Origin: Methanobacteriota archaeon
GTDB lineage: Archaea; Thermoplasmatota; Thermoplasmata; RBG-16-68-12
Assembly: GCA_005878485.1 (NCBI GenBank)
Contig: VBMG01000040.1
Location: 1-50,975 of the forward strand
Direction: 5' to 3'
DNA length: 50,975 nt
Part shown: piece by piece, positions 1 to 50,975 of the stretch
How the letters are laid out: the number at the start of each line of letters is the position of its first letter
Numbering within the stretch: position 1 is the stretch's first letter
Made by a program: the position numbers and the translations under genes
Notes under the pieces: model-generated
Told to the model about the DNA's origin: nothing
Seen by the model: only the letters and a program-made list of their open reading frames with translations
Databases searched by the model: none

Positions 1-20
1 CCGTTCGCACGGACGGAGGC

Positions 21-986
21 TTGGCGATGAAGGCGACCGCGGTCGCCCATCCGATCCAGGGCCTGATCAAGTATCACGGCCTCGCGGATCCCGTCCTCCG
101 CCTCCCGTTTCACGACTCGATCAGCGTCTGCACGGCCCCGCTCACGAGCCGGACTACGATCGAGTTCGGGGACTTCTCGCGGGACAGCGCGACGATCGAC
201 GGACGGGACGTCACGGTGCGAGACATGGAGCGAATCCGGACCGTCGTCGATGCCATTCGAGCCCGCGCATCCATCAAAACGTCGTTCCGCATGGTGAGCG
301 TGAACGACTTCCCGTCGAACATCGGGTTGGGTGCCAGCGCCTCCGGGTTCGCGGCGCTCGCCTTGGCCGCGGCCCACGCCGCAGGCCTCCGGCTCACCCC
401 GGAAGAAATCTCCCGATTCGCCCGGCGGGGGGCGGGTTCCGCCACGCGATCCGTGACGGGCGGCTTCAGCAAGTGGAAGATGGGCCTGACGGACGAGGAC
501 TCGTACGCGGTCCAACTCGCGGGGGAGGATCTTCAACTGGCGATGATCGTCGCACTCGTCCCCGCCTTTAAGCAGACGGACGACGCGCACCGGGAGGTGC
601 TCACATCACCGTTCTTCCACGCTCGCCTCGCCGAGATGCCCCGCCTGATTGCTGAGATGGAACTCGCGATCCGGAAGCGGGACATCGGAGCGATCTGCGG
701 GCTCGCGGAGCGGGATACCCTCATGCTCCACGGGATCACGATGACGGGCACCGGCGAGATGGTCCTGTGGCAGCCGGACACCCTCCGCGTGATCCTCGCA
801 GTCCGCCGGATGCGGGAATCGGGAATCCCGGCGTTCTTCTCCATCGATACCGGCGCGACGGTCTATGTCAATACCATACCTGAACGGGCGGAAGACGTTC
901 GACGCGGGATCGAGGATCTGGGCATCCAGACCATGCCGTGTCACGTCGGGGGCCCGGCCCGACTCACGCAAGACCACCAATTCTGA
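21..986 (+). CDS. Mevalonate-pathway decarboxylase, diphosphomevalonate decarboxylase family (GHMP-kinase fold)
   Basis: 321-aa ORF. N-terminal AHPIQGLIKYHG and the GHMP-type glycine/serine loop SNIGLGASASGFAAL are typical of MVD/PMD homologues. TTG at 21, ATG at 27, TGA stop. Substrate (diphospho-, phospho- or 3,5-bisphosphomevalonate) cannot be decided by eye. Confidence 0.8.
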   Translation: MAMKATAVAHPIQGLIKYHGLADPVLRLPFHDSISVCTAPLTSRTTIEFGDFSRDSATIDGRDVTVRDMERIRTVVDAIRARASIKTSFRMVSVNDFPSNIGLGASASGFAALALAAAHAAGLRLTPEEISRFARRGAGSATRSVTGGFSKWKMGLTDEDSYAVQLAGEDLQLAMIVALVPAFKQTDDAHREVLTSPFFHARLAEMPRLIAEMELAIRKRDIGAICGLAERDTLMLHGITMTGTGEMVLWQPDTLRVILAVRRMRESGIPAFFSIDTGATVYVNTIPERAEDVRRGIEDLGIQTMPCHVGGPARLTQDHQF

Positions 987-1093
987 GGCGGCGCCACCCG
1001 ACACCGCGGCCTGTGCGACTCGTCAAAGTTCGCGAGGCACCGGGGCGACATTCAAATGGATTTATTTAAGTGTAGGAGGATATAATTCCGGCC

Positions 1094-2350
1094 TCACCAG
1101 GGAACCCGGAGCCGACCGATGGGTCCCGCGACGGCAATCGAACTTGCCGACGGCAGGAAGTATCTTCGCGCGAGGTTCCGGATGCGCTCCTCGGTCAGCT
1201 CGCCGACGATGTCCGCGTACCGCTCGAGGAAGTCCATCCCGAGCCCGTGGTACTCCATGCGGTGAAGTTCCCCGGCGACCTCGGCATTCCGCTCGAGGGA
1301 CACGACGAGAGAGCCGGTCTGATTCTCCTTCCCATCCCGGACCTCCTCCAAGGAGAAGGGCTCCGTCCGCAGGCGATCCATCTCCGCGCGGATCGATTCG
1401 ATCGCCTTCCCCAGATTCGAGGGGTTCACGCCCGCCGAGATCGTCCACATGCCGCCCGCGGTCCGCGCGTCGAGGTTCGAGAACGCGTAGTAGGCGAGGC
1501 CTTGTTCATCCCGGAGGTTCCTCCCGAGGCGGCCGTACAGGCCGATCCGCCCGAACAGGAGGTTCGCCAGGTTCAGCGCATAGTAGTCCTCGTGACGCCG
1601 GGGGACGCCCGGCGCGCCGATCACGATGTCAACCTGGGACTTGTGGGGCATCGGAATCCGGACGGACCCGGGTCGGTGGGGACGCGGGGGCGGGATCGCC
1701 TCGGCGCCGCCATCGCCGCGGAGGCGGGAGAGCGGCGTCGCAATTCCCTCGTCGATCAGGGCGCGATCGACGTCCCCCGTGACCGCGAGGATGAGCCCCT
1801 CCGGGCCGACGTGGGCCTCGTGGAACGAGACGATGTCCCCCCGCCGGACCCGTTGGACGCGGGATGGATCGCCTTTGGGCTCCCGGCCGTACGGATGGTC
1901 CTTCGGGAAGACGAGCCGGGACACCTCCCGGACGGCGCGGTGGTGCGTGTCGTCCGCTTCGATGCGGAGGTCGTTCTGCAGCTCCGCGCGGATCCGCTCG
2001 ACTTCCTTCGATGGGAACGCCGGCTCGGAGAGGCAATCGACGAGAATCCGGACCGTTTCCGCCGCCGTCTCGCGGGTACACCGCCCTTGGAAGGACAGGA
2101 CCTCGTCCCCGTTCCGGAACTCGAGGGTCGCGCCGATCCCCTCGAGGCGATCCGCGAGCTTCGCGGCGCCCATCCGGCGCGTCCCGCTCAGCAACAACCG
2201 CGACGTGAACTCGGCCAGGCCGAACTCGCTCCCCTCCGCCGCGACCCCGGCGGGCACCGTGCCCCGGAACGCGATGAACGGGTTCGAGGGCAGCGCGACC
2301 GACACGAGGATCGCGCCGTTCTCCAGGACGGTCCGGTCCGGGAGGTTCAC
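1094..2350 (-). CDS. M16 (pitrilysin) family peptidase, non-catalytic subunit-like (no HxxEH)
   Basis: The track ORF 1094..2824 has an R/G/P-rich N-terminal extension that overlaps the upstream gene. An in-frame GTG at 2350 forms a GTGA start/stop overlap with the upstream M16 gene (TGA 2347-2349). From VNLPDRTVLENGAILV the sequence has M16 architecture, but GLAEFTSRLL sits where HxxEH would be. Confidence 0.75.
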   Translation of the reverse strand: MNLPDRTVLENGAILVSVALPSNPFIAFRGTVPAGVAAEGSEFGLAEFTSRLLLSGTRRMGAAKLADRLEGIGATLEFRNGDEVLSFQGRCTRETAAETVRILVDCLSEPAFPSKEVERIRAELQNDLRIEADDTHHRAVREVSRLVFPKDHPYGREPKGDPSRVQRVRRGDIVSFHEAHVGPEGLILAVTGDVDRALIDEGIATPLSRLRGDGGAEAIPPPRPHRPGSVRIPMPHKSQVDIVIGAPGVPRRHEDYYALNLANLLFGRIGLYGRLGRNLRDEQGLAYYAFSNLDARTAGGMWTISAGVNPSNLGKAIESIRAEMDRLRTEPFSLEEVRDGKENQTGSLVVSLERNAEVAGELHRMEYHGLGMDFLERYADIVGELTEERIRNLARRYFLPSASSIAVAGPIGRLRVPW

Positions 2351-3708
2351 CCGGGGACCTCCTGCGCATGGAATCGGACGACGGTCCGGTGCTCCTCGAC
2401 GAGATACCGGCGGGCGGCCGCGCGGACCTGCTCCGGCCGGACTTTCTCGACCTTCGCGAGGAGCGCCTCCGCGAAGTCCCACGCGCCGAGGCCTTCGCCC
2501 GCGCTGAGCAACATGCCTTGGAACGTGACGCCGTCTTGCTCGTACCGCGCCCAGGCGCGGACCTGTTGGTGGGCCCGAGCGAGTTCCGACTTCGGCGGGG
2601 GCGCCCGTTTCAGCTTCTCGATTTCCCGGTCGAGCACGGCCTCGACACGGTCCAGAGAGGCGCCGGGCGCCAGCGTCGCGTTCGCGATGAGCAAGGAGGG
2701 GTCCAGCTTCGACTCGAGGCGGACGCCGACGTCCGTCGCGAGCTTCGCCTCGACGAGGGCCCGATACAGTCGGTTCGATCGGGGCCGCCAGTCTCCCGCC
2801 GCGAACGGGACGAATCCCCGCCACCCTCCGAGGACGGTCGACAGGAGGACGAGCGCGGGCGTGTCCTCGTGGGCCGCGCCGGGGATGTGCCAGCCGACCG
2901 AGAGGAGGTCCGCGGGACCGGGACGTTCGAGGTCGCTCCGCCGCTCGCCGCGTTGCTCCGGCTCCGCGAGGCGAAGGGGGTCCGGCGGCGCCTCCGGCTG
3001 CAGGCGGCCGAACGCCTCGCGGATGTGCTGCATCGCGACGGCCACGTCGAACCCGCCGACGAGGATCAGGGACGCGTTGTTCGGGGCGTAGAACCGGAGG
3101 TAGTGGCGGTACAGCGGGTCGCGGGCGAGGGTCGCGAGGTCCTGCTTATACCCGATCGCCGTCCAATGGTACGGGTGGACGTGGAACGCGAGCCCCCACA
3201 GCTCCTCCTCGACCGCGAAGTCGGGCTGGTTCTCCGCGCCTTCCCGTTCGCTGATCACGACCGTGCGTTCCGCCTCGACCTCTTTCGGGTCGAACGCCGC
3301 GTTGCGCATCCGCTCCGACTCGATCATCAGGGCCGTGTCCAGCGCGGTCGCGGGGATCGTCTCGAAGTACATCGTGTAGTCCGTGTCGGTGAAGGCGTTC
3401 ATCTTGCCGCCGAGGCGGGAGATCAGCTTGTCGATGTCCCCCTTCGCGAGCTTGCCGCCGCCCTTGAACAGCATGTGCTCGACCCAATGGGTGGAGCCGG
3501 TCATGCCGGGGACCTCGTTCCGCGAGCCGATCCGGTAGACGACCCACGTGGACAGGGCCTTCGTGTCCGGGATCGGCCGGAGGATCACCTTCAGGCCGTT
3601 GCCCAGGGTCTCCACGTGGGTGGGCATCTGAGGCGCGGGAACGCGGGCGCGCGATATCAAGTTGCCCGACGCGAACGGAGACGGAAATTCGCCGAGAGGC
3701 TTGCGCAT
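2347..3708 (-). CDS. M16 (pitrilysin) family zinc peptidase, catalytic subunit-like
   Basis: 453-aa ORF. Inverted zincin motif HWVEH within GSTHWVEHMLFKG, and the N-terminal LGNGLKVIL start typical of M16. An alternative ATG at 3627 (MPTHVETLGNG) is equally plausible. Confidence 0.85.
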   Translation of the reverse strand: MRKPLGEFPSPFASGNLISRARVPAPQMPTHVETLGNGLKVILRPIPDTKALSTWVVYRIGSRNEVPGMTGSTHWVEHMLFKGGGKLAKGDIDKLISRLGGKMNAFTDTDYTMYFETIPATALDTALMIESERMRNAAFDPKEVEAERTVVISEREGAENQPDFAVEEELWGLAFHVHPYHWTAIGYKQDLATLARDPLYRHYLRFYAPNNASLILVGGFDVAVAMQHIREAFGRLQPEAPPDPLRLAEPEQRGERRSDLERPGPADLLSVGWHIPGAAHEDTPALVLLSTVLGGWRGFVPFAAGDWRPRSNRLYRALVEAKLATDVGVRLESKLDPSLLIANATLAPGASLDRVEAVLDREIEKLKRAPPPKSELARAHQQVRAWARYEQDGVTFQGMLLSAGEGLGAWDFAEALLAKVEKVRPEQVRAAARRYLVEEHRTVVRFHAQEVPG

Positions 3709-4732
3709 TTATGGGGGACCCGCCGAAACTGTGGTACTCAATTGGAAATGGCCGGGGGACCTTTTGCATTCAGCGCCTTCATTCGTTGGCGAAGGTTCTC
3801 CCGGAACGCTATCACTTTGCGGGGATGGCGCGCAAATTCGCTCGCTGCCCGACCCTGGCGAGTGGCCTTCTTGTGGTCGACCAACGCCAGCATGACCATC
3901 GCGTGACGCCGCTTCACAATAAGATACGGCAGGACCGACAAGAGAAGACGTTCGACCATGCCATCACTCCAAATCAGTTGGTAGGCGTGCCGCCATCCAA
4001 CTCTTGCTGAGGGCTGGTTTGTCATGATTCCTCCAAACCGCCCGCGAATCTCTTCCAGCACGGGCTTGTCGGTGTTCCCGATTGATATTCTTGCACGGTA
4101 CTGAGAGTTACCGTTTGAATCGGTAGACTTTGGAATCATCAAACAACCCTCCGCATCGATGAACCCGGCGAGGTATTTTGATAAGCGCCGCCTCCTGTCT
4201 AGGCGCGCGTTGGGGGACGTGCCACTTCCACGCACAGCCTTGCCCTTCATATTCAACCGGGCTAGACGGTTGTGGAATCGCGCTCGGAATTCCAGTTCTG
4301 CCTCGGACAGAGGAAGGAGGTGACCGCCCGAGTCCCGACTCCGACGGCAAGCTTGGAGGTGTGCATTGAATTCGAGCAGCGCCACGGCTTGTTTCGACTT
4401 CACGCGCAAGTGGCGAACCAGCATCTTCAGCAACTTGGCAGCGGCAGCATTCGTCCAGATCAGCGCGTAGCTCGGTTTCCACGCCGGACGCCTCTGTCCA
4501 ACCGCAGAGAGGGAGCCGCCCCACCTACGCCGAATGGAGACCAGGACGCGACGATCCGTGTTATAGGCGCACAACCGCAGGCAATATTCGGGTGAACGGC
4601 GCCTCCGACGAATCCGCGCCAGTGCCAGGTAGCCTTCGCCGTCCATGAAACCGGCGAGGTACTCGATCGAAACCAACTACAATACACGGAGTGGAGGGGT
4701 AACTAGCTTCGGGCGAGGGATAGGTGAAAGTG
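3709..4732 (-). mobile_element. Putative homing-endonuclease insertion filling the gap between the Pup-like ORF and the M16 genes
   Basis: The LAGLIDADG ORF plus short flanks occupies exactly the space between the TAG stop of the small ORF (4733) and the ATG of the M16 gene (3708). The segment is more AT-rich than its neighbours. I saw no terminal repeats, intron or intein context. Confidence 0.4.
3738..4676 (-). CDS. Free-standing double-motif LAGLIDADG homing endonuclease
   Basis: 312-aa ORF with two LAGLIDADG motifs about 165 aa apart: YLAGFMDGEGY at the N-terminus and YLAGFIDAEGC mid-protein. TTG start at 4676, TGA stop. GC is visibly lower than in the flanking genes. Confidence 0.85.
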   Translation of the reverse strand: MVSIEYLAGFMDGEGYLALARIRRRRRSPEYCLRLCAYNTDRRVLVSIRRRWGGSLSAVGQRRPAWKPSYALIWTNAAAAKLLKMLVRHLRVKSKQAVALLEFNAHLQACRRSRDSGGHLLPLSEAELEFRARFHNRLARLNMKGKAVRGSGTSPNARLDRRRRLSKYLAGFIDAEGCLMIPKSTDSNGNSQYRARISIGNTDKPVLEEIRGRFGGIMTNQPSARVGWRHAYQLIWSDGMVERLLLSVLPYLIVKRRHAMVMLALVDHKKATRQGRAASEFARHPRKVIAFRENLRQRMKALNAKGPPAISN

Positions 4733-4909
4733 CTATGCCCGTCGATCTCCTCCCTGACCCTTCTGGGCTTTAAATTTGGCACTTTCCAGGTCGAGCTCGA
4801 AATCTTCTTCCTTGACTTCGCCAGGGGTGAAGACCTTGCCGGCTTCAAATTCGAGCTTCTTTTCCTGCTTCTTTCGCTTCTTCGGCCGTTCCTCAACTTG
4901 CTGTTGCAT
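4733..4909 (-). CDS. Candidate Pup/UBact-like small protein modifier (58 aa)
   Basis: ATG at 4909 is preceded by GGAGG 7 nt upstream and overlaps the ligase stop codon by 17 nt (translational coupling). Sequence: MQQQVEERPKKRKKQEKKLEFEAGKVFTPGEVKEEDFELDLESAKFKAQKGQGGDRRA. It is charged, predicted disordered, and has an EDF...QKGQ tail resembling the Pup C-terminus. It sits immediately after a PafA/Dop homologue, as pup follows dop in bacteria. The track ORF starts at 4933. Confidence 0.45.
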   Translation of the reverse strand: MQQQVEERPKKRKKQEKKLEFEAGKVFTPGEVKEEDFELDLESAKFKAQKGQGGDRRA

Positions 4910-6188
4910 AGGGTGCCTCCAGTTTTGTGGCATAGGGATCTAGGAGATCGATACGCCTCCGCGTTCCGTCGTTCACGATCAATACTGACCAATCGATCAT
5001 CTCGATATTGAAGGTGTCGCACAGCTCCCGACGAAGGTGTGCTCGGCTGTCATCGGGCGGCTCCTGAATCGCACGCTTGATCGCCTCGTCGTCCGTGATC
5101 CGGTCGAGCAGCCCGGCGCGCTGCCGCTTGTAGAACAAGGATCGATCCATCCCGATTTCCGAGTACTGCTTGCAGGCCATCATCTCGACGTCGGGCCCGG
5201 CCTTCTTCTCGAGCGCCTCTTGGATCGCGTAGTACCGGTCGAGCCACTCGACCCGACGTGCCGCGTCCTTCGATCGGCGGCCTTCGAGGTCGTCCAGGAC
5301 CTCCTCGAGCGTGCGCAGCGCCCGGTGTTCCCACTCGTCCTCGACGAGGGTCTCGATCTTCTCGAGGTAGTACCGCTGCACGTCGATCGGAGAGACGATA
5401 GACCCGTCCTCGAGCTCGACCTTCCACTGCTCGGGATTCCGGATCTCCACGTTGCGCCAGACGTCCTTCACGGGATCCTTGATCCGCGGCACGTCGGCGA
5501 GGGCGTCGGCCTCCATGAGCCGCAGGATCGCGGACGTCGTGAAGTGTCGGAGCATGATCGCGGTCTCGTTCATCAGGGCGTCCCCGACGATCACGTGGAG
5601 GCGGCGCCAGAGGCGTCCGTCCGCGTGCGGCTCGTCCCGCGTGTTCAACAAGCCGGTATCGTGCATCGTCTCCCCGCTGATGACCTGCGACGTGAGGAAG
5701 GCCATCGGCGACAGGACGTACTTCCCGCGGACGATGTCCCCCGCCCCCGTATACACGAACCGCGTCGCGAGGTGCGGCACGAGTTCGCGGATGAACCGGG
5801 CCGGGAACGCGACGTCCCGGGACACGCAGTAGTTCTCGTGGGACCCGTACGATGTGCCGTCCGGGGAGGTGTTGTTCTTGAACGCGTGGATCTTCGTCTC
5901 CCCGGTGTACTTCTCCTCCATGATCCGTCGGAGCCAGTCGAGGATCTTCTCCCCGGCCTTCTCCCAGATCACGACATCGTGAAAGTTCGTCGTCTCCGCG
6001 GTGCTGACCTCGAAATGCCCGACGTCGTAGTAGACGCGCGAGCCGTTCGTGATGAACTCGCCGGCGAGGTGCAGGTCGGAGTCCCGCAGGAGGTCGAGCG
6101 CCATCATGTGCGGATCGAACCCCATCGTGCCCATCTTGCGGCAGTACAGCGTGTACTCGTGCTCGGTCCCCTGGACCATCTTCTTCAT
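4893..6188 (-). CDS. Pup-ligase/deamidase family protein (PafA/Dop homologue)
   Basis: 431-aa ORF carrying the family motifs GTEHEY (N-terminal GxExE), YYDVGHFEVSTAE, YGSHENY and LNTRDEPHADGRLWRRLHVIVGDALMNE. The ATG at 6188 lies 3 nt after the TGA of the upstream ATPase. Confidence 0.85.
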   Translation of the reverse strand: MKKMVQGTEHEYTLYCRKMGTMGFDPHMMALDLLRDSDLHLAGEFITNGSRVYYDVGHFEVSTAETTNFHDVVIWEKAGEKILDWLRRIMEEKYTGETKIHAFKNNTSPDGTSYGSHENYCVSRDVAFPARFIRELVPHLATRFVYTGAGDIVRGKYVLSPMAFLTSQVISGETMHDTGLLNTRDEPHADGRLWRRLHVIVGDALMNETAIMLRHFTTSAILRLMEADALADVPRIKDPVKDVWRNVEIRNPEQWKVELEDGSIVSPIDVQRYYLEKIETLVEDEWEHRALRTLEEVLDDLEGRRSKDAARRVEWLDRYYAIQEALEKKAGPDVEMMACKQYSEIGMDRSLFYKRQRAGLLDRITDDEAIKRAIQEPPDDSRAHLRRELCDTFNIEMIDWSVLIVNDGTRRRIDLLDPYATKLEAPYATAS

Positions 6189-6191
6189 GCG

Positions 6192-7751
6192 TCACCCGAC
6201 CATCGGGTCCGCACCGGTCCGGAAGACCTCCCGCTGGCGCTTCTCGTAGACGTACATCTCCGTGATCGCGTGCTCCTTACTCTCCTCGTCGATCGCCATC
6301 TCGAGGTCCTTGAGGGTGAGGCCCTCCTTCTTCCGGTCGGCCTTCTTGAGGGCGATGACCCGCTTCACGAAGTTCTTCTTCGCGGTCGTGACGATCGCCT
6401 CGATGATCGCGCCGGAGATGATGTCCTTCCGCTTCACGGTCTTGATCGCCTCTTTTGCTTCCGTGTCGAGCTTGACCTTGACCCACTTGTTTTCGCCGTA
6501 CAGCTCATCGAGCACGTACCGGCGGAGCGCCTCGATCGCTTCCTTGTGCCCACCGTACGTCTCTTCGAGGCTCGCGGCCGCAGGGAGGTCCTCGCTCAGG
6601 TAGATGCGGAGGACCTCCTCCGCCGCCTTCCGGTCCGGGCGCGGGATGTCGATGATTTCGTCGAACCGGCCGGGTCGGAGCAGCGCCGGGTCCACGAGGT
6701 CCGCCCGGTTCGTCGCCCCGATCACGAAGACATCGTGCAGTTCGACGAGTCCGTCCATCTCGCTGAGGATCTGGGCGATGATGTTCTTGTGGACGCCGGA
6801 CGTGTCCATCATGCCGCGGACCGTGAAGAGGGCCTCGATCTCATCGAAGAACACGATGCTCGGCTTCTTCTCGTGCGCCTGGCGGAAGATCTCCTTGATG
6901 ATCCGCTCGCTCTCCCCGACCCACTTCGACAGGACGTCCGCGATGCTGACGTTGAAGAACGTCATGTCGTTCTCCGTCGCGATCGCTTTCACGAGCAACG
7001 TCTTCCCACACCCGGGCGGGCCGTACAAGAGGATGCCGCGCGGCGCCTCGAGGGAGATCTGTTGGAACAGTTTCGCCTCTTGGTACGGGAGCACGACGAC
7101 GTCCTTGATCCGCTCGATCGCCTCCGCGAGCCCCCCGATCTGCGCGTACTTCACGTTCGGCTTCTCCCCCAGGAGGAGCGACTTGACCTCGAGGTTCGGG
7201 AGGACATCGAGCACCTCCATCGTCGGCGGGAGGACGCCGATCTGGAATCCGGGCTTCAGCTTCTTGTAGACGTTCTTGTCGCAATCGATCAGGCGTTTCT
7301 CCATGTCCCCTTCGACCGAGATGACGAGCTTGCCGTCCAGCATGTCGACGACTTTCGCGATGACGCCTTCGTTCCGGACCGCGCTGCCCTCGACGATCGC
7401 GTACGTCTGCGGGTGGACCCAGACGTACTGGCCTACGCCGAGCTGGGACTTGTCCACGAGCCCGGTTGAGACCTTCAGCAGTTCCGTCGCCCGCGCCACG
7501 ACCACTTGGTTTCCGTCGAGGTCGGGCCCCTCCTTGCGAACGACGTACGCGTAGAGGAGCGGAGGCTGTTTGATCTTGTTGAACTTGTCCTCGTAGGCCT
7601 TCAGCCGGTACTCCCGCTCCTCAATTTCGTACCGGAACGAGTGCAGGTCCCGTTCGTACTGGCGACGGAGCCGGTCCATCTTCTCTTCGAACTCGTCCCG
7701 AACTTCTTCCGCCGACTTGGACACCTTCCCGTCGCTTTCGTCGCTTACCAT
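6192..7751 (-). CDS. ARC/Mpa-like AAA+ ATPase (N-terminal coiled coil, double-OB-sized linker, single AAA module)
   Basis: Start chosen at ATG 7751 (MVSDESDGK), with GGTGAT 6 nt upstream; the track ORF extends to 7871. It has a coiled-coil N-terminus, about 150 aa before the AAA module, Walker A GPPGCGKT, Walker B IVFFDEIE and ATNRADLVDPALLRPGRFD. The Cys-containing P-loop and FFDE resemble Mpa/ARC more than PAN. The C-terminus ...RTGADPMVG lacks a penultimate Tyr. Confidence 0.85.
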   Translation of the reverse strand: MVSDESDGKVSKSAEEVRDEFEEKMDRLRRQYERDLHSFRYEIEEREYRLKAYEDKFNKIKQPPLLYAYVVRKEGPDLDGNQVVVARATELLKVSTGLVDKSQLGVGQYVWVHPQTYAIVEGSAVRNEGVIAKVVDMLDGKLVISVEGDMEKRLIDCDKNVYKKLKPGFQIGVLPPTMEVLDVLPNLEVKSLLLGEKPNVKYAQIGGLAEAIERIKDVVVLPYQEAKLFQQISLEAPRGILLYGPPGCGKTLLVKAIATENDMTFFNVSIADVLSKWVGESERIIKEIFRQAHEKKPSIVFFDEIEALFTVRGMMDTSGVHKNIIAQILSEMDGLVELHDVFVIGATNRADLVDPALLRPGRFDEIIDIPRPDRKAAEEVLRIYLSEDLPAAASLEETYGGHKEAIEALRRYVLDELYGENKWVKVKLDTEAKEAIKTVKRKDIISGAIIEAIVTTAKKNFVKRVIALKKADRKKEGLTLKDLEMAIDEESKEHAITEMYVYEKRQREVFRTGADPMVG

Positions 7752-7875
7752 TTGTGAATCACCGCGCGCGTCCGCCCACGGTTCGACCGGAACTCGAGGG
7801 CATCCGCTCTGTGGACGCGTGTCTGTGGAACAAGAGACTGCCTCGTCCCATCCCTTGTTAGAAAGTGGCATCCCG

Positions 7876-7883
7876 AATTAAAG
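7876..7883 (-). promoter_or_regulatory. Possible TATA box for the ATPase-ligase-modifier operon
   Basis: The minus strand reads AAAAGCTTTAATTCGG. This would give a ~100-nt leader to ATG 7751. It is the only AT-rich box in the 373-bp spacer. Confidence 0.25.
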
Positions 7884-8124
7884 CTTTTGTTATCGGTATT
7901 AGAGATGCGACAATCCCGCTCTCTCCTCCCGTACACGTTCGTTGCAAACATCGTTCGAGCGTCAGGACGATCCACGTGTGCGCGGAGTCTTGTTGTAGCG
8001 AACGACCGGTATGCCCGCGGGCTCGCGCGGAGTAGAACACACTTCGGACCCTTCGCGGTCGCGGCACGGCCGATGGTCCAAACCGGGTAACGCCTCCGTG
8101 CGACCCATGGAAAGCCGAAAGCGG

Positions 8125-9273
8125 TCACCGGATTCCGTGAATGGGGAACACGAGCCGCCGGAGTTCCTCGACCGTCCGCTTGACCTGGCGTGGGACGTGC
8201 GCGTCTTCGTCGACCTTGGTGTGGTCCCGCAGCGCCTTTTCCGCGGGGACGGTCCCGACGAGTCGGTTCCCCTCTCGTAACCAATTCGTGGGCAGCGCAT
8301 CGTCCAAGCGGAGGCCCACCATCGTGGCGAAGAGGACCGTCCATACGCGGGGGACGGCGGTGACGTCATATCCGCCTCCGCCCACCGCAATCCACCGGCC
8401 CCCGCAGAGTTCCGATGAGAGCCCGTCCAGGATCCGTCCCACGGCCTCGTAGGTCTCCGTGGTCAACATTAGGTGCGTGAGCGGATCGAGATAGTGTGCG
8501 TCGGCTCCGAGTTGGCTGCAGATGAGGTCCGGCCGGAAGGCCCGTGCGATCGGCGGAACGACCTCTTGAAACGCGTAGAGATACGAGACGTCGCGAGTAT
8601 AGGGCGGGAGCGGCACGTTCACGGCGAAGCCTTTCCCATCGCCGGCGCCGATTTCGTCCGTGAAACCGGTCCCCGGGAAGAGGTAGTGGCCGTCCTCGTG
8701 CAGGGAAATCGTGAGGACGCGGGGGTCCTCATAGAAAACCGCCTGGACCCCATCCCCGTGGTGCGCGTCGATGTCGACATACAAAATCCGCCGGACCTGG
8801 TGCTGATCGAGCAGGGACCGGATCCCGATTGCGATGTCGTTGAAGATGCAGAACCCGGATGCACGGTCGGGCATCGCATGGTGGAACCCGCCTCCGAGGT
8901 TGAAGGCCCGTAGCCGGCGTCCCGACGCCACCTCGGAACACGCCCGCAGGGTTGCACCCACTTGGAGGGCCGACGCCTCGTACATCCCTGCAAAGACGGG
9001 ATCGTCGACCGTCCCGAGACCATGGACTTCCGAGGAGCCGTGCGGATCCGCCCCGAGCTCCCGCACGGTGGCCACGTACTCCGGCCGATGAACGGTGAGG
9101 ATGTCCGCCTCGGCCGCGGGACTCGGCCGGAGCTCCTCGGCGCCTCGATCACCGAGGAGCCCGTACCCCGCGATGAGGTCGCGAGCGAGCTTCACCCGGA
9201 TCTCTCGCAACGCGTGGGCGGGGCCAAAATCGTACTTCAGAAAATCATCGTGGTAGAGGAGCGCGGGTCGCAC
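8125..9273 (-). CDS. Histone deacetylase / acetoin utilisation (AcuC) family deacetylase
   Basis: HDAC motifs GGGFHHA, DIDAHHGDG and GGGGY are present. Start set at in-frame GTG 9273, which lies 31 nt downstream of a CTTTAAG box (leaderless geometry). The track ORF to 10170 overlaps the neighbouring gene and is R-rich. Confidence 0.85.
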   Translation of the reverse strand: MRPALLYHDDFLKYDFGPAHALREIRVKLARDLIAGYGLLGDRGAEELRPSPAAEADILTVHRPEYVATVRELGADPHGSSEVHGLGTVDDPVFAGMYEASALQVGATLRACSEVASGRRLRAFNLGGGFHHAMPDRASGFCIFNDIAIGIRSLLDQHQVRRILYVDIDAHHGDGVQAVFYEDPRVLTISLHEDGHYLFPGTGFTDEIGAGDGKGFAVNVPLPPYTRDVSYLYAFQEVVPPIARAFRPDLICSQLGADAHYLDPLTHLMLTTETYEAVGRILDGLSSELCGGRWIAVGGGGYDVTAVPRVWTVLFATMVGLRLDDALPTNWLREGNRLVGTVPAEKALRDHTKVDEDAHVPRQVKRTVEELRRLVFPIHGIR

Positions 9274-9297
9274 ACCTCTCTGAAAGGGGGACGGAGA

Positions 9298-9304
9298 CTT
9301 AAAG
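9298..9304 (-). promoter_or_regulatory. TATA-like box (CTTTAAG) 31 nt upstream of the HDAC GTG start
   Basis: The spacing matches the CTTATCC-type boxes found upstream of other genes in this window. Confidence 0.4.
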
Positions 9305-9350
9305 GCGGCTCGACGTGTCTCACTAATATCCAGGCGGTCTGATACAAATC

Positions 9351-12300
9351 TCAACGGGCAGAAACCGCCCGCACGGGACGCGTCGCGGCGGCGACCGCGT
9401 AGCCGCCCTGGATCAGCTTCTTGATGTACGGGGCCAAGACCCTCGCGAGGCCCATGTCTCCATCCCAATCCTCGAGCTGGTCCCATTGGTGGTCCTCCAT
9501 GTCGCGGATGCAGCGTTCGATCTGCTCCGTCCACGACTCCGTGCCGTCCCCTTCGATTCGCGCCGCGAGGACGAGCCATTTCCCTCGCCCGATTAGGATA
9601 TGCATCTGGCCGACTGTCATCTCGTTCAGCTCGCCCAGGTCGTCGCCCCGTAAGGCGTCCTTGACGAACGCCTGCACGGCGGTGAGCATGCCGCTCAGGA
9701 TGTCCGTGTCCACGTCCGGGCGGAGCCGGCGAGTCTCGTGTTTGATCAGGAGCCCGTCTTTGGCATTGAGCAAGAACACGTCCTCGATGATCGCGTCCTG
9801 TGACCTGGAGGCGGCCTTGACGGACGGCCTCGAGGGTTCCCTCGAACGGCGACGCACGAGGAAGAACAGCGTTCCGGCGACCCCCGCGGCGGCAATCACG
9901 AAGAGCCACCAATAGCTCGCGAGGAATCCTTGGGCGGTCGCGAACTGGAATGTCTTCGACTGGACCATCGTGTTCCCGGCCAGGTCCCGCGCGCTCGTAT
10001 CGACGACCACGAAGTAGGTCGTCCCAGACTGGAGCTCCCGGGTCGGCACGAACGTCACGCTGCGGGAGTCGGCGCTCCACTGGAAGGACCCATCGACCGC
10101 CGGCGAAATCGAGAACGCTTGCTCCACCGAGGCGCGGTCCATCGCTTCCGTGAATGTAATCCGGATCCACGGAGTCGTGTTCGTGTCCGCGCCAACCGGC
10201 CGCACGTCCGTCACGGACGGTGGCGTGATGTCGATCATGGTCCAGGTATCATTGCCGGCGGGAGCGGGCTCGACGTTGCCCGCGCGGTCCGTCGCGATCG
10301 AGCGGAACGCGACCACGCCCTGCCCGCTCGCCGTGAAGGTACCCGTGGTCGCGGCCGTGCCGACGAGCCAATTCGTCCAGCCCGCGCCGACATCGTACAG
10401 GACCGTGTACGTCGCGATGTCCGTGGTGCCGGCCGCCTGGCTCCAGGAAACCGCGAACTGAAGCCGGTTCTCGAAGGCCGGCAAGGAGGTCATGATCGAA
10501 TTGGGCGGGGTCACGTCCACGATCGTCCACGAGTCGTTTCCGGCAGGCGGCGCCTCGACGTTGCCCGCGCGGTCCGTCGCGATCGAGCGGAATTCATAAG
10601 TGTGGCCGTCCTGTCCCGTGAACGTGGCGGATGTCCCCGTCGACACAAGCCAATCCGACCAGCTTCCGCCATTGTCGCGCACCACAACCCGGTAGCTCGC
10701 GATGTCCAGGGTGTCGAACTGGGGTCCCCACGATACCATAAATCCGAGGGACGTCTCGTACGTCGGCAGCGGGAGCGTGTGGGAGAACGGGGCGATCGTG
10801 TCGACGATCGTCCAGGTGTCGTTTCCAGTCGGTGCGACCTCGACGTTGCCCGCGCGGTCCGTCGCGATCGACCGGAACGCGATGGGGCCCTGGTTGCCGC
10901 TGTTGAACGTCGCCGAGGTGGCGGTCGTCCCGACGAGCCAGTTCGTCCACCCCGTGCCCAAGTTGTATTGAATCGTATATGTGGCGATGTCCGTCACGCC
11001 CGCGTCCGGAGCCCACGAGACGAGGAACGAAGCCGAATTCTGATATGCGCTGAGCGCGTTCACGTGGGACCCCGGCCGGACCGTGTCGACCGTCGTCCAC
11101 GTATTGTTCGCGAACGGTCCGGACTGCACGTTGCCGGCGAGGTCGTCCGCCGTTGTCGCGAACTCGTAAACGCCGTCTGCGGAGGCTGTGAAGGTGAATT
11201 GGCCGAGGTTTCCCGCCGGTTGTGTCGCGTATGGAGACCAACCACCGCCCCCGGTCCGCACCCACAACGTGATGCTCCTCAGGCCGGTCCCATTGCCGTC
11301 CGAGGCCGTGTAACCAATCGTGAACGTTTGCGTGTTCTCGTACGTCGGGAGCGAGGTCGCCGCGGAGGTCGGCGCATCGCGGTCCACCATGACGAACGGC
11401 TCCGTGTGACTCGTGCTCATGTCGACGAACCGCGGATCACTCGCGAACGAGTAACTCGAGTACGTCACGGTGACCCGCGTCACGTTGTCGATCGGCAAAG
11501 GAGAGTCGATGTACACCCGGTCCGTCACGAGAATCCACGGTTGGATGCCACTCGGGGACGACCGATCCCAGATGGGTGATCCGTTGTCCTCGACGAGGAT
11601 GTGCGCCCCGGCGACCGGCGTCAGACCGTTCGGCCAGAGCGCGTCAACCTCGAGGAAGTTTTGGACCGTCAAATTGCCGGCGGCCATCACGGCCAATTTC
11701 GTGAACGGCGTGTTCACCGCGAAGCCTTCCGTGTAGTTGTCCACGAAGAACTCGTAGGATCCGACGGACGACAGGGATGCGTTTTCGACCGTGAAGCGGA
11801 TGGTCAAGGACCGATTGCCGACGAGGTAGTACCCATTCGCGTAGGACGCTTGCACGGGCAGACCCGCGCCGGGGGCTCCTTTCGCCACCCCCGAAATCGT
11901 GTCGCCGAGGGAAACGCCGTACCTCACGAGTCCGGCGACGATGCCGCTCGCGTCCCCACCGCGCCCCCCATTGGTTGGACCGAGGGAATCTCCTCCGCGT
12001 CCCCCTTGCAGCGTGTAGACCTGGTTCGTGTCGAGGGTCGGGGCGAGGTACAGTGCGGCGATCCCCCAAGCGCTCCCTCCATTCCCGCCGAACTTGCTTC
12101 CGATTCCCCCTACGCCACCCGTGACCGTCTGGATCAAGTTGAAGCTCATTGCCGTCGCGTTGAATCGACCGTCGTTGTAACCGATCGAGAGGACGCCCGT
12201 CGCATTTCCTCCGTAACCACCATGGGCGCCGCGGCCACCGTCTCCGCCGGTCAACGTGTCCATCGTGCTCGATCCTACACTCGCAGACCCGACGACGGAG

Positions 12301-13679
12301 GCTAGCAGGAACGCCGTCGCGCCGCCGCCCGTACCGCCGTTTCCGCCTCCGCCCGCGGTCACGCCCCCATTTCCCCCGAGGCCGCCGTGAAGGATTGAGA
12401 CGGTATTCCCGCCCGCATCCGCATTTTCAGCCGTGATGAAGAAGAGACCGTCCGCGTCGCCGCCGGCGCCGCCGTTGCCGCTCGAGGTGCTTCCCGTCGC
12501 TCCGGCCCCTCCGGCGCCTCCCGTTACCCCGTTGATCCCGTTCGTGTGTAGCTGTGTGAAGCCCGTCGTAACGGCCGCTTCGATCGCCGCGGCCGTGCCG
12601 CCGCTTCCGCCCGAACCCCCGTTCGTTGTCGTCGCGCCGCCGCCGCCGCTTCCGCCGGCTCCGCCCTGAAGATTCGTGATGGTATTGCCTGAGATGTACA
12701 CCCCCGAAGTCATCGCGACGACGATGCCCGCGACGGAACCGCCGTTGCCGCCACGGCCTCCCGTCCCGCCGGGATTCGTTTGGCCGTCGCCACCCCGCCC
12801 GCCGATCGCGGTGTCGACCGTGTTCGTCGTGATTGACGCCGATGGCGCGGCGTTCACGTAGATACCGAGGGCGAAGGCGCCGTCACGACCCGGGGCTCCG
12901 GGCGACAAGCCGTTGCCTCCGTTCGCTCCGCGGACGCCGGTGATCGTGTTCCCATCGATCGCCGCAGTGGCACCCGCGTTGACCAGGATTCCCACCGCGA
13001 AAACGCCGCTCACGTTCGTGATCGTGTTGCCCGAAATCGTCGGCGCGCTGGGTTGTTCGACCTGGATACCGAGACCCGTGCCGTTAATCGCGTTGCCGGC
13101 AATCTGAGCGTCGGAGGCGTTCGCGTAGATCCCGAGACTTGAAGCCCGTTTGATGACATTGCTCGTGACGAAGGCCGTGGACCGCACGAGGACGAAACCG
13201 GCCCCCGCTTGGAGGATCGTGTTGCTCGAGAGCGAAAGCGAGCTCGCCGTCGCGGTAACTGCGCGATCGACCCGATCGAAAGTAGACCATGAGATCGAGC
13301 CGGAGGAGCTCGCATTGAACTGGATGCCGCCCCACGTGATCGGCGAGCCCGTGTTGTTCGCGGTAAAGATGATCGCCCTGGTGGCGGTCCCGTCGGCGAC
13401 GAGCGAGCCCTCGATGAAGAGGTGGACTCCTGGATCGAACTTGACCGTCGTCCCGGGAAGGATGGTGAGCGTCGCAGGAGCGCGGACGGTGACATGGTAC
13501 GTTGCGACGTATATCGTATCGCTGATGCCCCACGTCGTATCCGTGGTGATGAGCCCCCGCACGTACGTGGTTGCGGTCGCCGTTGGCGCCGTCCATAGGA
13601 ACGCGGCGGTCGCGGAAGCAAGCAGCACCCAGACGATCATGAAAGTTCGGCCCAAGGTCGTCGTGGGGTGGGCACGCAT
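9351..13679 (-). CDS. Large single-pass surface protein: signal/anchor, parallel beta-helix repeats, Gly-rich repeats, 4 tandem Ig-like domains, SbsA-Ig-like domain, TM, cytoplasmic roadblock/longin-like module
   Basis: N-terminal hydrophobic segment FMIVWVLLASATAAFLW. PbH1-like repeats (IAGNAINGTGLGI, ISGNTITNV, IDGNTITGV). Periodic GGxGGxG blocks. Four ~95-aa repeats each ending in SIATDRAGNVE. TM YWWLFVIAAAGVAGTLFFLV followed by RRRSR. The C-terminal ~150 aa begins VFLLNAKDGLLIKH. A TATA-like ATAATATAG at 13744-13752 sits too close to GTG 13739, so ATG 13679 (GGAG upstream) is preferred. Confidence 0.8.
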   Translation of the reverse strand: MRAHPTTTLGRTFMIVWVLLASATAAFLWTAPTATATTYVRGLITTDTTWGISDTIYVATYHVTVRAPATLTILPGTTVKFDPGVHLFIEGSLVADGTATRAIIFTANNTGSPITWGGIQFNASSSGSISWSTFDRVDRAVTATASSLSLSSNTILQAGAGFVLVRSTAFVTSNVIKRASSLGIYANASDAQIAGNAINGTGLGIQVEQPSAPTISGNTITNVSGVFAVGILVNAGATAAIDGNTITGVRGANGGNGLSPGAPGRDGAFALGIYVNAAPSASITTNTVDTAIGGRGGDGQTNPGGTGGRGGNGGSVAGIVVAMTSGVYISGNTITNLQGGAGGSGGGGATTTNGGSGGSGGTAAAIEAAVTTGFTQLHTNGINGVTGGAGGAGATGSTSSGNGGAGGDADGLFFITAENADAGGNTVSILHGGLGGNGGVTAGGGGNGGTGGGATAFLLASVVGSASVGSSTMDTLTGGDGGRGAHGGYGGNATGVLSIGYNDGRFNATAMSFNLIQTVTGGVGGIGSKFGGNGGSAWGIAALYLAPTLDTNQVYTLQGGRGGDSLGPTNGGRGGDASGIVAGLVRYGVSLGDTISGVAKGAPGAGLPVQASYANGYYLVGNRSLTIRFTVENASLSSVGSYEFFVDNYTEGFAVNTPFTKLAVMAAGNLTVQNFLEVDALWPNGLTPVAGAHILVEDNGSPIWDRSSPSGIQPWILVTDRVYIDSPLPIDNVTRVTVTYSSYSFASDPRFVDMSTSHTEPFVMVDRDAPTSAATSLPTYENTQTFTIGYTASDGNGTGLRSITLWVRTGGGGWSPYATQPAGNLGQFTFTASADGVYEFATTADDLAGNVQSGPFANNTWTTVDTVRPGSHVNALSAYQNSASFLVSWAPDAGVTDIATYTIQYNLGTGWTNWLVGTTATSATFNSGNQGPIAFRSIATDRAGNVEVAPTGNDTWTIVDTIAPFSHTLPLPTYETSLGFMVSWGPQFDTLDIASYRVVVRDNGGSWSDWLVSTGTSATFTGQDGHTYEFRSIATDRAGNVEAPPAGNDSWTIVDVTPPNSIMTSLPAFENRLQFAVSWSQAAGTTDIATYTVLYDVGAGWTNWLVGTAATTGTFTASGQGVVAFRSIATDRAGNVEPAPAGNDTWTMIDITPPSVTDVRPVGADTNTTPWIRITFTEAMDRASVEQAFSISPAVDGSFQWSADSRSVTFVPTRELQSGTTYFVVVDTSARDLAGNTMVQSKTFQFATAQGFLASYWWLFVIAAAGVAGTLFFLVRRRSREPSRPSVKAASRSQDAIIEDVFLLNAKDGLLIKHETRRLRPDVDTDILSGMLTAVQAFVKDALRGDDLGELNEMTVGQMHILIGRGKWLVLAARIEGDGTESWTEQIERCIRDMEDHQWDQLEDWDGDMGLARVLAPYIKKLIQGGYAVAAATRPVRAVSAR
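10233..11384 (-). repeat. Four tandem coding repeats of ~285 bp (95-aa Ig-like domains)
   Basis: The core CGACGTTGCCCGCGCGGTCCGTCGCGATCGA recurs at 10271, 10556 and 10841, exactly 285 bp apart. A diverged fourth copy lies near 11120. Confidence 0.85.
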
Positions 13680-14097
13680 GTGTGACACGGACTCCGCAGC
13701 GAGGGTTTGCCCCGCCCTAGTCTCGCCCCGTTTCCACACGACGCTATATTATCCAAAGGATGCCGTTATCGCAGGTGATATCGAATTCGTGTCGGAATAA
13801 CGGCCCGAGCAGAGGGTGACGCGACAACCTTCAAGGTGTCGTGAAGGCTTGCGCGGTCGGTGGCCTCTCGCGCTCGATGCAATCTTCTCCGCGTCCTCCA
13901 TCGCCATCGTTGGCGCATCCCGACACCGCGGAAAAATCGGATCGACCTGAACCCGGTTATCGCGCTCGACGAGGACCTCGGCTATCGCACTGTCGACGCC
14001 CGGATGTCCTGGAACTCCCCGGGCCTAACCAGACGACATCGACGCCGGCCGCGCAACGCTTGTAGCCTTGGAACGCTATCCAGGGCAGGGAAGCCGC

Positions 14098-14472
14098 ATG
14101 ATCCAAATCGATGTCGACGTCCCGGATCGTCCGGGTGAACTCGCGAAGCTTGCCGCGATTCTCGGAGCGACGGGGATCAACATCGATGCAATCAGCGCGG
14201 AATCCGCGGGCGGGCGGTCGTACATGAGCCTGATCGTAAACCAGCCGATGCAGGCCCGCGAAGCGTTGATGAAGAACGGGTATGCGTCGGCGATGCGGAC
14301 CGTCCTCGTCGTGCGGCTTGATGACAAGCCGGGAGCCCTCGCCTCGCTCGCGCGCAAGCTCGGCGACTCGGGCGTCGATGTGGTGAGCCTGATCCACCTC
14401 GGCACCGTCGGCGGCCACGCCCAGATTGCGCTCGGCGTCGACAACCTGGAGAAAGCACGGTCCCTCGTCTGA
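14098..14472 (+). CDS. Tandem ACT-domain protein (small-molecule binding regulator)
   Basis: Two ACT-like halves: IDVDVPDRPGELAKLAAILGATGINI and VVRLDDKPGALASLARKLGDSGVDV. ATG at 14098 chosen over the 14068 extension. Confidence 0.7.
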   Translation: MIQIDVDVPDRPGELAKLAAILGATGINIDAISAESAGGRSYMSLIVNQPMQAREALMKNGYASAMRTVLVVRLDDKPGALASLARKLGDSGVDVVSLIHLGTVGGHAQIALGVDNLEKARSLV

Positions 14473-14602
14473 CCGTCGCGGAACATACTCCATCTCAGGT
14501 TCGATAACGAGAATAGTCCCTCGGGATAGAAACGCTCAAGCCCGCCTGCGGTTCTATCTTACGCCATCCCGTTTTCGGACGGGTCATCCGGAGGTATCGA
14601 AA

Positions 14603-15298
14603 GTGCCGGAAGGTCATCGGGGCGGCCTCGGCGTTGTGCCGACGAATTTCACGACGCATGGACCGAAGACGGTCCCGCGCGTCGACTACGACCGGATCTT
14701 CGTCCTCGACGAGGACGCGAAGCTGCTTGGGGAATATGCCCTTCGAGACGACTGCCCGCTGGAATACGACGACCTTCGCCGAGCGATCCCCCTCAGCGGG
14801 ATGCGGCACCTTCTCTCCTTCTACCAGGGGGAATACGTTTTCACGCCATTCCGAGTGGGCGCCCTCTGGTTCGTCCTCTTGACCCAGGGCGTCCCCCGGA
14901 TCGAGGAGCGGGGCTCAATCGGAACCCTGCTGGCGGCGATGCGGGTCCACCTGCCGCCAAGCCTCTCGCCGACCCTCGCGGCACGGGAGGCGGCCCTCCG
15001 CGACCGGGAGCGCGAGCTGGAGGCTCGCGAGACGGTCGTGTCCAGGAAGGAGCAACGGGTCGTCCAACTCGAAGAGAAACTTGCGACGGCCAGGGAGAAA
15101 ACGGAAGACCTGGCCGCCGAGGTTCGCGCCCGCGAGAGCCGACTCAACGCGTTGCGCGATTACGCGATGGAGATACATCGGACATTCCAGCAAACCGAGT
15201 CGAGCGCGGGCCGCCCCGCGATTGCCGAAAGGGATTCGCCGGAGGACGGGGAACCGCCGCCGCGCTCACTTATCGCACGCCCTTCTCACGACCGATAA
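14603..15298 (+). CDS. Soluble paralogue of the cluster family: conserved ~90-aa module plus short coiled coil
   Basis: GTG at 14603 has GGAGG 8 nt upstream. RIFVLDEDAKLLGEYALRDDCPLEYDD aligns with the next gene and with the juxtamembrane region of the 3848-aa protein. A coiled-coil tail follows (RERELEARETVV...RLNALRDYAMEIHRTF). No TM segment. Confidence 0.65.
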   Translation: MPEGHRGGLGVVPTNFTTHGPKTVPRVDYDRIFVLDEDAKLLGEYALRDDCPLEYDDLRRAIPLSGMRHLLSFYQGEYVFTPFRVGALWFVLLTQGVPRIEERGSIGTLLAAMRVHLPPSLSPTLAAREAALRDRERELEARETVVSRKEQRVVQLEEKLATAREKTEDLAAEVRARESRLNALRDYAMEIHRTFQQTESSAGRPAIAERDSPEDGEPPPRSLIARPSHDR

Positions 15299-15312
15299 CC
15301 AAAGCCCGTTTC

Positions 15313-15338
15313 TTAAATAAGGCCCGGGCCGCTCGATT
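15313..15338 (+). promoter_or_regulatory. TATA box TTAAATAA + 10 nt + GCTCGATT
   Basis: Same 8+10+8 architecture as 16856..16881 upstream of the giant paralogue. Confidence 0.4.
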
Positions 15339-15391
15339 GTCCATCGACGAATCGCGAGGGGGCACCCTCGTGGAGCCGAGGCGGCCAGCGC

Positions 15392-16798
15392 ATGCAAGGG
15401 GCGATTGAGACACTGCTTTCAGGCCTCCTGATTCAGGGCCTCCGCCCCGCACTCGCTTCGATCCTAATCACCGCTCCGATGAAGAAAGTGGCTCGTGCGC
15501 AGCTCAAGAAAATCTACGTCCTCGATGAACGGGGTGAGATGGCTGGCGAGTACGTCCTCGACCCGGACTGCCCGATCGACTATAACGATTTCTTGAAGGT
15601 CCTTCCGAACGAAGGGATCGGAGATCGCGATTCGCTCTTCGTTGGGGAGTACGTGTTCACCGCGTTTCAGAGCGGCAAGTACGTGTTCGTCCTCCTGTCC
15701 CGAGGACAGCTGGGCGCCGAGGATGTGGACTGGACGGCTTTGCTTCTGACCGCCACGGAGTCGACTCTCGTACGCGGACCGGCTCGCCCAGCACCGACCC
15801 GGGGAGCCGGAACTAAGTCGGACTCCGAGAAGGGTTTCGCCGATCGCGACGCCCGCCTCGTGGCGAAGGAAAAGAATCTCGCTGAGTTGGAAGCGCGCCT
15901 TCAAGCGGAAGCGGCAAATCTCACGGGTCGTCAGGAAGAACTCGACCGTCAGAAAGCCCGGCTCGCGGCTCTGGCCGATTACTCCGCGCGGATGCAAGAC
16001 ACCGTCGCGACCGGACTGTCACGATCTCGAAAGGAGCTCGAGACAGCGCAGCAACTCGCGGCCAAGTCGTCTGCCGACTCGAAGACGACGGAGTCGAAGG
16101 CGGCCACGGACGCACGGCAGTCGTTCGAGCAAGAACGTAAGGCGCTCGTCGCTGCGAAGGCGGAACTCGAAGCGAAGGACCGGGAGGCAACCGCGCGTAT
16201 CGCGAAGCTCGAGCAAGATGCCAAGGATGCCATGTTGGCCCTCGAGAAGGAGCGAACGGCAAACGCCACACGAGCCGCGGAGGAAGAAAAGACCCGACGC
16301 GAAATCGAGGGCCGCGTCGCCGATTTGAGTCAGCGGTTCACATCGATCGCCAAGGAGCGCCTGGTATCGTCCCACCGCCCCGCGGAGGAAGCATCGGACG
16401 AGGTCCGGAAGGCGATGGAGGGCGAGAAAGCGGAGGTTGCCCGAGAGCGGAAGTTCCTTCAACGCCGGGCAATCGAGCTGCTGGACCGTGAGGACCGGGT
16501 TCGAGACCGTGAGGTCCATGTCGATGAACGCGAACAGGACTTCGCTCGGCGGGAGCAAGAGCTTTCGTCGCGCCAACAGGATTTCGAACGGCAGCGCACG
16601 CTCTTGGCCCAGGCGAAGCCCCAGCCTCCGGAGGTCCGGACGGAGCCGGACGAAGCGAAACGCGATATCGAGCGGCGTGTGAAAATCATCCAGCAGAAGG
16701 CACTCGAACTCTTGGACCGCGAGGAGAAACTCCGAAAACGGGCGGCGGAACTCGAGGCGATGGAGGCCCGGCTCTCCGGAAACGTCGCCGCCGATTAG
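15392..16798 (+). CDS. Cluster-family paralogue: conserved module plus ~330-aa coiled coil with twin C-terminal motif
   Basis: KIYVLDERGEMAGEYVLDPDCPIDYND module. Heptad-rich E/R/K/A/L sequence. Two motif copies, FLQRRAIELLDREDRVRDRE and RVKIIQQKALELLDREEKLRKR, shared with the 3848-aa protein. An alternative start is ATG 15479 (MKKVARAQ); the first 29 aa are hydrophobic. TAG stop. Confidence 0.7.
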   Translation: MQGAIETLLSGLLIQGLRPALASILITAPMKKVARAQLKKIYVLDERGEMAGEYVLDPDCPIDYNDFLKVLPNEGIGDRDSLFVGEYVFTAFQSGKYVFVLLSRGQLGAEDVDWTALLLTATESTLVRGPARPAPTRGAGTKSDSEKGFADRDARLVAKEKNLAELEARLQAEAANLTGRQEELDRQKARLAALADYSARMQDTVATGLSRSRKELETAQQLAAKSSADSKTTESKAATDARQSFEQERKALVAAKAELEAKDREATARIAKLEQDAKDAMLALEKERTANATRAAEEEKTRREIEGRVADLSQRFTSIAKERLVSSHRPAEEASDEVRKAMEGEKAEVARERKFLQRRAIELLDREDRVRDREVHVDEREQDFARREQELSSRQQDFERQRTLLAQAKPQPPEVRTEPDEAKRDIERRVKIIQQKALELLDREEKLRKRAAELEAMEARLSGNVAAD

Positions 16799-16855
16799 GG
16801 GCAAACGGCTCCGCATCGGCGCATGAAATCACGTCCGATAACCGCCCGCGGTCCC

Positions 16856-16881
16856 TTATATAGAGCGCGGGAAGCTCGATT
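16856..16881 (+). promoter_or_regulatory. TATA box TTATATAG + 10 nt + GCTCGATT upstream of the giant gene
   Basis: Strong TATA about 190 nt upstream of ATG 17048. Spacing to GCTCGATT is identical to 15313..15338. Confidence 0.4.
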
Positions 16882-17047
16882 TTTGCCGCTGGCCAGGGAG
16901 AGCCGCGCCCCGCGAAGGACGGATGCATGCGTACCCCGCTTACGACTGATGCGCTCCACCTCGGTGTGAGTCCGAGGACCATCGTCCTGCGGAAACTGCT
17001 CGCGACGATTTGGCGGTCCCGCCCGGCCACTCGGGCGTGAAGTACGG

Positions 17048-20000
17048 ATGAGGCCCGCGACGGCGCTGCTGCTCGTCTTCGTGCTCATCGCGACCGCTGG
17101 CCTCGCGGTGGCGGAACAGAAACTGCTGGATCCCTTCGCTGCGTTCCGCGGTCCCGATGGCTCCCTTCACATTCCCGGTTCCGCCCTAACGAACAATCTG
17201 CTCCGGGCGTTGTTCGGACCCAGGCCGGATCCGAACGCTCCGATCCGGCTCGCGGAGCGGGTGCCGTCGCCCTATCCGACCCTTGCAATCCGAATCGTCG
17301 AGATGGAATTTCCACAGCAGCCATCGTTTCGGTTTGTCCTTCGAATTCAGGATATCATTGGTTCGGTCAACCATGGCCTCAGCGCCGCCGCAAATGCGAT
17401 CACCGCGATAGGCCGCGCTGCGATCGCTGCTTTCTTCAATTTCCTGACGTCGGATGCGGCTGCCGCCGTGAACGTGGACACGACAACGGTTGCGGACGTG
17501 TTCCCTGCCGCCACCACCTGCACGACATCGCAGTCCGCGACGGCTGCGGATAACGGCGTTCTCGTGATGCTATCGGAACGTGGGACGACCACGTTCGCCT
17601 CCGTCACGTATGGATCGACAAGCCTCACCTTGGTCGCAGGCACAGCGGCGAACGGTGGGACTGTTGTACGAACGGAAATCTGGGGGTTCACGGGGACCCT
17701 TCCCGGAGGGCTTCAGACGATGACGGCGACCCTCTCGGGAGGCCAGACGGCGAAGATGAGCTGTGCGACGATCCTGCTACAGGGCGTGAGCCCGACTGGC
17801 TCGTTCATCCGGGGGACGAACAATGCCGCGAATTCGACGAACGCAAGCGTCACGCTTCTGGGGACGGTAGCGGTCGGAAATCTCGCCTTCGCCGTCGCCG
17901 TGCTCCAGCAGACCAACGGCGGGGCTCAGCCGACGGCGGTCACCGGTACAGGAGCTACGGCTACGGACCTGTACGGGGTCGCGGTCGGCCACTGCACGAC
18001 AGGGGCCTCCGCTGCATCGAACGAATGTGCCGCCGGGTCGGATATCCCGAACCCGGGCACCGCAATCACTTGGACGAACGCGGCCACGCAGTGGGTGGTC
18101 TCCGCCGTCGAGGTCGTGGCAGCTCCGCCGTGCGGAAACGGGAGCGGATTGTGCTACCGGATTGGGAACGGCGGCGCCTGGAATAGCGCCTCCAACTGGT
18201 CGAACTCCTCCGGAGGAGCCCCGTGCAGCTGCACTCCCGCGGCGACCGATGTCGCCGTCTTCAACGCGAATCCGACTGGAACGGTTACGCTGGCCGCAGC
18301 GACGACAATCGGCGGCATCGACATGACCGGATTCACGGGGACGCTCGACACGACCGCAGCGAACAGTTGGGCACTAACCGTGAACGGCAACTTCCTAGTC
18401 CAAGGGACATTCCTGGCTGAGAATTCGGCAGTGTCCGTCAGCGGCAACGTCGGCATCGTCTCCGCGGGAACGATCGTCAATCTCGGCGGATCGACGTGGA
18501 CCGTGAATGGGACCTGGACGAACGCTTCGACCTCATCGTCCTGGGTTGCGGGGACGAGCACGGTGACGATTGCCGATGCCGGAAATGCGACCCTAACCTT
18601 CGCCGCACTCACCGGGGGGACGAACGAGTTCAATAACATGACTCTCGACTCGATCGCAATTGGCGGTGCCGTGTATACGATGGCCATCAATGCGGTCCGC
18701 ATCGGAGCGGTCTTGACCGTCCGAAATTCAACGGCCGGCGCCACCGGCCCAACGATTTTGGACACATCGGGCTCCAACCTCGCGGTTACCGCTGGCAGTC
18801 TCGCCCTTTCCCTGCTCGGGAGTGTATCGGCAAACGGGTCTACGGTAACGATCAATGGGAACGTGACTGTCGGGGCGGCGGGCGCCTACTCGACCATGGG
18901 GACCTCCGTGTGGACCGTCACGGGCACGTGGACGAACGCCTCGACGTCCGCATCCTGGAGTGCCGGGACGAGCACGGTCACGTTCACCAGCGCGACGGGC
19001 GGGACAATGACGTTCGCGGGTTCGAACCTCGCCGGGAGCGAGTTCTACAACGTCGCATTTGCGTCTTCGGCGGCCTCCGCACAGACGTTCACGATGTCGA
19101 CGCGGGGATTGAATTGGGGCGGAACCCTCACCGTCTCGGATGCCTCGTCCTCGACCCAACTGGCCACGGCGAACCTGTCCCTAACCGGCGGAGGCCTGGT
19201 CATCGGCAACGGGGGCATCTTGACGGCCAACGCTTCGTCGGCATCCGTCTCGAGTGTGTCGATGACGGGAGGCACGAGCGGCACAATCACCTTGACCACG
19301 GGTACCGTCACTGACTCCGGAAACTGGGACACGAGCGGGGCCGGTTCGGTCTTCACGAAGGGGACCAGCACGGTCACGATGACGGGCGTGAGCAACATCG
19401 CGGTGCGAAATGCGAGCAACAACTTCAACAACCTGACCATCTCCACCGCCGGTGCCGTCACCCAGACGGGCCTCGTGGATGTGTCCGGGACGCTCGGTGT
19501 GAATGCGGGCGCGACCCTGGCGACCGGCACACAAACGCTCACCGTCGGCGTTCTCGCGGCAAACATGGCCGGGGGGATCACGGCGGGCCCCTCGGGCACG
19601 AAGACGATTGGGGGAAACGTGAGTATCGCCGCGGCGGGCTTCTTCAATTTCGGCGGGGCAACCTGGAATTTCAGCGGCGCCTGGACGAACGCCTCGACGA
19701 GCGCGTCGTGGGCACCGGGTACCGGGAACGTGGTGTTCCGCGATGCGGCAAGTCAGACGATGACGTTCAAAGCGTCCGGGACAGAGTTCCCGAATCTGAC
19801 GCTCGACACGACCGCCGTCGCAGGGATCACGTACACGATGGCAACGAATCCGCTCAATTCCGGAGGCACGCTCACGATCCAGAACAGCGTGGTCGGTCCC
19901 ACCGGGAACACGATCCTCACGACCGGCGCGAGCGGCCTCGGGATCACGGCGGCGGGCATCACGATTGGCATCAACGGAACGCTGACCGCGAGTTCCTCGA

Positions 20001-23000
20001 CGATTACAGACAACGGCAACTGGACCTCGACCGCGACGAATGCGACGCTGAACAAAGGCACGTCCACGGTCATCTTCGGAGCCATGGGGACGATCACGCT
20101 TGCCGCCGGACAGAGTTTCAACAACATGACCCAGGGCGCTGGGACGAGCACGTTGGGCGCCGCGCTCACCGTCACCGGCTTGCTCACGGTCAACGGCACG
20201 CTCAGCACGAGCGCGAGCAACTTCGCGCTCACGGCCCAAGGCGGGCTTACTGTGGGCGGCTCCGTGGTCGCGGGGACGTCCACTGTCGCGGTCACCGGGA
20301 GCGTGAACATCAGCGTAGCTGCAGGCTTCATTACCTCGTCCGCAGTCGGTTCCTGGACGGTGACGAACGGCAACTGGACGAACGCCTCGACCTCCGCCTC
20401 GTGGAACTTCGCCGCGCCCATCACGTTCACCTCGAGCGTCGCGCGAACGATGACCTTCGCCGGCGCGAACCTGAGCGGCAATGAGTTTGCCGGCACGGTC
20501 ACGTTCGACTCGAGCGTCGCGGCCGGAGTCACGTACACGATGGCAAGCCGAGGACTCGTCCTAGGCGGTTCGGTGCTGATCCGGAACACAGCGGGTGGAG
20601 CGACGGGCTACACCGTCCTGGATTCCTCGCCCTCCAACCTCTCGCTCACCGTTGGATCGCTCAGCCTCGCAAGCTTTGGAGCCATTAACACGCGACTCTC
20701 GACGGTTGCGGTGGGTGGGAGCGTCACCATGGGCGCCCCGAACACCTACGTGACGAACGCAGGCGGATCGTGGACGGTCAGCGGTCCCTGGACGAACGCG
20801 TCGACGTCCGCTTCTTGGAGCTTCGCGGCGCCGATCATGTTCAATTCGTCCGCCTCGCAGACGATGACGTTCGCGAGTCTGACCCAGGAGTTCACGGGCA
20901 ACGTCACGTTTAATTCCGGCGCGGCCACGGTGACCTACACGATGGCCTCGAACGCGCTCACCACCGGCGGGACGCTCACCGTCTCCGGCGGCGCCGGGAC
21001 CACGACCCTGAGCACGAGCAGCTCCAATCTTCCGATTTCTGCTGTCGCACTGAACGTGGGCGCCGGCGGCAGTCTGGCCGCCAACGGGTCGCTCATCACC
21101 GTCACATCGGTGGACACGCATCTCGGCACGTTTGCGGTTGGGACATCCACCGTCGTCATCGGTGCCTCGGGCGGCACGGTCAACGTTCCTCAGACCTTGT
21201 ACAACCTAACGGTCAATTCGGGCATCAACACGACGTTCGTCTCGAACCTGGCTTGGTCTGCGATCCTCACACTGACGGGCGCCGTACCAACCCTCAACGG
21301 CAACCTCTCCTCCGTCGGACCGGCGACCCTTACCATGACGTCGTCGACGACATCGATCGCGGGGTCGTGGAACACGTCCTCGACCGTGGCTCTCGCATCG
21401 ACCGGCTCTTCGGTCACGTTCACGGGCGCGGCCCAGACGATCACGCTTGGGGTGAGCCAGCAATTCAATTCCTTGACGATTGCCGGGAGCATCTCCGTCG
21501 CGTCGAACCTCACCGCCACGAGCCTCACCGTGAACGTCGGGAGCACGTTGACGAAGACGGGTCACACCATCGTCTTCAACAGCCTCACGGTCAACGGGAC
21601 GATCGCCGACGGATCCGTCAACGTCTCGAACCTGACCGTGACGAACAGCGATGGGACGGCCCTCGTGACGATCTCCGTCTTCAGCGGATGGACAACGGGG
21701 TCTTCCTACGCGTGGACGCATACGTCGAACGAGGCGTCGCAGACGATCACATGGACGATCGGAGGGAACGTCGTCGGAAATCAGTTCAACGTGACGAAGA
21801 ACGGGTCGCCCTTCGCGAGCGGCACGGTCAGTGGCTCCGGCCAAGTCGTCTTCACGATGTTAGGTTCGGATCCGACTATGCAGGTGAGTCTCGGCGCGCC
21901 GTGTGCGGCCAACCGGTATTGGGTCCAAGGGAACGGCAACTGGAATGACACGAACCATTGGTCCGGCTTTTCCGGCGGAGGCTTCGGTTGTTCGGTTCCC
22001 GGGTCCTCGAACGCTGTCTTCTTCGACGGCAGTTCCGGGTCGGCCACGGTCACGATCAACGCCAATGCCTCCATGGCATCCCTGAACACAACGGGATTCA
22101 GCGGCACAATTGCGATTGGAGTCTACGACGTCTCGATTGGCGGCAATGTCATTCAGGCGGGCGGGACAATCACGATTGGCGCGTCGAACGGAAATGGGCT
22201 CGCGGTCAACGGCTCGCTGACCCTTTCCGGGACCGCGAGCATCCAGATGAGTGGCGCGTCGAACGGATCCGTATCAGGAAACGTCACCATCTCGTCCCCG
22301 ACCGCGTTCATCGCGTTTGGGAGCGGCACGTGGACCGTGATCGGTTCTTGGAGCAACTCCTCCTCGAGCAACTCATGGGCCGCGGGGACCGGGACCGTGG
22401 TGTTTGCTGCCGGTTCGCCGCAGGTCATGACCTTTGGGAATCTGACAATCTCCGAATTCTACGACATCCAGATCCGTCCTCCGGCCGCAACGACGTTCAC
22501 GATGGCGACGAACGGCCTGCAGTGGAGCGGGACACTCACCCTCAGCAGCAACGCGACCCTCGTGACGGCAAACCTTGCCCTCACGGGAGGGAATCTCATC
22601 GTCGGCAACGGAGCCGCGCTGACCGCGGGGACATCCGCCGTGGGTGTCGCCAACGTCGCGATGACCGGAGGGACCTCCGGAACCATCACGGCTTCGGGCT
22701 CGTGGACCGTGTCCGGAAACTGGGACACGTCCGGCGCAGGCTCTGCATTCGTCGGTACCTCAGCAACGGTGCTCCTGACCGGAAACGGCGTCACGGTTCG
22801 CATCCTAGACGCCGCGAATGGCTTCGGCACCCTCACAATCACGGGCTCGGTCTCGGCGGCATCTGCAATCGTCGTAGCGGCCCTCCTGACGGTGAACGGC
22901 ACCTTCGATACGACCGCGGCCAACTACGCCCTCACGATGGGCGGCGGGCTGACGCTCGGCGGAGCCAACGCGACCCTCCGGACGCAGGCCTCGAATGTCT

Positions 23001-26000
23001 CCATCACGGGCAACGTGACTGTCGCGAACGCCTCCGGGGTCATCGGGTCGGCGAGCGGCGGCTCGTGGATCGTTTCGGGCTCGTGGACGAACGCGTCCTC
23101 GTCCGCATCTTGGAGCTTCTCGGCCCCGATTACATTCAACTCGTCGTCGGCTCGGAGCATGATGTTCGCGGCCCTTCCGTCCGGCAACGCCGAGTTCGTC
23201 GACGTGACATTCGACGGCGGCGCATCGACGGTCACGTACACGATGGCGGCAAACACCCTTGTCTGGTCCGGCACTCTGCGCGTCCAAGGCGGGAGCGGGA
23301 CCACGACTCTCGTTACCGCCAATCTTGGGCTCGCCGGTGGCTCTCTAACAATTGGCAACGCCGGCATCCTGATGGCCTCCGGCTCACCCGTGATCGTATC
23401 CAACGTCACGGTGACGGGCGGCAGCTCTGGAGTGATCATCGTGACGAGTGGGAGCTGGACCGTACTCGGTAACTGGGACAGCTCCGGCGTGGGCTCCATA
23501 TTGACCGCGGGAACCTCGACGATGACCTTTGCCGGGACATCCAAGACGATTTCCCTTGCGCCTGTCCAAGCGTTCAACCGCGTCACGATTGCCGGGACGA
23601 CCTCGATGTCGTCCACATTGACGGCTGCGACACTGACGGTGAATAGCGGCGCGATCCTGACGAAGACCGGCCACGGCATCGTCTTCAACGCGTTGACCGT
23701 GAACGGGACGATCGCGGACGGATCCGTGAACGTCTCGAACCTCACGGTGACGAACAGCGACGGGACGGCCCTCGTCACCATCTCCCTCTTCAGCGGATGG
23801 TCAACCGGATCCTCGTATGCGTGGACGCACACCTCGAGCGAGACGACGCAGACGATCACGTGGACGATCGGAGGGAACACGGCCGGGAATCTGTTCAACG
23901 CAACGAAGGACGGGTCGTCCTTCGCGAGTGGCGCGGTCAATGGGTCCGGACAAGTCGTCTTCACGATGCTCGGGTCGGATCCGGACATGAAGGTGACCGT
24001 GACTCCGCCGCCCATCCCGGCGTGGTGGCAGTCTCCCTACGTGCTCGCCGTTCCGCCGATCGGCGTGTTTCTGGTGGTAGCCATGTTTGCGCAGCGCGCG
24101 CGCTGGAGGCCCGCGAAGGCCTTCCTTGTGGACGAACGCGGTCGAATGCTCAGGGAATTCACCCTGGACCCGTCCTGTCAGGTCACGTACGACCAGGCAG
24201 TGGGGGCGGGCGTGCTCGACGCGGTCGAGAAGCCCATCAAGGTCGCGAAGTACCACGGCCAGACGGTCCGCGGGGACGCCCTCGCTGTCGTCCTTCTCGC
24301 CTACGGGCCAGTCACCGCGGAACAGGTCGGATTCGCACGGGAGATGCTCGTCCAGGTCCAAGATAAATTCGAGGACGCCGTCAAGCAGCGGCTCGAGGAG
24401 GTCCGGAGCCAGGAGGCCACCCTCCAGGCCGAGGCAAAGAGCGTCGAGGAACGGCAACACGCCCTCGAAATCCGAGCGAGCGAAATCGAATCGACGATGA
24501 AGCAGATTGAAGCCGCGCAATTGAACGTCGCCAGCGACAAGGCGGGCCTGGAAGCAACGGAGGGAGACCTGAAGCGCCGGGAGGCGGAGTTAGCGGAGAG
24601 CCGCCGGTCGACCGACGAACTCGCGCGGCAACTCGAGGAGAAGCAGAAATCGCTCGAGACGCGCGCAGTGGAAATTGCGGCCCAGAGCGATGCGGTCGAC
24701 GCGAGGACGGAGGCTATCCGGGCGCGCGAAGAGACCGCCACCGCGCTCGATGCGGAACTGCGGCGGAGAAACGAGGCAGTCACGAGCCAGGAGACCAGTC
24801 TGAAAAACGAGGCGGACCGGGTGGCGGCCCAGGACTCGTCCGTCCGAGCACGGCTCGAGGAGGCGGAGCGACGCGAGGCGGGAGTTCGAGATGGTGAAAC
24901 GGCCTTCGCGGCGAACCGCGAGAAGTTCGAGGCCGACCAGAAGGAGCTGATGGAATTCAAACGATCAATCGAAAATCGGGTCGCCGAGGTCGATGCGGCA
25001 GAACAGTCGCTCGCGAACAGGGAGAAAACGCTGGACGCTCGCGAGGCGCGGATCACCCCCGTCGAGGCCGACCTCACGCGCCGTGAAGGCGCGACCACGC
25101 AACTCGAGGAGGACCTGGCCGGCCGAAAGGTCCTCATGCAAGCCGCGAGGAAGGAAATCGCCGAACGCAGCACCGATCTGGAAACCAGGGAAGCGGCTCT
25201 CGCTCGCGGAACCGAACAGGTTGAGACGGCTCGACGGTCCCTCGAGACCGAACGCCGCACGATCGAAGAGGTTCAGCAACAGGCCCGACAGGCGTTCGAG
25301 GCGGCACAGAGCCTCGAGGCCGCCACGTTGGCGAGGTCGAAAGACCTCGACCTTCGGGAGACCCGAATCGCGCCCGCCGAGCGACAACTCGACGAGCGGA
25401 CGAAGGAACTCGACGCGAGGCAAGCGGATTTGGCGTCTCGGGACGAACAGCTGGCGGCGAGAGCCCAATCCTTGGACACAGCGACGCAGGAACTCGGAGC
25501 CCGGGATCAGAGTCTGCAAGAAGATCAGGTGGTCCTCGGAGAGGCCCGGGCCGCCTTTGAGGCCGATCGACGAGAACTTCAAGACGAGGTCGCCCGGCAC
25601 GAGTCGGAAGTCCGTCGACGCAAGGCCGACCTAGACGCCCAGGCCAAGACCTTGGGTGAGGATCAACTCCGCATGGCCCAAGACCGGGAGGCCTTCGATG
25701 CATCGCAGGCGGAGAAGAATCAGGCAATCCTTTCCCGAGAAATCGAGCTCGAGGCGCGGGAACAATCCCTCCGGGAGAAGGAAGGGGCCGTGCGGGGGCA
25801 AGCCGAAGAGAACGCGCGACGGCTCACGGAGCTGGCTGCTCGAGAGGAATCTTTGGAAATCGAGGGTGCGAAGCTCGACAAGGCCCGCGCGGAACTTGAC
25901 GCGCGGAAAGTCGGCCTCGCCGACGTCGCGAAGGAACTCGATGGAAAGGCGGCCCGACTCCGGGAGGAGGAAGCGAAGCGGGCTGAAGAACTCCGCACCT

Positions 26001-28594
26001 GGCAAGGAACCCTCGAGTCCGAACAGGCGCTACTGAAACAACAGCGGGAGACGTTTGAGGAGGAGGCCTCGACCATGCGGACTGCCTGGGCAGATCGGGT
26101 CATGCGAATCGAGGCCCAAGAGGTCGACCTCGAGGAACGAGAAGAGCGAGTCCGTGGGGACACCGATCGGATTGCCCGGACCGAGGAGGAGCTTAAGCGC
26201 CGCGAAACGGCCGCGGAGGGGGCCGCCCAGGTCGCCTCCCAGATGAAAGAGGAGGCGGAACGAATCCGACGCGAGAGCGAGCAGCGGCTCCTGGAAGTCG
26301 AGTCGAGAGAGCGGGCCCTCCGGGAGGAGGCCGCGCATCACGCGATCGAGCTCACGAAGGAGACGGAACGGTTGAACGCAATCGAAAGCGACCTTGCCGG
26401 GAAACGGTCCGAGTTCGAGCAACTGCATACTGCCCGTACCGCCGAGCTCCGCCAGACGGAAACGGAGCTCGAGAAGAACGCCCAAGCGCTCGATGCGAAC
26501 GGGCGTGAGCTCGCCGAGCGAGAGAGCCGGCTCGTTGCAAGGGAGGAAACAGTACGGCAATCCGAGCTCCGACTTCAGAGGGAACACGAGGACGTCCAAG
26601 CCGGAGCGAAGCAACTCGAATCGCGGGAGCTCGAGCTTACGCAGTTGAAGGACCGATACGACTCCGAAGCCGCGCAAATCCGCAACGAGCTCGAGGGCAT
26701 GCGCCAGTCGGTCGCGGCCAAGGAGACGGAACTCCGCGCGGAGCGAGAACGGATCGAACGGGACTCGTCCGCGCTTCAAGAGACCCTTGGTGCGAAGGCG
26801 AAGGAAATGGCGCTGCGGGAGAAAGCGCTCACCGCGCGAGAGGAAGAATCCCGGGCCGACGAGCAGGAGCTCGAGGCGCGAGGACGGGAGCTGGAGTCGA
26901 AAGAACGCCAGACGGAAGCGCGGACGACCGAACTCTCGGCCCAGGCGATGGCACTCATCCGACGGGAACAGGACCTCAACACGCGCGCGGCGCAAATTGA
27001 GCAGACGGTCCGCAGGGTCGAAACCGAAGCCGCAGAGAAGCGTCGGGAGTGGGAATCCGTCCAAGCGACCTTGCGATCGCAGCAGGCCCAACTGACCGCA
27101 ACGGCGGAGACTCGCGCGGCGGACTTGGCGAAACGAACCCAGGAAGTCGAGGGACGCGAAAGGACCCAACGGGCATGGTTCGCCCAGTTTGAGCTGGAGC
27201 GGTCCAAAGTCGACGCGCAGGCGAAGGCCGTCGCCGCCAAGTCGGCGGAGGCGGAGGCCGCATGGCAACGCTCCGAGGCGCGCCTCGCCGAGCTGAAGAC
27301 GAAGGAGAACGAGACCCTTCGTGCCCGTCAAGCGTTCGAATCGGAACGCTCTACCTGGGCCACCCGCCGAGCCGAAGAGCTGAAACAGCTTGAAGCCACG
27401 CGGGATGCGGCCGGGCAGCAGGCACAGCAGGCCGAACGGCTGGTTTCCGAATCTCAACGCCGCGCGCTAATCGCCGAGGAGGCGGAACGAGCCGCGAAGC
27501 GACAGGCGGCGGATCTCGCGACGCAACAGACTTCCCTTGAGAAACGCCGGTCGGAAGCCGAAAAGGCGGAGCACGATGCGCAGGCGCACATCGCCCAGCT
27601 TCAAGAGGCTTCGCGCAACTTGGCCATGAAAGAAATGAACATCGCGGCAGCGACCAAGGATCTCGAGGCACGGCAGTCGCGGATCTCCGCGTCGGAGCGG
27701 GAAGTCGCGAGCCGCGAGGCGGACCTCCGTTCGAAGAAGACGTCGGTGGATCAGGATGCAGCGCGCGTCGCCGCCCTATCCGAACAGCTCGCGACGCGAC
27801 AGCGAGACTTGGAATCTCGGACGGCGAGCCAGGAGGCGAAGTCCGCGCAGATGTCAAGCAAAGAACAGACGCTCGCGACCGAGCTCCAGCGAGCGGACAA
27901 CTTGATGGAGGACCTCGATAAGAAGGAGCGGGAGATTCGGGCCCGCGATGAGGCCTTGAAGGCATCCGAGGCGACCTTGACGGCTCGAGAAAGCGAAGTC
28001 ACCGCTCGGGACGCCGAGCTTCGGGACGGCACCCGGGGCCTCGAAAAACTTCGCCAGGAGTTGAACGGCCAGCGAGCAGCGACGGAAGAGGCCCGCCGGG
28101 TCGCGGACACGACGCGCGAGGAATCGGAAGTGATGAAACGCGACGCGGAAAAGCTCCGGGCCCAAGCCGGTGCGATGCAGGCGGAGGTCGCCACAAACCT
28201 GCGATTCCTCCAGAAAAAGGCCCTCGACGTGCTCGATCAAGAGGAGAAGATCCGGGATCGTCTCACGCGTATCGAGGAACGAGAGAGGTCTCTGGACGCG
28301 CGGGCGGAAATCCTCGAAGGGAAGGAGCGGACCCTGACGGATGACCAGGCCGATCTCGACGCGAAGACGGCGAAACTGCAGGCGGAGATTGACCGGCTCC
28401 AAGGCCGCCTGGCGGATGCCGAGAAAGCCGGCGGCCCATCCACGGCCGCGATGGAAGAGTGGAAGAAAGATGTCGAGAACCGCGTGAAAATCATCCAGAA
28501 GAAAGCGATGGACCTGCTGGACCGCGAGGAGAAGCTTCGCAAGAAGGAGGAAGAGCTCCGCGCCCTCGCGGAGCAGCTTGGCGCGAGCCGCTGA
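17048..28594 (+). CDS. Giant (3848 aa) single-pass membrane protein: signal peptide, ~2300-aa repetitive extracellular region, TM, conserved cytoplasmic module, ~1400-aa coiled coil
   Basis: Uninterrupted 11.5-kb ORF. Signal peptide MRPATALLLVFVLIATAGLAVA. Seven modules marked by G-WT(V)-G-WTNASTSASW...GTSTVTF, with many N-x-S/T sequons. TM at about 24030-24092 (YVLAVPPIGVFLVVAMFA) followed by RARWR. KAFLVDERGRMLREFTLDPSC module. Continuous E/R/A/L/Q heptad-like sequence runs to the C-terminus, with the twin motif FLQKKALDVLDQEEKIRDR and RVKIIQKKAMDLLDREEKLRKK. Confidence 0.85.
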   Translation: MRPATALLLVFVLIATAGLAVAEQKLLDPFAAFRGPDGSLHIPGSALTNNLLRALFGPRPDPNAPIRLAERVPSPYPTLAIRIVEMEFPQQPSFRFVLRIQDIIGSVNHGLSAAANAITAIGRAAIAAFFNFLTSDAAAAVNVDTTTVADVFPAATTCTTSQSATAADNGVLVMLSERGTTTFASVTYGSTSLTLVAGTAANGGTVVRTEIWGFTGTLPGGLQTMTATLSGGQTAKMSCATILLQGVSPTGSFIRGTNNAANSTNASVTLLGTVAVGNLAFAVAVLQQTNGGAQPTAVTGTGATATDLYGVAVGHCTTGASAASNECAAGSDIPNPGTAITWTNAATQWVVSAVEVVAAPPCGNGSGLCYRIGNGGAWNSASNWSNSSGGAPCSCTPAATDVAVFNANPTGTVTLAAATTIGGIDMTGFTGTLDTTAANSWALTVNGNFLVQGTFLAENSAVSVSGNVGIVSAGTIVNLGGSTWTVNGTWTNASTSSSWVAGTSTVTIADAGNATLTFAALTGGTNEFNNMTLDSIAIGGAVYTMAINAVRIGAVLTVRNSTAGATGPTILDTSGSNLAVTAGSLALSLLGSVSANGSTVTINGNVTVGAAGAYSTMGTSVWTVTGTWTNASTSASWSAGTSTVTFTSATGGTMTFAGSNLAGSEFYNVAFASSAASAQTFTMSTRGLNWGGTLTVSDASSSTQLATANLSLTGGGLVIGNGGILTANASSASVSSVSMTGGTSGTITLTTGTVTDSGNWDTSGAGSVFTKGTSTVTMTGVSNIAVRNASNNFNNLTISTAGAVTQTGLVDVSGTLGVNAGATLATGTQTLTVGVLAANMAGGITAGPSGTKTIGGNVSIAAAGFFNFGGATWNFSGAWTNASTSASWAPGTGNVVFRDAASQTMTFKASGTEFPNLTLDTTAVAGITYTMATNPLNSGGTLTIQNSVVGPTGNTILTTGASGLGITAAGITIGINGTLTASSSTITDNGNWTSTATNATLNKGTSTVIFGAMGTITLAAGQSFNNMTQGAGTSTLGAALTVTGLLTVNGTLSTSASNFALTAQGGLTVGGSVVAGTSTVAVTGSVNISVAAGFITSSAVGSWTVTNGNWTNASTSASWNFAAPITFTSSVARTMTFAGANLSGNEFAGTVTFDSSVAAGVTYTMASRGLVLGGSVLIRNTAGGATGYTVLDSSPSNLSLTVGSLSLASFGAINTRLSTVAVGGSVTMGAPNTYVTNAGGSWTVSGPWTNASTSASWSFAAPIMFNSSASQTMTFASLTQEFTGNVTFNSGAATVTYTMASNALTTGGTLTVSGGAGTTTLSTSSSNLPISAVALNVGAGGSLAANGSLITVTSVDTHLGTFAVGTSTVVIGASGGTVNVPQTLYNLTVNSGINTTFVSNLAWSAILTLTGAVPTLNGNLSSVGPATLTMTSSTTSIAGSWNTSSTVALASTGSSVTFTGAAQTITLGVSQQFNSLTIAGSISVASNLTATSLTVNVGSTLTKTGHTIVFNSLTVNGTIADGSVNVSNLTVTNSDGTALVTISVFSGWTTGSSYAWTHTSNEASQTITWTIGGNVVGNQFNVTKNGSPFASGTVSGSGQVVFTMLGSDPTMQVSLGAPCAANRYWVQGNGNWNDTNHWSGFSGGGFGCSVPGSSNAVFFDGSSGSATVTINANASMASLNTTGFSGTIAIGVYDVSIGGNVIQAGGTITIGASNGNGLAVNGSLTLSGTASIQMSGASNGSVSGNVTISSPTAFIAFGSGTWTVIGSWSNSSSSNSWAAGTGTVVFAAGSPQVMTFGNLTISEFYDIQIRPPAATTFTMATNGLQWSGTLTLSSNATLVTANLALTGGNLIVGNGAALTAGTSAVGVANVAMTGGTSGTITASGSWTVSGNWDTSGAGSAFVGTSATVLLTGNGVTVRILDAANGFGTLTITGSVSAASAIVVAALLTVNGTFDTTAANYALTMGGGLTLGGANATLRTQASNVSITGNVTVANASGVIGSASGGSWIVSGSWTNASSSASWSFSAPITFNSSSARSMMFAALPSGNAEFVDVTFDGGASTVTYTMAANTLVWSGTLRVQGGSGTTTLVTANLGLAGGSLTIGNAGILMASGSPVIVSNVTVTGGSSGVIIVTSGSWTVLGNWDSSGVGSILTAGTSTMTFAGTSKTISLAPVQAFNRVTIAGTTSMSSTLTAATLTVNSGAILTKTGHGIVFNALTVNGTIADGSVNVSNLTVTNSDGTALVTISLFSGWSTGSSYAWTHTSSETTQTITWTIGGNTAGNLFNATKDGSSFASGAVNGSGQVVFTMLGSDPDMKVTVTPPPIPAWWQSPYVLAVPPIGVFLVVAMFAQRARWRPAKAFLVDERGRMLREFTLDPSCQVTYDQAVGAGVLDAVEKPIKVAKYHGQTVRGDALAVVLLAYGPVTAEQVGFAREMLVQVQDKFEDAVKQRLEEVRSQEATLQAEAKSVEERQHALEIRASEIESTMKQIEAAQLNVASDKAGLEATEGDLKRREAELAESRRSTDELARQLEEKQKSLETRAVEIAAQSDAVDARTEAIRAREETATALDAELRRRNEAVTSQETSLKNEADRVAAQDSSVRARLEEAERREAGVRDGETAFAANREKFEADQKELMEFKRSIENRVAEVDAAEQSLANREKTLDAREARITPVEADLTRREGATTQLEEDLAGRKVLMQAARKEIAERSTDLETREAALARGTEQVETARRSLETERRTIEEVQQQARQAFEAAQSLEAATLARSKDLDLRETRIAPAERQLDERTKELDARQADLASRDEQLAARAQSLDTATQELGARDQSLQEDQVVLGEARAAFEADRRELQDEVARHESEVRRRKADLDAQAKTLGEDQLRMAQDREAFDASQAEKNQAILSREIELEAREQSLREKEGAVRGQAEENARRLTELAAREESLEIEGAKLDKARAELDARKVGLADVAKELDGKAARLREEEAKRAEELRTWQGTLESEQALLKQQRETFEEEASTMRTAWADRVMRIEAQEVDLEEREERVRGDTDRIARTEEELKRRETAAEGAAQVASQMKEEAERIRRESEQRLLEVESRERALREEAAHHAIELTKETERLNAIESDLAGKRSEFEQLHTARTAELRQTETELEKNAQALDANGRELAERESRLVAREETVRQSELRLQREHEDVQAGAKQLESRELELTQLKDRYDSEAAQIRNELEGMRQSVAAKETELRAERERIERDSSALQETLGAKAKEMALREKALTAREEESRADEQELEARGRELESKERQTEARTTELSAQAMALIRREQDLNTRAAQIEQTVRRVETEAAEKRREWESVQATLRSQQAQLTATAETRAADLAKRTQEVEGRERTQRAWFAQFELERSKVDAQAKAVAAKSAEAEAAWQRSEARLAELKTKENETLRARQAFESERSTWATRRAEELKQLEATRDAAGQQAQQAERLVSESQRRALIAEEAERAAKRQAADLATQQTSLEKRRSEAEKAEHDAQAHIAQLQEASRNLAMKEMNIAAATKDLEARQSRISASEREVASREADLRSKKTSVDQDAARVAALSEQLATRQRDLESRTASQEAKSAQMSSKEQTLATELQRADNLMEDLDKKEREIRARDEALKASEATLTARESEVTARDAELRDGTRGLEKLRQELNGQRAATEEARRVADTTREESEVMKRDAEKLRAQAGAMQAEVATNLRFLQKKALDVLDQEEKIRDRLTRIEERERSLDARAEILEGKERTLTDDQADLDAKTAKLQAEIDRLQGRLADAEKAGGPSTAAMEEWKKDVENRVKIIQKKAMDLLDREEKLRKKEEELRALAEQLGASR
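21413..21886 (+). repeat. Copy 1 of an intragenic 474-bp duplicated segment
   Basis: Encodes ...LTKTGHTIVFNSLTVNGTIADGSVNVSNLTVTNSDGTALVTISVFSGW...VVFTMLGSDPTMQV. Long identical nucleotide runs are shared with 23522..23995, offset exactly 2109 bp (703 codons). Confidence 0.85.
23522..23995 (+). repeat. Copy 2 of the intragenic duplicated segment
   Basis: Encodes ...LTKTGHGIVFNALTVNGTIADGSVNVSNLTVTNSDGTALVTISLFSGW...VVFTMLGSDPDMKV, immediately before the TM segment. Confidence 0.85.
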
Positions 28595-28638
28595 CGATCC
28601 CAACTGCGGTTCGTCTGAACCCGGCGGCGTCCCGAACG

Positions 28639-29823
28639 TTATCGCGAGGCTTGGCGAATCGCGCGGTCGAAGTCCTCAATGAGGTCTTCCGGATCTTCGA
28701 GGCCGACACTCACCCGCACGAGACCTTCGGTGACCCCACCCGTCCGGCGCTCGTCCTCCGTGAGCGGGCCGTGCGTCATCGAAGCGGGATGTTGCACGAG
28801 TGTCTCGGTCCCACCGAGGCTGACGGCGAGCGTCGCGACCTCGACGGACTCCACGAACCGCCGGCCTGCACGGAGACCTCCTTTCAACTCGAAGCTGAGC
28901 ATCGCGCCGAACCCCGACATTTGCTTCCGTGCGAGCGCGTGCTGCGGGAAGGACGGCAAGCCCGGGTAATGGACGACGCGGACGGCGGCTCGCTGAGACT
29001 CCAAGAACTCGGCGAGAGCTTGGGCGGTCGCGCCTTGGGCCTGCATCCGGAGAGGGAGCGTCTTGAGCCCCCTCCGGACGAGGAACGCTTCGAAGGGCCC
29101 GAGCGCCGGCCCCAACATCTTGTAGGTGAACCAGATGCGGTCGAACAACTGCTTCTTCGCTGTGACGACGGCACCCGCGACGACGTCGCTGTGGCCTCCC
29201 AGATACTTCGTCGCACTGTGGAGCACGCCGTCGACCCCGAGCGCGAGAGGACGCTGGTTGATCGGCGACGCAAACGTGTTGTCCGCGAGGGTCGTCGCCC
29301 CCACGGCCTTTGCGGCGTCCACCGCCTCCTGGACGTCCGTGATCATCATCGTCGGATTCGCGGGCGTCTCGATGTACACCAAGCGGGTCTCGGGTCGGAC
29401 CGCCTCTTTCCAGGCCCCGGGTTGACGCGGATCCACGAACGACGTGGCCACGCCGAAGCGCGGCAGGAGGCGCGTGAAAATCTCCGTGGTCGCGGTGTAC
29501 AAGCTCGCTCCGGCGACGACGTGATTGCCGGCGTCCACGGACGCGAGAATCGCGGAGGCAATCGCGCCCATCCCGGAACCCGTGACGAGGGCGCGGTGAC
29601 CACCCTCCAGGTCCGCAAGCGCATCTTCGAGGTCGCGGAGCGTCGGGTTCCCCCATCGGGTGTAATACGCTTCGGGCGCCGTTGCGACGGCAAACTCGGC
29701 GCCTTGGCGTGCCGATTCCAACTCCCACGTCGAACTCGCGTAGATCGGCGTGACAATCGGACCGTGGCCTTTCGGACGCCGGCCGTGAACGGCGCGGGTC
29801 CGGGTCCCGAGTCGCTTCGCCAC
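28639..29823 (-). CDS. PLP-dependent Cys/Met metabolism enzyme (cystathionine gamma-synthase/lyase or O-acetylhomoserine sulfhydrylase family)
   Basis: PIYASSTW, GSGMGAI and the PLP-lysine context HSATKYLGGHSD are present. In-frame GTG 29823 lies 32 nt downstream of a GCTATTT box. The track ORF to 30189 adds a non-homologous extension. Confidence 0.85.
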   Translation of the reverse strand: MAKRLGTRTRAVHGRRPKGHGPIVTPIYASSTWELESARQGAEFAVATAPEAYYTRWGNPTLRDLEDALADLEGGHRALVTGSGMGAIASAILASVDAGNHVVAGASLYTATTEIFTRLLPRFGVATSFVDPRQPGAWKEAVRPETRLVYIETPANPTMMITDVQEAVDAAKAVGATTLADNTFASPINQRPLALGVDGVLHSATKYLGGHSDVVAGAVVTAKKQLFDRIWFTYKMLGPALGPFEAFLVRRGLKTLPLRMQAQGATAQALAEFLESQRAAVRVVHYPGLPSFPQHALARKQMSGFGAMLSFELKGGLRAGRRFVESVEVATLAVSLGGTETLVQHPASMTHGPLTEDERRTGGVTEGLVRVSVGLEDPEDLIEDFDRAIRQASR

Positions 29824-30012
29824 ACGGTCGGTCAGGCGGGGTTGGTCGAAATAGCTTTCGAAGAATCTGTGGGAATCATATTCCCAAAGCGGCGAACTGA
29901 GAGTCCGTGCGCGACGGACGCAGTAATACCGGAAAGGTAAAAAAGGGAGGGCGTATACGAGCGTTGCCTGGCTCCGCGACGAGGGCCAGGCGGACACACG
30001 GGAGGCGACACA

Positions 30013-30438
30013 ATGTCGCGTGAAGTGGACTTCAACGCAAAACCGATCGATCCCGATTTCATGAACAAACCGGATGAATATCCGGAAACGGGAACCCACT
30101 TCGATCACAAGGTCTTCGCCGAGGGCATGGAGCGGCTGGATGCCAGCGGGAACCCGTATCCAACGAAACTCGGGATCCACGGTCTCCATGTGGCCGTAGA
30201 CTTCGACGGGTGCGTCGCCGACGGCGTCTGCATGGACGTCTGCCCGGTGGACGTCTTCGAGTGGCTTCTCGCCCCCGGAAAGAAAGGCACGGGGAACGAC
30301 AAGATCATCGAGAAAGGCGGCGAGGAGTGGGATAAGTATCGATGTGACAAGTCCGACATGATCCGGGAGTCGGACTGCATCGACTGCATGGCGTGCGAAA
30401 CCGCCTGCCCGACGAAGGTCATCAAGATCAACCCGTAG
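30013..30438 (+). CDS. Zinc-containing 7Fe (3Fe-4S + 4Fe-4S) ferredoxin, Sulfolobus/Thermoplasma type, with extra N-terminal extension
   Basis: CVADGVCMDVCP (Cys-x2-Asp-x2-Cys-x3-Cys-Pro) and CIDCMACETACP. The N-terminal HFDHKVF and LGIHG histidines match my recollection of the zinc-ligand positions in Sulfolobus ferredoxin. GGGAGG lies upstream of the ATG. TAG stop. Confidence 0.85.
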   Translation: MSREVDFNAKPIDPDFMNKPDEYPETGTHFDHKVFAEGMERLDASGNPYPTKLGIHGLHVAVDFDGCVADGVCMDVCPVDVFEWLLAPGKKGTGNDKIIEKGGEEWDKYRCDKSDMIRESDCIDCMACETACPTKVIKINP

Positions 30439-30543
30439 CGCGCGGCCGAGTCGACCGCGAAGCGTGGCGCAGTGAATCGCGGTCGATTTTGCCCAAGGAA
30501 TTATCTATAACAGCGTTATACAAGAATCGAAACGGGTGCCGCG

Positions 30544-31320
30544 TTGACCGATGTGCTCTACGCCGGGTTTCTCGGCCTCGTCGCGGGACTGGTGCCGGTC
30601 TACATCGGCCTCGCGCCGCTTTGGATCTTCAAGCGCTTGTCTCTCGGATGGAGGACGGCGCTCGTTAGTTTCTCCGCCGGGATCCTTCTGTTCCTGCTCG
30701 CCGATGTCACCCACGAGGGCGTGGAACTCTCCCAAGAGGTTGGGAGCACGCCGGCACTGTTTGCCGTCGGGCTTGCACTGGGCCTCCTGGGCCCGGTTGC
30801 AATCAGCCACGTAAGGCGCCGGAAGTTGACGGTCCCGAACCAAGACCCGCTGGCAGGTGAGGTCTTGCCACCCATCGCAAGTGCGAAACTATTCACCGCG
30901 CAGATGATCGCCCTTGGGATCGGGCTCCACAACCTTGGCGAAGGACTCGCAATCGGAGCGGCGTATGCAGGCGGGGTGTTCGGCCTCACGAACCTGCTCG
31001 TGATCGGGTTTGCTCTCCACAACTCAACAGAGGGGATGGGGATCTCGGGTCCCATGGCCGCGTCAAAGACGGGCGTGAGGCAGCCCCTCATCCTGGGATT
31101 CGTCGCGGGCTCCCCGACAATCCTCGGGAGCGTGATCGGGTCTCAAGCCTACTCTCCCGCGCTCGGGACGTTGTTCTTCGCGGTCGCTGCAGGCGCCCTG
31201 CTGTACGTCATCATCGAGCTCATCAGAGTGACGTCCTCGCCAGAATGGAGTAAGACCACTTTCGTCGGAATCCTCGTCGGAGTCCTTCTCATGTTCGCCA
31301 CAGGCTTGTTGGTCCGTTGA
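30544..31320 (+). CDS. ZIP family divalent-metal (zinc) transporter
   Basis: Multi-TM protein with the paired ZIP signatures GIGLHNLGEGLAIG and GFALHNSTEGMGI. TTG start at 30544 (GTG at 30553 also possible). Confidence 0.85.
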   Translation: MTDVLYAGFLGLVAGLVPVYIGLAPLWIFKRLSLGWRTALVSFSAGILLFLLADVTHEGVELSQEVGSTPALFAVGLALGLLGPVAISHVRRRKLTVPNQDPLAGEVLPPIASAKLFTAQMIALGIGLHNLGEGLAIGAAYAGGVFGLTNLLVIGFALHNSTEGMGISGPMAASKTGVRQPLILGFVAGSPTILGSVIGSQAYSPALGTLFFAVAAGALLYVIIELIRVTSSPEWSKTTFVGILVGVLLMFATGLLVR

Positions 31321-31392
31321 CTCGGGCTGCGGGCGGTCATGTCCGTTCGGCGACTCGGGATCGACAAACAACCATCGGGTGCGAGAACAGGA

Positions 31393-32217
31393 TCAGAGAC
31401 CCTCGTTCATCGAGCCGCTGCGATACCCGCGAAGATCGATCGTCACGTAGACGAAACCGGCTTTGCGAACAGCTTCCACGACCTTCTCGGCGGTGGCGGC
31501 CTCGGTGATTCGAGGGAGATCCTCCCGCGGCACTTCGATGCGCGCGATGCCTTCGTGCGCGCGGACTCGGACGATCCGGAAGCCGAGAGCACGAATCGCC
31601 TCTTCCGCCAGTTCGACGCGCCGCAACTTGTCCATAGTGATCATCTCCCCGTACGCGATTCGCGAAGACAGGCACGCATTGCTTGGCTTGTCGTGGAAAC
31701 TCAAGCCGAGTTCCCGGGCAAGGGATCGCACATCCGACTTCGTGAACCCGAACTCGACGAGGGGATGCCAGAAACCCGCTTCATTCATCGCCTGGATCCC
31801 CGGTCGGTGGTCCCCTAGGTCCGACACGTTCACGCCGTCCGCGATCACCATGAAGCCGCGTTGCGATGCAATCGGTTTCAACGCCGCGCCGAGTTCCGTA
31901 CGACAAAAGTAACATCGATTCGTCAGGTTGGAGACGTATCGATCGTTCGCGAGCTCCGAGACCCGGACGGTTTCCACGCGGATGCCGATTTCCGCGGCTT
32001 GCTCCAATGCTTCCTCAAGCTCGCGTCGGGCAAGCGATTCCGCATCCGCGATCACGGCGAGCGCGTCGTCGCCGAGGGCGTCGTGGGCAATTCGTGCGAC
32101 GAGGCCGCTGTCCACTCCGCCGGAATAGGCGACGAGGATCCGCCCCCGCTCCCGCATCGAGTTGACCATCCGATCGTAGGTTCGCGCGAGGTCCATCGCC
32201 CGGGTTTCAACCGCCAT
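31393..32217 (-). CDS. PP-loop ATP pyrophosphatase, LarE-like sulfur transferase family
   Basis: PP-loop AYSGGVDS and a conserved Cys context PSNACLSSRIAYG. Start set at ATG 32217 (MAVETR), 31 nt from the TTTATCC box on this strand. The track ORF extends to 32265, only 5 nt from thrC. Confidence 0.75.
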   Translation of the reverse strand: MAVETRAMDLARTYDRMVNSMRERGRILVAYSGGVDSGLVARIAHDALGDDALAVIADAESLARRELEEALEQAAEIGIRVETVRVSELANDRYVSNLTNRCYFCRTELGAALKPIASQRGFMVIADGVNVSDLGDHRPGIQAMNEAGFWHPLVEFGFTKSDVRSLARELGLSFHDKPSNACLSSRIAYGEMITMDKLRRVELAEEAIRALGFRIVRVRAHEGIARIEVPREDLPRITEAATAEKVVEAVRKAGFVYVTIDLRGYRSGSMNEGL

Positions 32218-32241
32218 CAATCGCATCGAATGCGCGGGCGC

Positions 32242-32250
32242 GGATAAAAC
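32242..32250. promoter_or_regulatory. Shared bidirectional TATA element (GGATAAAAC / GTTTTATCC) between the LarE-like gene and thrC
   Basis: The box is centred about 25-30 nt from ATG 32271 (plus) and ATG 32217 (minus). Both genes would be leaderless. Confidence 0.4.
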
Positions 32251-32270
32251 CATCGAGCACAACAAACCGT

Positions 32271-33515
32271 ATGGCCTGCGCCGACATCCCCGCGGACGTG
32301 CGGCCGTCGTTTCTCGAATGCACGGCGTGTTCGAAGAAGCATGAGGTCCGCCTGATTAACACATGCGACTGTGGCGCACCGCTTTTCGCCCGCTACGACT
32401 GGAAGGACCTCGCCGTCCAGGATCTCGCGTCGCGACGGGACTTGTGGCGGTACGCTCCGCTACTCCCTCTCGAGGAAACCGAGATTCGATCGCGGGGGGA
32501 AGGTGGCACGCCGCTGTATAAGCTTGAATCGATCGGCACCGGCGGTCGCGTCGCGCGGCTGCGCGTCGCGGGTCTGTATGTGAAGGATGAGGGCTTGAAC
32601 CCGACCCGGACGTTCAAGGCTCGTGGCATGGCCGTCGCCGTCCCGATGGCAAGCTCATTGGGGGCGACGACCCTCGCAGTGCCGACCGCCGGGAACGCGG
32701 GCGCCGCCCTCGCGGCCTATGCGGCGACCTACGGAGTCCGGGCAATCGTCATCATGGCCCGCGACGGACCCGCAGAGCAAGCGCGAGAAGCGGTTGCGTA
32801 CGGGGCTCATCTGTTGCAAGTCGACGAGGACATTTCGGACGCCGGACGGATCGTGAACGAACTCGCGGCCACGACGGAAACTTTCAGTGTCGCGACGCTG
32901 CGAGAACCGTACCGAGTGGAAGGGAAAAAGACAATGCTCATCGAAATCTGGGAGGCGCTCGGCGGCATGCCGGACTGGATCCTCTTCCCCACGGGCGGTG
33001 GAACGGGAGTTGCGGGGATGTGGAAGGCGCTCCAAGAACTCCGGGAACTCGGATGGTACGACGGGCCATGGCCCCGGTTCGGCGTCGTGCAAGCGGAAGG
33101 ATGCGCGCCGCTCGTGAAAGCTTGGAAAGACGGTCGCGAGACGGCGGAACCCTGGCCTGATCCGCGGACGGACGCCGCCGGTCTCCGAGTCCCCGGGACG
33201 CTGGCGGACCGGATCGTGCTTCGCGCGCTCCGCGAGACGCGTGGCGCGGCCATCGCGGTCACCGACGCGGCGATGAGAGTCGCATCCCAGAATCTCGCGG
33301 TCCTCGAAGGAATCAGCGCGTGCCTGGAAGGCGCCGCGACCCTGGCGGGACTCCGCCGGCTTTACGACGAAGGCACGATCACGCGGGATGACCGCGTCGT
33401 GCTCGTGAATACAGGCTCGGCGGATAGCGCGACGGTCCCGCGGCCATCGGTGCCGACAATCCGCACCGCGGCGGACGCGTGCTCGTACCTCGGGCTCACG
33501 CCGCGAGCTTCTTGA
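32271..33515 (+). CDS. thrC: Threonine synthase
   Basis: 414 aa. N-terminal Cys-rich segment (CTACSKK...CDCG), PLP-lysine motif TRTFKARG, and a PLP-binding glycine loop FPTGGGTG. Confidence 0.85.
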   Translation: MACADIPADVRPSFLECTACSKKHEVRLINTCDCGAPLFARYDWKDLAVQDLASRRDLWRYAPLLPLEETEIRSRGEGGTPLYKLESIGTGGRVARLRVAGLYVKDEGLNPTRTFKARGMAVAVPMASSLGATTLAVPTAGNAGAALAAYAATYGVRAIVIMARDGPAEQAREAVAYGAHLLQVDEDISDAGRIVNELAATTETFSVATLREPYRVEGKKTMLIEIWEALGGMPDWILFPTGGGTGVAGMWKALQELRELGWYDGPWPRFGVVQAEGCAPLVKAWKDGRETAEPWPDPRTDAAGLRVPGTLADRIVLRALRETRGAAIAVTDAAMRVASQNLAVLEGISACLEGAATLAGLRRLYDEGTITRDDRVVLVNTGSADSATVPRPSVPTIRTAADACSYLGLTPRAS

Positions 33516-33972
33516 CTTCTTCGAGGACGCGTCGGTGGTCCGGGGGAACCTTCGGGTCTTCCGTGACCCATCGATATCGGACAATCCCATCGCGATCGAG
33601 GACGAAGACGGATCGCTTCGAGACGCCCTGGAGGCCGAAGTCGCCGAACTTGTCGTACTGCACTCCGTACGCCTTCGTCACCGTCTTGTTCCAATCGCTC
33701 AGCAAGGGCTAGTTGATCCCGTTCTGTTGCTTGAACACCCGATGGCTTTGGTGGCTGTCCGTGCTGATCCCGAAGACGGTCGCGCCCATCTGCTGGAGGA
33801 TTCCTAGGGAGTCGCGCAACGCGCACAGCTGACCTTGACAGACGTTCGTGAAGTCCCAGACGTAGAACGAGAGGACGATCGGTCCTCGGCCGAGCGCCTT
33901 CGAGAGCGTGACCGGCTTCCCTTCGTCACCCAGCATCGTGAAATCGGGCGCCTTCTGGCCTACCTCGACCAT
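33496..33972 (-). pseudogene. Bcp/AhpC-TSA family peroxiredoxin interrupted by a single in-frame TAG
   Basis: Track ORFs 33709..33972 and 33496..33705 are in the same frame. The junction reads ...KQQNGIN-TAG-PLLSDWNK..., and total length is about 158 codons, as expected for Bcp. Peroxidatic Cys context DFTNVC. GAGGTGA lies 5 nt upstream of ATG 33972. Confidence 0.7.
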
Positions 33973-34163
33973 CGGGTCACCTCAGGCCGCCGTGCCAGAG
34001 GCGTCGGGGCCATAACCCTTTCGCTTTCGAGGCTCACCGAACCCGGGCCGACGCGGGAACGTAATGTATATCTAACGGGTGCAGCCCATCAGGGCTCCAC
34101 CTAGTCAACGAGAACGCTCAACCGTACTACGCGCGCAACGAGGGGGAAAGGGTAGGGGGAACG

Positions 34164-35738
34164 ATGGCGAAGTACGTGCTCGCCGCCGACTATACACTGA
34201 TGACGGACTACCGGAACGTGCCGTTGGCGACGTTCTTCAGTTGCATCCCGACGGACTACTGGCAATCCCGCCTCGTGTTCCGGATCCTCGCGGATCCTCC
34301 CAAACTGGACGCGAACGGCCTGCCGATCCGGGTCCCGTACGGCCTTCGGAAGATTGAGGCCTCACTCGCACGGACATACGGCCGGGACCAAGTCGTGATC
34401 GCCGACCCCCGGACCGTGGCACAGCACATCGACGACGAAACGGAGGTGGTTGGACTTCACTCGATGGACCCACTCGGCCTCGGGCCAGTCAGCATGTCGT
34501 TCACGATGGGCGGCGTCCTCACTCCATACACGAAAGCGATGTTCCTCGACCTCATCCAGCGCGTCCAGCGGCCGAACCGGAAGTACAAAATCGTCTTGGG
34601 CGGGCCCGGCGCGTGGCACTTCGACTACCGTCAGGACATGCAGGAGAGCCTCGGCATCGACCATATCGTGCACGGCGAGGTCGACCATCTCGTCCCGGAA
34701 ATCTTCGATCGAATCGTGAACGACCACGCTCCACCGGTCATGCGCTTCACGAACGCAACCGCGCCAACGGTCGACAAGATCCCGAAAATCCTCGGGCCGA
34801 CGATGCATGCGATGAACGAGGTGATGCGGGGGTGCGGTCGGGGTTGCGAGTTCTGCGAGGTCACCCTCCGGCGTCCGAGGTACTTCCCCTTCGACTACAT
34901 CGGCGACGAGATCGCTATGAACACGAAGATTGGCCAGTCGTCCATCCAGCTCCACTCGGACGACATCTTCCTCTACAACCTCGAGAACTGGAAGACGATG
35001 GAACCGAACGAGGACGCCGTGAAGGACCTCTTCCGGTTCGTCATGGCGCAGCCCGGCGTCAGCCATTGCTACCCGACCCACGGCACACTGAGCGCCGCGG
35101 TCACGAACCCCGATCTCATCCGGGACATCTCGACCATCGTCCACGCCGGACCCGACAAGTGGGTCGGCATCCAGAGCGGAATCGAGACGGGGAGCCCGAG
35201 CCTCTCGCGGGCCGTGTTGCACCGGAAGGCGGCCCCGTTCACCGCCGAGGAATGGCCGGACATCGTGGTCCAGGGGACGGAGATCCTGAACCGCAACTAC
35301 TGGTATCCCGCGTTTACAATTATCTTGGGCCTGCCGGGGGAAACCCCGGAAGACGCTTGGATGACCGTCGATCTAATCGACCGCATGGAACAAATCCCGG
35401 ACGGTCACTTCGTCACGGCGCCCCTCACGTTCGTCCCGATCGGCGTGCTGCGCGGCGAGGCGTTCTACAACCTCGACGAGATGATCGACGAGTCGCGGTT
35501 CAACGTCGCATACCGCGCTTGGCGGCACGTGCTCCTGGAAATCGACCAGGATCTTTGGCGCCTCACGCGCCTCCCCGCCCCGATGAAGGCGCTCATCGTC
35601 GTGACCGCGCGCATCGGTGGCCGATACATCCTCGACATCATGCATCGCTACGCGCGGCGCAAAGGGTTCCGCATCCGCGCGCCATCGACGACGAGGCGTC
35701 AGGCCGAGGGACACACGGTCACCTTCCCCGCCGGGTAG
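34164..35738 (+). CDS. Radical SAM protein with N-terminal B12-binding-like (Rossmann-like) domain
   Basis: 524 aa. CxxxCxxC cluster motif in RGCGRGCEFCEV, preceded by ~220 aa of the kind seen in class B-like radical SAM enzymes. Confidence 0.8.
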   Translation: MAKYVLAADYTLMTDYRNVPLATFFSCIPTDYWQSRLVFRILADPPKLDANGLPIRVPYGLRKIEASLARTYGRDQVVIADPRTVAQHIDDETEVVGLHSMDPLGLGPVSMSFTMGGVLTPYTKAMFLDLIQRVQRPNRKYKIVLGGPGAWHFDYRQDMQESLGIDHIVHGEVDHLVPEIFDRIVNDHAPPVMRFTNATAPTVDKIPKILGPTMHAMNEVMRGCGRGCEFCEVTLRRPRYFPFDYIGDEIAMNTKIGQSSIQLHSDDIFLYNLENWKTMEPNEDAVKDLFRFVMAQPGVSHCYPTHGTLSAAVTNPDLIRDISTIVHAGPDKWVGIQSGIETGSPSLSRAVLHRKAAPFTAEEWPDIVVQGTEILNRNYWYPAFTIILGLPGETPEDAWMTVDLIDRMEQIPDGHFVTAPLTFVPIGVLRGEAFYNLDEMIDESRFNVAYRAWRHVLLEIDQDLWRLTRLPAPMKALIVVTARIGGRYILDIMHRYARRKGFRIRAPSTTRRQAEGHTVTFPAG

Positions 35739-35749
35739 ATTCGCGGGAC

Positions 35750-35995
35750 TCAGGCGCCGTCAACGACCCAGGCGAGGTACTGATTCGCCTTCGCCTCGGC
35801 GCCCTCCTCGCCCATGACGGACGGAAGGGTGCGCTCGCGGAGGAGTTGAACGATTTTCACGAGGTCCGTCCGCGTGAGACTCACGGGATCGGCCCGGACA
35901 TCTCGGAGTCGTTTCCGAAGCATTGCGGGTGCCATGTCTCCCCAGATGGCCCGCATGTCGGCCACAATGAGGTCGTACGCCGTCTGCACACCCAC
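35750..35995 (-). CDS. Hypothetical small helical protein (81 aa)
   Basis: The ORF is separated from the stop codon of the upstream membrane ORF (36000-36002) by 4 nt. Composition is not low-complexity. No recognisable motif. Confidence 0.45.
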   Translation of the reverse strand: MGVQTAYDLIVADMRAIWGDMAPAMLRKRLRDVRADPVSLTRTDLVKIVQLLRERTLPSVMGEEGAEAKANQYLAWVVDGA

Positions 35996-35999
35996 GGTC

Positions 36000-36293
36000 T
36001 CACGCTTCGGCCTTCATCTGATGGGCGCTGAGCCATGCGCTGTACCCGACGTAGAATAGGACGATGAGGGCAACGAGTTGAAAAGCGTCGGGCAGGAACG
36101 TGTCGGGAAACAGGATGCGCGTCGCGGCGCTCAGGCTCAGGGCAATCCCGACCGCCGCGAGGCCGATGCTCAGACGATGTAGGAGGCCCCCGCGCATCAT
36201 CCGGACCCCTCGGTGGGCGACGAGGAACGTGCCGAGGACGCCACAGGAGATGCTCAAGACGAGGATCACGAATTGTTCCGCCGAAACGATCAC
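36000..36293 (-). CDS. Hypothetical small membrane protein (97 aa, ~3 TM)
   Basis: Three hydrophobic stretches: FVILVLSISCGVLGTFLV, LSIGLAAVGIALSLSAA, LVALIVLFYVGYSAWL. Confidence 0.5.
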   Translation of the reverse strand: MIVSAEQFVILVLSISCGVLGTFLVAHRGVRMMRGGLLHRLSIGLAAVGIALSLSAATRILFPDTFLPDAFQLVALIVLFYVGYSAWLSAHQMKAEA

Positions 36294-36367
36294 GGGATCG
36301 AGCGTGGAATCGACGCTAGCGGATTGGCCCTTAAGTCTGCGCCCTTCGGACTCAGCCGTGAGAATAA

Positions 36368-37273
36368 TCAGCCCTCGAGACGCGCGGTGACCGATTCGCC
36401 CCCCACCTGGACAAAGCCCATCTTGCGGTACAACGCAATCGCGGGATCGTTGCCGATGGTCACGTACAACGCGAGTCGCGGCTCATCCCGCGCCGCGAGG
36501 CGATGCATCGAGGCCTGCAACAGCCCCCGGCCGAGTCCTTTACCACGGTGGTCTTTCGACACTCCGAGTTCCGCGACCAGGGGCATGCCCATCCAGTGCG
36601 TGATTAGGATCGCTCCAACGATCCGACCCCCTTCCAACGCCACGTAGGACGCGTCGGGCATGTACTGCCCGGAATCGCCCTTGAAGAGTCCCGCCACGTA
36701 GCCCCGCCACTCCTCCTCCGCGCCCACGTGAATTCCGTGCTGTTGCTCCATGTGGCCGTCGTAGACCTGCATCAGGAACGCCGTGAGACCCAGGACCTCC
36801 GCCTCCTCGGGAGGCTGCAACGTGATGCTGACCGCGGCGGACCTCTTCGTCGGGGCTTCCATCCGCATCCGTGCGAAGCTCCGCCGAAACCCGAGGGATG
36901 TGAACGCGGGTTCATAGACGTCCTCGAAGTGCCCCGTGATGACTGTGGCGCCTCCGGCCCGGAGCAGATCGACGGCCTTCAGGAGGGTCACGGCGGCTTC
37001 ACCGGCGAACGCCGGCTCCATGGAGAACCCCGAAATCTCCGACGGCCCGAGCCGCAAGGTCCCGATGATGCGGCCGTCTCTCTTGACCGAGAAGTGCGAC
37101 CGCTGATCCTCCGGAGGAAGGGCGAGGAAACGGTCGAGATGGACCTTCAGATCACGCGTCGGAAGATCCGTGCGCCCCGCCACGAACGTCCTCCAGTACG
37201 AATGGGCGTCCGACGTCTGAAGGGGCTCCAAGGTCACGGCCACGCGCCCCGCGAGGGATCCGCGGGAAATCAA
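36368..37273 (-). CDS. GNAT family N-acetyltransferase (two-domain)
   Basis: C-terminal GNAT motif A LGVSKDHRGKGLGRGLL and ALYRKMGF. TTG at 37273 may lie upstream of the transcription start; in-frame GTG 37243 is an alternative. Confidence 0.75.
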   Translation of the reverse strand: MISRGSLAGRVAVTLEPLQTSDAHSYWRTFVAGRTDLPTRDLKVHLDRFLALPPEDQRSHFSVKRDGRIIGTLRLGPSEISGFSMEPAFAGEAAVTLLKAVDLLRAGGATVITGHFEDVYEPAFTSLGFRRSFARMRMEAPTKRSAAVSITLQPPEEAEVLGLTAFLMQVYDGHMEQQHGIHVGAEEEWRGYVAGLFKGDSGQYMPDASYVALEGGRIVGAILITHWMGMPLVAELGVSKDHRGKGLGRGLLQASMHRLAARDEPRLALYVTIGNDPAIALYRKMGFVQVGGESVTARLEG

Positions 37274-37289
37274 GGTTGGGGCCGCGGAG

Positions 37290-37298
37290 ATTTTATCC
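37290..37298. promoter_or_regulatory. Shared bidirectional TATA element (ATTTTATCC / GGATAAAAT) between the GNAT and acyl-CoA dehydrogenase genes
   Basis: TTTATCC starts 32 nt upstream of ATG 37324. The reverse complement faces the GNAT gene. Confidence 0.4.
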
Positions 37299-37323
37299 GG
37301 CGGAAGGACCTTCGACGCCGCAG

Positions 37324-38460
37324 ATGGACTTCGCGCTGACCGAGACCCAGGAAATCACGCGCAAGTCGGTCCGCGATTTCACCGAGCAGGAGATCATCCC
37401 GCGATCCCACGAGTTCGACGAGAGCCAGGAATTCCCACACGATTGGGCGAAGAAAATGGGGGAGCTTGGCCTCCTGGGGGTCTTCGTCCCCGAGAAGTAC
37501 GGAGGGGCGGGCCTCGACACGGTCTCCTACGCGATCACGATCGAGGAACTCTCCCGCGGCGATGCAAGCGCCGGCGTGATCGCGGCGGTCTGCAACGGCC
37601 TCGTGTGCGAGCCGCTGCTCCGCTACGGCACCGAGGATCAGAAAGAGCGGTATCTCGGCCGCGTCGCCCGCGGAGAATGGCTCGGCGCGTACGCCCTCAC
37701 GGAGCCGGGGAGCGGCTCCGACGCTGCCGCAATGCGAACAACCGGGAAGCTGGAGGGGGATGCGTGGATCCTGAACGGCACCAAGACGTTCGCGACGAAC
37801 GCCTCCGTGGCCAAGGTCATCATCACGTATGCTCGCACGGGTCCCAAGAAACACGACATCTCCGCCTTCATCGTGCCCGCAGCGTCGAAGGGGTTTTCCG
37901 TCCTGAAGAAGGAGGACAAGATGGGGATCCGCGCGAGCGACACGGTGACCCTCGGCTTCGACAGCATGCGGATCCCGAAGGACAACCTCCTAGGGGGACT
38001 GCACAAAGGCTTCACGATTGCGATGGCGACGCTCGACGGCGGGCGGATCGGGATCGCGGCCCAAGCCTTGGGCATCGCACAACGGGCCTTGGAGGAGGCG
38101 ACGAGGTACGCGCGCGAACGGGAGGCGTTCGACCAGAAAATTGCGGAGTTTCAGGCGATTCAGTGGAAGCTCGCGGACATGGCCACGGAAATTGATGCGG
38201 CGCGACTCCTGACCTACAAAGCCGCGCACCTCGAGGACTTGGGCCGGCGACACACGTACGAGTCGAGCGTCGCGAAACTGTTCGCATCCGAGGCAGCTCA
38301 CCGCGCGGTCGACTCCGCGGTCCAGATTCACGGCGGCTACGGGTTCATCAAGGATTACGTCGTCGAGAAGCTCTACCGGGACCAGCGGGTCACGGAGATC
38401 TATGAGGGGACGTCAGAAATCCAGCGGCTCGTCATCGCACGTGCGGTTCTTGGGAAGTGA
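37324..38460 (+). CDS. Acyl-CoA dehydrogenase (short/branched-chain type)
   Basis: 378 aa from MDFALTETQE. Typical ACAD sequence throughout (ALTEPGSGSD, QIHGGYGF, YEGTSEIQRLVIAR). Confidence 0.9.
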   Translation: MDFALTETQEITRKSVRDFTEQEIIPRSHEFDESQEFPHDWAKKMGELGLLGVFVPEKYGGAGLDTVSYAITIEELSRGDASAGVIAAVCNGLVCEPLLRYGTEDQKERYLGRVARGEWLGAYALTEPGSGSDAAAMRTTGKLEGDAWILNGTKTFATNASVAKVIITYARTGPKKHDISAFIVPAASKGFSVLKKEDKMGIRASDTVTLGFDSMRIPKDNLLGGLHKGFTIAMATLDGGRIGIAAQALGIAQRALEEATRYAREREAFDQKIAEFQAIQWKLADMATEIDAARLLTYKAAHLEDLGRRHTYESSVAKLFASEAAHRAVDSAVQIHGGYGFIKDYVVEKLYRDQRVTEIYEGTSEIQRLVIARAVLGK

Positions 38461-39238
38461 ACGGGAGAACGCCCACGATCGCTGGTATCGGGCGGTCGCG
38501 CCGTATTACGACCAACTGTCCGACCGATTGCGGACCGCGCGAGCCTACCCGTTCCTGCAACATCTCTTCCTGCGGTACGGCCCCATCCATGAGGTCCTCG
38601 ATGTCGCATGTGGCAGCTTCGCGTTGGACCTCCCGTTGGTGAGGCGCGGGTACCAGGTGGTGGGTCGGGATCGATCCAAGGACATGCTCCGCGTCGCCCG
38701 CGGCGCGTTGAAGGCGGTCGGACGGGACGTGGACCTCGACGAAGCGGATATGCGGACCCTCCACCTGACCCGCGAATTCGACGCCCTGCTCTGCCTCGGG
38801 ACGGCCTTCAACTACGTCACATCCCCATCGGATGTCCGAAGGACACTCGCCGTCTTCCGCCGCCATCTGCGGGGCGGGGGATTGCTGGTCCTCGACTTGA
38901 CGAACTTCGATGCGTGGATCCGCCATCCACAGAACGCACGGGCCGTGGTGGACCACCGGGCCCCTGATGGCACCCGGATTGCGATTTTCGCCTTCAACGA
39001 ACAAGAACGCCGCAAGAAAATTCATCAGGCGCGCTTCCTGACCTTGGTCCAGAAAGGCCGAAGGATCGATATTCGTTTCGACGAGACGCCCCTTCGAATC
39101 TGGGCGAAACCGGAACTTGATCGTGCTCTCCGAACGGCAGGGTTTCGACCGGCCGAGTGGTGGGGCGATCTCCGGCTCGGTGCGAAATACGACCGGGGTC
39201 GCAGCCCGCGGCTCGTGTCGGTGGCCGTGCGGACCTGA
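38441..39238 (+). CDS. Class I SAM-dependent methyltransferase
   Basis: Motif I VLDVACGSFALD and the downstream acidic loop VVGRDRS. Start uncertain (GTG 38441 or TTG 38450) and overlaps the end of the ACAD gene. Confidence 0.7.
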   Translation: MRFLGSERENAHDRWYRAVAPYYDQLSDRLRTARAYPFLQHLFLRYGPIHEVLDVACGSFALDLPLVRRGYQVVGRDRSKDMLRVARGALKAVGRDVDLDEADMRTLHLTREFDALLCLGTAFNYVTSPSDVRRTLAVFRRHLRGGGLLVLDLTNFDAWIRHPQNARAVVDHRAPDGTRIAIFAFNEQERRKKIHQARFLTLVQKGRRIDIRFDETPLRIWAKPELDRALRTAGFRPAEWWGDLRLGAKYDRGRSPRLVSVAVRT

Positions 39239-39309
39239 CGAGCGGACGGATACTCGCGGTTCGCCCGGAGAGAGAACCCTTATCCCGTTCTGCCGGTTCG
39301 CGGGGCCGG

Positions 39310-40041
39310 ATGGCGACGCGCGTACTCTACATGGAGGAGCGCCGAGGTCAGAATCCGGATCCCTGCTACCTTCGCGAGTTCGACGCCAAAGTCGTCGACC
39401 GCGGCCCCGATTTCGTCGTCTTGGATCAGACCGCCTTCTACGCGGAGGGCGGCGGCCAGCCGGACGATACGGGCATGTTCCGATGGACGGGGGGCGAGTC
39501 GAGAGTACTCCGTGTCACGAAGGACAAGGGCGTGATCCGTCACCACGTGGACCGGATGCCCGCGGCCGACGAGGTCCATGGCGTCGTCGACTGGGACCGG
39601 CGATACAAGCACATGCGCATGCACACGTCCCAGCACCTCATGTCGGGCCTCGTCTTCCGGATTTTCGGAGCCCGTACGGTCGGCAACCAGATCCACACGG
39701 ACTACAGCCGCGTGGATTTTCAGCCGGCGAGCTTCGGGCCTGAGGAGATCAAGCGAATCGAGGACGCGTGCAATCAGGTCATCGCCGACGGACAAGACGT
39801 CCGAATCTTCGAAGAGGATCGCGTGGTCGTCCAGAACAAAATCGAGGATCGAGCCCTCTTGGACCTCATCCCCGCTTCCGTCCGGCGCTTGCGGATCATC
39901 CAGATCGGCGAGACGGACTACTGTCCGTGCGGCGGGACCCACTTGAAGAACGCATCGGAGATCGGGAAGGTCCACATCCTCGAGAAGCGGTCGAAGGGGA
40001 GGGAGACGGACCGCATCATCTACGAGCTCCTTCCCGCGTAG
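39310..40041 (+). CDS. alaX: AlaX-type alanyl-tRNA editing protein
   Basis: Zinc motifs HTSQHL and CPCGGTH of the Ala/Thr-tRNA synthetase editing domain. ATG 39310 lies 31 nt downstream of CTTATCC (39279-39285). Confidence 0.85.
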   Translation: MATRVLYMEERRGQNPDPCYLREFDAKVVDRGPDFVVLDQTAFYAEGGGQPDDTGMFRWTGGESRVLRVTKDKGVIRHHVDRMPAADEVHGVVDWDRRYKHMRMHTSQHLMSGLVFRIFGARTVGNQIHTDYSRVDFQPASFGPEEIKRIEDACNQVIADGQDVRIFEEDRVVVQNKIEDRALLDLIPASVRRLRIIQIGETDYCPCGGTHLKNASEIGKVHILEKRSKGRETDRIIYELLPA

Positions 40042-40104
40042 GCAATTCTCACGGAGAATCGGGGGCGAGCCCTTATGGACGCCTAGCTTCTTCATCGTCC
40101 CGAC

Positions 40105-41040
40105 ATGAAGGTGGGCGTCGTCGGCGTCGGAAGAGTCGGGGGCGCAATTGCGTTCGCGCTCGCGCGAGAGGGCGATTGGGACGAGCTGGTCCTGGTCGAC
40201 GCGGTCAAGGACCTCGCCAGGGCCCAGGCGGAGGACATCCGCCACGGACTTCGCGTCTCGACCCAACCCGTGATCCGAGCCGGGTCGATCGACGACCTGT
40301 CCGAGTCGGAAGTGGTGGTCCTGTGCGCGGGACAGGGTCGGAAACCGGGGATGACCCGCCTCGATCTCCTACATGCGAACGCGGGGCTCGTCGCCGAGCT
40401 AAGCCGCGAAATCGCCCACGCCGCAACGACCGCGAGCCTCGTCGTCCTGACGAATCCGATGGATGTCATGACCACGATCGCGTGGCGGTCTACCGGATGG
40501 CCTCGGACGCGCGTGCTCGGCTCCGGGACGCTCCTCGATTCTCTTCGGCTTCGGATGATTCTCGCCGACCGCCTGAAAGTCCCCGCCGTGAGGGTCTCCG
40601 CAACCGCGATTGGCGAACACGGACAACGCATCGTGCCCGTGTTCAGCCGAGCGAGGGTGGAGGGCCGTCGGCTGACCTTGTCGCCACAAGAGAAGGAGGA
40701 AATCACACAAAGACTCCGCGAGGTAAGCAGCCGCATTGTCGAGCTGAAAGGCGGGACGGAATTCGGACCCGCCGGAACCACGGCCGACCTGATCGCCGCG
40801 CTCGTCGGTCCACGGCCGCGAGTCGTCCCGTGCTCCGTCGTCCTACAAGGCGAGTACGGCGTCCAGGACGTCGCGATCGGCGTCCCCGCGGTTGTCGGGA
40901 CAAGACGGGTGCTCGCTTTGGAAGAGTGGCCGCTATCCAACGATGAGAGGGCCGCCTTCGACGAGGCGACGCGCGACCTGAAAGCTTTCGCGGAGGATGC
41001 CGCCGTCCTCCTTCAGCTCGTCCCTAAGCCGCTGCGATGA
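40105..41040 (+). CDS. mdh: LDH-like malate dehydrogenase
   Basis: NAD-binding VGVVGVGRVGGAIAF. Substrate loop GQGRKPGMTRLDL has Arg at the MDH/LDH discriminator position. CTTATGG box 33 nt upstream. Confidence 0.85.
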   Translation: MKVGVVGVGRVGGAIAFALAREGDWDELVLVDAVKDLARAQAEDIRHGLRVSTQPVIRAGSIDDLSESEVVVLCAGQGRKPGMTRLDLLHANAGLVAELSREIAHAATTASLVVLTNPMDVMTTIAWRSTGWPRTRVLGSGTLLDSLRLRMILADRLKVPAVRVSATAIGEHGQRIVPVFSRARVEGRRLTLSPQEKEEITQRLREVSSRIVELKGGTEFGPAGTTADLIAALVGPRPRVVPCSVVLQGEYGVQDVAIGVPAVVGTRRVLALEEWPLSNDERAAFDEATRDLKAFAEDAAVLLQLVPKPLR

Positions 41041-41061
41041 TCCCCGTGTCCCGGTCGGCCT

Positions 41062-41343
41062 TCAGAGGTCGACGGGCTTCGTGCCGTCCCAGACCTTTCG
41101 GGCACCTTTCTCGACGGCGGGGATGAGGAGGTCCCGCTTCGACTTGGTCGGGATGATGAAGTACTCCTCGACGGGACCCGCATCCGAGAGGAGGACGAGT
41201 TTGACCTTTCCCCCCTCCATGACCTCCCCCGTCTCCGAGTCGAGGTAACGGTACCGGACATATCGGCCGCGGTCGATGAGGGAGCGGACTTCGAGCTCGC
41301 CTTTCTTCGTACGCGTGAGGACCTCGTCAGGGAAGTCGGTCAT
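41062..41343 (-). CDS. Hypothetical protein (93 aa)
   Basis: ATG 41343 (MTDFPDEVL) begins balanced, non-repetitive sequence. The track extension to 41541 is R/S-rich. Confidence 0.45.
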   Translation of the reverse strand: MTDFPDEVLTRTKKGELEVRSLIDRGRYVRYRYLDSETGEVMEGGKVKLVLLSDAGPVEEYFIIPTKSKRDLLIPAVEKGARKVWDGTKPVDL

Positions 41344-41486
41344 CGGGTTCACGTTTCCGAGAGCGAGATTCCGGGCAAAAAGCCGAAGCATCGACCCCCA
41401 AACGGACCTTGATTGCGAACGGTGATTCTCATGCCCGATAATTTGGGTAGAACGCTTATCCAACGCCGGCGTCTCAGGGCTCCCGA

Positions 41487-41882
41487 ATGAACGACAGCTA
41501 CGACACGGGCGGTCGAGTGACCATGGAGAAAATCGCAACAAAGCAGCCCTACGAGTTGCTGCTGATGTTGGGAGGCGCCTTGGCCATCCTCTTGACCCTC
41601 GTGCTCACGGGACTCCAATGGTACCCGAAGATTCCGACCGGGACCGTGCTGCAAACTGAGGCGGTGACCCTCGTCATCAACGTCGTCCTCGGCGCAGCGC
41701 TGTATGTGTCAGCGGCAATTGTGCGAAAGAACCTGATAAATGGCGCGATCGTGGCCGGCGTCGTAAGCGTGATCCTCCTCGCGTACGGCGGCCAAGCCGG
41801 GACGATCAGCGGCATCGTCGGGATCCTGGGCGCAATTCTCGCCGCGGCAAGCCCCTACATGCCGAAATCGCGGCAGCACTAA
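41487..41882 (+). CDS. Hypothetical membrane protein (131 aa, ~4 TM)
   Basis: Four hydrophobic segments. CTTATCC box at 41455-41461, 32 nt upstream of the ATG. Confidence 0.55.
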   Translation: MNDSYDTGGRVTMEKIATKQPYELLLMLGGALAILLTLVLTGLQWYPKIPTGTVLQTEAVTLVINVVLGAALYVSAAIVRKNLINGAIVAGVVSVILLAYGGQAGTISGIVGILGAILAAASPYMPKSRQH

Positions 41883-42060
41883 GCGGCGACGGGACACACG
41901 GGACCGGAATCTGCGGAATAGCCGGACGGCTACGCGTCCGCCGCCTCCCCGCGGCAACCCGGTCCACGGCCTCGCGCGCACGATCCGTGCGACCCGAACC
42001 GGGGTGCTCGGTGCCACAACGTTGAAGTCCTCATGGACTCCTACGTTCTCCCGGTGGGCC

Positions 42061-42426
42061 ATGGGCAGCAAGTACACGGACATCCAGGTGAAAGGGTCCG
42101 TCGAGAACGTCCAAAACCTCGTTCAGCACGCATTCGGTGCGAATGGGTTTCAAGTCAAGTGGGACGGGCCGACGAAAGGGAAAGCCGAAAAAGGCAGCAA
42201 GGGCGCGAACTTGATGCTGGGAGCGCTATCGCAGTACTACGGCGTCGACTTCGAGATCGCCCCAAATCCGAACGGCGCCATCTTGCGACTCGTGAAATCG
42301 AACACTGGGTGGGCCGGCGGCTACCTCGGCGCCCGAAAGGTGGAGAAGCAATTCCAGCAACTCGGCGATACACTCGCGGCCTGGTTCCAGCAGCAAGGCG
42401 TCCTCCTCGGCCGGGCGAGTGATTAG
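42061..42426 (+). CDS. Hypothetical protein (121 aa)
   Basis: ATG 42061 with GGTGGG just upstream. Globular-looking sequence with no motif I recognise. Confidence 0.45.
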   Translation: MGSKYTDIQVKGSVENVQNLVQHAFGANGFQVKWDGPTKGKAEKGSKGANLMLGALSQYYGVDFEIAPNPNGAILRLVKSNTGWAGGYLGARKVEKQFQQLGDTLAAWFQQQGVLLGRASD

Positions 42427-42668
42427 TCCCGTCGCCGTCGCTCGAATAATGTCTCGCCGGAACACTGGACGCGCTCGATCTTGTAATACGGCAGGCGGGC
42501 CGACGCGGTCGTGAAGTAGCGCCGCTCGAGGCCGACGATCTCGGAACCGCGAATCATTACGAAGCCTTCCGACTGAGTCCGATCGCGGTACCATAGAACC
42601 GCGTCGGCAATCCGGCTCGGCTCGCGCCATCGCAACTCATTCAGGATGTCACGGGCCGTCCGGTCCAT
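42423..42668 (-). CDS. DUF504 (UPF0248) family small protein
   Basis: 81 aa from MDRTARDILNELRWRE... with ...LPYYKIERV near the C-terminus. This matches my recollection of the pattern of this family. Confidence 0.6.
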   Translation of the reverse strand: MDRTARDILNELRWREPSRIADAVLWYRDRTQSEGFVMIRGSEIVGLERRYFTTASARLPYYKIERVQCSGETLFERRRRD

Positions 42669-42742
42669 GGCGTCGATATACGCACGCGGGTTCTCGAACC
42701 TCGCGGCGCAAAGACCATATCGGCCGGACCGGTTCGGTATCC

Positions 42743-44047
42743 ATGGACTACCCGCCGCGCGTGCGGGCCTTACTCGATCGCGCGCAGGCGGACGGAGGGG
42801 ACACCGTCGTCGTCCGCGCAAAGGGCGAGCGGTACGAGGGCACCCTCATGCCCCACCACGGGTTCAGCGGCGAGGACATCCTCACCGTGAAGCTGCCGAG
42901 CGGGTACAACATCGGCATCGCGGTCGGGGACATCGACGCGGTCGAGGTCACGGCGAAGCACGAGGCGACGCGGGCGGAGCGACGGCTTCCCCCGCCGACG
43001 AAAGACAAACTGACCGTCGCGGTCCTCGGAACGGGAGGGACGATAGCGTCCTACGTCGACTACCGAACGGGCGCCGTCCATCCGGCCGTGACCGCTGAGG
43101 AACTCGTCTTCAGCGTCCCGGAACTCCTAGAGGTCTGCAACGTCCGGGCACGGGTCATCTATAGCATCTTCAGCGAGAACCTGAAACCGGAGAACTGGCA
43201 GCACCTCGCCCGGGAAGTGGCGAAGGAACTCAGCTCCGGCGCCGCGGGCGTCATCATCCCCCAAGGCACGGACACGCTCCATTTCACGACCGCCGCGCTC
43301 AGCTTCATGGTGCGCGACCTGACCGGCCCGGTCGTCGTCGTCGGGGCGCAGCGATCAAGCGACCGGCCGTCGTCGGATTCCGCATTGAACCTGTTGAGCG
43401 CGGCCCACGTCTCCGTTGCGAACCTCGGTGAAGTCGTCGCGGTGATGCACGGGGAGACGAGCGACACGTTCGGCCAGATTCACCGCGGCACGAAGGTCCG
43501 CAAGATGCATTCCTCACGGAGGGATGCGTTCCGGTCCCTGAACGCGACACCGCTTGGCCGCGTCCACCCGGACGGCACGGTCGAGCTGACGGATCGCGCC
43601 TTGCCGCGTGCCCGCGGCCCCACGAAGGTCGATGACGCGCTCGAGACGAAGGTCGCCCTCGTGACCTTTTATCCGGGCCAGCGGCCGACCGAACTGGAGG
43701 CGATTCTCCAGGGGCTTCGCGGCATCGTGATCGCGGGCACCGGGTTGGGCCATGTCGCCCACGACCTGATCCCAATCCTCCATCGGGCGACGCGCGACGG
43801 GGTGGCCGTCGTCATGACGACCCAGACCCTCCAGGGACGTGTGAGCATGCGCGTGTACGACACGGGCCGAGATCTCTTGAAGGCGGGAGTCATCGAGGGC
43901 CAGGACATGACGCCGGAGACGGCCTACGTGAAACTGATGTGGGTCCTCGGACACACCCGCGATCATGCGGAGGTCGCCAGCGCCATGGCGACGAACGTCG
44001 CCGGCGAGATCAACCCGAGGATCGGCCTCGACGAGTTCGCCGAGTGA
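42743..44047 (+). CDS. gatD: Glutamyl-tRNA(Gln) amidotransferase subunit D
   Basis: 434 aa. N-terminal GatD-specific domain, then an asparaginase-like domain with VAVLGTGGTIAS and the HGTDTL equivalent PQGTDTLHFT. Confidence 0.9.
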   Translation: MDYPPRVRALLDRAQADGGDTVVVRAKGERYEGTLMPHHGFSGEDILTVKLPSGYNIGIAVGDIDAVEVTAKHEATRAERRLPPPTKDKLTVAVLGTGGTIASYVDYRTGAVHPAVTAEELVFSVPELLEVCNVRARVIYSIFSENLKPENWQHLAREVAKELSSGAAGVIIPQGTDTLHFTTAALSFMVRDLTGPVVVVGAQRSSDRPSSDSALNLLSAAHVSVANLGEVVAVMHGETSDTFGQIHRGTKVRKMHSSRRDAFRSLNATPLGRVHPDGTVELTDRALPRARGPTKVDDALETKVALVTFYPGQRPTELEAILQGLRGIVIAGTGLGHVAHDLIPILHRATRDGVAVVMTTQTLQGRVSMRVYDTGRDLLKAGVIEGQDMTPETAYVKLMWVLGHTRDHAEVASAMATNVAGEINPRIGLDEFAE

Positions 44048-44104
44048 AGGGCACTCGAGGCGCGCTCGGTAAGCTTATCCCGCGCCCGGGATTCGGCACG
44101 TCAG

Positions 44105-44566
44105 ATGAAAATCGATCAAGTCGGTGAGGTGGGGGTCGTCCTCACCGATGCGAACGAGCCCGTCCTCCATGGCGGTGATCAGATCATCGGATACCGGGCC
44201 CTCAAGTATCTCATTTTCAAACCCGTGGCCCTCGCCAAAAAAACGCTCGTCGAGCAACGAGAAGGATGGGTGTGGCAGACCCGGCGGCGGCTTCTCCTGC
44301 TAGACATGGAATGGCTCGATCTACCGAGCGGCAAGAAAGGGAAACGCTACCACGAGATTCCGCTTGAGGAGACCATCGATGTTGTTCCGAAGCGCAAGCG
44401 GGTACTCCTCGTCACGCAGGACAAGGAACATGGCAAGGTCATCTTCGAGTTCCGGCCGTTCGGTGCGGCGTCTCGATTGCTTGCGTGGCTCAAGAAAGAG
44501 AAGGAGCACCGCCGGAAGCGGGAGGAAGGGACGCTGCGTTCTCCGTATCGAGAGGAGGATCGCTAG
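44105..44566 (+). CDS. Hypothetical protein (153 aa) with basic C-terminal tail
   Basis: CTTATCC box at 44074-44080, 31 nt upstream of the ATG. Its TAG stop shares a palindromic CTAG with the convergent small membrane ORF. Confidence 0.55.
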   Translation: MKIDQVGEVGVVLTDANEPVLHGGDQIIGYRALKYLIFKPVALAKKTLVEQREGWVWQTRRRLLLLDMEWLDLPSGKKGKRYHEIPLEETIDVVPKRKRVLLVTQDKEHGKVIFEFRPFGAASRLLAWLKKEKEHRRKREEGTLRSPYREEDR

Positions 44567-44790
44567 CGACCGCCCGTCTGCTGTGCGGCCTGCCGGCGCT
44601 CCCGTTGCTTTCGCTTCATGCGCCGGGTGAAGAGCAGCGATCCAATGAACGCCAAGAAGAGGACGAAGAGCCCGGCCGCCTGGGCGGGTGGATCCCCGTT
44701 GTAGAACAAGCCCACGAACAGGAAGACCAAAATCCAGAAGACGATGTACCCGGCGATTCGCCGTTTCGCGAAATCAAAGAACCGGCCCAT
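44563..44790 (-). CDS. Hypothetical small membrane protein (75 aa, 2 TM)
   Basis: AAGGGGGAAATCG precedes the ATG (SD-like). Two hydrophobic helices and a basic tail. Confidence 0.5.
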   Translation of the reverse strand: MGRFFDFAKRRIAGYIVFWILVFLFVGLFYNGDPPAQAAGLFVLFLAFIGSLLFTRRMKRKQRERRQAAQQTGGR

Positions 44791-44899
44791 CGATTTCCCC
44801 CTTCGCAGGTGGAGAACAAGAAGCCATCGGTCCCAGTCGCGACCTTGCGACTATTCCAAAGGTACATCGCCCCGGGTTGTGTTTGCAGACCGATTGCTC

Positions 44900-45340
44900 A
44901 TGTCCGCCTTGACCGAGTACGAAGGCATCTGGGAGATGTTCGTCCAGATGCATCGCGAGACCCACGGGGAAAACCACGCCCCGACGCGGGATTTCAATTG
45001 CTGCGGTGAGTTCGCGGTCCTGATGGCGTTGCGGGCCGCGTCCACCCTGAAGGCGAACTACCCTCGCCACCTCCTGCTTCGCATGGCCGCGATGCCCGAG
45101 CTCGACCGCGACTTCTACGTGAAGAACCTGCTCTCAACGGACGGCGAACCGGAGCCGGCGGACCCCGAGCCCCTCCGCGAATACCGCGCGAGCCGGCGAT
45201 ACCACATCCTGTGGACGGAACTCAAAGAGGCGGGCGCGCGAATCGAGCATCTTGAACGAGAGTTGGAACAATCCAACCTTCGCGTCGCGGAACTCGAGGC
45301 CACGCTTGCGAAAGTGAAGCCGGGTCCCGAGACGCCCTAG
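44900..45340 (+). CDS. Hypothetical protein (146 aa) with C-terminal coiled coil
   Basis: ATG 44900 (MSALTEYEG). C-terminal heptad segment ARIEHLERELEQSNLRVAELEATLAKV. Confidence 0.45.
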   Translation: MSALTEYEGIWEMFVQMHRETHGENHAPTRDFNCCGEFAVLMALRAASTLKANYPRHLLLRMAAMPELDRDFYVKNLLSTDGEPEPADPEPLREYRASRRYHILWTELKEAGARIEHLERELEQSNLRVAELEATLAKVKPGPETP

Positions 45341-45364
45341 CGGGTCGTCCGCATCGCGCCCGCC

Positions 45365-46024
45365 ATGCAGCATTCCTGCAAAGCGCTTAACTTCTTGCGG
45401 CAGTCTCGGGCCGTCGTTGAACCCGCTAGACGGAGGGCGCAATCGGGTCGTCAGTGGCAGTACAACAGCTATCGCCGTCTCCTCGGGATCCCTGTGGGCC
45501 TGCCGTTCGGTCTGCTCGCTGGCGTCGTCGTTGTGGCGTTCCTTTGGTCGAAGGATTTCCGATATCTCGTGATGCTCGCAATCGTCTTCGTCCTGGGTCT
45601 CGGGGTGGCCGCAGTCATCCTTCTTCGATTGGTGCCGAGGGCTCTGCTCGGCTCGTGGTCACTGGACATCATCTTCGAAGCCGAAAATGCGGTCGGGCAG
45701 AGCGAACGGCTCTGGCAGGTTGTCCTCGAGGCTCTTGACGCGCACGGGTTCGCCTGGCAGCTAACTCCGCTGGCCGGCCGTGCGAAATCATTCCCGAGAG
45801 CGCATGATCCGATTCTTCTCCCATCGGAGCAGGTCCGGCTGTGGTTTGACAACAGCCCGCCGGGCGAGGACTCGAATCCGAGCATCGTGCGGGTGGCTTT
45901 CGTCCTCGAGCCATTGGAGAAGGGTCGCGACTCGGCCGCCCTAAAGCAAACCATCGTCGATGCACTCCTCTCGGAAGAGAATCGACAGAGGGCGGAACGA
46001 CGTGCGGCCGCAAGAAAGGCTTAA
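45365..46024 (+). CDS. Hypothetical membrane protein (219 aa, 2 TM plus cytoplasmic domain)
   Basis: Hydrophobic pair LPFGLLAGVVVVAFLW and LVMLAIVFVLGLGVAAVILL, followed by a globular region. Confidence 0.5.
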   Translation: MQHSCKALNFLRQSRAVVEPARRRAQSGRQWQYNSYRRLLGIPVGLPFGLLAGVVVVAFLWSKDFRYLVMLAIVFVLGLGVAAVILLRLVPRALLGSWSLDIIFEAENAVGQSERLWQVVLEALDAHGFAWQLTPLAGRAKSFPRAHDPILLPSEQVRLWFDNSPPGEDSNPSIVRVAFVLEPLEKGRDSAALKQTIVDALLSEENRQRAERRAAARKA

Positions 46025-46050
46025 TCGCGTCCCTCCTTGTGGGGACCTAG

Positions 46051-47946
46051 ATGGACTACCGCACGGTGGGCCTCAAGGTCGGGCTCGAAATCCACCAGCA
46101 GCTGGCGACGCACAAGCTCTTCTGCGAAGATGCGTCGGTCCTCGTCGACGCTCCGGGCGGCCAGAGATTCCGTCGACGGCTTCGACCGACGCAGTCCGAG
46201 CTCGGCGAGGTCGACGCGGCGGCCATCGAGGAAGCGAAGCGGCGTCTCACCTTCGTGTACGAGACGACGCCGAACTCCTGCCTCGTCGAGGCGGACGAAG
46301 AGCCGCCCCATCCACCGAACCCGGAGGCCTTGGACATCGCGCTGGAGATCGCGCTCCTGTTAGACGCGAAGCCCGTGAACGAGGTCGACTTCATGCGGAA
46401 GATCGTGATCGACGGATCGAACACCGCGGGCTTCCAGCGGTCCGCGCTCGTGGCCCTCGACGGCCAGTTGGCAGTCAACGGAAAACGGATTGGCGTACCG
46501 ACGATCCTCCTGGAAGAAGACGCCGCGCGGAAGCTTGGCGAGGCGGAAAGCGAGGTCGTGTATCGGCTCGACCGATTGGGCATCCCGCTCGTGGAAATCG
46601 CGACGGCCCCAGATATCGCCACCCCGGACGAAGCGCGCGAGGTCGCCTTGGCATTCGGCTCCCTGCTCCGTGCGACGCGCAAAGTCATGCGCGGGATTGG
46701 GACGATTCGGGAAGACCTCAACGTCTCCATCCAGGGCGGCGCTCGCATTGAGATCAAGGGAGTTCAAGATCTCCGAATGATCGCCACGTTCGTGGAGAAG
46801 GAAGTCGAGCGACAACGGACGCTCCTCGAGACCGCCGAGGAACTGGGGAAACGTAACGTTCGATCCGTGCCATCGAGTCTCCACGATTTCACATCGGCCT
46901 TCGGCGGAACGCAGTCGAAGGTCATCCGAGCCACAGTCACGAAAGGAGGGGTGGTGCTCGGCTGGTCGCTTCCGGGTTTTGCGGGCCTTCTGAAGGGCAA
47001 GCTGGGGCCGGAGCTCGCGGCCCATGCGCGGATCGCGGGCGTCGCCGGGATTTTCCACTCCGACGAGCTGCCTGGATATGGCATTTCTCGGGAGGAAGCG
47101 GAGGCGGTCCGAGCGGCGTTGGGCCTTGGAGACCGCGACGCGTTCGTCCTCGTGGCGGAGGCGGAGAGCAAAGCGCGGGCCGCCTTCGACGAGATGAGCC
47201 CCCGGGCGATCGCCGCGCTGTCGGGCGTCCCTCCCGAGACCCGGGAGCCACGCCCCGACGGGACGACCGTATACAGCCGTCCACTTCCGGGGAAAGCCCG
47301 CATGTATCCGGAGACCGACGTGCCCCCGATTCGGGTGGCGGCGGACCGGCTCCGGAAAATCCGAGAGCACCTGCCGGAGAAGCCAGAGGTAACCATTGCG
47401 CGACTCGCTCGGGAGTTCGGGATTCATGAGCAGCAATCCCGACAGCTCGTCCAGGAAGGGAGCCATCACGCCTTCGAGACGATCGCGCGGGAGTTCGGAG
47501 AACCGACGCTCGTCGCATCCGTCCTCCTATACTCGTTCGGCGAGCTTCGCCGGGAAGGGCTCGACGTCGATGGAATTCCATTGGATCACCTGCGGGAACT
47601 CTTCTCGTTGCTGAAGGCAGGCCGGTTCGCGAAGGAAGCCCTCCCGGATCTGGTCCGAGAAATGGCGGGTTCGCGCACACGGGCATCCGAGGCCTTGATG
47701 ACGCTCGGGGTGAAGGGGCTGAGCCGCCCGGACCTTCAATCAATCGTGGATGAGGTGATTCGGGACTCCGAGGATCTCATCTCGACTCGGGGGGACGCGG
47801 CCGAGAAGGCGTTGATGGGGCGCGTGATGGAACGCGTGCGGGGCCGCGCGGACGGAAAAATCGTCAGCGATGCCGTTCGCACAAGTCTCGAGGCCTTTCT
47901 CCGGACGAAAGGCGAGAGACCGAAGAAAAAGGAAAAGAAAAAGTGA
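46051..47946 (+). CDS. gatE: Glutamyl-tRNA(Gln) amidotransferase subunit E
   Basis: 631 aa. GLEIHQQL start and GatB/E catalytic body with the archaeal GatE insertion and tail. CTTAATC box 31 nt upstream of the ATG. Confidence 0.9.
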   Translation: MDYRTVGLKVGLEIHQQLATHKLFCEDASVLVDAPGGQRFRRRLRPTQSELGEVDAAAIEEAKRRLTFVYETTPNSCLVEADEEPPHPPNPEALDIALEIALLLDAKPVNEVDFMRKIVIDGSNTAGFQRSALVALDGQLAVNGKRIGVPTILLEEDAARKLGEAESEVVYRLDRLGIPLVEIATAPDIATPDEAREVALAFGSLLRATRKVMRGIGTIREDLNVSIQGGARIEIKGVQDLRMIATFVEKEVERQRTLLETAEELGKRNVRSVPSSLHDFTSAFGGTQSKVIRATVTKGGVVLGWSLPGFAGLLKGKLGPELAAHARIAGVAGIFHSDELPGYGISREEAEAVRAALGLGDRDAFVLVAEAESKARAAFDEMSPRAIAALSGVPPETREPRPDGTTVYSRPLPGKARMYPETDVPPIRVAADRLRKIREHLPEKPEVTIARLAREFGIHEQQSRQLVQEGSHHAFETIAREFGEPTLVASVLLYSFGELRREGLDVDGIPLDHLRELFSLLKAGRFAKEALPDLVREMAGSRTRASEALMTLGVKGLSRPDLQSIVDEVIRDSEDLISTRGDAAEKALMGRVMERVRGRADGKIVSDAVRTSLEAFLRTKGERPKKKEKKK

Positions 47947-48274
47947 AAGTCTCCACAACGACGGTCAGGCGCGGTCAATCATCAGCGCTTGCCTTTCTTG
48001 GATTTCTTCGTTGCTTTCTTCGTTGCCATGGTGGGGTCTAACTCCTCCTCGGGGCCAGTCCCCGGTTGATAAGGTGTGTTGTGAACGCCTCACATCTTAA
48101 ACGTGTGCTAGGCAATCCGCAACTAATCGAATTCACGGCCGATGACTTCGTCGCGGCGTTCCGTGCGTTCGATGCGGTCGTGCAAATCGCGTCCGCCGAA
48201 GCGGCGTCTCCCTCCATGTGCGGCCGACAAATACCTATATAACGCGAGATTTCATTCAGCCGCGGTGAAGGGAC

Positions 48275-48898
48275 TTGGCCGTGGCGGCGAAGAAGGCCAA
48301 GGGGGATGATTGGTTCTCCTCCCTGGACGCGGAACTGGAGAAGAAGACGAAGGAAATCATCGAGGATGTCGGGGAACAGAACGTCGCCCGCCTGGAACTC
48401 AACAAGACCCTGATCGAGGACTTCTGGAGGGTCTGGAAGCGGTTCAACAAGATCAACGTCCACTTCGCCCTCGAGCCGTCGTACACGAACTGGGCGGTCT
48501 TCCCGGACACGTTCCCGGACGGAGATTGGCATTGGCGACCCGGCTTCAACCCGGCCGCCGTCCAGACGATCCAGCTCCTCGACCGCTCGATGGACCAAGG
48601 CCGCGTCGGGGACGCGCTCAAGGTGAATTACATCGAGGTCGACGGGAAGGTCCATCTCCGGGTGACGTTCGAATACTGCGAGGGAGAGCACTACTACAAG
48701 TACAGCGGATGGAAGCGGATCTGGATGATCCACACGCTCTACGATCAGCCGCTCGACCACGCGGAAGTCGACGACCTTCACCGGCTCTTCGCGGACCTCG
48801 TCCGCGTATGGTACGAGAGCCACTTGCGGCGGAATCGCGACGTACTGATCAAATACCTCAAGCAGACGTTCGAGAAAATTGAGACGTTCAATCAGTGA
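48275..48898 (+). CDS. Hypothetical protein (207 aa)
   Basis: Strong TATATAA at 48236-48242 and GGTGA before TTG 48275 / GTG 48281. Trp/Tyr-rich globular sequence. The 321-aa antisense ORF is rejected. Confidence 0.6.
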   Translation: MAVAAKKAKGDDWFSSLDAELEKKTKEIIEDVGEQNVARLELNKTLIEDFWRVWKRFNKINVHFALEPSYTNWAVFPDTFPDGDWHWRPGFNPAAVQTIQLLDRSMDQGRVGDALKVNYIEVDGKVHLRVTFEYCEGEHYYKYSGWKRIWMIHTLYDQPLDHAEVDDLHRLFADLVRVWYESHLRRNRDVLIKYLKQTFEKIETFNQ

Positions 48899-48936
48899 AG
48901 GCGCCGCGCGCGGTAATGTCGCGCGCGTGATAACGG

Positions 48937-49308
48937 GTGGGGAGTCTATATTACCGCGGCGCGAGAACTTTCGCGGACGTGGAAGACCTCCTGTCCGGCG
49001 CACTCCTGCTCCTTCTCGTCGGGGGCGCGGTCTTCGCGTGGTTCGACTGGCGAATGCGGGCGCGAAAGCTGCCGCACCTGATTGGACCCAGCTGGGATTG
49101 CCCGCACTGCGGAGTCAAGAACGAGGCGGAGCTGAGCGTCTGCTGGTCGTGCGGGGCAGGGGTGGCACGGGCCTACTTCGGCCGGTCTGCAGGAGCCTCC
49201 GCGGAAACCTGGCAATGCCGGCGATGTCGTGCCTGGAACAGCACGTCCCGCCGGTCCTGCTGGTCGTGCGCGAGTACGCCAGCCAAGCAGCCGAAGCAGC
49301 ATGACTGA
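48937..49308 (+). CDS. Membrane-anchored protein with two RanBP2-type zinc fingers
   Basis: TM LLSGALLLLLVGGAVFAWF. Then WDCPHCGVKNEAELSVCWSCG and WQCRRCRAWNSTSRRSCWSCA, both fitting W-x-C-x2-C-x3-N-x6-C-x2-C exactly. TATA-like CTATATTA at 48945-48952 favours in-frame GTG 48979 as a leaderless start. Confidence 0.6.
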   Translation: MGSLYYRGARTFADVEDLLSGALLLLLVGGAVFAWFDWRMRARKLPHLIGPSWDCPHCGVKNEAELSVCWSCGAGVARAYFGRSAGASAETWQCRRCRAWNSTSRRSCWSCASTPAKQPKQHD

Positions 49309-49312
49309 GAGG

Positions 49313-50116
49313 TCAAAAGATTCCGCGGTACAGGCCGCCGTCAATCTGCGCGATTACGCCCGTGATGTACGCAGCCCGGTCCGAGGCGAGGAACGCGATC
49401 AGGTCGGCGACCTCCTCCGCCTTCCCCATGCGGCCCAGCGGGATCTCCTGGAGGAGCGCAGCCTGTACGTCCTCGGGTCGGCGGCTCTCCCGTTCCGCCC
49501 GGATTCGTTGAAGCTCCACTGTCCGGTCCGTCGCAATCCATCCCGGGGCGACGCCATTCACCCGAATTCGGTCCTTCGCGACCTCCCGGGCGAGTGACTT
49601 CAGCGCGCCGACGATGCCGAGGCGCAACGCGTTCGACAGCACGAGGTTGTCGATCGGTTGACGGACGGACATCGACAGGATCGCGACAACGGCCCCACCG
49701 TGCCGCTGGCGCATCGAGGGCAAGGACGATCGCACGAGGCGGACCGTGCTCAGGAACGTGAGCTCCCAGCCCTTCGCCCACTGTTCGTCGGTCAGGGTTT
49801 CAAAGCTCCCCGCCGGAGGACCGCCCGCGTTGGGCACGAGGATGTCAATCCCTCCGAAGGCGCGGATCGCACCGTCGACGAACGACGTGACGCCATCCGT
49901 GCGCATCACATCGGCCGGGACCGCGACGACCTCCGCGTTGGTCTCGGTCCGGATCGCGTTTGCGGCCGCATTGAGAGGCCCCGCGTTCCGAGCGCAAATC
50001 GCGACCTTGCATCCCTCGCGCGCGAAGGCCATCGCCGTCGCCCGACCGAGTCCTTGGCTCGCCGCCGCGACGAGAGCGACCTTCCCCCGGATCCCTAGGT
50101 CCACGATGACGGCCAT
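49313..50116 (-). CDS. Short-chain dehydrogenase/reductase (SDR) family oxidoreductase
   Basis: 267 aa. N-terminal cofactor loop GKVALVAAASQGLGRA, NAGG motif (VPNAGGPP), and a typical SDR C-terminus ITGVIAQIDGG. Confidence 0.8.
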   Translation of the reverse strand: MAVIVDLGIRGKVALVAAASQGLGRATAMAFAREGCKVAICARNAGPLNAAANAIRTETNAEVVAVPADVMRTDGVTSFVDGAIRAFGGIDILVPNAGGPPAGSFETLTDEQWAKGWELTFLSTVRLVRSSLPSMRQRHGGAVVAILSMSVRQPIDNLVLSNALRLGIVGALKSLAREVAKDRIRVNGVAPGWIATDRTVELQRIRAERESRRPEDVQAALLQEIPLGRMGKAEEVADLIAFLASDRAAYITGVIAQIDGGLYRGIF

Positions 50117-50152
50117 CGGCCTGCCGGGTAAGAAGGATTCCGGCCCGCGGCG

Positions 50153-50932
50153 TCACTCGCGCAAGAAGCCGCGGACTTCGCCGATGGCCTCGAACCCGAG
50201 CGTCTTGTACATTTCCTGCGGCGTGTCGAAGAGATCCGAGATCAATACGACCCATTCGCAATGGGCCTCCATCGCGCGCTTGCACGCCTCGAAAATCATC
50301 GTGCGTCCAACGCCCCGCATCCGGAAATCCGGATGGGTCGCGACGTCGTCAATCCACGCGAAGATGCCCCGCGGCCAGAGGCTAATCGCCCCCGCCGGTG
50401 CGCCGTTCAGGTAGGCCACATAGGGCCGCATCCCCACCCGCCGAGAGCGTTCCCGCCAGAGACCCCATAGCTGTTCGATGACCTCGTGAGAATGGCCGAA
50501 GCCGGCCTCGATGGCCATCATGACAGACCGAAAGTCATTCGCTGCGGGCTCGTCCGCAGCGGGGCGCACCTCGAGCTCCGGATTCACGATACAGTCGGGC
50601 AGCCCGACTTTCGCCAAAGCGAGGTCCGCGGTGGGACGGAAGCCGAGTCGGGCGAACTCTTCTTGAATCCCGAATGCGGTTTCCGCGTCCTCGAAAAGCA
50701 GCGCATGATGCGGGACCGCGGTGCCGCGGAATGCGTTCGCGAGGTCGTCGATGATCTTCTTCGGACCTCCTTCCGGAAGTGTCGCGACCCAGCCGAGATT
50801 CGCCTGGTGGATCAGGGGAAACCGATCATCTCGGTAGATCATGCCCCAAGAGGTTCGCACATTCTCGGGGGCCTGCTCTCGCCAGATTTGGAGGAACTCG
50901 ACAATGGCGCGGAGCAGCTCGTCCGTGTCCAC
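50153..50932 (-). CDS. GNAT family N-acetyltransferase
   Basis: C-terminal motif A VATHPDFRMRGVGRTMI and YKTLGFE. GTG start at 50932. Confidence 0.7.
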   Translation of the reverse strand: MDTDELLRAIVEFLQIWREQAPENVRTSWGMIYRDDRFPLIHQANLGWVATLPEGGPKKIIDDLANAFRGTAVPHHALLFEDAETAFGIQEEFARLGFRPTADLALAKVGLPDCIVNPELEVRPAADEPAANDFRSVMMAIEAGFGHSHEVIEQLWGLWRERSRRVGMRPYVAYLNGAPAGAISLWPRGIFAWIDDVATHPDFRMRGVGRTMIFEACKRAMEAHCEWVVLISDLFDTPQEMYKTLGFEAIGEVRGFLRE

Positions 50933-50975
50933 GGCGGTGCCAAGGGAGCCGGCGGAATGAACCTTGCGACGCCGT

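Follow-up and report, generated by a model that had tools for sequence, protein, structure and literature searches.

Modules that combine an ATPase, an enzyme of the Pup-ligase family and a small protein tag have so far been described solely in bacteria. Archaea are known for PAN/Cdc48 with the 20S proteasome and for modifiers of the SAMP/Urm1 type; SAMPs are beta-grasp proteins that an E1-like enzyme activates at their C-terminal Gly-Gly. The actinobacterial Pup system consists of Mpa/ARC, Dop, Pup, PafA and PrcB/PrcA, and in these bacteria PupE and PupQ alternate (PMC8599861). UBact systems belong to Gram-negative phyla; in the example considered here, locus L058, the order is Mpa-Dop-UBact-PrcB-PrcA-PafA, UBact itself constituting Pfam PF20513; the protein cluster of the Dop gene at this locus has one member named Armatimonadota. 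Single-copy PafA/Dop homologues have also been described (Iyer et al. 2008, PMC2588565; Hecht et al. 2020, PMC7947786), of which those of Plesiocystis and Rhodopirellula are described as having an insert that crosses the membrane and a membrane protein in linkage (PMC2588565), and those of Planctomycetes align in part with the Dop loop (PMC7947786). Our literature search found no paper describing such a tagging system in archaea. Here we analyze a window (the whole stretch of 50,975 nucleotides, 51 kb) from a soil-dwelling member of the archaeal class Thermoplasmata, which probably encodes a Pup/UBact-type tagging and unfolding module in one operon behind a BRE/TATA promoter; the module would work with one enzyme and with a tag synthesized in precursor form.

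Gene arrangement and archaeal setting

Three coupled genes occupy the minus strand at 4733-7751 in the order ATPase, Pup_ligase-family enzyme and small tag ORF (Table 1), and the tight packing described in the original prediction is found at both junctions. In the first, GTC GGG TGA CGC ATG, a 3-nt spacer separates the ATPase stop (TGA 6192-6194) from the ligase ATG (6188); in the second, the tag gene (ATG 4909) shares 17 nt with the end of the ligase gene (stop at 4893), and the predicted GGAGG, still inside the ligase gene at its 3′ end, leaves a 6-nt spacer to the ATG, a position within the upstream gene that suggests translational coupling. The ATPase starts at ATG 7751, which is invariant in 10 loci with a conserved, Shine-Dalgarno-like GGTGAT just upstream, and independent gene calls likewise give 519 aa, as the JGI and ENA calls give 58 aa for the tag. 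Further upstream, ACAAAAGCTTTAAT is nearly unchanged across 10 loci within variable surroundings and, by the established archaeal promoter consensus, would represent a BRE/TATA element, consistent with the archaeal promoter geometry that had been proposed. A leader of about 100 nt before the ATPase start is implied, and its predicted structure is weak.

Table 1. Positions of the operon, its regulatory elements and the adjacent gene in the window.
Feature	Position	Strand	Basis
BRE plus TATA element ACAAAAGCTTTAAT	7876..7889	(-)	near-invariant in 10 loci
Conserved GGGATGGGA	7845-7853	(-)	about 26 nt downstream of ACAAAAGCTTTAAT
ATPase ORF, from farthest ATG	6192..7871	(-)	ORF reading
ARC/Mpa-like AAA+ ATPase, 519 aa	6192..7751	(-)	conserved start, family match
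Pup_ligase-family enzyme, 431 aa	4893..6188	(-)	Pfam PF03136
Small ORF, longest form	4733..4933	(-)	ORF reading
GGAGG ribosome-binding site of tag gene	4916-4920	(-)	direct sequence reading
Candidate tag protein, 58 aa	4733..4909	(-)	conserved ATG at 4909
Codon 52 (CAG, Gln), putative conjugation residue	4754..4756	(-)	aligns with sister-lineage tag ends
Extension GGDRRA, six codons	4736..4753	(-)	conserved beyond residue 52
Free-standing double-motif LAGLIDADG homing-endonuclease gene	3738..4676	(-)	Pfam LAGLIDADG_1, LAGLIDADG_3

All 49 related Thermoplasmata genomes found carry the same block, as do four further archaeal-looking lineages; it is kept in every related locus with sufficient flank. 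This conservation, together with the Pup_ligase match of the enzyme (E = 1.8e-87) and the purifying selection on the small ORF (pN/pS = 0.16 over 1225 pairs), argues that the block is more than a chance arrangement. Its gene order is shared with the actinobacterial system (ATPase, Dop-like enzyme, small tag) and agrees with the start of the bacterial UBact locus, colinearity extending over its first three genes, which, with the tight coupling, supports the tagging reading. On Thermoplasmata contigs of 0.5-1.1 Mb the block is syntenic, beside archease, diphthamide synthase and L10e. In the window, the predicted GatD/GatE score above the NCBIfam cut-offs, the tetranucleotide profiles of 0-10 kb and 40-50 kb correlate at r = 0.969, and that of the operon falls inside the window's own spread. 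A bacterial/archaeal assembly chimera is ruled out by this correlation, the synteny on long contigs and the BRE/TATA box, and the contig is archaeal.

Family and phylogeny of the enzyme

The enzyme matches Pfam Pup_ligase with 294.6 bits, and its NCBIfam matches are limited to Dop (251.6 bits) and PafA (251.3 bits), a tie below the cut-off of both equivalog models. Its AF2 model (pLDDT 92) gave Foldseek TM values of 0.90 to Dop and 0.87 to PafA, compared with at most 0.51 to glutamate-cysteine ligases and glutamine synthetases; a GCL/GS-like identity is excluded by this fold and by the restriction of NCBIfam matches to Dop and PafA, and the predicted PafA/Dop-family membership holds. All the signatures that had been listed were recovered, namely GTEHEY, the catalytic motif YYDVGHFEVSTAE, YGSHENY, LNTRDEPHAD and RRLHVIVGD, and residues E9, E11, Y53, D55, E60, H117 and H198 are invariant and align with the Mg/ATP ligands and catalytic Asp of Dop named in PMC8599861. 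Around the catalytic Asp the residues form a PafA/Dop mosaic, PafA-type residues being DVG beside the Asp and those at positions 30, 45, 64 and 399, and the mosaic is invariant among 108 archaeal sequences. Dop conserves a loop of roughly 40 residues, and this Dop loop is missing from the enzyme, where the spacing is 41 residues compared with 72-124 in most Dop-type sequences. Alignment to the Dop and PafA chains of the PDB shows an alpha-loop as long as that of Dop; it is modeled as strand plus coil with no helix, the alpha-helix insert of PafA being absent as well. In an unrooted tree, all archaeal sequences share their own bipartition (bootstrap 97/100), outside the Dop clade. Judged by sequence, the enzyme belongs to the Pup_ligase family and is an orthologue of neither PafA nor Dop, forming a separate mosaic archaeal clade outside both bacterial clades.

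One could suppose that the linked enzyme is Dop only, a deamidase/depupylase, and that a separate PafA-like ligase lies elsewhere, as in a two-enzyme pathway with lost linkage. The enzyme does stand where dop stands in the order mpa-dop-pup and is slightly nearer Dop by phmmer (190 vs 155 bits) as well as by fold; Q-form tags need deamidation; and the Dop-length, non-helical alpha-loop corresponds to a state that in bacteria goes with hydrolase, not ligase, activity (PMC7947786), which also counts against the module that we propose. However, the missing Dop loop, the PafA-type residues and the archaeal bipartition disagree with a Dop identity, and no second homologue is found at the archaeal loci: tblastn detected no further Pup_ligase paralogue across the window and the loci with their 6-10 kb flanks, 610 kb in total, the window thus holding one as predicted, whereas the same search recovered two family members at each of the bacterial loci L058 and L061. 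We regard a Dop-only role as quite unlikely. That one enzyme would do both jobs is suggested by the missing second member, by its natural mosaic and by the precedent of an engineered Dop/PafA mosaic reported to pupylate, for which direct PupQ use was inferred by its authors (PMC7947786). In this the archaeal module differs from actinobacteria with their Dop/PafA pair and from the UBact loci, which retain the two paralogues along with proteasome genes of their own. With one member per locus, about equidistant from Dop and PafA and lacking linkage to proteasome genes, the archaeal enzymes resemble the single-copy homologues of Planctomycetes, but they are soluble-sized (431 aa), loop-free and linked to an ARC-like ATPase.

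The ATPase and its putative proteasome partner

The best NCBIfam match of the ATPase is TIGR03689 pup_AAA, with 352 bits over model positions 24-482 of 512, which is below the cut-off of 505 bits, compared with 271 bits on the PAN model; its Pfam domains are AAA and Prot_ATP_ID_OB_C, and Mpa structures align with it in one stretch (230 bits). By best family match it would be a proteasome ATPase of the Mpa/ARC type, in agreement with the original prediction. A long N-terminal helix, predicted to form a coiled coil, is followed by a beta-rich OB region and one AAA module, with the predicted Walker A GPPGCGKT and Walker B FFDEIE as well as the pore loop KWVG intact. The suggestion of two OB domains gains partial support from the Prot_ATP_ID_OB_C match and from two beta-rich stretches that follow helix 14-59 in a weak AF2 model (pLDDT 58). 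The sub-threshold pup_AAA score and this poor model speak against the proposed module. PAN/Cdc48 are likewise AAA+ unfoldases with coiled coil and OB domain, from the same host domain and presumably serving the same 20S core particle, but the Mpa model gives the module ATPase a better score than PAN does, and HbYX is lacking.

The C-terminal DPMVG of the ATPase is invariant in 31 loci and is neither HbYX nor GQYL, the actinobacterial end, and docking on 20S therefore remains putative; in two other archaeal-looking lineages the terminus is GGMFG. As for the proteasome itself, 20S genes were found neither in the window by tblastn, as had been noted, nor in linkage at any archaeal locus, unlike the bacterial loci L058 and L061 and the actinobacterial prcBA. 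Corynebacterium has no proteasome, and its pupylation is reported to be proteasome-independent. The same chemistry might operate here, the ARC-like ATPase unfolding or disassembling tagged proteins or complexes with no 20S handover, and the unusual termini and missing linkage agree with this. Nevertheless, 20S proteasomes are stated to be encoded by all archaea (PMC12288473), and when an AAA+ ring keeps its C-terminal tail invariant, docking on a second ring as partner is suggested. Both M-F-G and M-V-G look like degenerate versions of a hydrophobic-aromatic-X motif, and if the module only later joined ancestral 20S genes, the two would be expected to be unlinked. Such a proteasome-independent function seems unlikely to us, and delivery to 20S is the preferred reading.

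The small protein, its tail and neighboring genes

The candidate tag is small and highly charged like Pup (about half of its residues), with a Lys-rich N-terminus where Pup is Gly/Asp-rich. Its core, EFEAGKVF, is invariant, one segment is acidic, and the protein ends in F[KR]AQKG[E/Q]GGDRR[ATS]; it is conserved in all loci (n = 50). No Pfam or NCBIfam profile, the Pup model included, matches it, hhalign against Pup/UBact is not significant (E = 0.075, probability <1%), and archaeal tags have no match to the UBact model PF20513 at E up to 10. What stands of the predicted Pup/UBact-like ORF is a UBact-like C-terminal motif; homology was not detectable, and the C-terminus carries an extra extension. 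Sister-lineage tags stop exactly at aligned residue 52 (...RKGQ, ...RDGE, ...RSAE and ...RSGQ, each followed by the stop codon), and for this reason residue 52 is the putative conjugation site. The bacterial UBact terminus, ...RQRSGE, aligns with these ends and with the window's KG[E/Q], the likeness being seen between ...RRYRQRSGE of UBact and ...LYRARSAE, ...VRARSGQ, ...NRKSRKGQ and the window's ...FKAQKGQ. At residue 52, 35 loci have E and 15 have Q, and the state differs between genomes with 97.7% identical ligases; this alternation after Gly, as in PupE and PupQ of actinobacteria, supports the tagging reading.

In the window, however, the tag differs from both Pup and UBact in continuing past E/Q for six residues, which places the putative reactive residue inside the chain and not at its C-terminus; a tail beyond the residue expected to join targets is unusual. 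GGDR is invariant in 19 representative aligned tags and conserved across the loci, one tag (L056) having a nine-residue version, GGDRSGNK, and those of L052, L054, L057 and L063 lacking the tail; the GGDRRx form is specific to the Thermoplasmata clade. The internal position of the residue and the lack of significant Pup/UBact similarity both count against the proposed module and could be taken to mean that the small protein is no covalent tag, being instead an adaptor or regulator of the ATPase/enzyme pair, or a protein that matures, since the tail starts with GG, to a ...KGEGG di-glycine end serving an E1-like enzyme of the SAMP/UbaA type, while the Pup_ligase homologue acts on another substrate. 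Yet sister-lineage tags end at G/A-E/Q with no GG, E and Q alternate at that single position, a short charged peptide of 58 residues offers no hint of a beta-grasp fold, and strict three-gene linkage and coupling with a gamma-glutamyl-type ligase of glutamine-synthetase fold, distinct from SAMP/Urm1, favor a tag. We hold a non-covalent or SAMP-like role to be highly improbable.

In the proposed tagging module, the GGDRRx tail of this probably disordered protein would most likely be cut off first in the Thermoplasmata clade, making the tag a precursor like ubiquitin; as a point against this proposal, no processing protease is conserved beside the operon across the archaeal loci. The single enzyme would then use ATP to activate the gamma-carboxyl of the tag's Gly-Glu and join it to target lysines, and the same enzyme could handle the Gln form (about 30% of genomes) by deamidation or direct use, both via the same acyl-phosphate intermediate. 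The ARC/Mpa-like ring would capture tagged proteins by its N-terminal coiled coil, unfold them and most probably pass them to the host's own 20S, encoded elsewhere.

Among the neighboring genes, M16 peptidases lie near the operon in the closer clade only; in the distant loci their place is taken by a GNAT acetyltransferase and an enoyl-CoA hydratase. The LAGLIDADG gene lies downstream of the tag gene at a distance of 57 nt. Some loci have it, others have a decayed form or none; its identity is 41-72% where that of its neighbors is 85-95%, and its tetranucleotide profile ranks among the window's lowest 1%. It probably represents a mobile passenger and not part of the tagging system.

Operon layout, conservation and archaeal setting

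Three genes packed on the minus strand of the window, for an ATPase, a 431-aa enzyme of the Pup_ligase family and a small protein (hereafter the tag), probably form, in an archaeal host, a working tagging module of the Pup/UBact type. Translational coupling joins the enzyme gene to that of a conserved small protein with homologues ending in G/A-E/Q, and to the gene of an unfoldase resembling Mpa, the bacterial proteasome ATPase. The original prediction, made from the sequence alone, had described the tight junctions of these genes and quoted a number of peptide motifs; direct reading of the sequence confirmed the junctions, and every one of the motifs was found in the ORFs of the window. The ATPase gene passes into the ligase gene through ...GTC GGG TGA CGC ATG..., and the small ORF starts with the ATG at 4909, behind a GGAGG (4916-4920), and shares its first 17 nt with the end of the ligase gene. 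For the ATPase, the ATG at 7751 is invariant, with GGTGAT conserved just upstream in 10 loci, and independent gene calls give a length of 519 aa, in agreement with this start.

The block was expected to recur in relatives, and the survey found it in all loci with enough flank, with order and spacing of ATPase, enzyme and small ORF identical in each; 49 of the loci are in GTDB species representatives, every one from Thermoplasmata-type metagenome-assembled genomes (MAGs), and some lie on contigs of 0.39-1.13 Mb. Contigs of this clade include CAVYJM010000006 (1.1 Mb) and DASPYU010000016 (528 kb). The small gene stands directly downstream of the Dop-like gene (mpa-dop-tag order) in the window and all loci with enough flank, the exception being a Nitrososphaeria locus (L054) where it is convergent, and this order is alike in the bacterial Mpa-Dop-UBact locus L058. 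Across loci the protein sequence of the small ORF is conserved, and purifying selection acts on it (pS 0.685, pN 0.107, ratio 0.16, 1225 pairs). Upstream of the ATPase gene, ACAAAAGCTTTAAT is near-invariant among loci with variable flanks and fits the consensus of an archaeal BRE/TATA element, which it may represent; about 26 nt further on stands a conserved GGGATGGGA. A structured RNA in the leader was ruled against by the weak consensus fold (covariation term -0.17 kcal/mol) and by Rfam, which has no match in the window, leader included.

Both GatD and GatE, already noted in the original prediction, exceed their NCBIfam cut-offs, and the nearest ligase relatives carry the names Thermoplasmata, Methanobacteriota or 'Euryarchaeota RBG_16_68_12'. 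A 788-kb contig has the block less than 10 kb away from genes for archease, diphthamide synthase, ribosomal protein L10e/L16 and a mevalonate-pathway enzyme. The GC of the operon had been described as looking like the host's; its tetranucleotide profile (r = 0.895, 10th percentile) falls inside the window's own spread, and the comparison of 0-10 kb with 40-50 kb, proposed as a check for a chimera, gave r = 0.969. Because of these marker genes, the relatives, the GTDB scan, the long-contig synteny, the composition and the archaeal promoter, the operon is considered archaeal and no assembly artefact, and a chimeric or bacterial contig was rejected.

Coordinates of the operon, its leader and neighbouring features (positions in the window unless another locus is named)
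Feature	Position	Strand
ATPase gene	6192-7751 (ORF reaching 7871)	minus
Pup_ligase-family enzyme, 431 aa	4893-6188	minus
Small ORF (tag)	4733-4909 (ORF reaching 4933)	minus
ATPase-gene leader, ~100 nt, putative BRE/TATA box to start codon, beginning with an invariant GGGATGGGA	7752-7856	minus
LAGLIDADG homing-endonuclease gene, double-motif, intact	3738-4676	minus
M16 (insulinase/pitrilysin-type) peptidase gene	2347-3708	minus
M16 peptidase gene, second of the pair	~1094-2369	minus
Histone-deacetylase-family (lysine deacetylase) gene, class I/II-type	~8125-9270	minus
Gene of 1462-aa protein	9351-13739	minus
3848-aa single ORF	17048-28594	plus
T2SSE/FlaI-type ATPase gene with intein	L052, 1-700	

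The enzyme and its relation to Dop and PafA

Membership of the 431-aa protein in the Pup-ligase/deamidase family, as originally predicted, was borne out by profile-HMM search (Pfam PF03136, Pup_ligase: 294.6 bits, cut-off 25, E = 1.8e-87, profile 69-438 of 441) and by fold. Its only NCBIfam matches are Dop, the depupylase/deamidase (TIGR03688, 251.6 bits), and PafA, the Pup ligase (TIGR03686, 251.3 bits), which are tied and both below their equivalog cut-offs of 492.3 and 551.3. The high-confidence AF2 model (pLDDT 92) shows a glutamine-synthetase-like fold with an extra C-terminal domain, and Foldseek places it nearer to Dop (7oxy, TM 0.90) and PafA (4bjr, TM 0.87) than to glutamate-cysteine ligases or glutamine synthetases (best TM 0.51). 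With these matches and folds the protein is therefore a PafA/Dop-family enzyme, and a type related to glutamate-cysteine ligase or glutamine synthetase was rejected. It belongs to the gamma-glutamyl-amine ligase/amidase family acting on the terminal Glu/Gln side chain of Pup. Judged by alignment, its metal, ATP and catalytic residues are intact: the GhExE ATP motif reads GTEHE, and E9, E11, Y53, D55, E60, H117 and H198 align with Dop Glu8, Glu10, Tyr92, Asp94, Glu99, His155 and His241, these seven catalytic/Mg/ATP-site residues being invariant or nearly so in 108 sequences.

Discrimination between PafA and Dop followed the feature table of Hecht et al. 2020 (PMC7947786), together with alignments to Dop and PafA structures. 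A look for the Dop-specific loop and a phylogeny against PafA and Dop had both been proposed for the enzyme. The loop (~40 residues between GhExE and NGxRxYxD) is absent, and from residue 7 onward the enzyme aligns collinearly with PafA. The PafA signature DVGSHPEYATAE around the catalytic Asp is not matched in full by DVG-HFEVSTAE, in which V and G match PafA and the Ser of STA matches Dop, and which lacks the Ser insertion. Nor was the PafA alpha-loop helix signature H-x-W-E-G...SSATTRS found, the seven-residue H-x-W-E segment being absent. PafA-like residues occupy positions 30 (Ala), 45 (Phe), 64 (Ala) and 399 (Asp), and Dop-like residues occupy 41-42 (Leu-Ala), 62 (Ser) and 173 (Glu), a mosaic that is invariant or nearly so among the 108 archaeal sequences.

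Features discriminating PafA from Dop, and their state in the archaeal enzyme
Feature	Archaeal enzyme	PafA	Dop
GhExE-to-NGxR spacing (Dop loop)	41 residues, no loop	38-52	mostly 72-124
Catalytic-Asp motif	YYDVG-HFEVSTAE	YLDVGSHPEYATAE	YVDHAHPEYSTPE
Alpha-loop	Dop length, strand plus coil (model)	H-x-W-E-G helix segment	loop

Among 1.84 billion cluster representatives searched, a sharp gap lies beyond the archaeal sequences, and the next matches past it (<=41% identity, <=216 bits) are bacterial Dop-type and PafA-type enzymes mixed. The phylogeny, an unrooted neighbour-joining tree of 114 sequences, sets the archaeal ones in a single bipartition (97/100 bootstraps) apart from both the Dop and the PafA clusters. 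Scores below cut-off, mosaic residues, the missing loop and the tree leave neither assignment fitting, and by its sequence the archaeal enzyme is neither PafA nor Dop.

The Dop-like state of the alpha-loop correlates with hydrolase activity in bacteria (PMC7947786), and together with a possible distant paralogue it defines a rival explanation, a two-enzyme system with the ligase encoded unlinked. The two bacterial comparison loci each contain Dop, PrcB, PrcA and PafA. The window had been described as holding no 20S genes and one ligase/deamidase paralogue, which holds equally for the archaeal flanks: neither a proteasome subunit gene nor a second Pup_ligase gene was found in 610 kb comprising the window and 6-10 kb of flank per archaeal locus. 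We consider an unlinked ligase quite improbable and prefer a single enzyme.

The putative tag and the ATPase

The small ORF has no Pfam, NCBIfam or PDB relative. It gave no Pfam or NCBIfam match to Pup (PF05639/TIGR03687) at E up to 10, and hhalign against M. tuberculosis Pup detected no similarity. None of 19 tag sequences matches UBact PF20513, and hhalign with UBact from the bacterial locus L058 aligns only the C-terminal ~12 residues (E = 0.075, probability 0.75%), so homology to Pup or UBact is not detectable by HMM or profile. Since the likeness to UBact is limited to these ~12 residues and there is none to Pup, the tag is best called a new family with a UBact-like C-terminal motif. The "Pup/UBact-like ORF" of the original prediction stands as a conserved ORF in the right gene position with such a motif, but not as an HMM- or profile-level homologue of either. 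A small protein other than a tag would agree with that missing homology, and against the conservation, position and motif it is a highly improbable explanation.

Regarded as a tag, the window's protein ends in ...AKFKAQKGQ-GGDRRA, with KG-Q followed by GGDRRA instead of a terminal Gly-Glu or Gly-Gln. Such a terminus is found in the sister lineages L052 (DGE), L057 (KGQ) and L063 (SGQ), and nearly in L054 (SAE), and UBact from the bacterial Mpa-Dop-UBact-PrcB-PrcA-PafA locus (L058) ends in ...RRYRQRSGE. A profile scan of GTDB representatives for further archaeal lineages yielded the Nitrososphaeria MAG and two NC10 bacteria only.

C-terminal ends of tags in loci of other lineages that carry the same block
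Locus	Ligase and setting	Tag end
L056	ligase 59% identical, GC 0.62	...RFSARKGQGGDRSGNK
L052	ligase ~40% identical, GC 0.43; adjoins TYW2/Trm5, geranylgeranyl reductase	...LFHRKARDGE
L057	sister of L052 (ligases 56% identical), GC 0.37	...YNRKSRKGQ
L054/L055/L060	Nitrososphaeria MAG	...ALYRARSAE
L063	adjoins diphthamide synthase-type gene	...LVRARSGQ

Residue 52 of the window tag aligns with the final residue of the sister-lineage tags and of UBact. It is Glu in 35 and Gln in 15 Thermoplasmata loci, and the state switches between genomes with 97.7% identical ligases; no convincing co-variation with enzyme residues was found. This resembles actinobacterial Pup, in which alternation of PupE and PupQ is known (PMC8599861).

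The top family for the ATPase is Mpa/ARC (TIGR03689, 352 bits, cut-off 504.75, model 24-482 of 512), and PAN models reach 262-271 bits (270.6 against a cut-off of 500). Pfam identifies AAA and the C-terminal proteasomal OB domain (OB_C), Mpa structures align in one stretch, and Walker A, Walker B and the KWVG pore loop are intact. The AF2 model (pLDDT 58) shows a long N-terminal helix at 14-59 and two beta-rich stretches (pLDDT <50) before the AAA module, with a helix-to-AAA distance of ~140 residues, as in Mpa; being too poor for an OB count, it was left out of the fold search. Of the predicted Mpa-like architecture, the helix appears in this weak model, and two OB domains are plausible, Pfam identifying only OB_C.

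Mpa carries the C-terminal proteasome-docking motif GQYL. The ATPase ends in DPMVG in all 31 Thermoplasmata loci, and elsewhere in GGMFG (two lineages), DPMVR, LVEYQ or DIYHG (single loci). GQYL is not at the C-terminus in any of these loci, Thermoplasmata or other, nor is HbYX in the 31 Thermoplasmata loci, where there is no penultimate Tyr. While HbYX or GQYL serves 20S docking in known systems, DPMVG is neither, and this defines another rival, unfolding independent of the proteasome. Because the tail is invariant, a docking function is suggested by the sequences, and we give unfolding without a proteasome a low probability.

Proposed mechanism, novelty and neighbouring genes

In the proposed mechanism, the gamma-carboxyl of tag residue 52 would be ligated to target lysines, the coiled coil of the ATPase would bind the tag, and the target would be unfolded, probably into the host 20S. 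A single enzyme might handle the E and Q forms of the tag alike, since there is a precedent in an engineered Dop/PafA mosaic that pupylated and for which the authors inferred direct use of PupQ (PMC7947786). The conserved GGDRRx tail, the six residues after residue 52, would be cut off before ligation; alternatively ligation could occur at an internal Glu, since it is the side chain that reacts. Across loci, no protease shows consistent linkage to the operon. Only in the closer clade is the operon followed by a pair of M16 peptidase genes, whose products are candidate processors of the tail with a linkage that is not universal. As its dedicated protease they are weakened, being linked only where the ligase is >=72% identical, because distant Thermoplasmata loci keeping the tail have a GNAT acetyltransferase and an enoyl-CoA hydratase in their place.

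Dual activity of the enzyme, processing of a pro-tag and delivery to the 20S are each tentative, with at best an even chance. Combined, they would describe a natural bifunctional deamidase/ligase, a living example of the Dop/PafA ancestor state, acting with the first Pup-type modifier made as a pro-protein (tail removed, or else conjugated through an internal glutamate) and delivering to the archaeal 20S via a new M-phi-G docking motif, a conjunction that we regard as rather doubtful. Hecht et al. 2020 (PMC7947786) had suggested that Dop and PafA descend from a promiscuous state with a single enzyme.

The enzyme and the ATPase are already labelled in databases by automatic annotation ('proteasome accessory factor PafA2 family protein [Thermoplasmata archaeon]' and 'proteasome-associated ATPase'), therefore the presence of homologues is not itself new. 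In the literature pupylation figures as the bacterial counterpart of ubiquitin. It has been described from Actinobacteria and Nitrospirae, a few Gram-negative phyla having scattered homologues and UBact, and archaea are thought to use SAMP/Urm1-type modifiers. For the Pup system a 2008 comparative analysis (PMC2588565), the 2020 phylogenetic survey (PMC7947786) and a 2025 review (PMC12288473) give bacterial phyla only, and a full-text literature search of incomplete journal coverage retrieved no account of a Pup-like system from archaea. Novelty seems to lie in reading these genes as a system in archaea, in the one mosaic enzyme, in the tag family, in the C-terminal extension that the tag conserves and in the non-canonical ATPase tail.

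The module is spread through an entire clade of Thermoplasmata from soil and sediment, with MAGs from Angelo/Rifle samples, and is present in several further lineages that look archaeal. It has what seems an archaeal promoter and would extend the tagging chemistry to a second domain of life; if the joint reading were true, pupylation-like tagging would be no purely bacterial invention. Its minimal one-enzyme version bears directly on the evolution of the Dop/PafA pair, and it raises the question of an Mpa-like ring without known docking motifs working with an archaeal 20S. The conserved extension of the tag implies a maturation step of a kind familiar from ubiquitin-like proteins alone, which would be new for Pup. 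As the genes are short and easy to synthesise and their products look soluble, the key claims are open to test in E. coli within weeks.

Several neighbours of the operon merit description. In nearly all Thermoplasmata loci (L006-L051), even those only 50% identical, the deacetylase gene is the immediate upstream neighbour of the ATPase gene, and a GNAT acetyltransferase gene follows the tag gene in three distant loci; that enzymes of lysine acetylation flank an operon for lysine-directed tagging may reflect chance synteny or a link in function. Upstream of the deacetylase gene, in many loci as in the window, is the gene of the 1462-aa protein, which has NosD-type beta-helix repeats, a Big_5 Ig-like domain and, at its C-terminus, a membrane anchor, and is probably a surface protein. 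The 3848-aa ORF looks well coding (GC3 0.79) and matches nothing in Pfam at E <= 1e-5; it lies in a region of strikingly high AT skew, 0.3-0.4 over 24-28 kb, and may encode a giant surface or repeat protein. The homing-endonuclease gene, 57 nt past the tag gene, has a tetranucleotide profile in the lowest 1% of the window; across L001-L051 it is intact (~310-330 aa) in some loci and in others visibly degraded or missing altogether (gap of -17 to 141 nt), and it is only 41-72% identical where its neighbours are 85-95% identical. It looks like a free-standing homing endonuclease cycling at one intergenic site, distant loci included. A LAGLIDADG domain (Pfam) is also borne by the intein of the T2SSE/FlaI-type ATPase gene in L052, a low-GC archaeal locus of the sister module.

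Follow-up and report, generated by a model that had tools for sequence, protein, structure and literature searches.

A candidate Pup-like small protein with an internal Gln/Glu residue, encoded beside a PafA/Dop-family enzyme and an Mpa-like ATPase in Thermoplasmata archaea

Pupylation is regarded as a bacterial invention that is centred on Actinobacteria, with sporadic transfers, and the only protein tags credited to archaea are ubiquitin-fold modifiers of the SAMP/Urm1 type. Nitrospirota and other Gram-negative phyla have UBact, which ends in R-[T/S]-G-[E/Q] and whose locus encodes proteasome subunits, Dop and PafA. Pup from Mycobacterium tuberculosis (Mtb) ends in ...Y-V-Q-K-G-G-Q, with an aromatic residue at position -6, a glycine at -1 and the Q/E at 0. 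The reactive residue of Pup is deamidated by Dop and ligated through its side chain by PafA, and in both enzymes the C-terminal domain shuts off one side of the active site (PMC8599861). The Dop-loop consists of 40-65 residues before strand beta2, and Arg201 of PafA (Arg221 of Dop) reportedly makes a salt bridge to Pup's C-terminal residue (PMC8599861). Mpa is docked onto the 20S proteasome by a GxYx tail (PMC6466877). Some Planctomycetes carry a single Dop/PafA homologue, which has been used as an outgroup, and an undifferentiated or bifunctional Dop/PafA state can be reached experimentally (PMC7947786).

What looks new in the locus described here is that the parts list of a Pup system is found in archaea, with one mosaic enzyme and with a Q/E residue that is never terminal. 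Full-text literature searching yielded no description of Pup-type tagging in archaea, and it also goes unmentioned in a study of genomes from the host order (RBG-16-68-12, “Ca. Yaplasmales”). The PafA/Dop-family enzyme has already been annotated by NCBI in archaeal MAGs, and its presence there is therefore visible in the databases.

The window, i.e. the whole stretch of 50,975 nucleotides that was analysed, is archaeal DNA and encodes GatD and GatE. On its minus strand, an HDAC-family gene is followed by an AAA ATPase gene, a PF03136 gene, the small ORF under study, a LAGLIDADG gene and two M16 peptidase-like genes (Table 1). As in the Pup system of Actinobacteria, the gene for a small and largely disordered protein adjoins those for a PF03136 enzyme and an Mpa-type AAA ATPase. 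The arrangement also resembles that of UBact, a Pup-like small protein outside Actinobacteria whose gene adjoins Dop/PafA-type genes and an Mpa-like ATPase. In contrast to Actinobacteria, the host is an archaeon and there is, at least locally, a single mosaic enzyme instead of a Dop and PafA pair. UBact likewise has two enzymes and proteasome subunits, whereas the archaeal locus has one enzyme and a small protein that matches no NCBIfam or Pfam family.

Table 1. Features of the locus, with positions counted along the window
Feature	Position	Strand	Remarks
HDAC-family gene	8125-10170	minus	
AAA+ ATPase, Mpa/ARC type	6192..7871	minus	coiled coil, OB domain, AAA; PF00004, PF16450 Prot_ATP_ID_OB_C
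PafA/Dop-family enzyme	4893..6188	minus	431 aa; PF03136 Pup_ligase, 1.8e-87
GGAGG Shine-Dalgarno-like motif	4916-4920	minus	6 nt upstream of ATG, inside 3' end of ligase gene
Small ORF, candidate Pup-like tag	4733..4909	minus	58 aa; ATG 4907-4909, TAG 4733-4735
Motif K50-G-Q52-G-G-D-R-R-A58	4736..4762	minus	Q52 codon 4754-4756, proposed reactive residue; GGDRRA, tail
LAGLIDADG gene	3738-4676	minus	57 nt downstream of small ORF
M16 zinc peptidase	2347..3708	minus	HWVEH motif; PF00675, PF05193
Second M16-like ORF	about 1094-2350	minus	

The original prediction described a 58-residue product that is terminated by TAG, and exactly this product was recovered; its translation is MQQQVEERPKKRKKQEKKLEFEAGKVFTPGEVKEEDFELDLESAKFKAQKGQGGDRRA. 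The program-made ORF opens eight codons farther upstream (ATG 4933, 66 aa), and ATG 4909 is the start common to its relatives. The 58-residue product is likely because GGAGG lies 6 nt 5' of ATG 4909 and is retained in nearly all loci, where this motif or a near variant keeps the same spacing even if the overlapped ligase residues differ. In the first 14 kb of the GC-rich window, 83 ORFs reach a length of 50 aa or more. A 58-aa ORF is thus unremarkable here, and its reality must rest on a comparison across genomes. Species-representative genomes were scanned with the neighbouring enzyme, which yielded 49 loci, all of them in Thermoplasmata-type archaeal MAGs. The conservation in relatives on which the original prediction depended was found throughout: each of the 47 related loci whose sequence continues beyond the ligase gene has the small ORF in the same place, and its stop falls at one codon position even though the stop codon itself changes (TAG in 36, TGA in 10 and TAA in 2 of 48 sequences, the window included). 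Over the 40 small-ORF codons outside the overlap with the enzyme gene, dN/dS was ~0.08 at a dS of ~1.5. For the tail codons K, G, G, G, D, R and R, 5164 synonymous pairwise codon differences were counted versus 92 nonsynonymous ones. A protein search of public data returned 135 homologous clusters, nearly all of 58-60 aa, and the named ones are labelled “hypothetical protein [Thermoplasmata archaeon]”. The small ORF is a real, strongly constrained gene.

Its product is rich in Lys and Arg at the N-terminus and contains an invariant LEFEAGKVF-P block; two short helices are predicted, and the C-terminal motif is rich in Gly. Disorder and helix prediction agreed with the Pup-like character that had been proposed for it: in the AF2 model (pLDDT 66.6, pTM 0.22) the protein is mostly coil, and helices appear only at residues 34-37 and 41-49. 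The free protein is thus predicted to be mostly disordered with two short helices just before the motif, as free Pup is. No family of Pfam, NCBIfam, PHROG or PADLOC matched it. Since the original prediction had compared the protein to Pup and UBact, we searched for homology in several ways. Neither the window protein nor, at E-values up to 10, any of 80 diverse members of its family had a hit in Pfam or NCBIfam, the Pup-family profile (PF05639 / TIGR03687) included. When the family profile was aligned to Mtb Pup with hhalign, the probability was 0.1%, and a profile search of the family against all PDB chains detected no homology. The proposed likeness therefore does not extend to detectable sequence homology with either Pup or UBact, and a further difference from Pup is the strongly basic N-terminus.

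The resemblance lies in the C-terminal motif. KG[Q/E]GGDRR[T/A/S] terminates the protein in 114 of 120 close clusters; of the other six, five represent read-through or extended forms, and in one Met takes the place of the second Arg. In the 120 clusters, position 52 is occupied 70 times by Q, 49 times by E and once by V, and among 48 genomes Q occurs 14 times and E 34 times. On a neighbour-joining tree of 36 paired enzymes, at least seven switches between the two residues are seen, while the residues that flank position 52 are invariant in cellular genomes. The Gln that the original prediction had singled out is the sole position that toggles between Q and E, which is the signature of the reactive residue of Pup. 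Like Pup, the archaeal protein has a glycine before this residue and an aromatic residue six positions earlier, and it shares with UBact a basic/aromatic stretch followed by G-[E/Q]. In contrast to Pup, in which the Q/E is the C-terminus, and to UBact, which stops at E/Q, the archaeal motif is internal (K-G-[Q/E]-G-G) and a conserved tail of six residues follows. A tail follows in 120 of 120 close clusters, and the Q/E sits six residues before the C-terminus in 48 of 48 genomes, in which the tail length is thus fixed. The amino acids G, G, D, R and R of the tail are invariant although synonymous change is saturated, with 2-6 synonymous codons used per position.

A profile search of 1.84 billion representative proteins added 95 more distant relatives, 88 of which keep the motif. 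Their consensus is A-R-[YF]-[KR]-A-x-[KH]-G-[QE]-[GA]-G-[DTNS]-R, which again places the aromatic residue at -6, Gly at -1 and Q/E at 0. Gly(-1), Gly(+2) and Arg(+4) are nearly invariant, and residue +1 is G in 46 and A in 38 of the 88. At least two and up to about 70 residues follow the consensus Arg, which gives tails of 6-77 residues after the Q/E. In none of the family members is the Q/E C-terminal; one relative (P0183) terminates at KGEG and may be truncated. The segment [GA]-G-[DTNS]-R at +1 to +4 is as well conserved in these 88 relatives as positions -6 to -1. The original prediction had left open whether KGQ or the GG is the conserved position. Both are, but as the first Gly of the pair is G or A at 46:38, the reading of the GG as a di-Gly terminus is weakened. 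It had also proposed that, if the protein is a modifier, its reactive end is buried under the tail and needs proteolytic exposure. A tail that is no more than a cover to be clipped does not fit one that is as conserved as the residues before it and of fixed length in cellular genomes. An insertion of the LAGLIDADG gene was considered as the origin of the tail and rejected, because loci without the endonuclease carry the same tail.

The neighbouring PafA/Dop homologue that the original prediction had assumed is indeed there. The enzyme matches PF03136 with 294.6 bits (curated cut-off 25), and the 3' end of its gene is overlapped by the small ORF by 17 nt. It scored almost equally against TIGR03688 Dop (251.6 bits, below the equivalog cut-off of 492.3) and TIGR03686 PafA (251.3 bits, below the equivalog cut-off of 551.3), and it could be aligned to PDB chains of Dop (4b0r, 8.9e-55) and PafA (4b0t, 2.9e-44). 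No PHROG or PADLOC family was assigned to it. As in Dop and PafA, the GhExE ATP motif (G7-T-E-H-E11) and the catalytic Asp (D55, aligned to PafA D64 and Dop D94) are kept. The diagnostic positions in Table 1 of PMC7947786 were mapped onto the enzyme via the Dop and PafA alignments. A30, F45, D55-V-G, A64, D399 and the absence of the Dop-loop are PafA-like traits; L41-A42, S62 and an alpha-loop of Dop length with E173-T174 are Dop-like; and Y54, G172, H176 and D177 match neither. Residues 1-32 align with Dop 1-71, so that the ~39 residues of the Dop-loop are missing. Judged by these positions, the enzyme is a mosaic of ligase-type and depupylase-type features and appears to be neither Dop nor PafA proper.

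Two of the differences concern the place where the end of Pup is held. The catalytic Asp is followed by Val and Gly (D55-V-G), and the enzyme therefore has no equivalent of Dop His95, a residue that must swing away from the last residue of Pup. In addition, Arg201 of PafA and the Pro that follows it are replaced by Thr178-Gly179, which is invariant in the archaeal family; smaller residues thus stand on the path that a chain running on beyond the Q/E would need to take. With a shallow alignment of 23 sequences that are 73-100% identical, AF2 modelled the enzyme at a pLDDT of 46.4, too low for use, and the homologue search returned close relatives of at least 73% identity among the matches listed. 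The 51-kb window and the +/-6-10 kb around related loci yielded no second PF03136 paralogue. A single enzyme is consistent with an undifferentiated or bifunctional state. The Planctomycetes homologues are similar in that one enzyme is equally related to Dop and PafA, but they are bacterial and no tag is described for them in PMC7947786.

The ATPase probably starts at Met41 (position 7751). Its best NCBIfam match is TIGR03689 pup_AAA with 352 bits, which is below the equivalog cut-off of 504.75, and PAN scored 271 bits. In 31 loci the protein ends in an invariant DPMVG, and in none of these was a GxYx/HbYX motif found; the terminus contains no Tyr. In this it differs from the ATPase of the Pup system, as does the locus in the lack of adjacent proteasome genes: none adjoins it, and none is listed within +/-10 kb in L062/L063, two loci of a deeper clade in which the enzyme is 66% identical.

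Across the 49 loci, only the ATPase, the PafA/Dop-family enzyme and the small ORF are invariant. The M16 genes lie downstream in the clade with a ligase identity of at least 72%. The deeper clade retains the order ATPase-ligase-small ORF, followed by a DUF2080-like ORF, a GNAT acetyltransferase and fatty-acid genes, and no M16 peptidase was found there. The conserved core is free of transporter, radical-SAM and other maturation genes, and the genes inspected in the surroundings of the locus included neither an E1-like enzyme nor a JAMM protease. Since the small protein is conserved, translationally coupled to a PafA/Dop-family enzyme and encoded beside an Mpa-like ATPase, it is, as had been proposed, a strong candidate for a modifier.

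On balance we consider it probable that the side chain of residue 52 is the substrate of the enzyme, with Gln being deamidated and Glu then phosphorylated and ligated to lysines, and that the ATPase handles the product. As to the form of the reaction, we tentatively prefer a Pup-like covalent tag that would react through the internal residue 52 with its tail retained. The enzyme would bind the C-terminal half of the tag, a disordered region that would form two short helices. Where needed, Gln52 would be converted to Glu, and the enzyme would activate the gamma-carboxylate of residue 52 with ATP and attach it to target-protein lysines. The tagged protein would be recognised and then unfolded by the Mpa-like ATPase. 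In this scheme the side chain would react while residue 52 is still internal; the very small flanking residues (Gly at -1, Gly/Ala at +1 and Gly at +2) would permit a hairpin to enter the active site, and the x-R-R-x tail would be part of the recognition motif and not a disposable propeptide. From sequence comparison we infer covalent conjugation, a reactive role of residue 52, a tail that stays in place and a handover of the product to a protease.

Compared with an exposure of the reactive residue by proteolysis, ligation through an internal side chain is slightly favoured, for five reasons. PafA/Dop chemistry takes place at the gamma position, so that no alpha-carboxylate would be needed; the residues that flank position 52 are the smallest ones; the tail is constant in length and sequence among cellular genomes; the conserved core contains no protease; and the enzyme has smaller residues where the terminus of Pup is held. 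Several points speak against a tag that reacts internally. To our knowledge, every characterised Pup-type tag reacts at the chain end, and homology to Pup or UBact was not detectable. The one-sided closure of the PafA/Dop active site (PMC8599861) is another obstacle, and the tails of up to 77 residues in viral relatives would be hard to fit into it. Q/E at P1 with G/A at P1' also resembles a protease site, and the ATPase has no GxYx tail and no adjacent proteasome genes.

The first alternative starts from the same Pup-like tag but takes the tail as a propeptide. A cut between residue 52 and Gly53 would expose ...A-Q-K-G-[Q/E]-COOH, which would be deamidated and ligated as in Pup and UBact, with the M16 pair or a housekeeping enzyme as the cutter. 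We regard this as rather unlikely, though it is a serious competitor. All known Pup and UBact tags end in G-[Q/E], and the register of the exposed end would match that of Pup exactly. The small residues at +1 and +2 together with the conserved Arg at +4 would fit a cleavage-site motif, and in the wider family the tail length is free beyond +6, from 6 to 77 residues, like that of ubiquitin precursors. An active-looking pair of M16 peptidases follows the small ORF in the clade of the window. However, the M16 genes are absent from the deeper clade that keeps ATPase, ligase and small ORF, and therefore no protease co-occurs universally. The M16 pair is thus a possible but non-universal processing protease, its role as an obligatory processing enzyme is weakened, and the view in the original prediction that the reactive end needs proteolytic exposure lost ground, with no protease in the conserved core. 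An invariant tail of fixed length in cellular genomes would be unexpected for a peptide that is discarded, and we know of no Pup system for which processing has been described. The enzyme has also lost the Arg that contacts the terminal residue of Pup in PafA (PMC8599861).

In a second alternative, the small protein would not be conjugated at all but would be a substrate or regulator of the enzyme-ATPase pair. Residue 52 could be an amidation/deamidation switch; residue 52 could be linked to a small amine or to a lysine of the same protein, which would then resemble a peptide natural-product or cofactor precursor that the M16 peptidases trim; or the protein could be an adaptor of the ATPase. 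We judge this clearly unlikely. It would account for the undetectable Pup homology and for the internal Q/E, as is found in precursor peptides. The M16 peptidase has weak similarity to PqqF and to maturation peptidases of the YfmH/YfmF type, and stand-alone and viral copies of the small protein (see below) have no adjacent ligase. However, a proteasome-type unfoldase with coiled coil and OB domain is found in every locus, which fits tagging and not peptide maturation; the M16 genes are not universal, and the conserved core lacks the transporter, radical-SAM or other maturation genes. The strong constraint also applies to the whole protein and not to a leader alone, and virus-borne copies would be easier to explain as mimics of a host tag.

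Two further explanations fare much worse. A ubiquitin-like reaction, in which a cut after Gly54 would yield ...K-G-Q-G-G-COOH and the product would be conjugated via the alpha-carboxylate of the terminal Gly, is highly improbable. All members of the cellular clade share the GG, di-Gly tags (SAMPs) are in use among archaea, and the protein resembles the precursors of ubiquitin and SAMPs in that the reactive residue would be encoded upstream of extra C-terminal residues. However, the first Gly is Ala in 38 of 88 members of the wider family, the linked enzyme is of the glutamine-synthetase-like PafA/Dop type with no E1-like or JAMM protein seen nearby, and the Q/E toggle would be left unexplained. 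Ubiquitin and SAMPs are beta-grasp proteins that are adenylated by E1 at the terminal Gly and served by other enzymes, whereas no beta-grasp fold is predicted for the archaeal protein; no strands appeared in the AF2 model (at low confidence), and the GG is not terminal. Their extensions are variable, while the archaeal extension is invariant in cellular genomes. We give virtually no credence to a chance ORF in GC-rich DNA or to conservation imposed at the DNA level, e.g. as the target of a homing endonuclease: the window has many spurious ORFs of similar size and a LAGLIDADG gene lies just downstream, but this explanation is refuted by third codon positions that vary freely while the amino acids are fixed, by the conserved Shine-Dalgarno motif, by equal conservation of the ORF in endonuclease-free loci and by distant homologues in unrelated genomic contexts.

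The hosts of the ATPase-enzyme-small ORF locus are soil archaea of the Thermoplasmata. With a conserved module of ATPase, PafA/Dop enzyme and small protein throughout an archaeal order, Pup-type tagging would no longer be confined to one domain of life. Its one mosaic enzyme would be a case from nature of the undifferentiated ligase/depupylase state, which until now has been obtained by engineering alone (PMC7947786). If a reaction at an internal Glu were true, it would alter the rule that protein tags are joined by the chain terminus. It would also offer a new handle for enzymatic protein labelling, a field in which PafA is already used for proximity tagging.

The more distant family members have no adjacent ligase, and several copies are located on virus-like contigs. 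Contigs of this kind with a length of 64-93 kb carry genes for PCNA, a DNA methylase, RlaP and radical-SAM proteins, and the copy they encode ends in KGQGGDRRV. On one contig, the small gene lies directly 5' of ORFs of 517, 170 and 328 aa, the last of which has a match to a major head protein family. Another contig with a family copy encodes Phage_tube_2 and a giant fibre-like protein, and MazG or UDG is encoded on others. A scan of IMG/VR with the KGQAGTR subgroup gave no confirmed contig, and a tblastn search with two viral-type members produced no match in 50,697 deposited phage records. Judging from their gene contexts, we read the copies on virus-like contigs as viral copies or mimics of a host factor, comparable to the ubiquitin genes of some eukaryotic viruses; if so, a tag or regulator would fit better than a metabolic precursor peptide. 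The virus-borne copies suggest a virus-host conflict around the pathway. In its widest form, the reading would be that this is the first case of archaeal Pup-type tagging, that a single Dop/PafA enzyme both deamidates and ligates a mid-chain Gln/Glu, and that viral copies hijack or jam the host system; we hold this combination to be speculative and doubtful. The viral tag copies would in that case belong to tailed archaeal viruses and would be diverged, some with long or Cys-rich tails. CxxC...CxC patterns do occur in the tails of some distant members, and a cellular Thermoplasmata contig carries one divergent copy on its own.

Immediately downstream of the small ORF, which encodes the candidate Pup-like tag, lies a double-motif LAGLIDADG homing-endonuclease gene, starting about 57 nt past the stop codon. 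It was found at the same position in approximately 28 of 45 related loci, and close relatives differ in its presence or absence. Its identity between genomes is only 41-56%, whereas the flanking genes are about 90% identical. In two loci (L004 and L049) all that is left of it is the opening codons. Loci that carry the gene, and no others, have a conserved CACTTTCRC box after the small ORF stop. The gene has the appearance of a selfish, free-standing endonuclease homing beside the highly conserved small-protein gene.

An M16 peptidase-like pair, with weak similarity to the maturation peptidases YfmH/YfmF and PqqF, is found downstream of the module (ATPase, ligase and small ORF) only in the clade with a ligase identity of at least 72%. 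An HDAC-family deacylase is syntenic with the module in all clades, and the copy in the window has an N-terminal extension of about 300 residues. In the deeper clade, genes flanking the module encode two acetyl-CoA synthetases and a GNAT acetyltransferase. This gene content hints at a lysine-acylation theme beside the putative lysine-tagging system.

DPMVG is the C-terminal sequence of the Mpa-like ATPase in every locus examined (31/31). Because the penultimate tyrosine of the GxYx/HbYX proteasome-docking motifs is missing from this end, the ATPase may have a partner other than a canonical 20S alpha-ring pocket.

Diverged homologues of the small protein (P0177, P0133, P0141, P0180, P0139, P0144, P0130, P0171) are carried by virus-like contigs (L051, L053-L061, L065), among which the hallmarks PCNA, methylase, RlaP, MazG, a major-head-protein match and Phage_tube_2 were detected. 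No ligase was found near the homologues on these contigs. Their tails extend 6 to >70 residues past the family motif KG[Q/E][G/A]G-x-R, and some are Cys-rich. A divergent stand-alone copy, P0186 (…RFRARKGEAGNRRSVGLRKRSDFSQYYF), is flanked by dehydrogenase genes on a cellular Thermoplasmata contig, with all ligase genes far away. Nine further sequences with the source label 'src' (P0001, P0002, P0121, P0122, P0215-P0219) are near-identical to the small protein of the window, but have a sense codon in place of its stop, and read-through adds 40-60 unrelated residues (…GGDRRG/A + HF…PPP…); these variants were left out of the evidence.

Elsewhere, the window contains a 3848-residue ORF, which had no Pfam match at E <=1e-5; a NosD / Big_5 / fn3 surface-type protein of 1462 residues is encoded nearby.

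Coordinates of the features discussed in the text
Feature	Sequence	Position	Strand
M16 peptidase-like gene, first (HWVEH zinc motif)	window	2347-3708	-
M16 peptidase-like gene, second	window	~1094-2350	-
LAGLIDADG gene	window	3738-4676	-
LAGLIDADG gene, related locus	L001	7514-8440	
ATPase C-terminus	window	6192-6206	-
HDAC-family deacylase	window	8125-10170	-
Surface-type protein	window	9351-13739	-
3848-residue ORF	window	17048-28594	+
Acylation-related neighbours of the module, deeper clade	L062	391-5852 and 10398-10835	
P0186	L064	872-1075

Follow-up and report, generated by a model that had tools for sequence, protein, structure and literature searches.

Longin and roadblock domains are usually treated as parts of eukaryotic membrane traffic, and in archaea they are chiefly associated with Asgard lineages. 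Known heterodimers built from them include LAMTOR, Mon1-Ccz1 and the sigma and mu subunits of the AP complexes. Long coiled-coil-rich proteins form a second point of reference, with crescentin, FilP/Scy and Ccrp in the bacterial cytoskeleton and the LINC complex and golgins in eukaryotes. Many Thermoplasmata are thought to lack a rigid wall. Lokiarchaeal longins have been described without an associated coiled-coil or SNARE region (PMC4917890).

Here we analyze a 50,975-nucleotide stretch of DNA from a soil Thermoplasmata archaeon (the window), in which three paralogous genes, A, B and C, lie side by side. As tandem paralogues they belong to a family found widely among Thermoplasmata, in which a ~95-aa longin-like head leads into a long alpha-helical rod. 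The family takes three forms: soluble, with a short N-terminal anchor, or with a giant ectodomain and a transmembrane (TM) helix. C is the giant form, with its head at the inner membrane face directly after the TM helix. The nearby gene D encodes a separate surface glycoprotein, whose tail of 150 aa falls into a second longin-like family, one that supplies many Thermoplasmata surface proteins with their standard cytoplasmic tail. A first-pass annotation of the window, made from its letters alone, had joined the four genes into one system of a composition that it did not know from any described system. No system of such composition was found in Pfam, NCBIfam or the literature searched, and publications on longin or roadblock domains in connection with Thermoplasmata, coiled coils or SNARE-like proteins yielded no description of A/B/C or D-tail proteins.

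Locus organization

The open reading frames of D, A, B, C and an embedded tandem ACT-domain gene sit where the first-pass annotation had put them, the peptides it quoted are present, and Pfam bears out its ACT assignment (Table 1). Third-position GC is 0.72-0.82, as expected for coding sequence. Since the gaps between genes measure 94-250 bp, the genes need not be one transcript; a TATA-box scan of the intergenic regions returned a single TATATA, at 16857, upstream of C.

Table 1 Features of the locus, with positions given in the window.
Feature	Position	Strand	Description
Gene D	9351-13739	-	1442-1462 aa; surface protein (translation, Pfam, NCBIfam, hydropathy)
D parts			Signal or anchor segment, NosD-type beta-helix, Gly-rich region, Ig-like repeats + Big_5, TM helix, cytoplasmic tail
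D cytoplasmic tail domain	9381-9809	-	Residues 1311-1453; longin-like; family profile 1.2e-59; AlphaFold model mebc49d54c29d
D TM helix	9852-9914	-	
Remnants of ADP-forming acetyl-CoA synthetase gene	13873-14006	+	D-ACT intergenic; residues 6-28 and 672-697 of the L005 protein
Tandem ACT-domain gene	14068-14472	+	134 aa; Pfam ACT, two stretches, 3.5e-17; ACT_8 pair 3.8e-9
Gene A	14603-15298	+	231 aa; GTG start, backed by orthologues (P0151, 231 aa, identical start)
A head module	14660-14956	+	Followed by ~80 aa of heptad-rich helix and motif RLNALRDYA
Gene B	15392-16798	+	468 aa; conserved, weakly hydrophobic N-terminus, then head and helical rod
B head module	15473-15769	+	AlphaFold model m5540b0636de3
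B motif RLxALADYS	residue 190	+	
B motifs LQxKALELLDREE (two)	16454-16495 and 16685-16726	+	
Gene C	17048-28594	+	3848 aa; signal peptide, ~2300-aa ectodomain, one TM helix, longin-like head, ~1400-aa helical rod
C TM helix	24032-24097	+	Residues 2329-2350; KD19 2.08; then basic stretch QRARWRPAK
C longin-like head	24098-24376	+	~Residues 2351-2443; family profile 1.1e-33; BLASTP to B 4.8e-8
C cytoplasmic helical rod	24377-28591	+	~1400 aa; composition, heptad windows, conserved motifs
C rod-end motif LQKKALxLLDREEKLR (two copies)	28205-28246 and 28490-28531	+	Kept in orthologues and distant members

The head module of A, B and C

Over ~95 aa the three heads align collinearly, with BLASTP E values of 1e-23 for A-B, 4.8e-8 for B-C (over the module) and 8e-5 for A-C. 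A family profile matches the three proteins at 1e-33 to 9e-42 and no others in the window, so that the module proposed earlier for these genes survives profile comparison. Homologues with conserved columns number in the hundreds. At E<=1e-3 the family comprises 105 representatives (50% identity), among them proteins of 2874, 4099 and 4767 aa that each have exactly 1415 aa after the module, and 35 species of other Thermoplasmata lineages encode a soluble head-plus-rod protein with a stop-to-stop ORF of mostly 740-890 aa.

Neither the A/B/C head nor the D tail matched a Pfam family at E<=10 or any NCBIfam model. Profile searches of the PDB gave chance-level matches (E 0.8-1.8) for the B module and no match for the D tail. 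Homologue clusters bear the name "hypothetical protein" only, apart from one "chromosome segregation ATPase" (P0254). The SMC identity implied by that name was rejected: matches to SMC models are sub-threshold (E 0.012-0.34, 8-13 bits against cut-offs above 560) and confined to the coiled-coil part, and the Pfam scan found no SMC_N domain or ABC-type ATPase head. Coiled-coil composition alone accounts for weak matches to SMC, RNase Y, ATG16 and SlyX.

Predicted structures were obtained for the B module and the D tail. AlphaFold2 modelled the former with pLDDT 87-95 over residues 40-120, in the order beta-beta-alpha-beta-beta-beta-alpha (E37-44, E50-55, H64-70, E81-84, E87-94, E97-104, H109-126), and the AlphaFold model of the D tail has this order plus one more C-terminal helix (E6-14, E20-25, H34-53, E62-65, E68-74, E78-85, H90-112, H119-132). 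In Foldseek searches of the PDB both models matched almost exclusively longin and roadblock domains, including AP sigma, AP mu N-terminal domains, zeta-COP, Sec22b, VAMP7, TRAPP, Mon1-Ccz1, LAMTOR and MglB/MglC, and at least 14 PDB chains are common to the two top-50 lists. The D tail gave 24 matches at E<=1e-3, with AP-1 sigma3 at E 1.6e-5 (TM 0.58/0.70) and Sec22b at TM 0.64/0.75. Matches of the B module were weaker, the best being the AP-2 mu N-terminal domain at E 1.5e-3 (TM 0.51-0.57), with zeta-COP, VAMP7 and Ykt6 also found. Foldseek support for the A/B/C head is thus modest (best E 1.5e-3, TM about 0.5). Taken together, the modelled secondary-structure order and three-dimensional likeness of both modules fit the longin-domain fold superfamily, and the first-pass guess of a roadblock/longin-like fold holds in these predictions.

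Membrane topology, ectodomains and rods

C and D each carry an N-terminal signal-like segment and one late TM helix (KD19 2.1) with a basic stretch behind it (QRARWRPAK in C, RRRSREPSRPSVK in D). N-x-S/T sequons are concentrated before this helix, with 67 before and 1 after it in C and 19 before and 0 after it in D. The charged residues C-terminal to the helix and the distribution of sequons fit a cytoplasmic module, and together with hydropathy they support the side of the membrane to which it had been assigned in both proteins. The first 29 residues of B are conserved and align with the TM helix of C; their hydrophobicity is weak (KD19 1.2-2.0 in orthologues). B may therefore not be soluble, which puts half of the earlier description of A and B as two soluble paralogues in doubt.

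Two super-repeats of 39-49% identity make up the ectodomain of C (E 6e-50 in a BLAST of the two halves), in which the motif WTNASTSASW occurs seven times. Searches of Pfam, NCBIfam, PDB profiles and phmmer gave no usable match for this ectodomain or for the rod. D matches NosD (1.1e-8), Big_5 (4.9e-17) and an OmpL47-type model (1.3e-8). The beta-helix/Ig description given to both surface proteins is thus backed by Pfam for D only, and the ectodomain of C matches nothing. D has the traits of an archaeal surface glycoprotein of S-layer or adhesin-like type (signal, beta-helix/Ig-like domains, sequons, C-terminal anchor); C has the sequons, the signal peptide and the late TM helix, but no domain match.

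In A, B and C, though not in D, the module leads into helical sequence that is poor in Pro and rich in E/R/K/A/L. E/K/R/Q/A/L/D make up 75% of the C rod and Pro 0.2%, and one stretch of 1020 aa contains no Pro. Coiled coils were called from composition and a crude heptad count, by which the fraction of heptad windows is 0.34 in the C rod (0.15+-0.03 in shuffles), 0.62 in A (against 0.16) and 0.17 in B (against 0.14+-0.05, not significant). Of the claim that the module leads into coiled coil in three of the four genes, the helical continuation stands for all of A, B and C, but the heptad enrichment only for A and C. A possible alternative to a coiled coil is a single-alpha-helix (ER/K) rod. If it were one continuous coiled coil, the cytoplasmic region of C would extend ~200 nm. 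Across orthologues of C, which were found in L077, L090, L098, L101 and L107, this cytoplasmic part is 1392-1591 aa long while the ectodomain ranges from 905 to 3258 aa; the steadiness of the former beside such wide variation in the latter hints that it has a structural role or acts as a ruler. Some motifs are common to several of the proteins. LQKKALxLLDREEKLR occurs twice in B and also in C and distant members, and RLxALRDYA is common to A and B. Two C-terminal motifs of B thus recur in C, and one other motif recurs in A.

The tail of D and the gene neighbourhood

D had been taken for a fourth paralogue with a distant version of the module. BLASTP gave no alignment between D and A, B or C, and shallow profiles reached an hhalign probability of 0.3%. 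Broad profiles (43 D tails against 73 modules) aligned at 77% probability (E 2e-5, score 35) over 94 collinear columns, with a best score of 14.8 among 31 reversed or shuffled controls. Given no BLAST or shallow-profile link and a weak broad-profile match, the D tail is at best a very remote relative of the A/B/C head, of common fold class but no ordinary paralogue. What stands of the earlier claim is thus the fold class and the remote profile match; D belongs to a separate family. That family was found at 76 loci of the genome collection, nearly always as the last domain, C-terminal behind a TM helix, in proteins of about 200 to 2959 aa. The domain is also fused to zinc ribbons and, at one locus (L052), inserted in a STAND-type ATPase (STAND/AAA_16-TPR). 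Genomes of this lineage encode at least three further D-tail proteins at other loci.

The co-location of A, B and C proved to be conserved, with the ACT-A-B-C tandem kept in about 25 related species. Every relative of this lineage has ACT immediately upstream of A (or B). Six close species lack A, which is therefore dispensable. In most relatives, D and ACT are separated by genes for a glyoxalase and an ADP-forming acetyl-CoA synthetase. The synthetase gene is intact in L005, and the window holds only fragments of it (in tblastn against L005, 96% identity over 23 aa and 65% over 26 aa), which makes the tight divergent D/ACT arrangement a secondary deletion. D and the ACT-A-B-C block share one contig in about 20 species. 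Because synteny in the lineage extends over the whole region, from Pup-ligase, AAA and D to ACT, A, B, C and the Cys/Met enzyme, the proximity of D carries little functional weight. At the loci examined in other Thermoplasmata lineages, D-tail and A/B/C-type genes are never within 8-10 kb of each other. These comparisons do not support the four genes as one functional unit, since most relatives have two metabolic genes between D and ACT and it was a deletion that made them adjacent in the window. A search for a conserved functional partner around 35 distant family members found only housekeeping synteny. Genes seen beside these members include a P-type ATPase, DNA ligase, PolX, a kinase and a glycosyltransferase.

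Proposed role and alternatives

The best explanation, to which we give a probability of roughly 0.45, is that A, B and C make up a membrane-anchored head-plus-rod scaffold with D as a neighbour by synteny only. As read from sequence, such an anchored scaffold is plausible. Like longin and roadblock domains in other systems, the heads would serve as platforms for dimerisation or docking at the membrane, and the rods would pair into coiled coils to form a sub-membrane scaffold that ties the surface glycoprotein to the cell interior. The shorter paralogues B and A could co-assemble with C through the common head and motifs. The tail of D, a syntenic neighbour, probably serves an analogous, independent docking or dimerisation of its own.

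Several other readings share part of this evidence. Foldseek matches to MglB, MglC, LAMTOR/Ragulator, Mon1-Ccz1 and TRAPP, together with the D-tail domain found within a signalling ATPase, could point to a GEF or GAP platform that regulates a small GTPase in the manner of MglB, LAMTOR or Mon1-Ccz1, with C and D as surface receptors signalling to the GTPase switch and the rods as spacers. We consider this unlikely: no small GTPase gene was seen among the window ORFs scanned or the conserved neighbours at 35 other loci, and the conserved length of the cytoplasmic region would be unexpected for a simple switch regulator. About as unlikely is the model of the first-pass annotation, in which D, A, B and C form one envelope-spanning assembly, the D tail and the A/B/C heads heterodimerising so as to couple two different surface arrays to a single coiled-coil scaffold in the cytoplasm. 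Heterodimers are common among longin and roadblock domains, the two modules share a fold class and a weak profile match, and D lies on one contig with the ACT-A-B-C block in about 20 species; nonetheless, the two intervening genes are unrelated metabolic ones, the synteny takes in the entire neighbourhood (Pup-ligase, AAA ATPase and Cys/Met enzyme included), the families are not neighbours at the loci examined outside this lineage, and D-tail proteins occur at other loci of the same genomes.

By analogy with longin SNAREs and golgins, the proteins might also be a SNARE-like or tether-like device for vesicle formation, fusion or tethering. All three building blocks of longin SNAREs are present, and A, with its head and a heptad helix of 80 aa, has a size and layout like those of Ykt6. 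We nonetheless regard such membrane remodelling as very improbable, since the order is reversed (TM helix, head, rod), no SNARE or synaptobrevin Pfam match was obtained, the rods are 5 to 25 times the length of a SNARE motif, and no NSF/SNAP-like partners were seen. The failure of D to match A, B or C by BLAST is the sole support for dismissing the shared module as chance or compositional likeness, or the giant ORFs as not being genes. E values down to 1e-23 inside the window, hundreds of homologues with conserved columns, orthologues in about 25 species, coding-type third-position GC and confident AlphaFold cores refute that artefact reading, and we give it next to no credence.

Two uncharacterised protein families, absent from curated libraries, are defined here. 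Longin-like domains fused to TM anchors and very long rods, widespread in the Thermoplasmata, widen the known architectural range of the fold, and these proteins are candidates for how such archaea attach large surface glycoproteins to the cell interior. A bolder reading is speculative and, in our estimate, improbable: that two undescribed longin-domain families work at the inner membrane face of Thermoplasmata, one as a universal glycoprotein tail and the other as the head of ~200 nm membrane-skeleton rods tied to giant surface proteins. If true, this would be a prokaryotic surface-to-interior coupling made of longin domain, coiled coil and TM helix, parts that eukaryotes later used for coats, SNAREs and tethers.

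Comparison with known systems

Longin domains (AP-1/AP-2 sigma, mu N-terminal, zeta-COP, Sec22b/VAMP7/Ykt6, TRAPP Bet5/Trs20 and Mon1-Ccz1) are the best Foldseek matches of both models and agree with them in predicted element order, to which D adds its C-terminal helix, as well as in their place at the cytoplasmic membrane face. The modules differ in having no sequence match to Pfam longin, Clat_adaptor_s, Sybindin, Sedlin or Robl_LC7, with 8-20% identity to their structural matches. Here the domain stands behind a TM helix, and in A, B and C a very long rod follows; the host is a Thermoplasmata archaeon and no eukaryote or Asgard archaeon. Roadblock/LC7/MglB domains, which are dimerisation platforms, belong to the same fold superfamily, and MglB, MglC, Streptomyces Roadblock/LC7 and Asgard Roadblock2 are among the matches. 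Their Foldseek scores are weaker than those of longins (TM 0.3-0.5), both models start with a strand without a helix before it, Pfam Robl_LC7 is not matched, and no small GTPase gene was found nearby among the window ORFs scanned or the conserved neighbours at 35 loci.

Longin SNAREs such as Ykt6, Sec22b and VAMP7 likewise combine a longin-type domain, a heptad helix and a membrane anchor. In these proteins an N-terminal longin domain is followed by a ~60-aa SNARE motif and a C-terminal TM helix or lipid anchor, whereas here the helices are far longer and no SNARE motif was detected; membership was rejected on the reversed order and the lack of a Synaptobrevin or SNARE Pfam match. Crescentin, FilP/Scy, Ccrp, the LINC complex and golgins have no sequence relationship to the A/B/C proteins, no longin-like head and no fusion to a glycosylated ectodomain of 900-3200 aa. 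What they have in common with them is long Pro-free helical rods with conserved terminal motifs and, in the arrangement proposed here, a membrane protein linked to an internal scaffold.

A head module common to three adjacent genes

The five genes of the block (see table) have a coding-like third-position GC of 0.72-0.82. They lie among housekeeping genes: next to D are a homologue of Pup ligase and an AAA ATPase of proteasomal type, and beyond C comes a Cys/Met PLP enzyme.

Features of the window discussed in the text
Feature	Position	Strand	Remarks
LAGLIDADG endonuclease ORF	3738-4676	-	free-standing; PF00961 1.8e-9; two LAGxxDxEG motifs
66-aa ORF	4733-4933	-	overlaps 3' end of Pup-ligase gene; charged; C-terminal end ...AKFKAQKGQGGDRRA
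Pup-ligase family gene	4893-6188	-	Pup ligase PF03136 1.8e-87
Proteasomal AAA ATPase	6192-7871	-	with OB domain
D	9351-13739	-	1462 aa counted from first GTG
Fused ADP-forming acetyl-CoA synthetase remnants	13873-14006	+	residues 6-28 of the N-terminus (96% identical) and 672-697 of the C-terminus
Tandem ACT-domain gene	14068-14472	+	Pfam ACT twice, 3.5e-17
A	14603-15298	+	231 aa; GTG start backed by orthologues, e.g. P0151
B	15392-16798	+	468 aa
C	17048-28594	+	3848 aa
C ectodomain	17048-24031	+	internally duplicated

The first-pass annotation proposed that the adjacent plus-strand genes A, B and C carry one module, and the comparisons bear this out. Unmasked BLASTP links A with B at 1e-23, A with C at 8e-5, and B with C at 4.8e-8 (B 19-112 against C 2336-2427). 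The alignment is collinear across ~95 residues, in which columns of R, E, C, Y, V, L, G and E are invariant, and a family profile searched against the window's ORFs matches A, B and C alone (1e-33 to 9e-42). The case from sequence that these three genes are paralogues is therefore solid.

The family at large was represented by 105 members at 50% identity, in all of which an E/R/K/A/L-rich helix follows the module. Three forms occur: soluble proteins with an N-terminal module (200-880 aa), proteins with a short N-terminal anchor, and giants of up to 4767 aa. Other Thermoplasmata lineages (35 species) carry one soluble member each, mostly in a stop-to-stop ORF of 740-890 aa and in housekeeping surroundings.

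Rods, motifs and membrane topology

The module had been described as leading into coiled coil; by a crude heptad measure A and C are heptad-rich, but B is not. In the cytoplasmic part of C, E/K/R/Q/A/L/D make up 75% of residues and Pro 0.2%, with a longest Pro-free run of 1020 aa and a heptad signal of 0.34 vs 0.15+-0.03 in shuffles. Cytoplasmic length is conserved among C orthologues, at 1392-1591 aa from module to C-terminus (1392-1489 aa, counted from the module start, for L077, L090, L101 and L107), whereas the ectodomain, at 905 to 3258 aa, differs more than threefold in length. Three giants from separate 50%-identity clusters (P0206, P0211 and P0214; 2874, 4099 and 4767 aa) each extend exactly 1415 residues past the module. 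The L106 orthologue, with only 884 aa from the module start and an aberrant C-terminus, appears frameshifted. B has one element in common with A, RLxALRDYAxxMQ ~60 residues past the head, and another with C, two copies near LQKKALxLLDREEKLR at the protein ends, the latter also found in distant members.

The C ectodomain matches no known domain family. Its residues ~360-1460 and 1460-2330 are 39-49% identical (E 6e-50), both halves close with a near-identical ~115-aa module (TKTGH.IVFN.LTVNGTIADGSVNVSNLTVTNSDG...), and WTNASTSASW occurs seven times.

C starts with a typical signal peptide and carries a single late hydrophobic helix (2329-2350; KD19 hydropathy score 2.08), after which comes QRARWRPAK; the N-terminus of D is a hydrophobic segment, and its helix (1276-1296) leads into RRRSREPSRPSVK. 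Ahead of its helix C has 67 N-x-S/T sequons and behind it 1; for D the counts are 19 and 0. Hydropathy, post-helix stretches and sequon counts consistently place both modules on the predicted cytoplasmic side, as previously proposed. The earlier description of two soluble paralogues may need revision for B. Its first 29 residues are conserved, weakly hydrophobic and alignable to the transmembrane helix of C, so B may be membrane-associated instead.

Fold of the modules and relation of the D tail to A/B/C

At permissive thresholds too, searches of Pfam, NCBIfam and PDB sequence models gave no match to the A/B/C module or to the D tail, the C-terminal cytoplasmic domain of D. AlphaFold2 was given B residues 1-135 with 40 aligned family sequences, and the D tail with 22. 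The B model (pLDDT 87-95 across residues 40-120) has the order beta-beta-alpha-beta-beta-beta-alpha, and the D-tail model (mean pLDDT 75, pTM 0.72) beta-beta-alpha-beta-beta-beta-alpha-alpha. Foldseek against the PDB returned AP-1/AP-2 sigma, zeta-COP, Mon1-Ccz1 and Sec22b for the D tail (E 1.6e-5 to 1e-3, TM up to 0.75), and the AP-2 mu N-terminal domain, zeta-COP, MglC, Roadblock/LC7, TRAPP, VAMP7, LAMTOR and Ykt6 for B (E 1.5e-3 to 2e-2, TM ~0.5), with many chains common to both lists. These models support the earlier suggestion that the fold is roadblock- or longin-like, with connectivity of the longin type.

D was rejected as a fourth paralogue by ordinary criteria: BLAST between D and A/B/C gave no match, and hhalign with close-homologue profiles gave 0.3% probability. 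Broader profiles, one of 43 D tails collected from genome loci and one of 73 A/B/C-type modules collected by exhaustive HMMER search (both sets non-redundant), nevertheless aligned at 77% probability (E 2e-5, score 35, 94 collinear columns), in the register of the first-pass annotation and with a helix 1 deletion that agrees with the shorter helix of the B model; the highest score among 31 reversed or column-shuffled controls was 14.8. We read this as a probable remote common origin, or at minimum a common fold pattern, of two clearly separate families.

Across 76 loci, the D-tail domain is nearly always the final domain, straight after a transmembrane helix, in surface proteins of ~200 to 2959 aa. 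The family occurs throughout Thermoplasmata, including Methanomassiliicoccales and SG8-5, with at least three proteins per genome in the window's lineage. It also closes small proteins with several zinc ribbons, of which those at L038, L041 and L049 have a membrane segment at the N-terminus and that at L037 has none. At L052 (4319-4744, minus strand) it is inserted into a TPR-repeat ATPase of STAND/AAA_16 type, with the Walker A region on one side and the remainder of the protein on the other. The D tail is thus a mobile domain, and more than a surface-protein tail.

Gene order and the proximity of D

About 25 species-level genomes repeat the order Pup-ligase, AAA, D, ..., ACT, A, B, C, Cys/Met enzyme; the nearest relatives are all MAGs from soil or sediment that bear the label Thermoplasmata or Methanobacteriota archaeon. 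In the six closest species (L001/L089, L002/L080, L005/L081, L006/L085, L007/L086, L062/L083) A is absent and B directly follows ACT. The proposed four-gene neighbourhood is conserved for ACT-A-B-C but not for the adjacency of D, since most genomes have two genes between D and ACT, one for a glyoxalase and one for a 706-aa ADP-forming acetyl-CoA synthetase (the latter intact, e.g., in L005, 3803-5923). In the window only the two fused synthetase ends are left and the glyoxalase gene has gone as well, which suggests a ~2.5-kb deletion; the tight divergent D-ACT arrangement is secondary. The gap is similarly short in L001 (~0.6 kb, from tblastn coordinates alone). In other Thermoplasmata, the 8 kb around A/B/C-type genes contained no D-tail gene, and the 10 kb around D-tail genes no A/B/C module; ACT is the constant upstream neighbour only in the window's lineage.

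The Pup-ligase/AAA pair beside D is kept in ~20 Thermoplasmata genomes. This archaeal PafA/Dop-like pair merits separate attention, as the literature found describes pupylation as actinobacterial. The end of the 66-aa ORF, which has no match in Pfam, is faintly reminiscent of the Pup C-terminus (...QKGGQ) and makes it a candidate only. The LAGLIDADG ORF lies between an M16 peptidase gene and the Pup-ligase gene, and local G+C is lower (0.605-0.615 over 4001-8000).

A putative sub-membrane scaffold

These data support A/B/C as a head-plus-rod family that is tethered at the inner membrane face or recruited there, in which C links a rod in the cytoplasm (~200 nm if one continuous coiled coil) with a large glycosylated ectodomain. 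Most likely, A, B and C would form a sub-membrane scaffold, their association mediated by the common motifs, with D docking independently via its own tail. We favor this reading because longin/roadblock domains are dimerisation and docking platforms, and because of the likeness to long coiled-coil scaffolds. A single assembly that includes D, as first envisaged, is less well supported, the adjacency of D in the window being the result of a deletion; the same holds for a GTPase-regulating signalling platform and for a SNARE-like device.

The fold is already known. Both sequence families are absent from curated libraries and from descriptions in the literature searched, as is an architecture in which an ectodomain, a transmembrane helix, a longin-like head and a very long rod are combined. 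Lokiarchaeal longins are without coiled-coil or SNARE regions according to a review (PMC4917890), so a longin-like head joined to a long rod in a non-Asgard class is of some interest.

Follow-up and report, generated by a model that had tools for sequence, protein, structure and literature searches.

The window, the whole stretch of 50,975 nucleotides analysed here, carries a giant gene (17048..28594, + strand, as are all its parts given below) that starts with ATG and runs through 3848 codons plus stop in one open frame, in agreement with the preliminary description of a single uninterrupted ORF of 11.5 kb. Its GC3 in frame is 0.73-0.84 over the whole length. Two smaller paralogues precede it on the same strand, parA (14603..15298, about 231 aa, without TM helix) and parB (15392..16798, 468 aa), and a divergent neighbour (9351..13739, - strand) encodes a surface protein of 1462 aa. 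parA starts with GTG at 14603, with GGAGGT 8 nt upstream. Scans for bacterial-type promoters and terminators were uninformative, the host being an archaeon, and a Pup-like ORF was looked for close to the Pup-ligase gene and not found.

Full-length orthologues of 2297-4767 aa were found in independently assembled soil Thermoplasmata MAGs (loci L004, L005, L007, L008, L009 and L010; also P0052, P0053 and P0055). They came from an exhaustive profile search and a genome scan; a word-indexed protein search with the TM helix and the domain that follows it returned only fragments of 100-227 aa. The order read earlier from this sequence, in which an ectodomain is followed by a single TM helix and a very long cytoplasmic tail of heptad periodicity, holds and is conserved in these orthologues, and the search for homologues that had been suggested has in this way been answered. 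The cytoplasmic part measures 1387-1411 aa in seven close orthologues, against about 1507 aa in a second clade. The ectodomains differ in length (about 900 to 3260 aa) and in domain content, with CBM96, DUF1349 or DNRLRE modules in orthologues and a beta-solenoid here; ectodomains are swapped between orthologues while the tail is conserved.

DNA repeats within the gene reach only 60-81% identity, the longest being 300 nt at 72%, and the same architecture was assembled independently in several MAGs, which makes a collapse of repeats unlikely. The junction of ectodomain, TM helix and following module is also present on many independent fragments (P0010, P0004 and P0001, for example). An assembly chimera or a non-functional ORF might be suspected as the source is a MAG and as two MAG loci, L002 and L003, show a split ectodomain frame, which could reflect assembly error or decay. 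This reading is hardly credible: at least ten independent assemblies agree on the order of the parts, TM junction included, near-identical internal repeats are absent, GC3 is of coding type throughout and the conservation pattern is that of purifying selection. The giant protein is real and conserved, not an assembly artefact.

The signal peptide claimed earlier (aa 1-22, 17048..17113; MRPATALLLVFVLIATAGLAVA, followed by EQ) was read again from the sequence, aa 4-22 forming the most hydrophobic stretch of the protein (its top Kyte-Doolittle window) and ending with AVA before EQ. The following head region (aa 23-360, 17114..18127) has no Pfam or NCBIfam match; it is 46-48% identical in L004-L008 and gives way to another N-terminus in L009, L010 and P0052. 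Two super-modules make up the rest of the ectodomain. The first (aa 361-1617, 18128..21898) comprises a Cys-capped start (PPCGNGSGLCYRIGNGGAWNSASNWS), S/T/G/N-rich repeats, five WTNASTS motifs and a terminal unit of about 100 aa. The second (aa 1618-2326, 21899..24025) is predicted by AlphaFold2 (AF2) to be a beta-solenoid followed by a beta-sandwich. The model of aa 1615-2326 (pLDDT 83, pTM 0.77) consists throughout of short strands, typical of a solenoid, and ends in a 7-strand unit at model residues 628-705; the choice between beta-helix and Ig that had been put to fold prediction comes out as a predicted solenoid plus sandwich. Since the two super-modules are 48% identical (alignment A4), the first is probably a solenoid as well. 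Foldseek with this model gave no significant match, all E values being at least 0.13. The longest of these non-significant alignments were with beta-helix proteins (Ag43, SPATE passengers including Hbp, tailspikes), and the sandwich aligned, also non-significantly, with CBM6/35- and Ig-like domains.

Seven W-x-G-x-WTNAS(T/S)S motifs were located at aa 484, 622, 873, 1103, 1242, 1762 and 2007, the number of modules given in the preliminary description. Its picture of a nearly uncharged ectodomain rich in N-x-S/T sequons is borne out too: aa 23-2327 contain 4.5% D+E+K+R and 29% S+T, and carry 67 sequons against 48.2 +/- 5.6 in shuffles, while the tail has 1. With z = 3.35 the enrichment is real, though mostly a consequence of ectodomain composition. 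The ectodomain repeat family is lineage-specific and without a Pfam model. The variable ectodomain may be an adhesin-like and N-glycosylated structure, as far as its predicted fold and its sequons suggest.

Hydropathy places the single TM helix SPYVLAVPPIGVFLVVAMFAQ at aa 2329-2349 (24032..24094). It had been described before as one helix followed by RARWR, which holds, with its position given as about 24030-24092. The basic stop-transfer sequence RARWR (aa 2350-2354, 24095..24109) is kept as R-x-R-W-R/K in all orthologues and, as the positive-inside rule sets membrane topology, the roughly 1500 residues after it are cytoplasmic. They begin with a juxtamembrane module (aa 2355-2444, 24110..24379), the most conserved segment of the giant, with a pairwise identity of 0.65-0.74. 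Its AF2 model (pLDDT 89; E6-14, E19-24, H33-38, E49-51, E54-60, E64-71, H76-) has the order beta-beta-alpha-beta-beta-beta-alpha, and the last helix continues into the tail. This is the order of the longin or SNARE-like fold. The Roadblock/LC7 order, alpha-beta-beta-alpha-beta-beta-beta, is not found, as the model opens directly with its first two strands and the TM helix, which ends 5 residues earlier, leaves no place for a helix ahead of them.

The Foldseek neighbours of the module were AP-3/AP-2 mu longin, AP sigma, zeta-COP, Asgard Roadblock2, MglB, SRX, LAMTOR and the C-terminal domain of LokiRagO. Scores were weak (best E = 7.6e-3, most 0.02-0.1, prob about 1), with AP-3/AP-2 mu longin and zeta-COP on top at TMq of at most 0.55. 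Longin and roadblock domains are nonetheless the only structural neighbours of the predicted fold. Searches of Pfam, NCBIfam and PDB with the module sequence gave no family match. Robl_LC7 (PF03259) was matched neither by any of 43 module sequences at E <= 1 nor by the whole giant, and 1 of the 43 matched Fuz_longin_1 at E = 0.2. The analysis defines an unannotated domain family of only 99 clusters among 1.84 billion representatives, for which Pfam and NCBIfam hold no model.

The module is also present in both upstream paralogues. parA consists of the module and a short coil, whereas parB has a hydrophobic N-terminus, the module, a coil of about 330 aa and the double C-terminal motif of the giant, as a kind of mini-tail; over the C-terminal 130 aa or so, parB and the giant are colinear and 38% identical (E = 3e-20). 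parB immediately precedes the giant in L003-L005, L007-L010, L012, L013, L017 and L018, and parA is syntenic in L009, L010, L012, L013 and L018, so that the parA-parB-giant array is syntenic across MAGs. The divergent neighbour, syntenic in L013, is composed according to Pfam of a NosD beta-helix, a Gly-rich region, fn3/Big_5 domains, a TM helix and a cytoplasmic domain of about 140 aa. This last domain possibly belongs to the superfold of the module: hhalign of its 14-sequence profile (A5) with the module profile (A3) gave Prob 74% and E = 2.8e-5, whereas single sequences gave a non-significant Prob of 3%. P0237, a homologue of the neighbour, has the same tail domain joined to a bona fide Robl_LC7 domain. 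The longin/roadblock fold of the module, the two paralogues, the common C-terminal motif and the swapping of ectodomains are all features that the earlier reader overlooked.

These data raise the question of whether the giant could be a transmembrane receptor or polarity hub, in which the ectodomain would sense surface contact, the module would serve as a small-GTPase platform (GAP, GEF or anchor) and the long tail would recruit effectors. Almost all fold neighbours of the module are GTPase-platform domains (MglB, LAMTOR, the LokiRagO C-terminal domain, SRX, AP mu/sigma, zeta-COP), the locus encodes three paralogous modules, which recalls the hetero-oligomeric platforms of roadblock and longin domains, and the tail domain of the neighbouring surface protein is joined to a true Robl_LC7 in P0237. 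Nevertheless, no small GTPase domain was found among the scanned coding-like ORFs of the window (all but a few short ones), nor was a GTPase gene found beside the homologues in L014, L016, L017 and L018; the module matches neither longin nor Robl_LC7 of Pfam at the sequence level, and such a role would leave the 1400-aa rod and its conserved stutters unexplained. A receptor or hub is accordingly an unlikely answer. If a GTPase were bound, longin/roadblock platforms would extend to membrane receptors in a non-Asgard archaeon.

The tail is 41% charged, with 3 Pro and 35 Gly in 1408 aa. A strict heptad periodicity of apolar residues is evident from the hydrophobic autocorrelation (0.46 at lag 7, 0.39 at lag 14, 0.37 at lag 21) and from spectral peaks at 3.5 and 7.0; its core is unusual in combining Leu at a with Arg/Lys at d, and Glu occupies b/e/g. 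Position a is 88% apolar plus Ala and d is 33%, with 35% Arg+Lys, so that the coiled-coil hallmark of apolar residues at both a and d is lacking. Basic residues at d amount to 35-44% against 18-20% overall, with P <= 1e-6 in 8 of the 9 giants tested, and to 29% in P0037 (P = 7e-4). With such a core, a classical two-stranded coiled coil is plausible only, and the tail could instead form a stable helix on its own. Over 402 and 364 residues the heptad phase runs on without loop-like gaps, a hydrophobic residue filling nearly every a. The earlier impression of a tail without obvious breaks is correct in that there is no non-helical linker, but about 12 stutters (register shifts of 4 residues) occur, at positions conserved across 16 orthologues down to 37% identity.

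Along the tail, segment I (aa 2445-2850, 24380..25597) forms 57 unbroken heptads according to its register. It is poorly conserved (pairwise identity 0.22-0.30) and varies in length by 105-aa indels between orthologues. Alignment gaps and a self-match delimit within it a block of 105 aa or 15 heptads (aa 2668-2772, 25049..25363) that is missing from the closest orthologues. The block matches itself without gaps at offset 105 with 29% identity, Pro2671 and Pro2776 lying 105 apart, and appears from this alignment to be an old tandem copy of the block that follows. Segment II (aa 2851-3480, 25598..27487) was resolved by stutters and repeat alignment into about five super-repeats of some 120 aa, which two stutters apiece divide into about 86 + 34 residues; their alignment shows a RE[AT]FE motif. 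The segment has conservation islands of 0.5-0.64, and a 28/3-residue charge periodicity (power 9.3) that is marginal after multiple testing. Segment III (aa 3481-3716, 27488..28195) is, by its register, a long heptad run, and the C-terminal double motif NLRFLQKKALDVLDQEEKIRDR ... NRVKIIQKKAMDLLDREEKLRKKEEELRALA (28196..28591), which aligns with the C-terminus of parB, is kept in all giants and in many small members of the family. It is the second most conserved part of the protein.

Many tail indels are multiples of 7 (7, 14, 35, 63, 105), some are not (5, 11, 18). A global 105-aa periodicity was rejected, only a weak bump being observed at offsets 105/112 besides the one clear duplicate; the remaining self-matches are generic heptad similarity. 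An antiparallel hairpin, considered for the mirror symmetry of the stutters about aa 3100 or so, was rejected as well: the pattern in orthologues is the repeat of about 120 aa (86 + 34), which makes the symmetry trivial, and length changes of the two tail halves are not compensated. In Pfam, NCBIfam and PDB searches of the whole giant, the module and the C-terminus, sub-threshold coiled-coil noise only was obtained (RNase_Y_N, SMC, HA2).

The rod of about 200 nm proposed in the preliminary description stands as an upper bound, as it needs one unbroken straight helix, whereas stutters at conserved positions, 35 Gly and repeat units of about 105-120 aa occur along the tail. The added statement that such a rod equals or exceeds the cell is unjustified, described Thermoplasmata cells measuring roughly 0.3-5 um. 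Likewise, the likeness to golgins and nesprins survives as an analogy of shape, no relationship in sequence or fold having been found. Taken literally, this likeness would make the giant a tether or ruler, extended some 200 nm into the cytoplasm, with a C-terminal motif that would catch a cargo, be it the nucleoid, a second membrane or a protein body, at a set distance. Tail length is indeed tight within clades, the second most conserved motif sits at the far end, and the 57-heptad run is unbroken with Pro very scarce. However, a strict ruler is hard to reconcile with a membrane-proximal segment that varies in 105-aa steps and with tails of 795-1289 aa in more distant giants; short paralogues of 300-470 aa also carry the C-terminal motif, so that self-association of the family is more likely than cargo capture; and, besides the lack of homology, membrane topology differs from that of golgins and nesprins. 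A tether or ruler is for these reasons quite improbable.

More doubtful still is a tail made of a chain of helical-bundle repeats, spectrin- or EzrA-like, that would arch for about 60 nm along the membrane. The repeat and indel units of about 105-120 aa are close to the 106 aa of a spectrin repeat, the tail contains its 35 Gly, and EzrA, in which spectrin-like repeats come after an N-terminal TM helix, provides a precedent. Against this stand the long runs of unbroken heptad phase, free of loop-like gaps, and the nature of the discontinuities, which are 4-residue stutters and not loops.

The preferred reading, to which we give a little less than an even chance, is that the giant is a type-I membrane protein of a soil Thermoplasmata archaeon in which an adhesin-like fibre is hard-wired to a membrane-attached coiled-coil scaffold. 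This reading builds on the intact ORF, the signals of topology, the predicted folds, the heptad periodicity, the conservation and synteny, and the shared end-motifs. A Sec signal peptide would export about 2300 aa, which would form two super-modules, each a long beta-solenoid with a beta-sandwich at its end. A single helix would cross the membrane and, five residues on, a longin/roadblock-fold domain would lie against the inner face, where it may pair with a second such domain, either its own copy or that of parA or parB. Its last helix would extend uninterrupted as a highly charged, heptad-periodic helix of about 1400 residues, in which defined stutters and conserved islands would produce a rod of fixed geometry. 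The terminal double hydrophobic motif, shared with parB, could then bundle tails into a network, presumably cortical. The variable ectodomain would give binding specificity, and the conserved tail would be the chassis that anchors, spaces or mechanically couples surface fibres. In short, the giant may tie surface adhesion to an internal skeleton.

Beyond this scaffold, a coupled version can be envisaged as an archaeal adhesion-to-cortex linker, in which the fibres are connected, mechanically and informationally, through a GTPase-recruiting longin/roadblock platform to a Leu/Arg-zipper lattice of giant, parA and parB. It is a speculative proposal, in our view rather unlikely. If true, it would represent a Thermoplasmata cortical skeleton that arose outside the Asgard-eukaryote line, functionally analogous to integrin/dystroglycan-spectrin or LINC-type coupling.

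Many Thermoplasmata have no rigid wall, and little has been described of how they keep their shape, organise their surface or adhere. The longin/roadblock fold organises membrane traffic and polarity in eukaryotes and in Myxococcus. In this context the giant is a conserved candidate for a physical link, in which a longin/roadblock-fold domain would connect the long rod inside the cell with the variable fibre at its surface; the heptad design, Leu at a and Arg/Lys at d, is both unusual and strongly conserved. A lattice of such tails, if they form one, would amount to a new type of cytoskeleton in archaea. In the accessible parts of the literature, term searches of papers on the relevant soil Thermoplasmata included, no account of this family was found, and its architecture is without a described counterpart.

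Each part of the giant nonetheless recalls known systems. Beta-helix adhesins (Ag43, SPATE autotransporters, tapirins) and phage tailspikes share with the ectodomain model a long beta-solenoid, at non-significant scores (E >= 0.13, TM 0.17-0.25). Autotransporters are anchored by a beta-barrel translocator; neither such a C-terminal barrel nor a TPS partner goes with the giant, whose C-terminal half is made of the TM helix and the cytoplasmic helix, and the archaeon is not known to have an outer membrane. The module is predicted to have the two-layer alpha/beta fold of longin (AP mu/sigma, zeta-COP, SRX) and Roadblock/LC7 domains (MglB, LAMTOR, Asgard Roadblock2), and the strand and helix order of the former, but it differs from both by the lack of a sequence match, by its place between a TM helix and a 1400-aa helix and by the lack of a GTPase gene nearby. 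The longin R-SNAREs (Sec22, Ykt6, VAMP7) likewise combine a longin domain, heptad sequence and one TM helix in one polypeptide; yet their TM helix is C-terminal, their SNARE motif has 53 residues against 1400, and there is no sequence similarity.

As to the rod, golgins (giantin, for instance) and nesprins resemble the giant in their single TM anchor, very long cytoplasmic helical rod and giant size. They are, however, tail-anchored by a C-terminal TM helix, with little or no luminal domain, whereas the giant is of type I with a 2300-aa ectodomain, its TM helix preceding the rod, in a Thermoplasmata host. Nesprin rods are made of spectrin repeats. Homology of the giant to golgins or nesprins was not detected, and none of the golgin/nesprin Pfam domains (GRIP/GRAB, spectrin-repeat/CH) was found in the giant. 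Among prokaryotic coiled-coil-rich scaffold proteins, crescentin, FilP/Scy, TipN, EzrA and Mycoplasma HMW2 are likewise long heptad rods with conserved stutters and build membrane-associated skeletons, although the similarity of the tail to known coiled coils is limited to sub-threshold composition matches (SMC, Mplasa_alph_rch, CRWN_N, HmpF). In Mycoplasma, whose cells have no wall, the terminal organelle to which HMW2 belongs couples adhesins to a coiled-coil core inside the cell. These prokaryotic scaffold systems make adhesin and rod as separate proteins and contain no longin-like module, whereas the giant joins fibre, module and rod in a single chain.

The giant gene, at 17048..28594 (+), reads as one ATG-initiated frame of 3848 codons, as stated in the preliminary description (a single uninterrupted 11.5-kb ORF), and its in-frame GC3 is 0.73-0.84 from end to end. 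The many ORFs of 100-480 aa in the other frames are an ordinary consequence of 64% G+C. By hydropathy, no window of the protein is more hydrophobic than the N-terminal one (aa 4-22), which terminates in AVA|EQ, in line with the cleavable-looking signal peptide proposed earlier. The only other strong hydrophobic segment with basic residues after it is the expected single TM helix, at aa 2329-2349 (nt 24032-24094), with RARWR next. The intervening ectodomain (aa 23-2327; T 16%, G 13%, A 13%, S 13%, N 7%) is indeed charge-poor and sequon-rich, with just 4.5% charged residues and 67 N-x-S/T sequons where composition predicts 48 +/- 5.6 (z = 3.35). The seven WT..G.WTNAS(T/S)S motifs said to mark its modules were located at aa 484, 622, 873, 1103, 1242, 1762 and 2007. 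After the TM helix come 1499 aa that are 41% charged, with a net charge of about -60, one sequon and three prolines.

That the giant is an artefact is scarcely credible. DNA repeats within the gene are 60-81% identical and no longer than 300 nt, which makes repeat collapse unlikely. When one genome per GTDB species was scanned, 11 orthologous loci came up, every one of them in a MAG of soil Thermoplasmata: the meadow-soil EA_n series, two SMAG genomes and another single MAG. The part order of the giant was found in open frames of 4439-4496 aa in loci L004, L005, L007 and L008, as well as in L009 (2795 aa) and L010 (2297 aa). In parallel, 1.84 billion cluster representatives were searched exhaustively with a profile, which recovered complete relatives of 4767, 4099, 2874, 2840, 2818, 2348 and 2099 aa, all seven beginning with a signal peptide and ending with the giant's C-terminal motif. 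The search for homologues with the same ectodomain/TM/coil order, suggested in the preliminary description, thus found them both in independent MAG loci and as complete proteins. In addition, short metagenome fragments independently span the ectodomain/TM/module/coil junction, which, like the shared part order, speaks against an artefact. In two loci, the ectodomain frame is split into overlapping frames (1-2919 and 2711-7957 in L002, 1647-6515 and 5621-14161 in L003) with an unbroken tail frame in both; a frameshift by assembly error or gene decay may be the cause.

The ectodomain comprises a head region (aa 23-360), super-module 1 (aa 361-1617) and super-module 2 (aa 1618-2326), both super-modules starting with a Cys-containing (R)Y.(I/V).GNG.WN...(N/H)WS cap and ending with a unit of ~100 aa. 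As to its fold (beta-helix versus Ig), AF2 modelled super-module 2 from 36 sequences (pLDDT 83, pTM 0.77) as a long succession of strands of 3-5 residues and, after them, a seven-strand sandwich. Foldseek gave no significant match to this model. Its longest, non-significant alignments were with right-handed beta-helix proteins (Ag43, IgA1 protease, Hbp, SepA, EspC, tailspikes, tapirin), and the sandwich aligned, also non-significantly, with CBM6/35- and Ig-like domains. Homologues of this region are unnamed and confined to the giant's own lineage. Orthologous giants with the same tail differ in their ectodomains, P0052 and P0057 carrying CBM96, DUF1349 and Disaggr_repeat, and P0037 being annotated as DNRLRE domain-containing.

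The best-conserved part of the giant is the module of ~95 residues past RARWR (mean pairwise identity 0.65-0.74). It is common to the two genes immediately upstream, parA (14603..15298, ~231 aa, without a TM helix) and parB (15392..16798, 468 aa, with a hydrophobic N-terminus). A small ACT-domain gene (14068-14472, +) lies directly upstream of parA and is kept in L009, L012, L013 and L018; because the parA ORF extends far upstream and overlaps the 3' end of this ACT-domain gene, parA probably begins at GTG 14603. The C-terminal region of the giant aligns colinearly with the parB C-terminus (38% identity, E = 3e-20), which makes parB a miniature of the giant's cytoplasmic part, and this region is present again in most small family members. 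The module profile matched only 99 clusters among 1.84 billion, and its sequence had no match in Pfam, NCBIfam or PDB. AF2 predicted from a 43-sequence alignment (pLDDT 89) a beta-beta-alpha-beta-beta-beta-alpha fold, the last helix of which continues directly into the tail. Against PDB, every Foldseek match to this model was a longin or roadblock protein: AP-3 and AP-2 mu (N-terminal longin domain), zeta-COP, sigma-adaptin, Asgard Roadblock2, the LokiRagO C-terminal domain, MglB, MglC, SRX and LAMTOR. The model is consistent with a longin/roadblock fold, statistically weakly so since E is 0.008-0.1 despite a probability of ~1 (TM-score up to 0.55); the strand order matches longin domains rather than roadblock.

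The neighbouring surface protein of 1462 aa (9351-13739, -) consists of a NosD beta-helix, a long Gly-rich GGxGG region, fn3/Big_5 repeats, a TM segment and a juxtamembrane cytoplasmic domain of ~140 aa. The family profile of this domain aligns with that of the giant's module (hhalign probability 74%, E = 2.8e-5), and the homologue P0237 has the domain in fusion with a genuine Robl_LC7 domain, which together suggest that roadblock/longin-type juxtamembrane domains are common on surface proteins of the lineage. A weak Robl_LC7 match also lies inside the domain itself in P0236. With such a domain the giant might be a receptor or polarity hub linked to a GTPase; this reading is considered rather unlikely. 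Neither the window nor the surroundings of homologues yielded a small GTPase.

The gene order (AAA ATPase, deacetylase, 1462-aa surface protein (-), ACT-domain gene, parA, parB, giant, Cys/Met PLP enzyme (-), ZIP transporter) is kept from MAG to MAG and in part also in a clade with only 44% identity. In the more distant genome of L016, the giant homologue P0057 (10001-17047) has no parA and parB upstream; a divergent 1801-aa BNR/VWA/Big_5 surface protein (4480-9885, -) echoes the pairing of the giant with the 1462-aa protein. The host is archaeal; among the genes of the window are GatD/GatE, a diphosphomevalonate-decarboxylase/mevalonate-3-kinase-like GHMP kinase and the AAA ATPase, whose OB domain is of the proteasomal ATPase type. 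The decarboxylase-like gene (21-986, +), with a weak C-terminal match to mevalonate-3-kinase, is consistent with a Thermoplasma-type mevalonate pathway and the taxonomic assignment. Pupylation is regarded as a bacterial system. On this Thermoplasmata contig, the gene immediately downstream of the AAA ATPase (6192-7871, -) belongs to the Pup-ligase family (4893-6188, -; Pfam Pup_ligase, E = 1.8e-87), and positions 3000-9500 yielded no ORF terminating in GGQ or GGE. An ORF carrying a LAGLIDADG homing-endonuclease domain (3738-4676, -), which may be free-standing or a remnant, sits between the M16 peptidase genes and the Pup-ligase gene.

The tail had been described as a coiled coil, and its heptad periodicity is clear: hydrophobic autocorrelation is 0.46, 0.39 and 0.37 at lags 7, 14 and 21, with none at lags 3 or 4. 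The core is of another kind. With the register assigned without any bonus for basic residues, position a is L 45%, V 12%, A 12% and I 9%, position d is R 27%, L 11%, A 10% and K 8%, and b, e and g are Glu-dominated. Across nine giants, 29-44% of d residues are basic versus 18-20% overall (P <= 1e-6 in eight; 29%, P = 7e-4 in P0037), an enrichment that is lower in small paralogues. The tail is therefore a heptad rod with Leu at a and Arg/Lys at d, not a textbook a/d-apolar coiled coil; judging from sequence, it could pair by its Leu stripe and Arg-Glu contacts or form an unusually stable single helix.

Nor does the tail run wholly without obvious breaks, as had been proposed. Stretches of unbroken register of 402 (aa 2445-2846) and 364 residues (aa 3353-3716) are separated by 4-residue stutters; the stutter positions (~2854, 2890, 2976, 3008, 3094, 3127, 3218, 3247, 3321, 3354, 3442 and ~3775, as window equivalents) are conserved across 16 orthologues with identity as low as 37%. 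They delimit ~5 super-repeats of ~120 aa (about 86 + 34 residues) with recurring RE[AT]FE. A chain of spectrin-like bundles seems improbable. Segment I (aa 2445-2850) shows little conservation and varies in length, segment II (aa 2851-3480) has islands of conservation, and the last ~130 aa hold two copies of a hydrophobic-rich LQKKA(L/M)D(L/V)LD(R/Q)EEK motif. Tail indels between orthologues are often in sevens (7, 14, 35, 63, 105; a few of 5, 11 and 18), and the extra 105-aa block of the window giant (aa 2668-2772) is an old tandem copy of the block that comes after it. Within clades the tail measures 1387-1411 or ~1507 aa, whereas ectodomain length runs from about 900 to 3260 aa. A continuous helix of ~1400 residues, rising ~0.15 nm with each, would reach ~200 nm, an upper bound that does not exceed typical Thermoplasmata cell size, so that a rod as large as or larger than the cell is not upheld.

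On the best-supported reading, the giant is a modular surface fibre that resembles adhesins or glycan-binding proteins, is probably N-glycosylated and would be permanently joined to a conserved intracellular chassis. The latter would comprise a membrane-apposed longin/roadblock-fold domain, probably paired with a like domain (its own, or that of parA or parB), a long rod with a defined geometry and, at its end, an association motif that the giant has in common with parB. A membrane-attached scaffold that anchors and spaces surface fibres is favoured, tentatively. The parts are of known kinds (beta-solenoid surface fibre, longin/roadblock fold, heptad rod with stutters), and no protein combining them in this order was found in the literature searched or in family libraries. 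A golgin-like tether or ruler is unlikely; the proposed likeness to golgins and nesprins holds for their being membrane-anchored rods and for nothing else. In longin SNAREs the order of parts is the reverse of the giant's, and in Mycoplasma attachment organelles adhesins are coupled to coiled-coil cores, yet as separate proteins.
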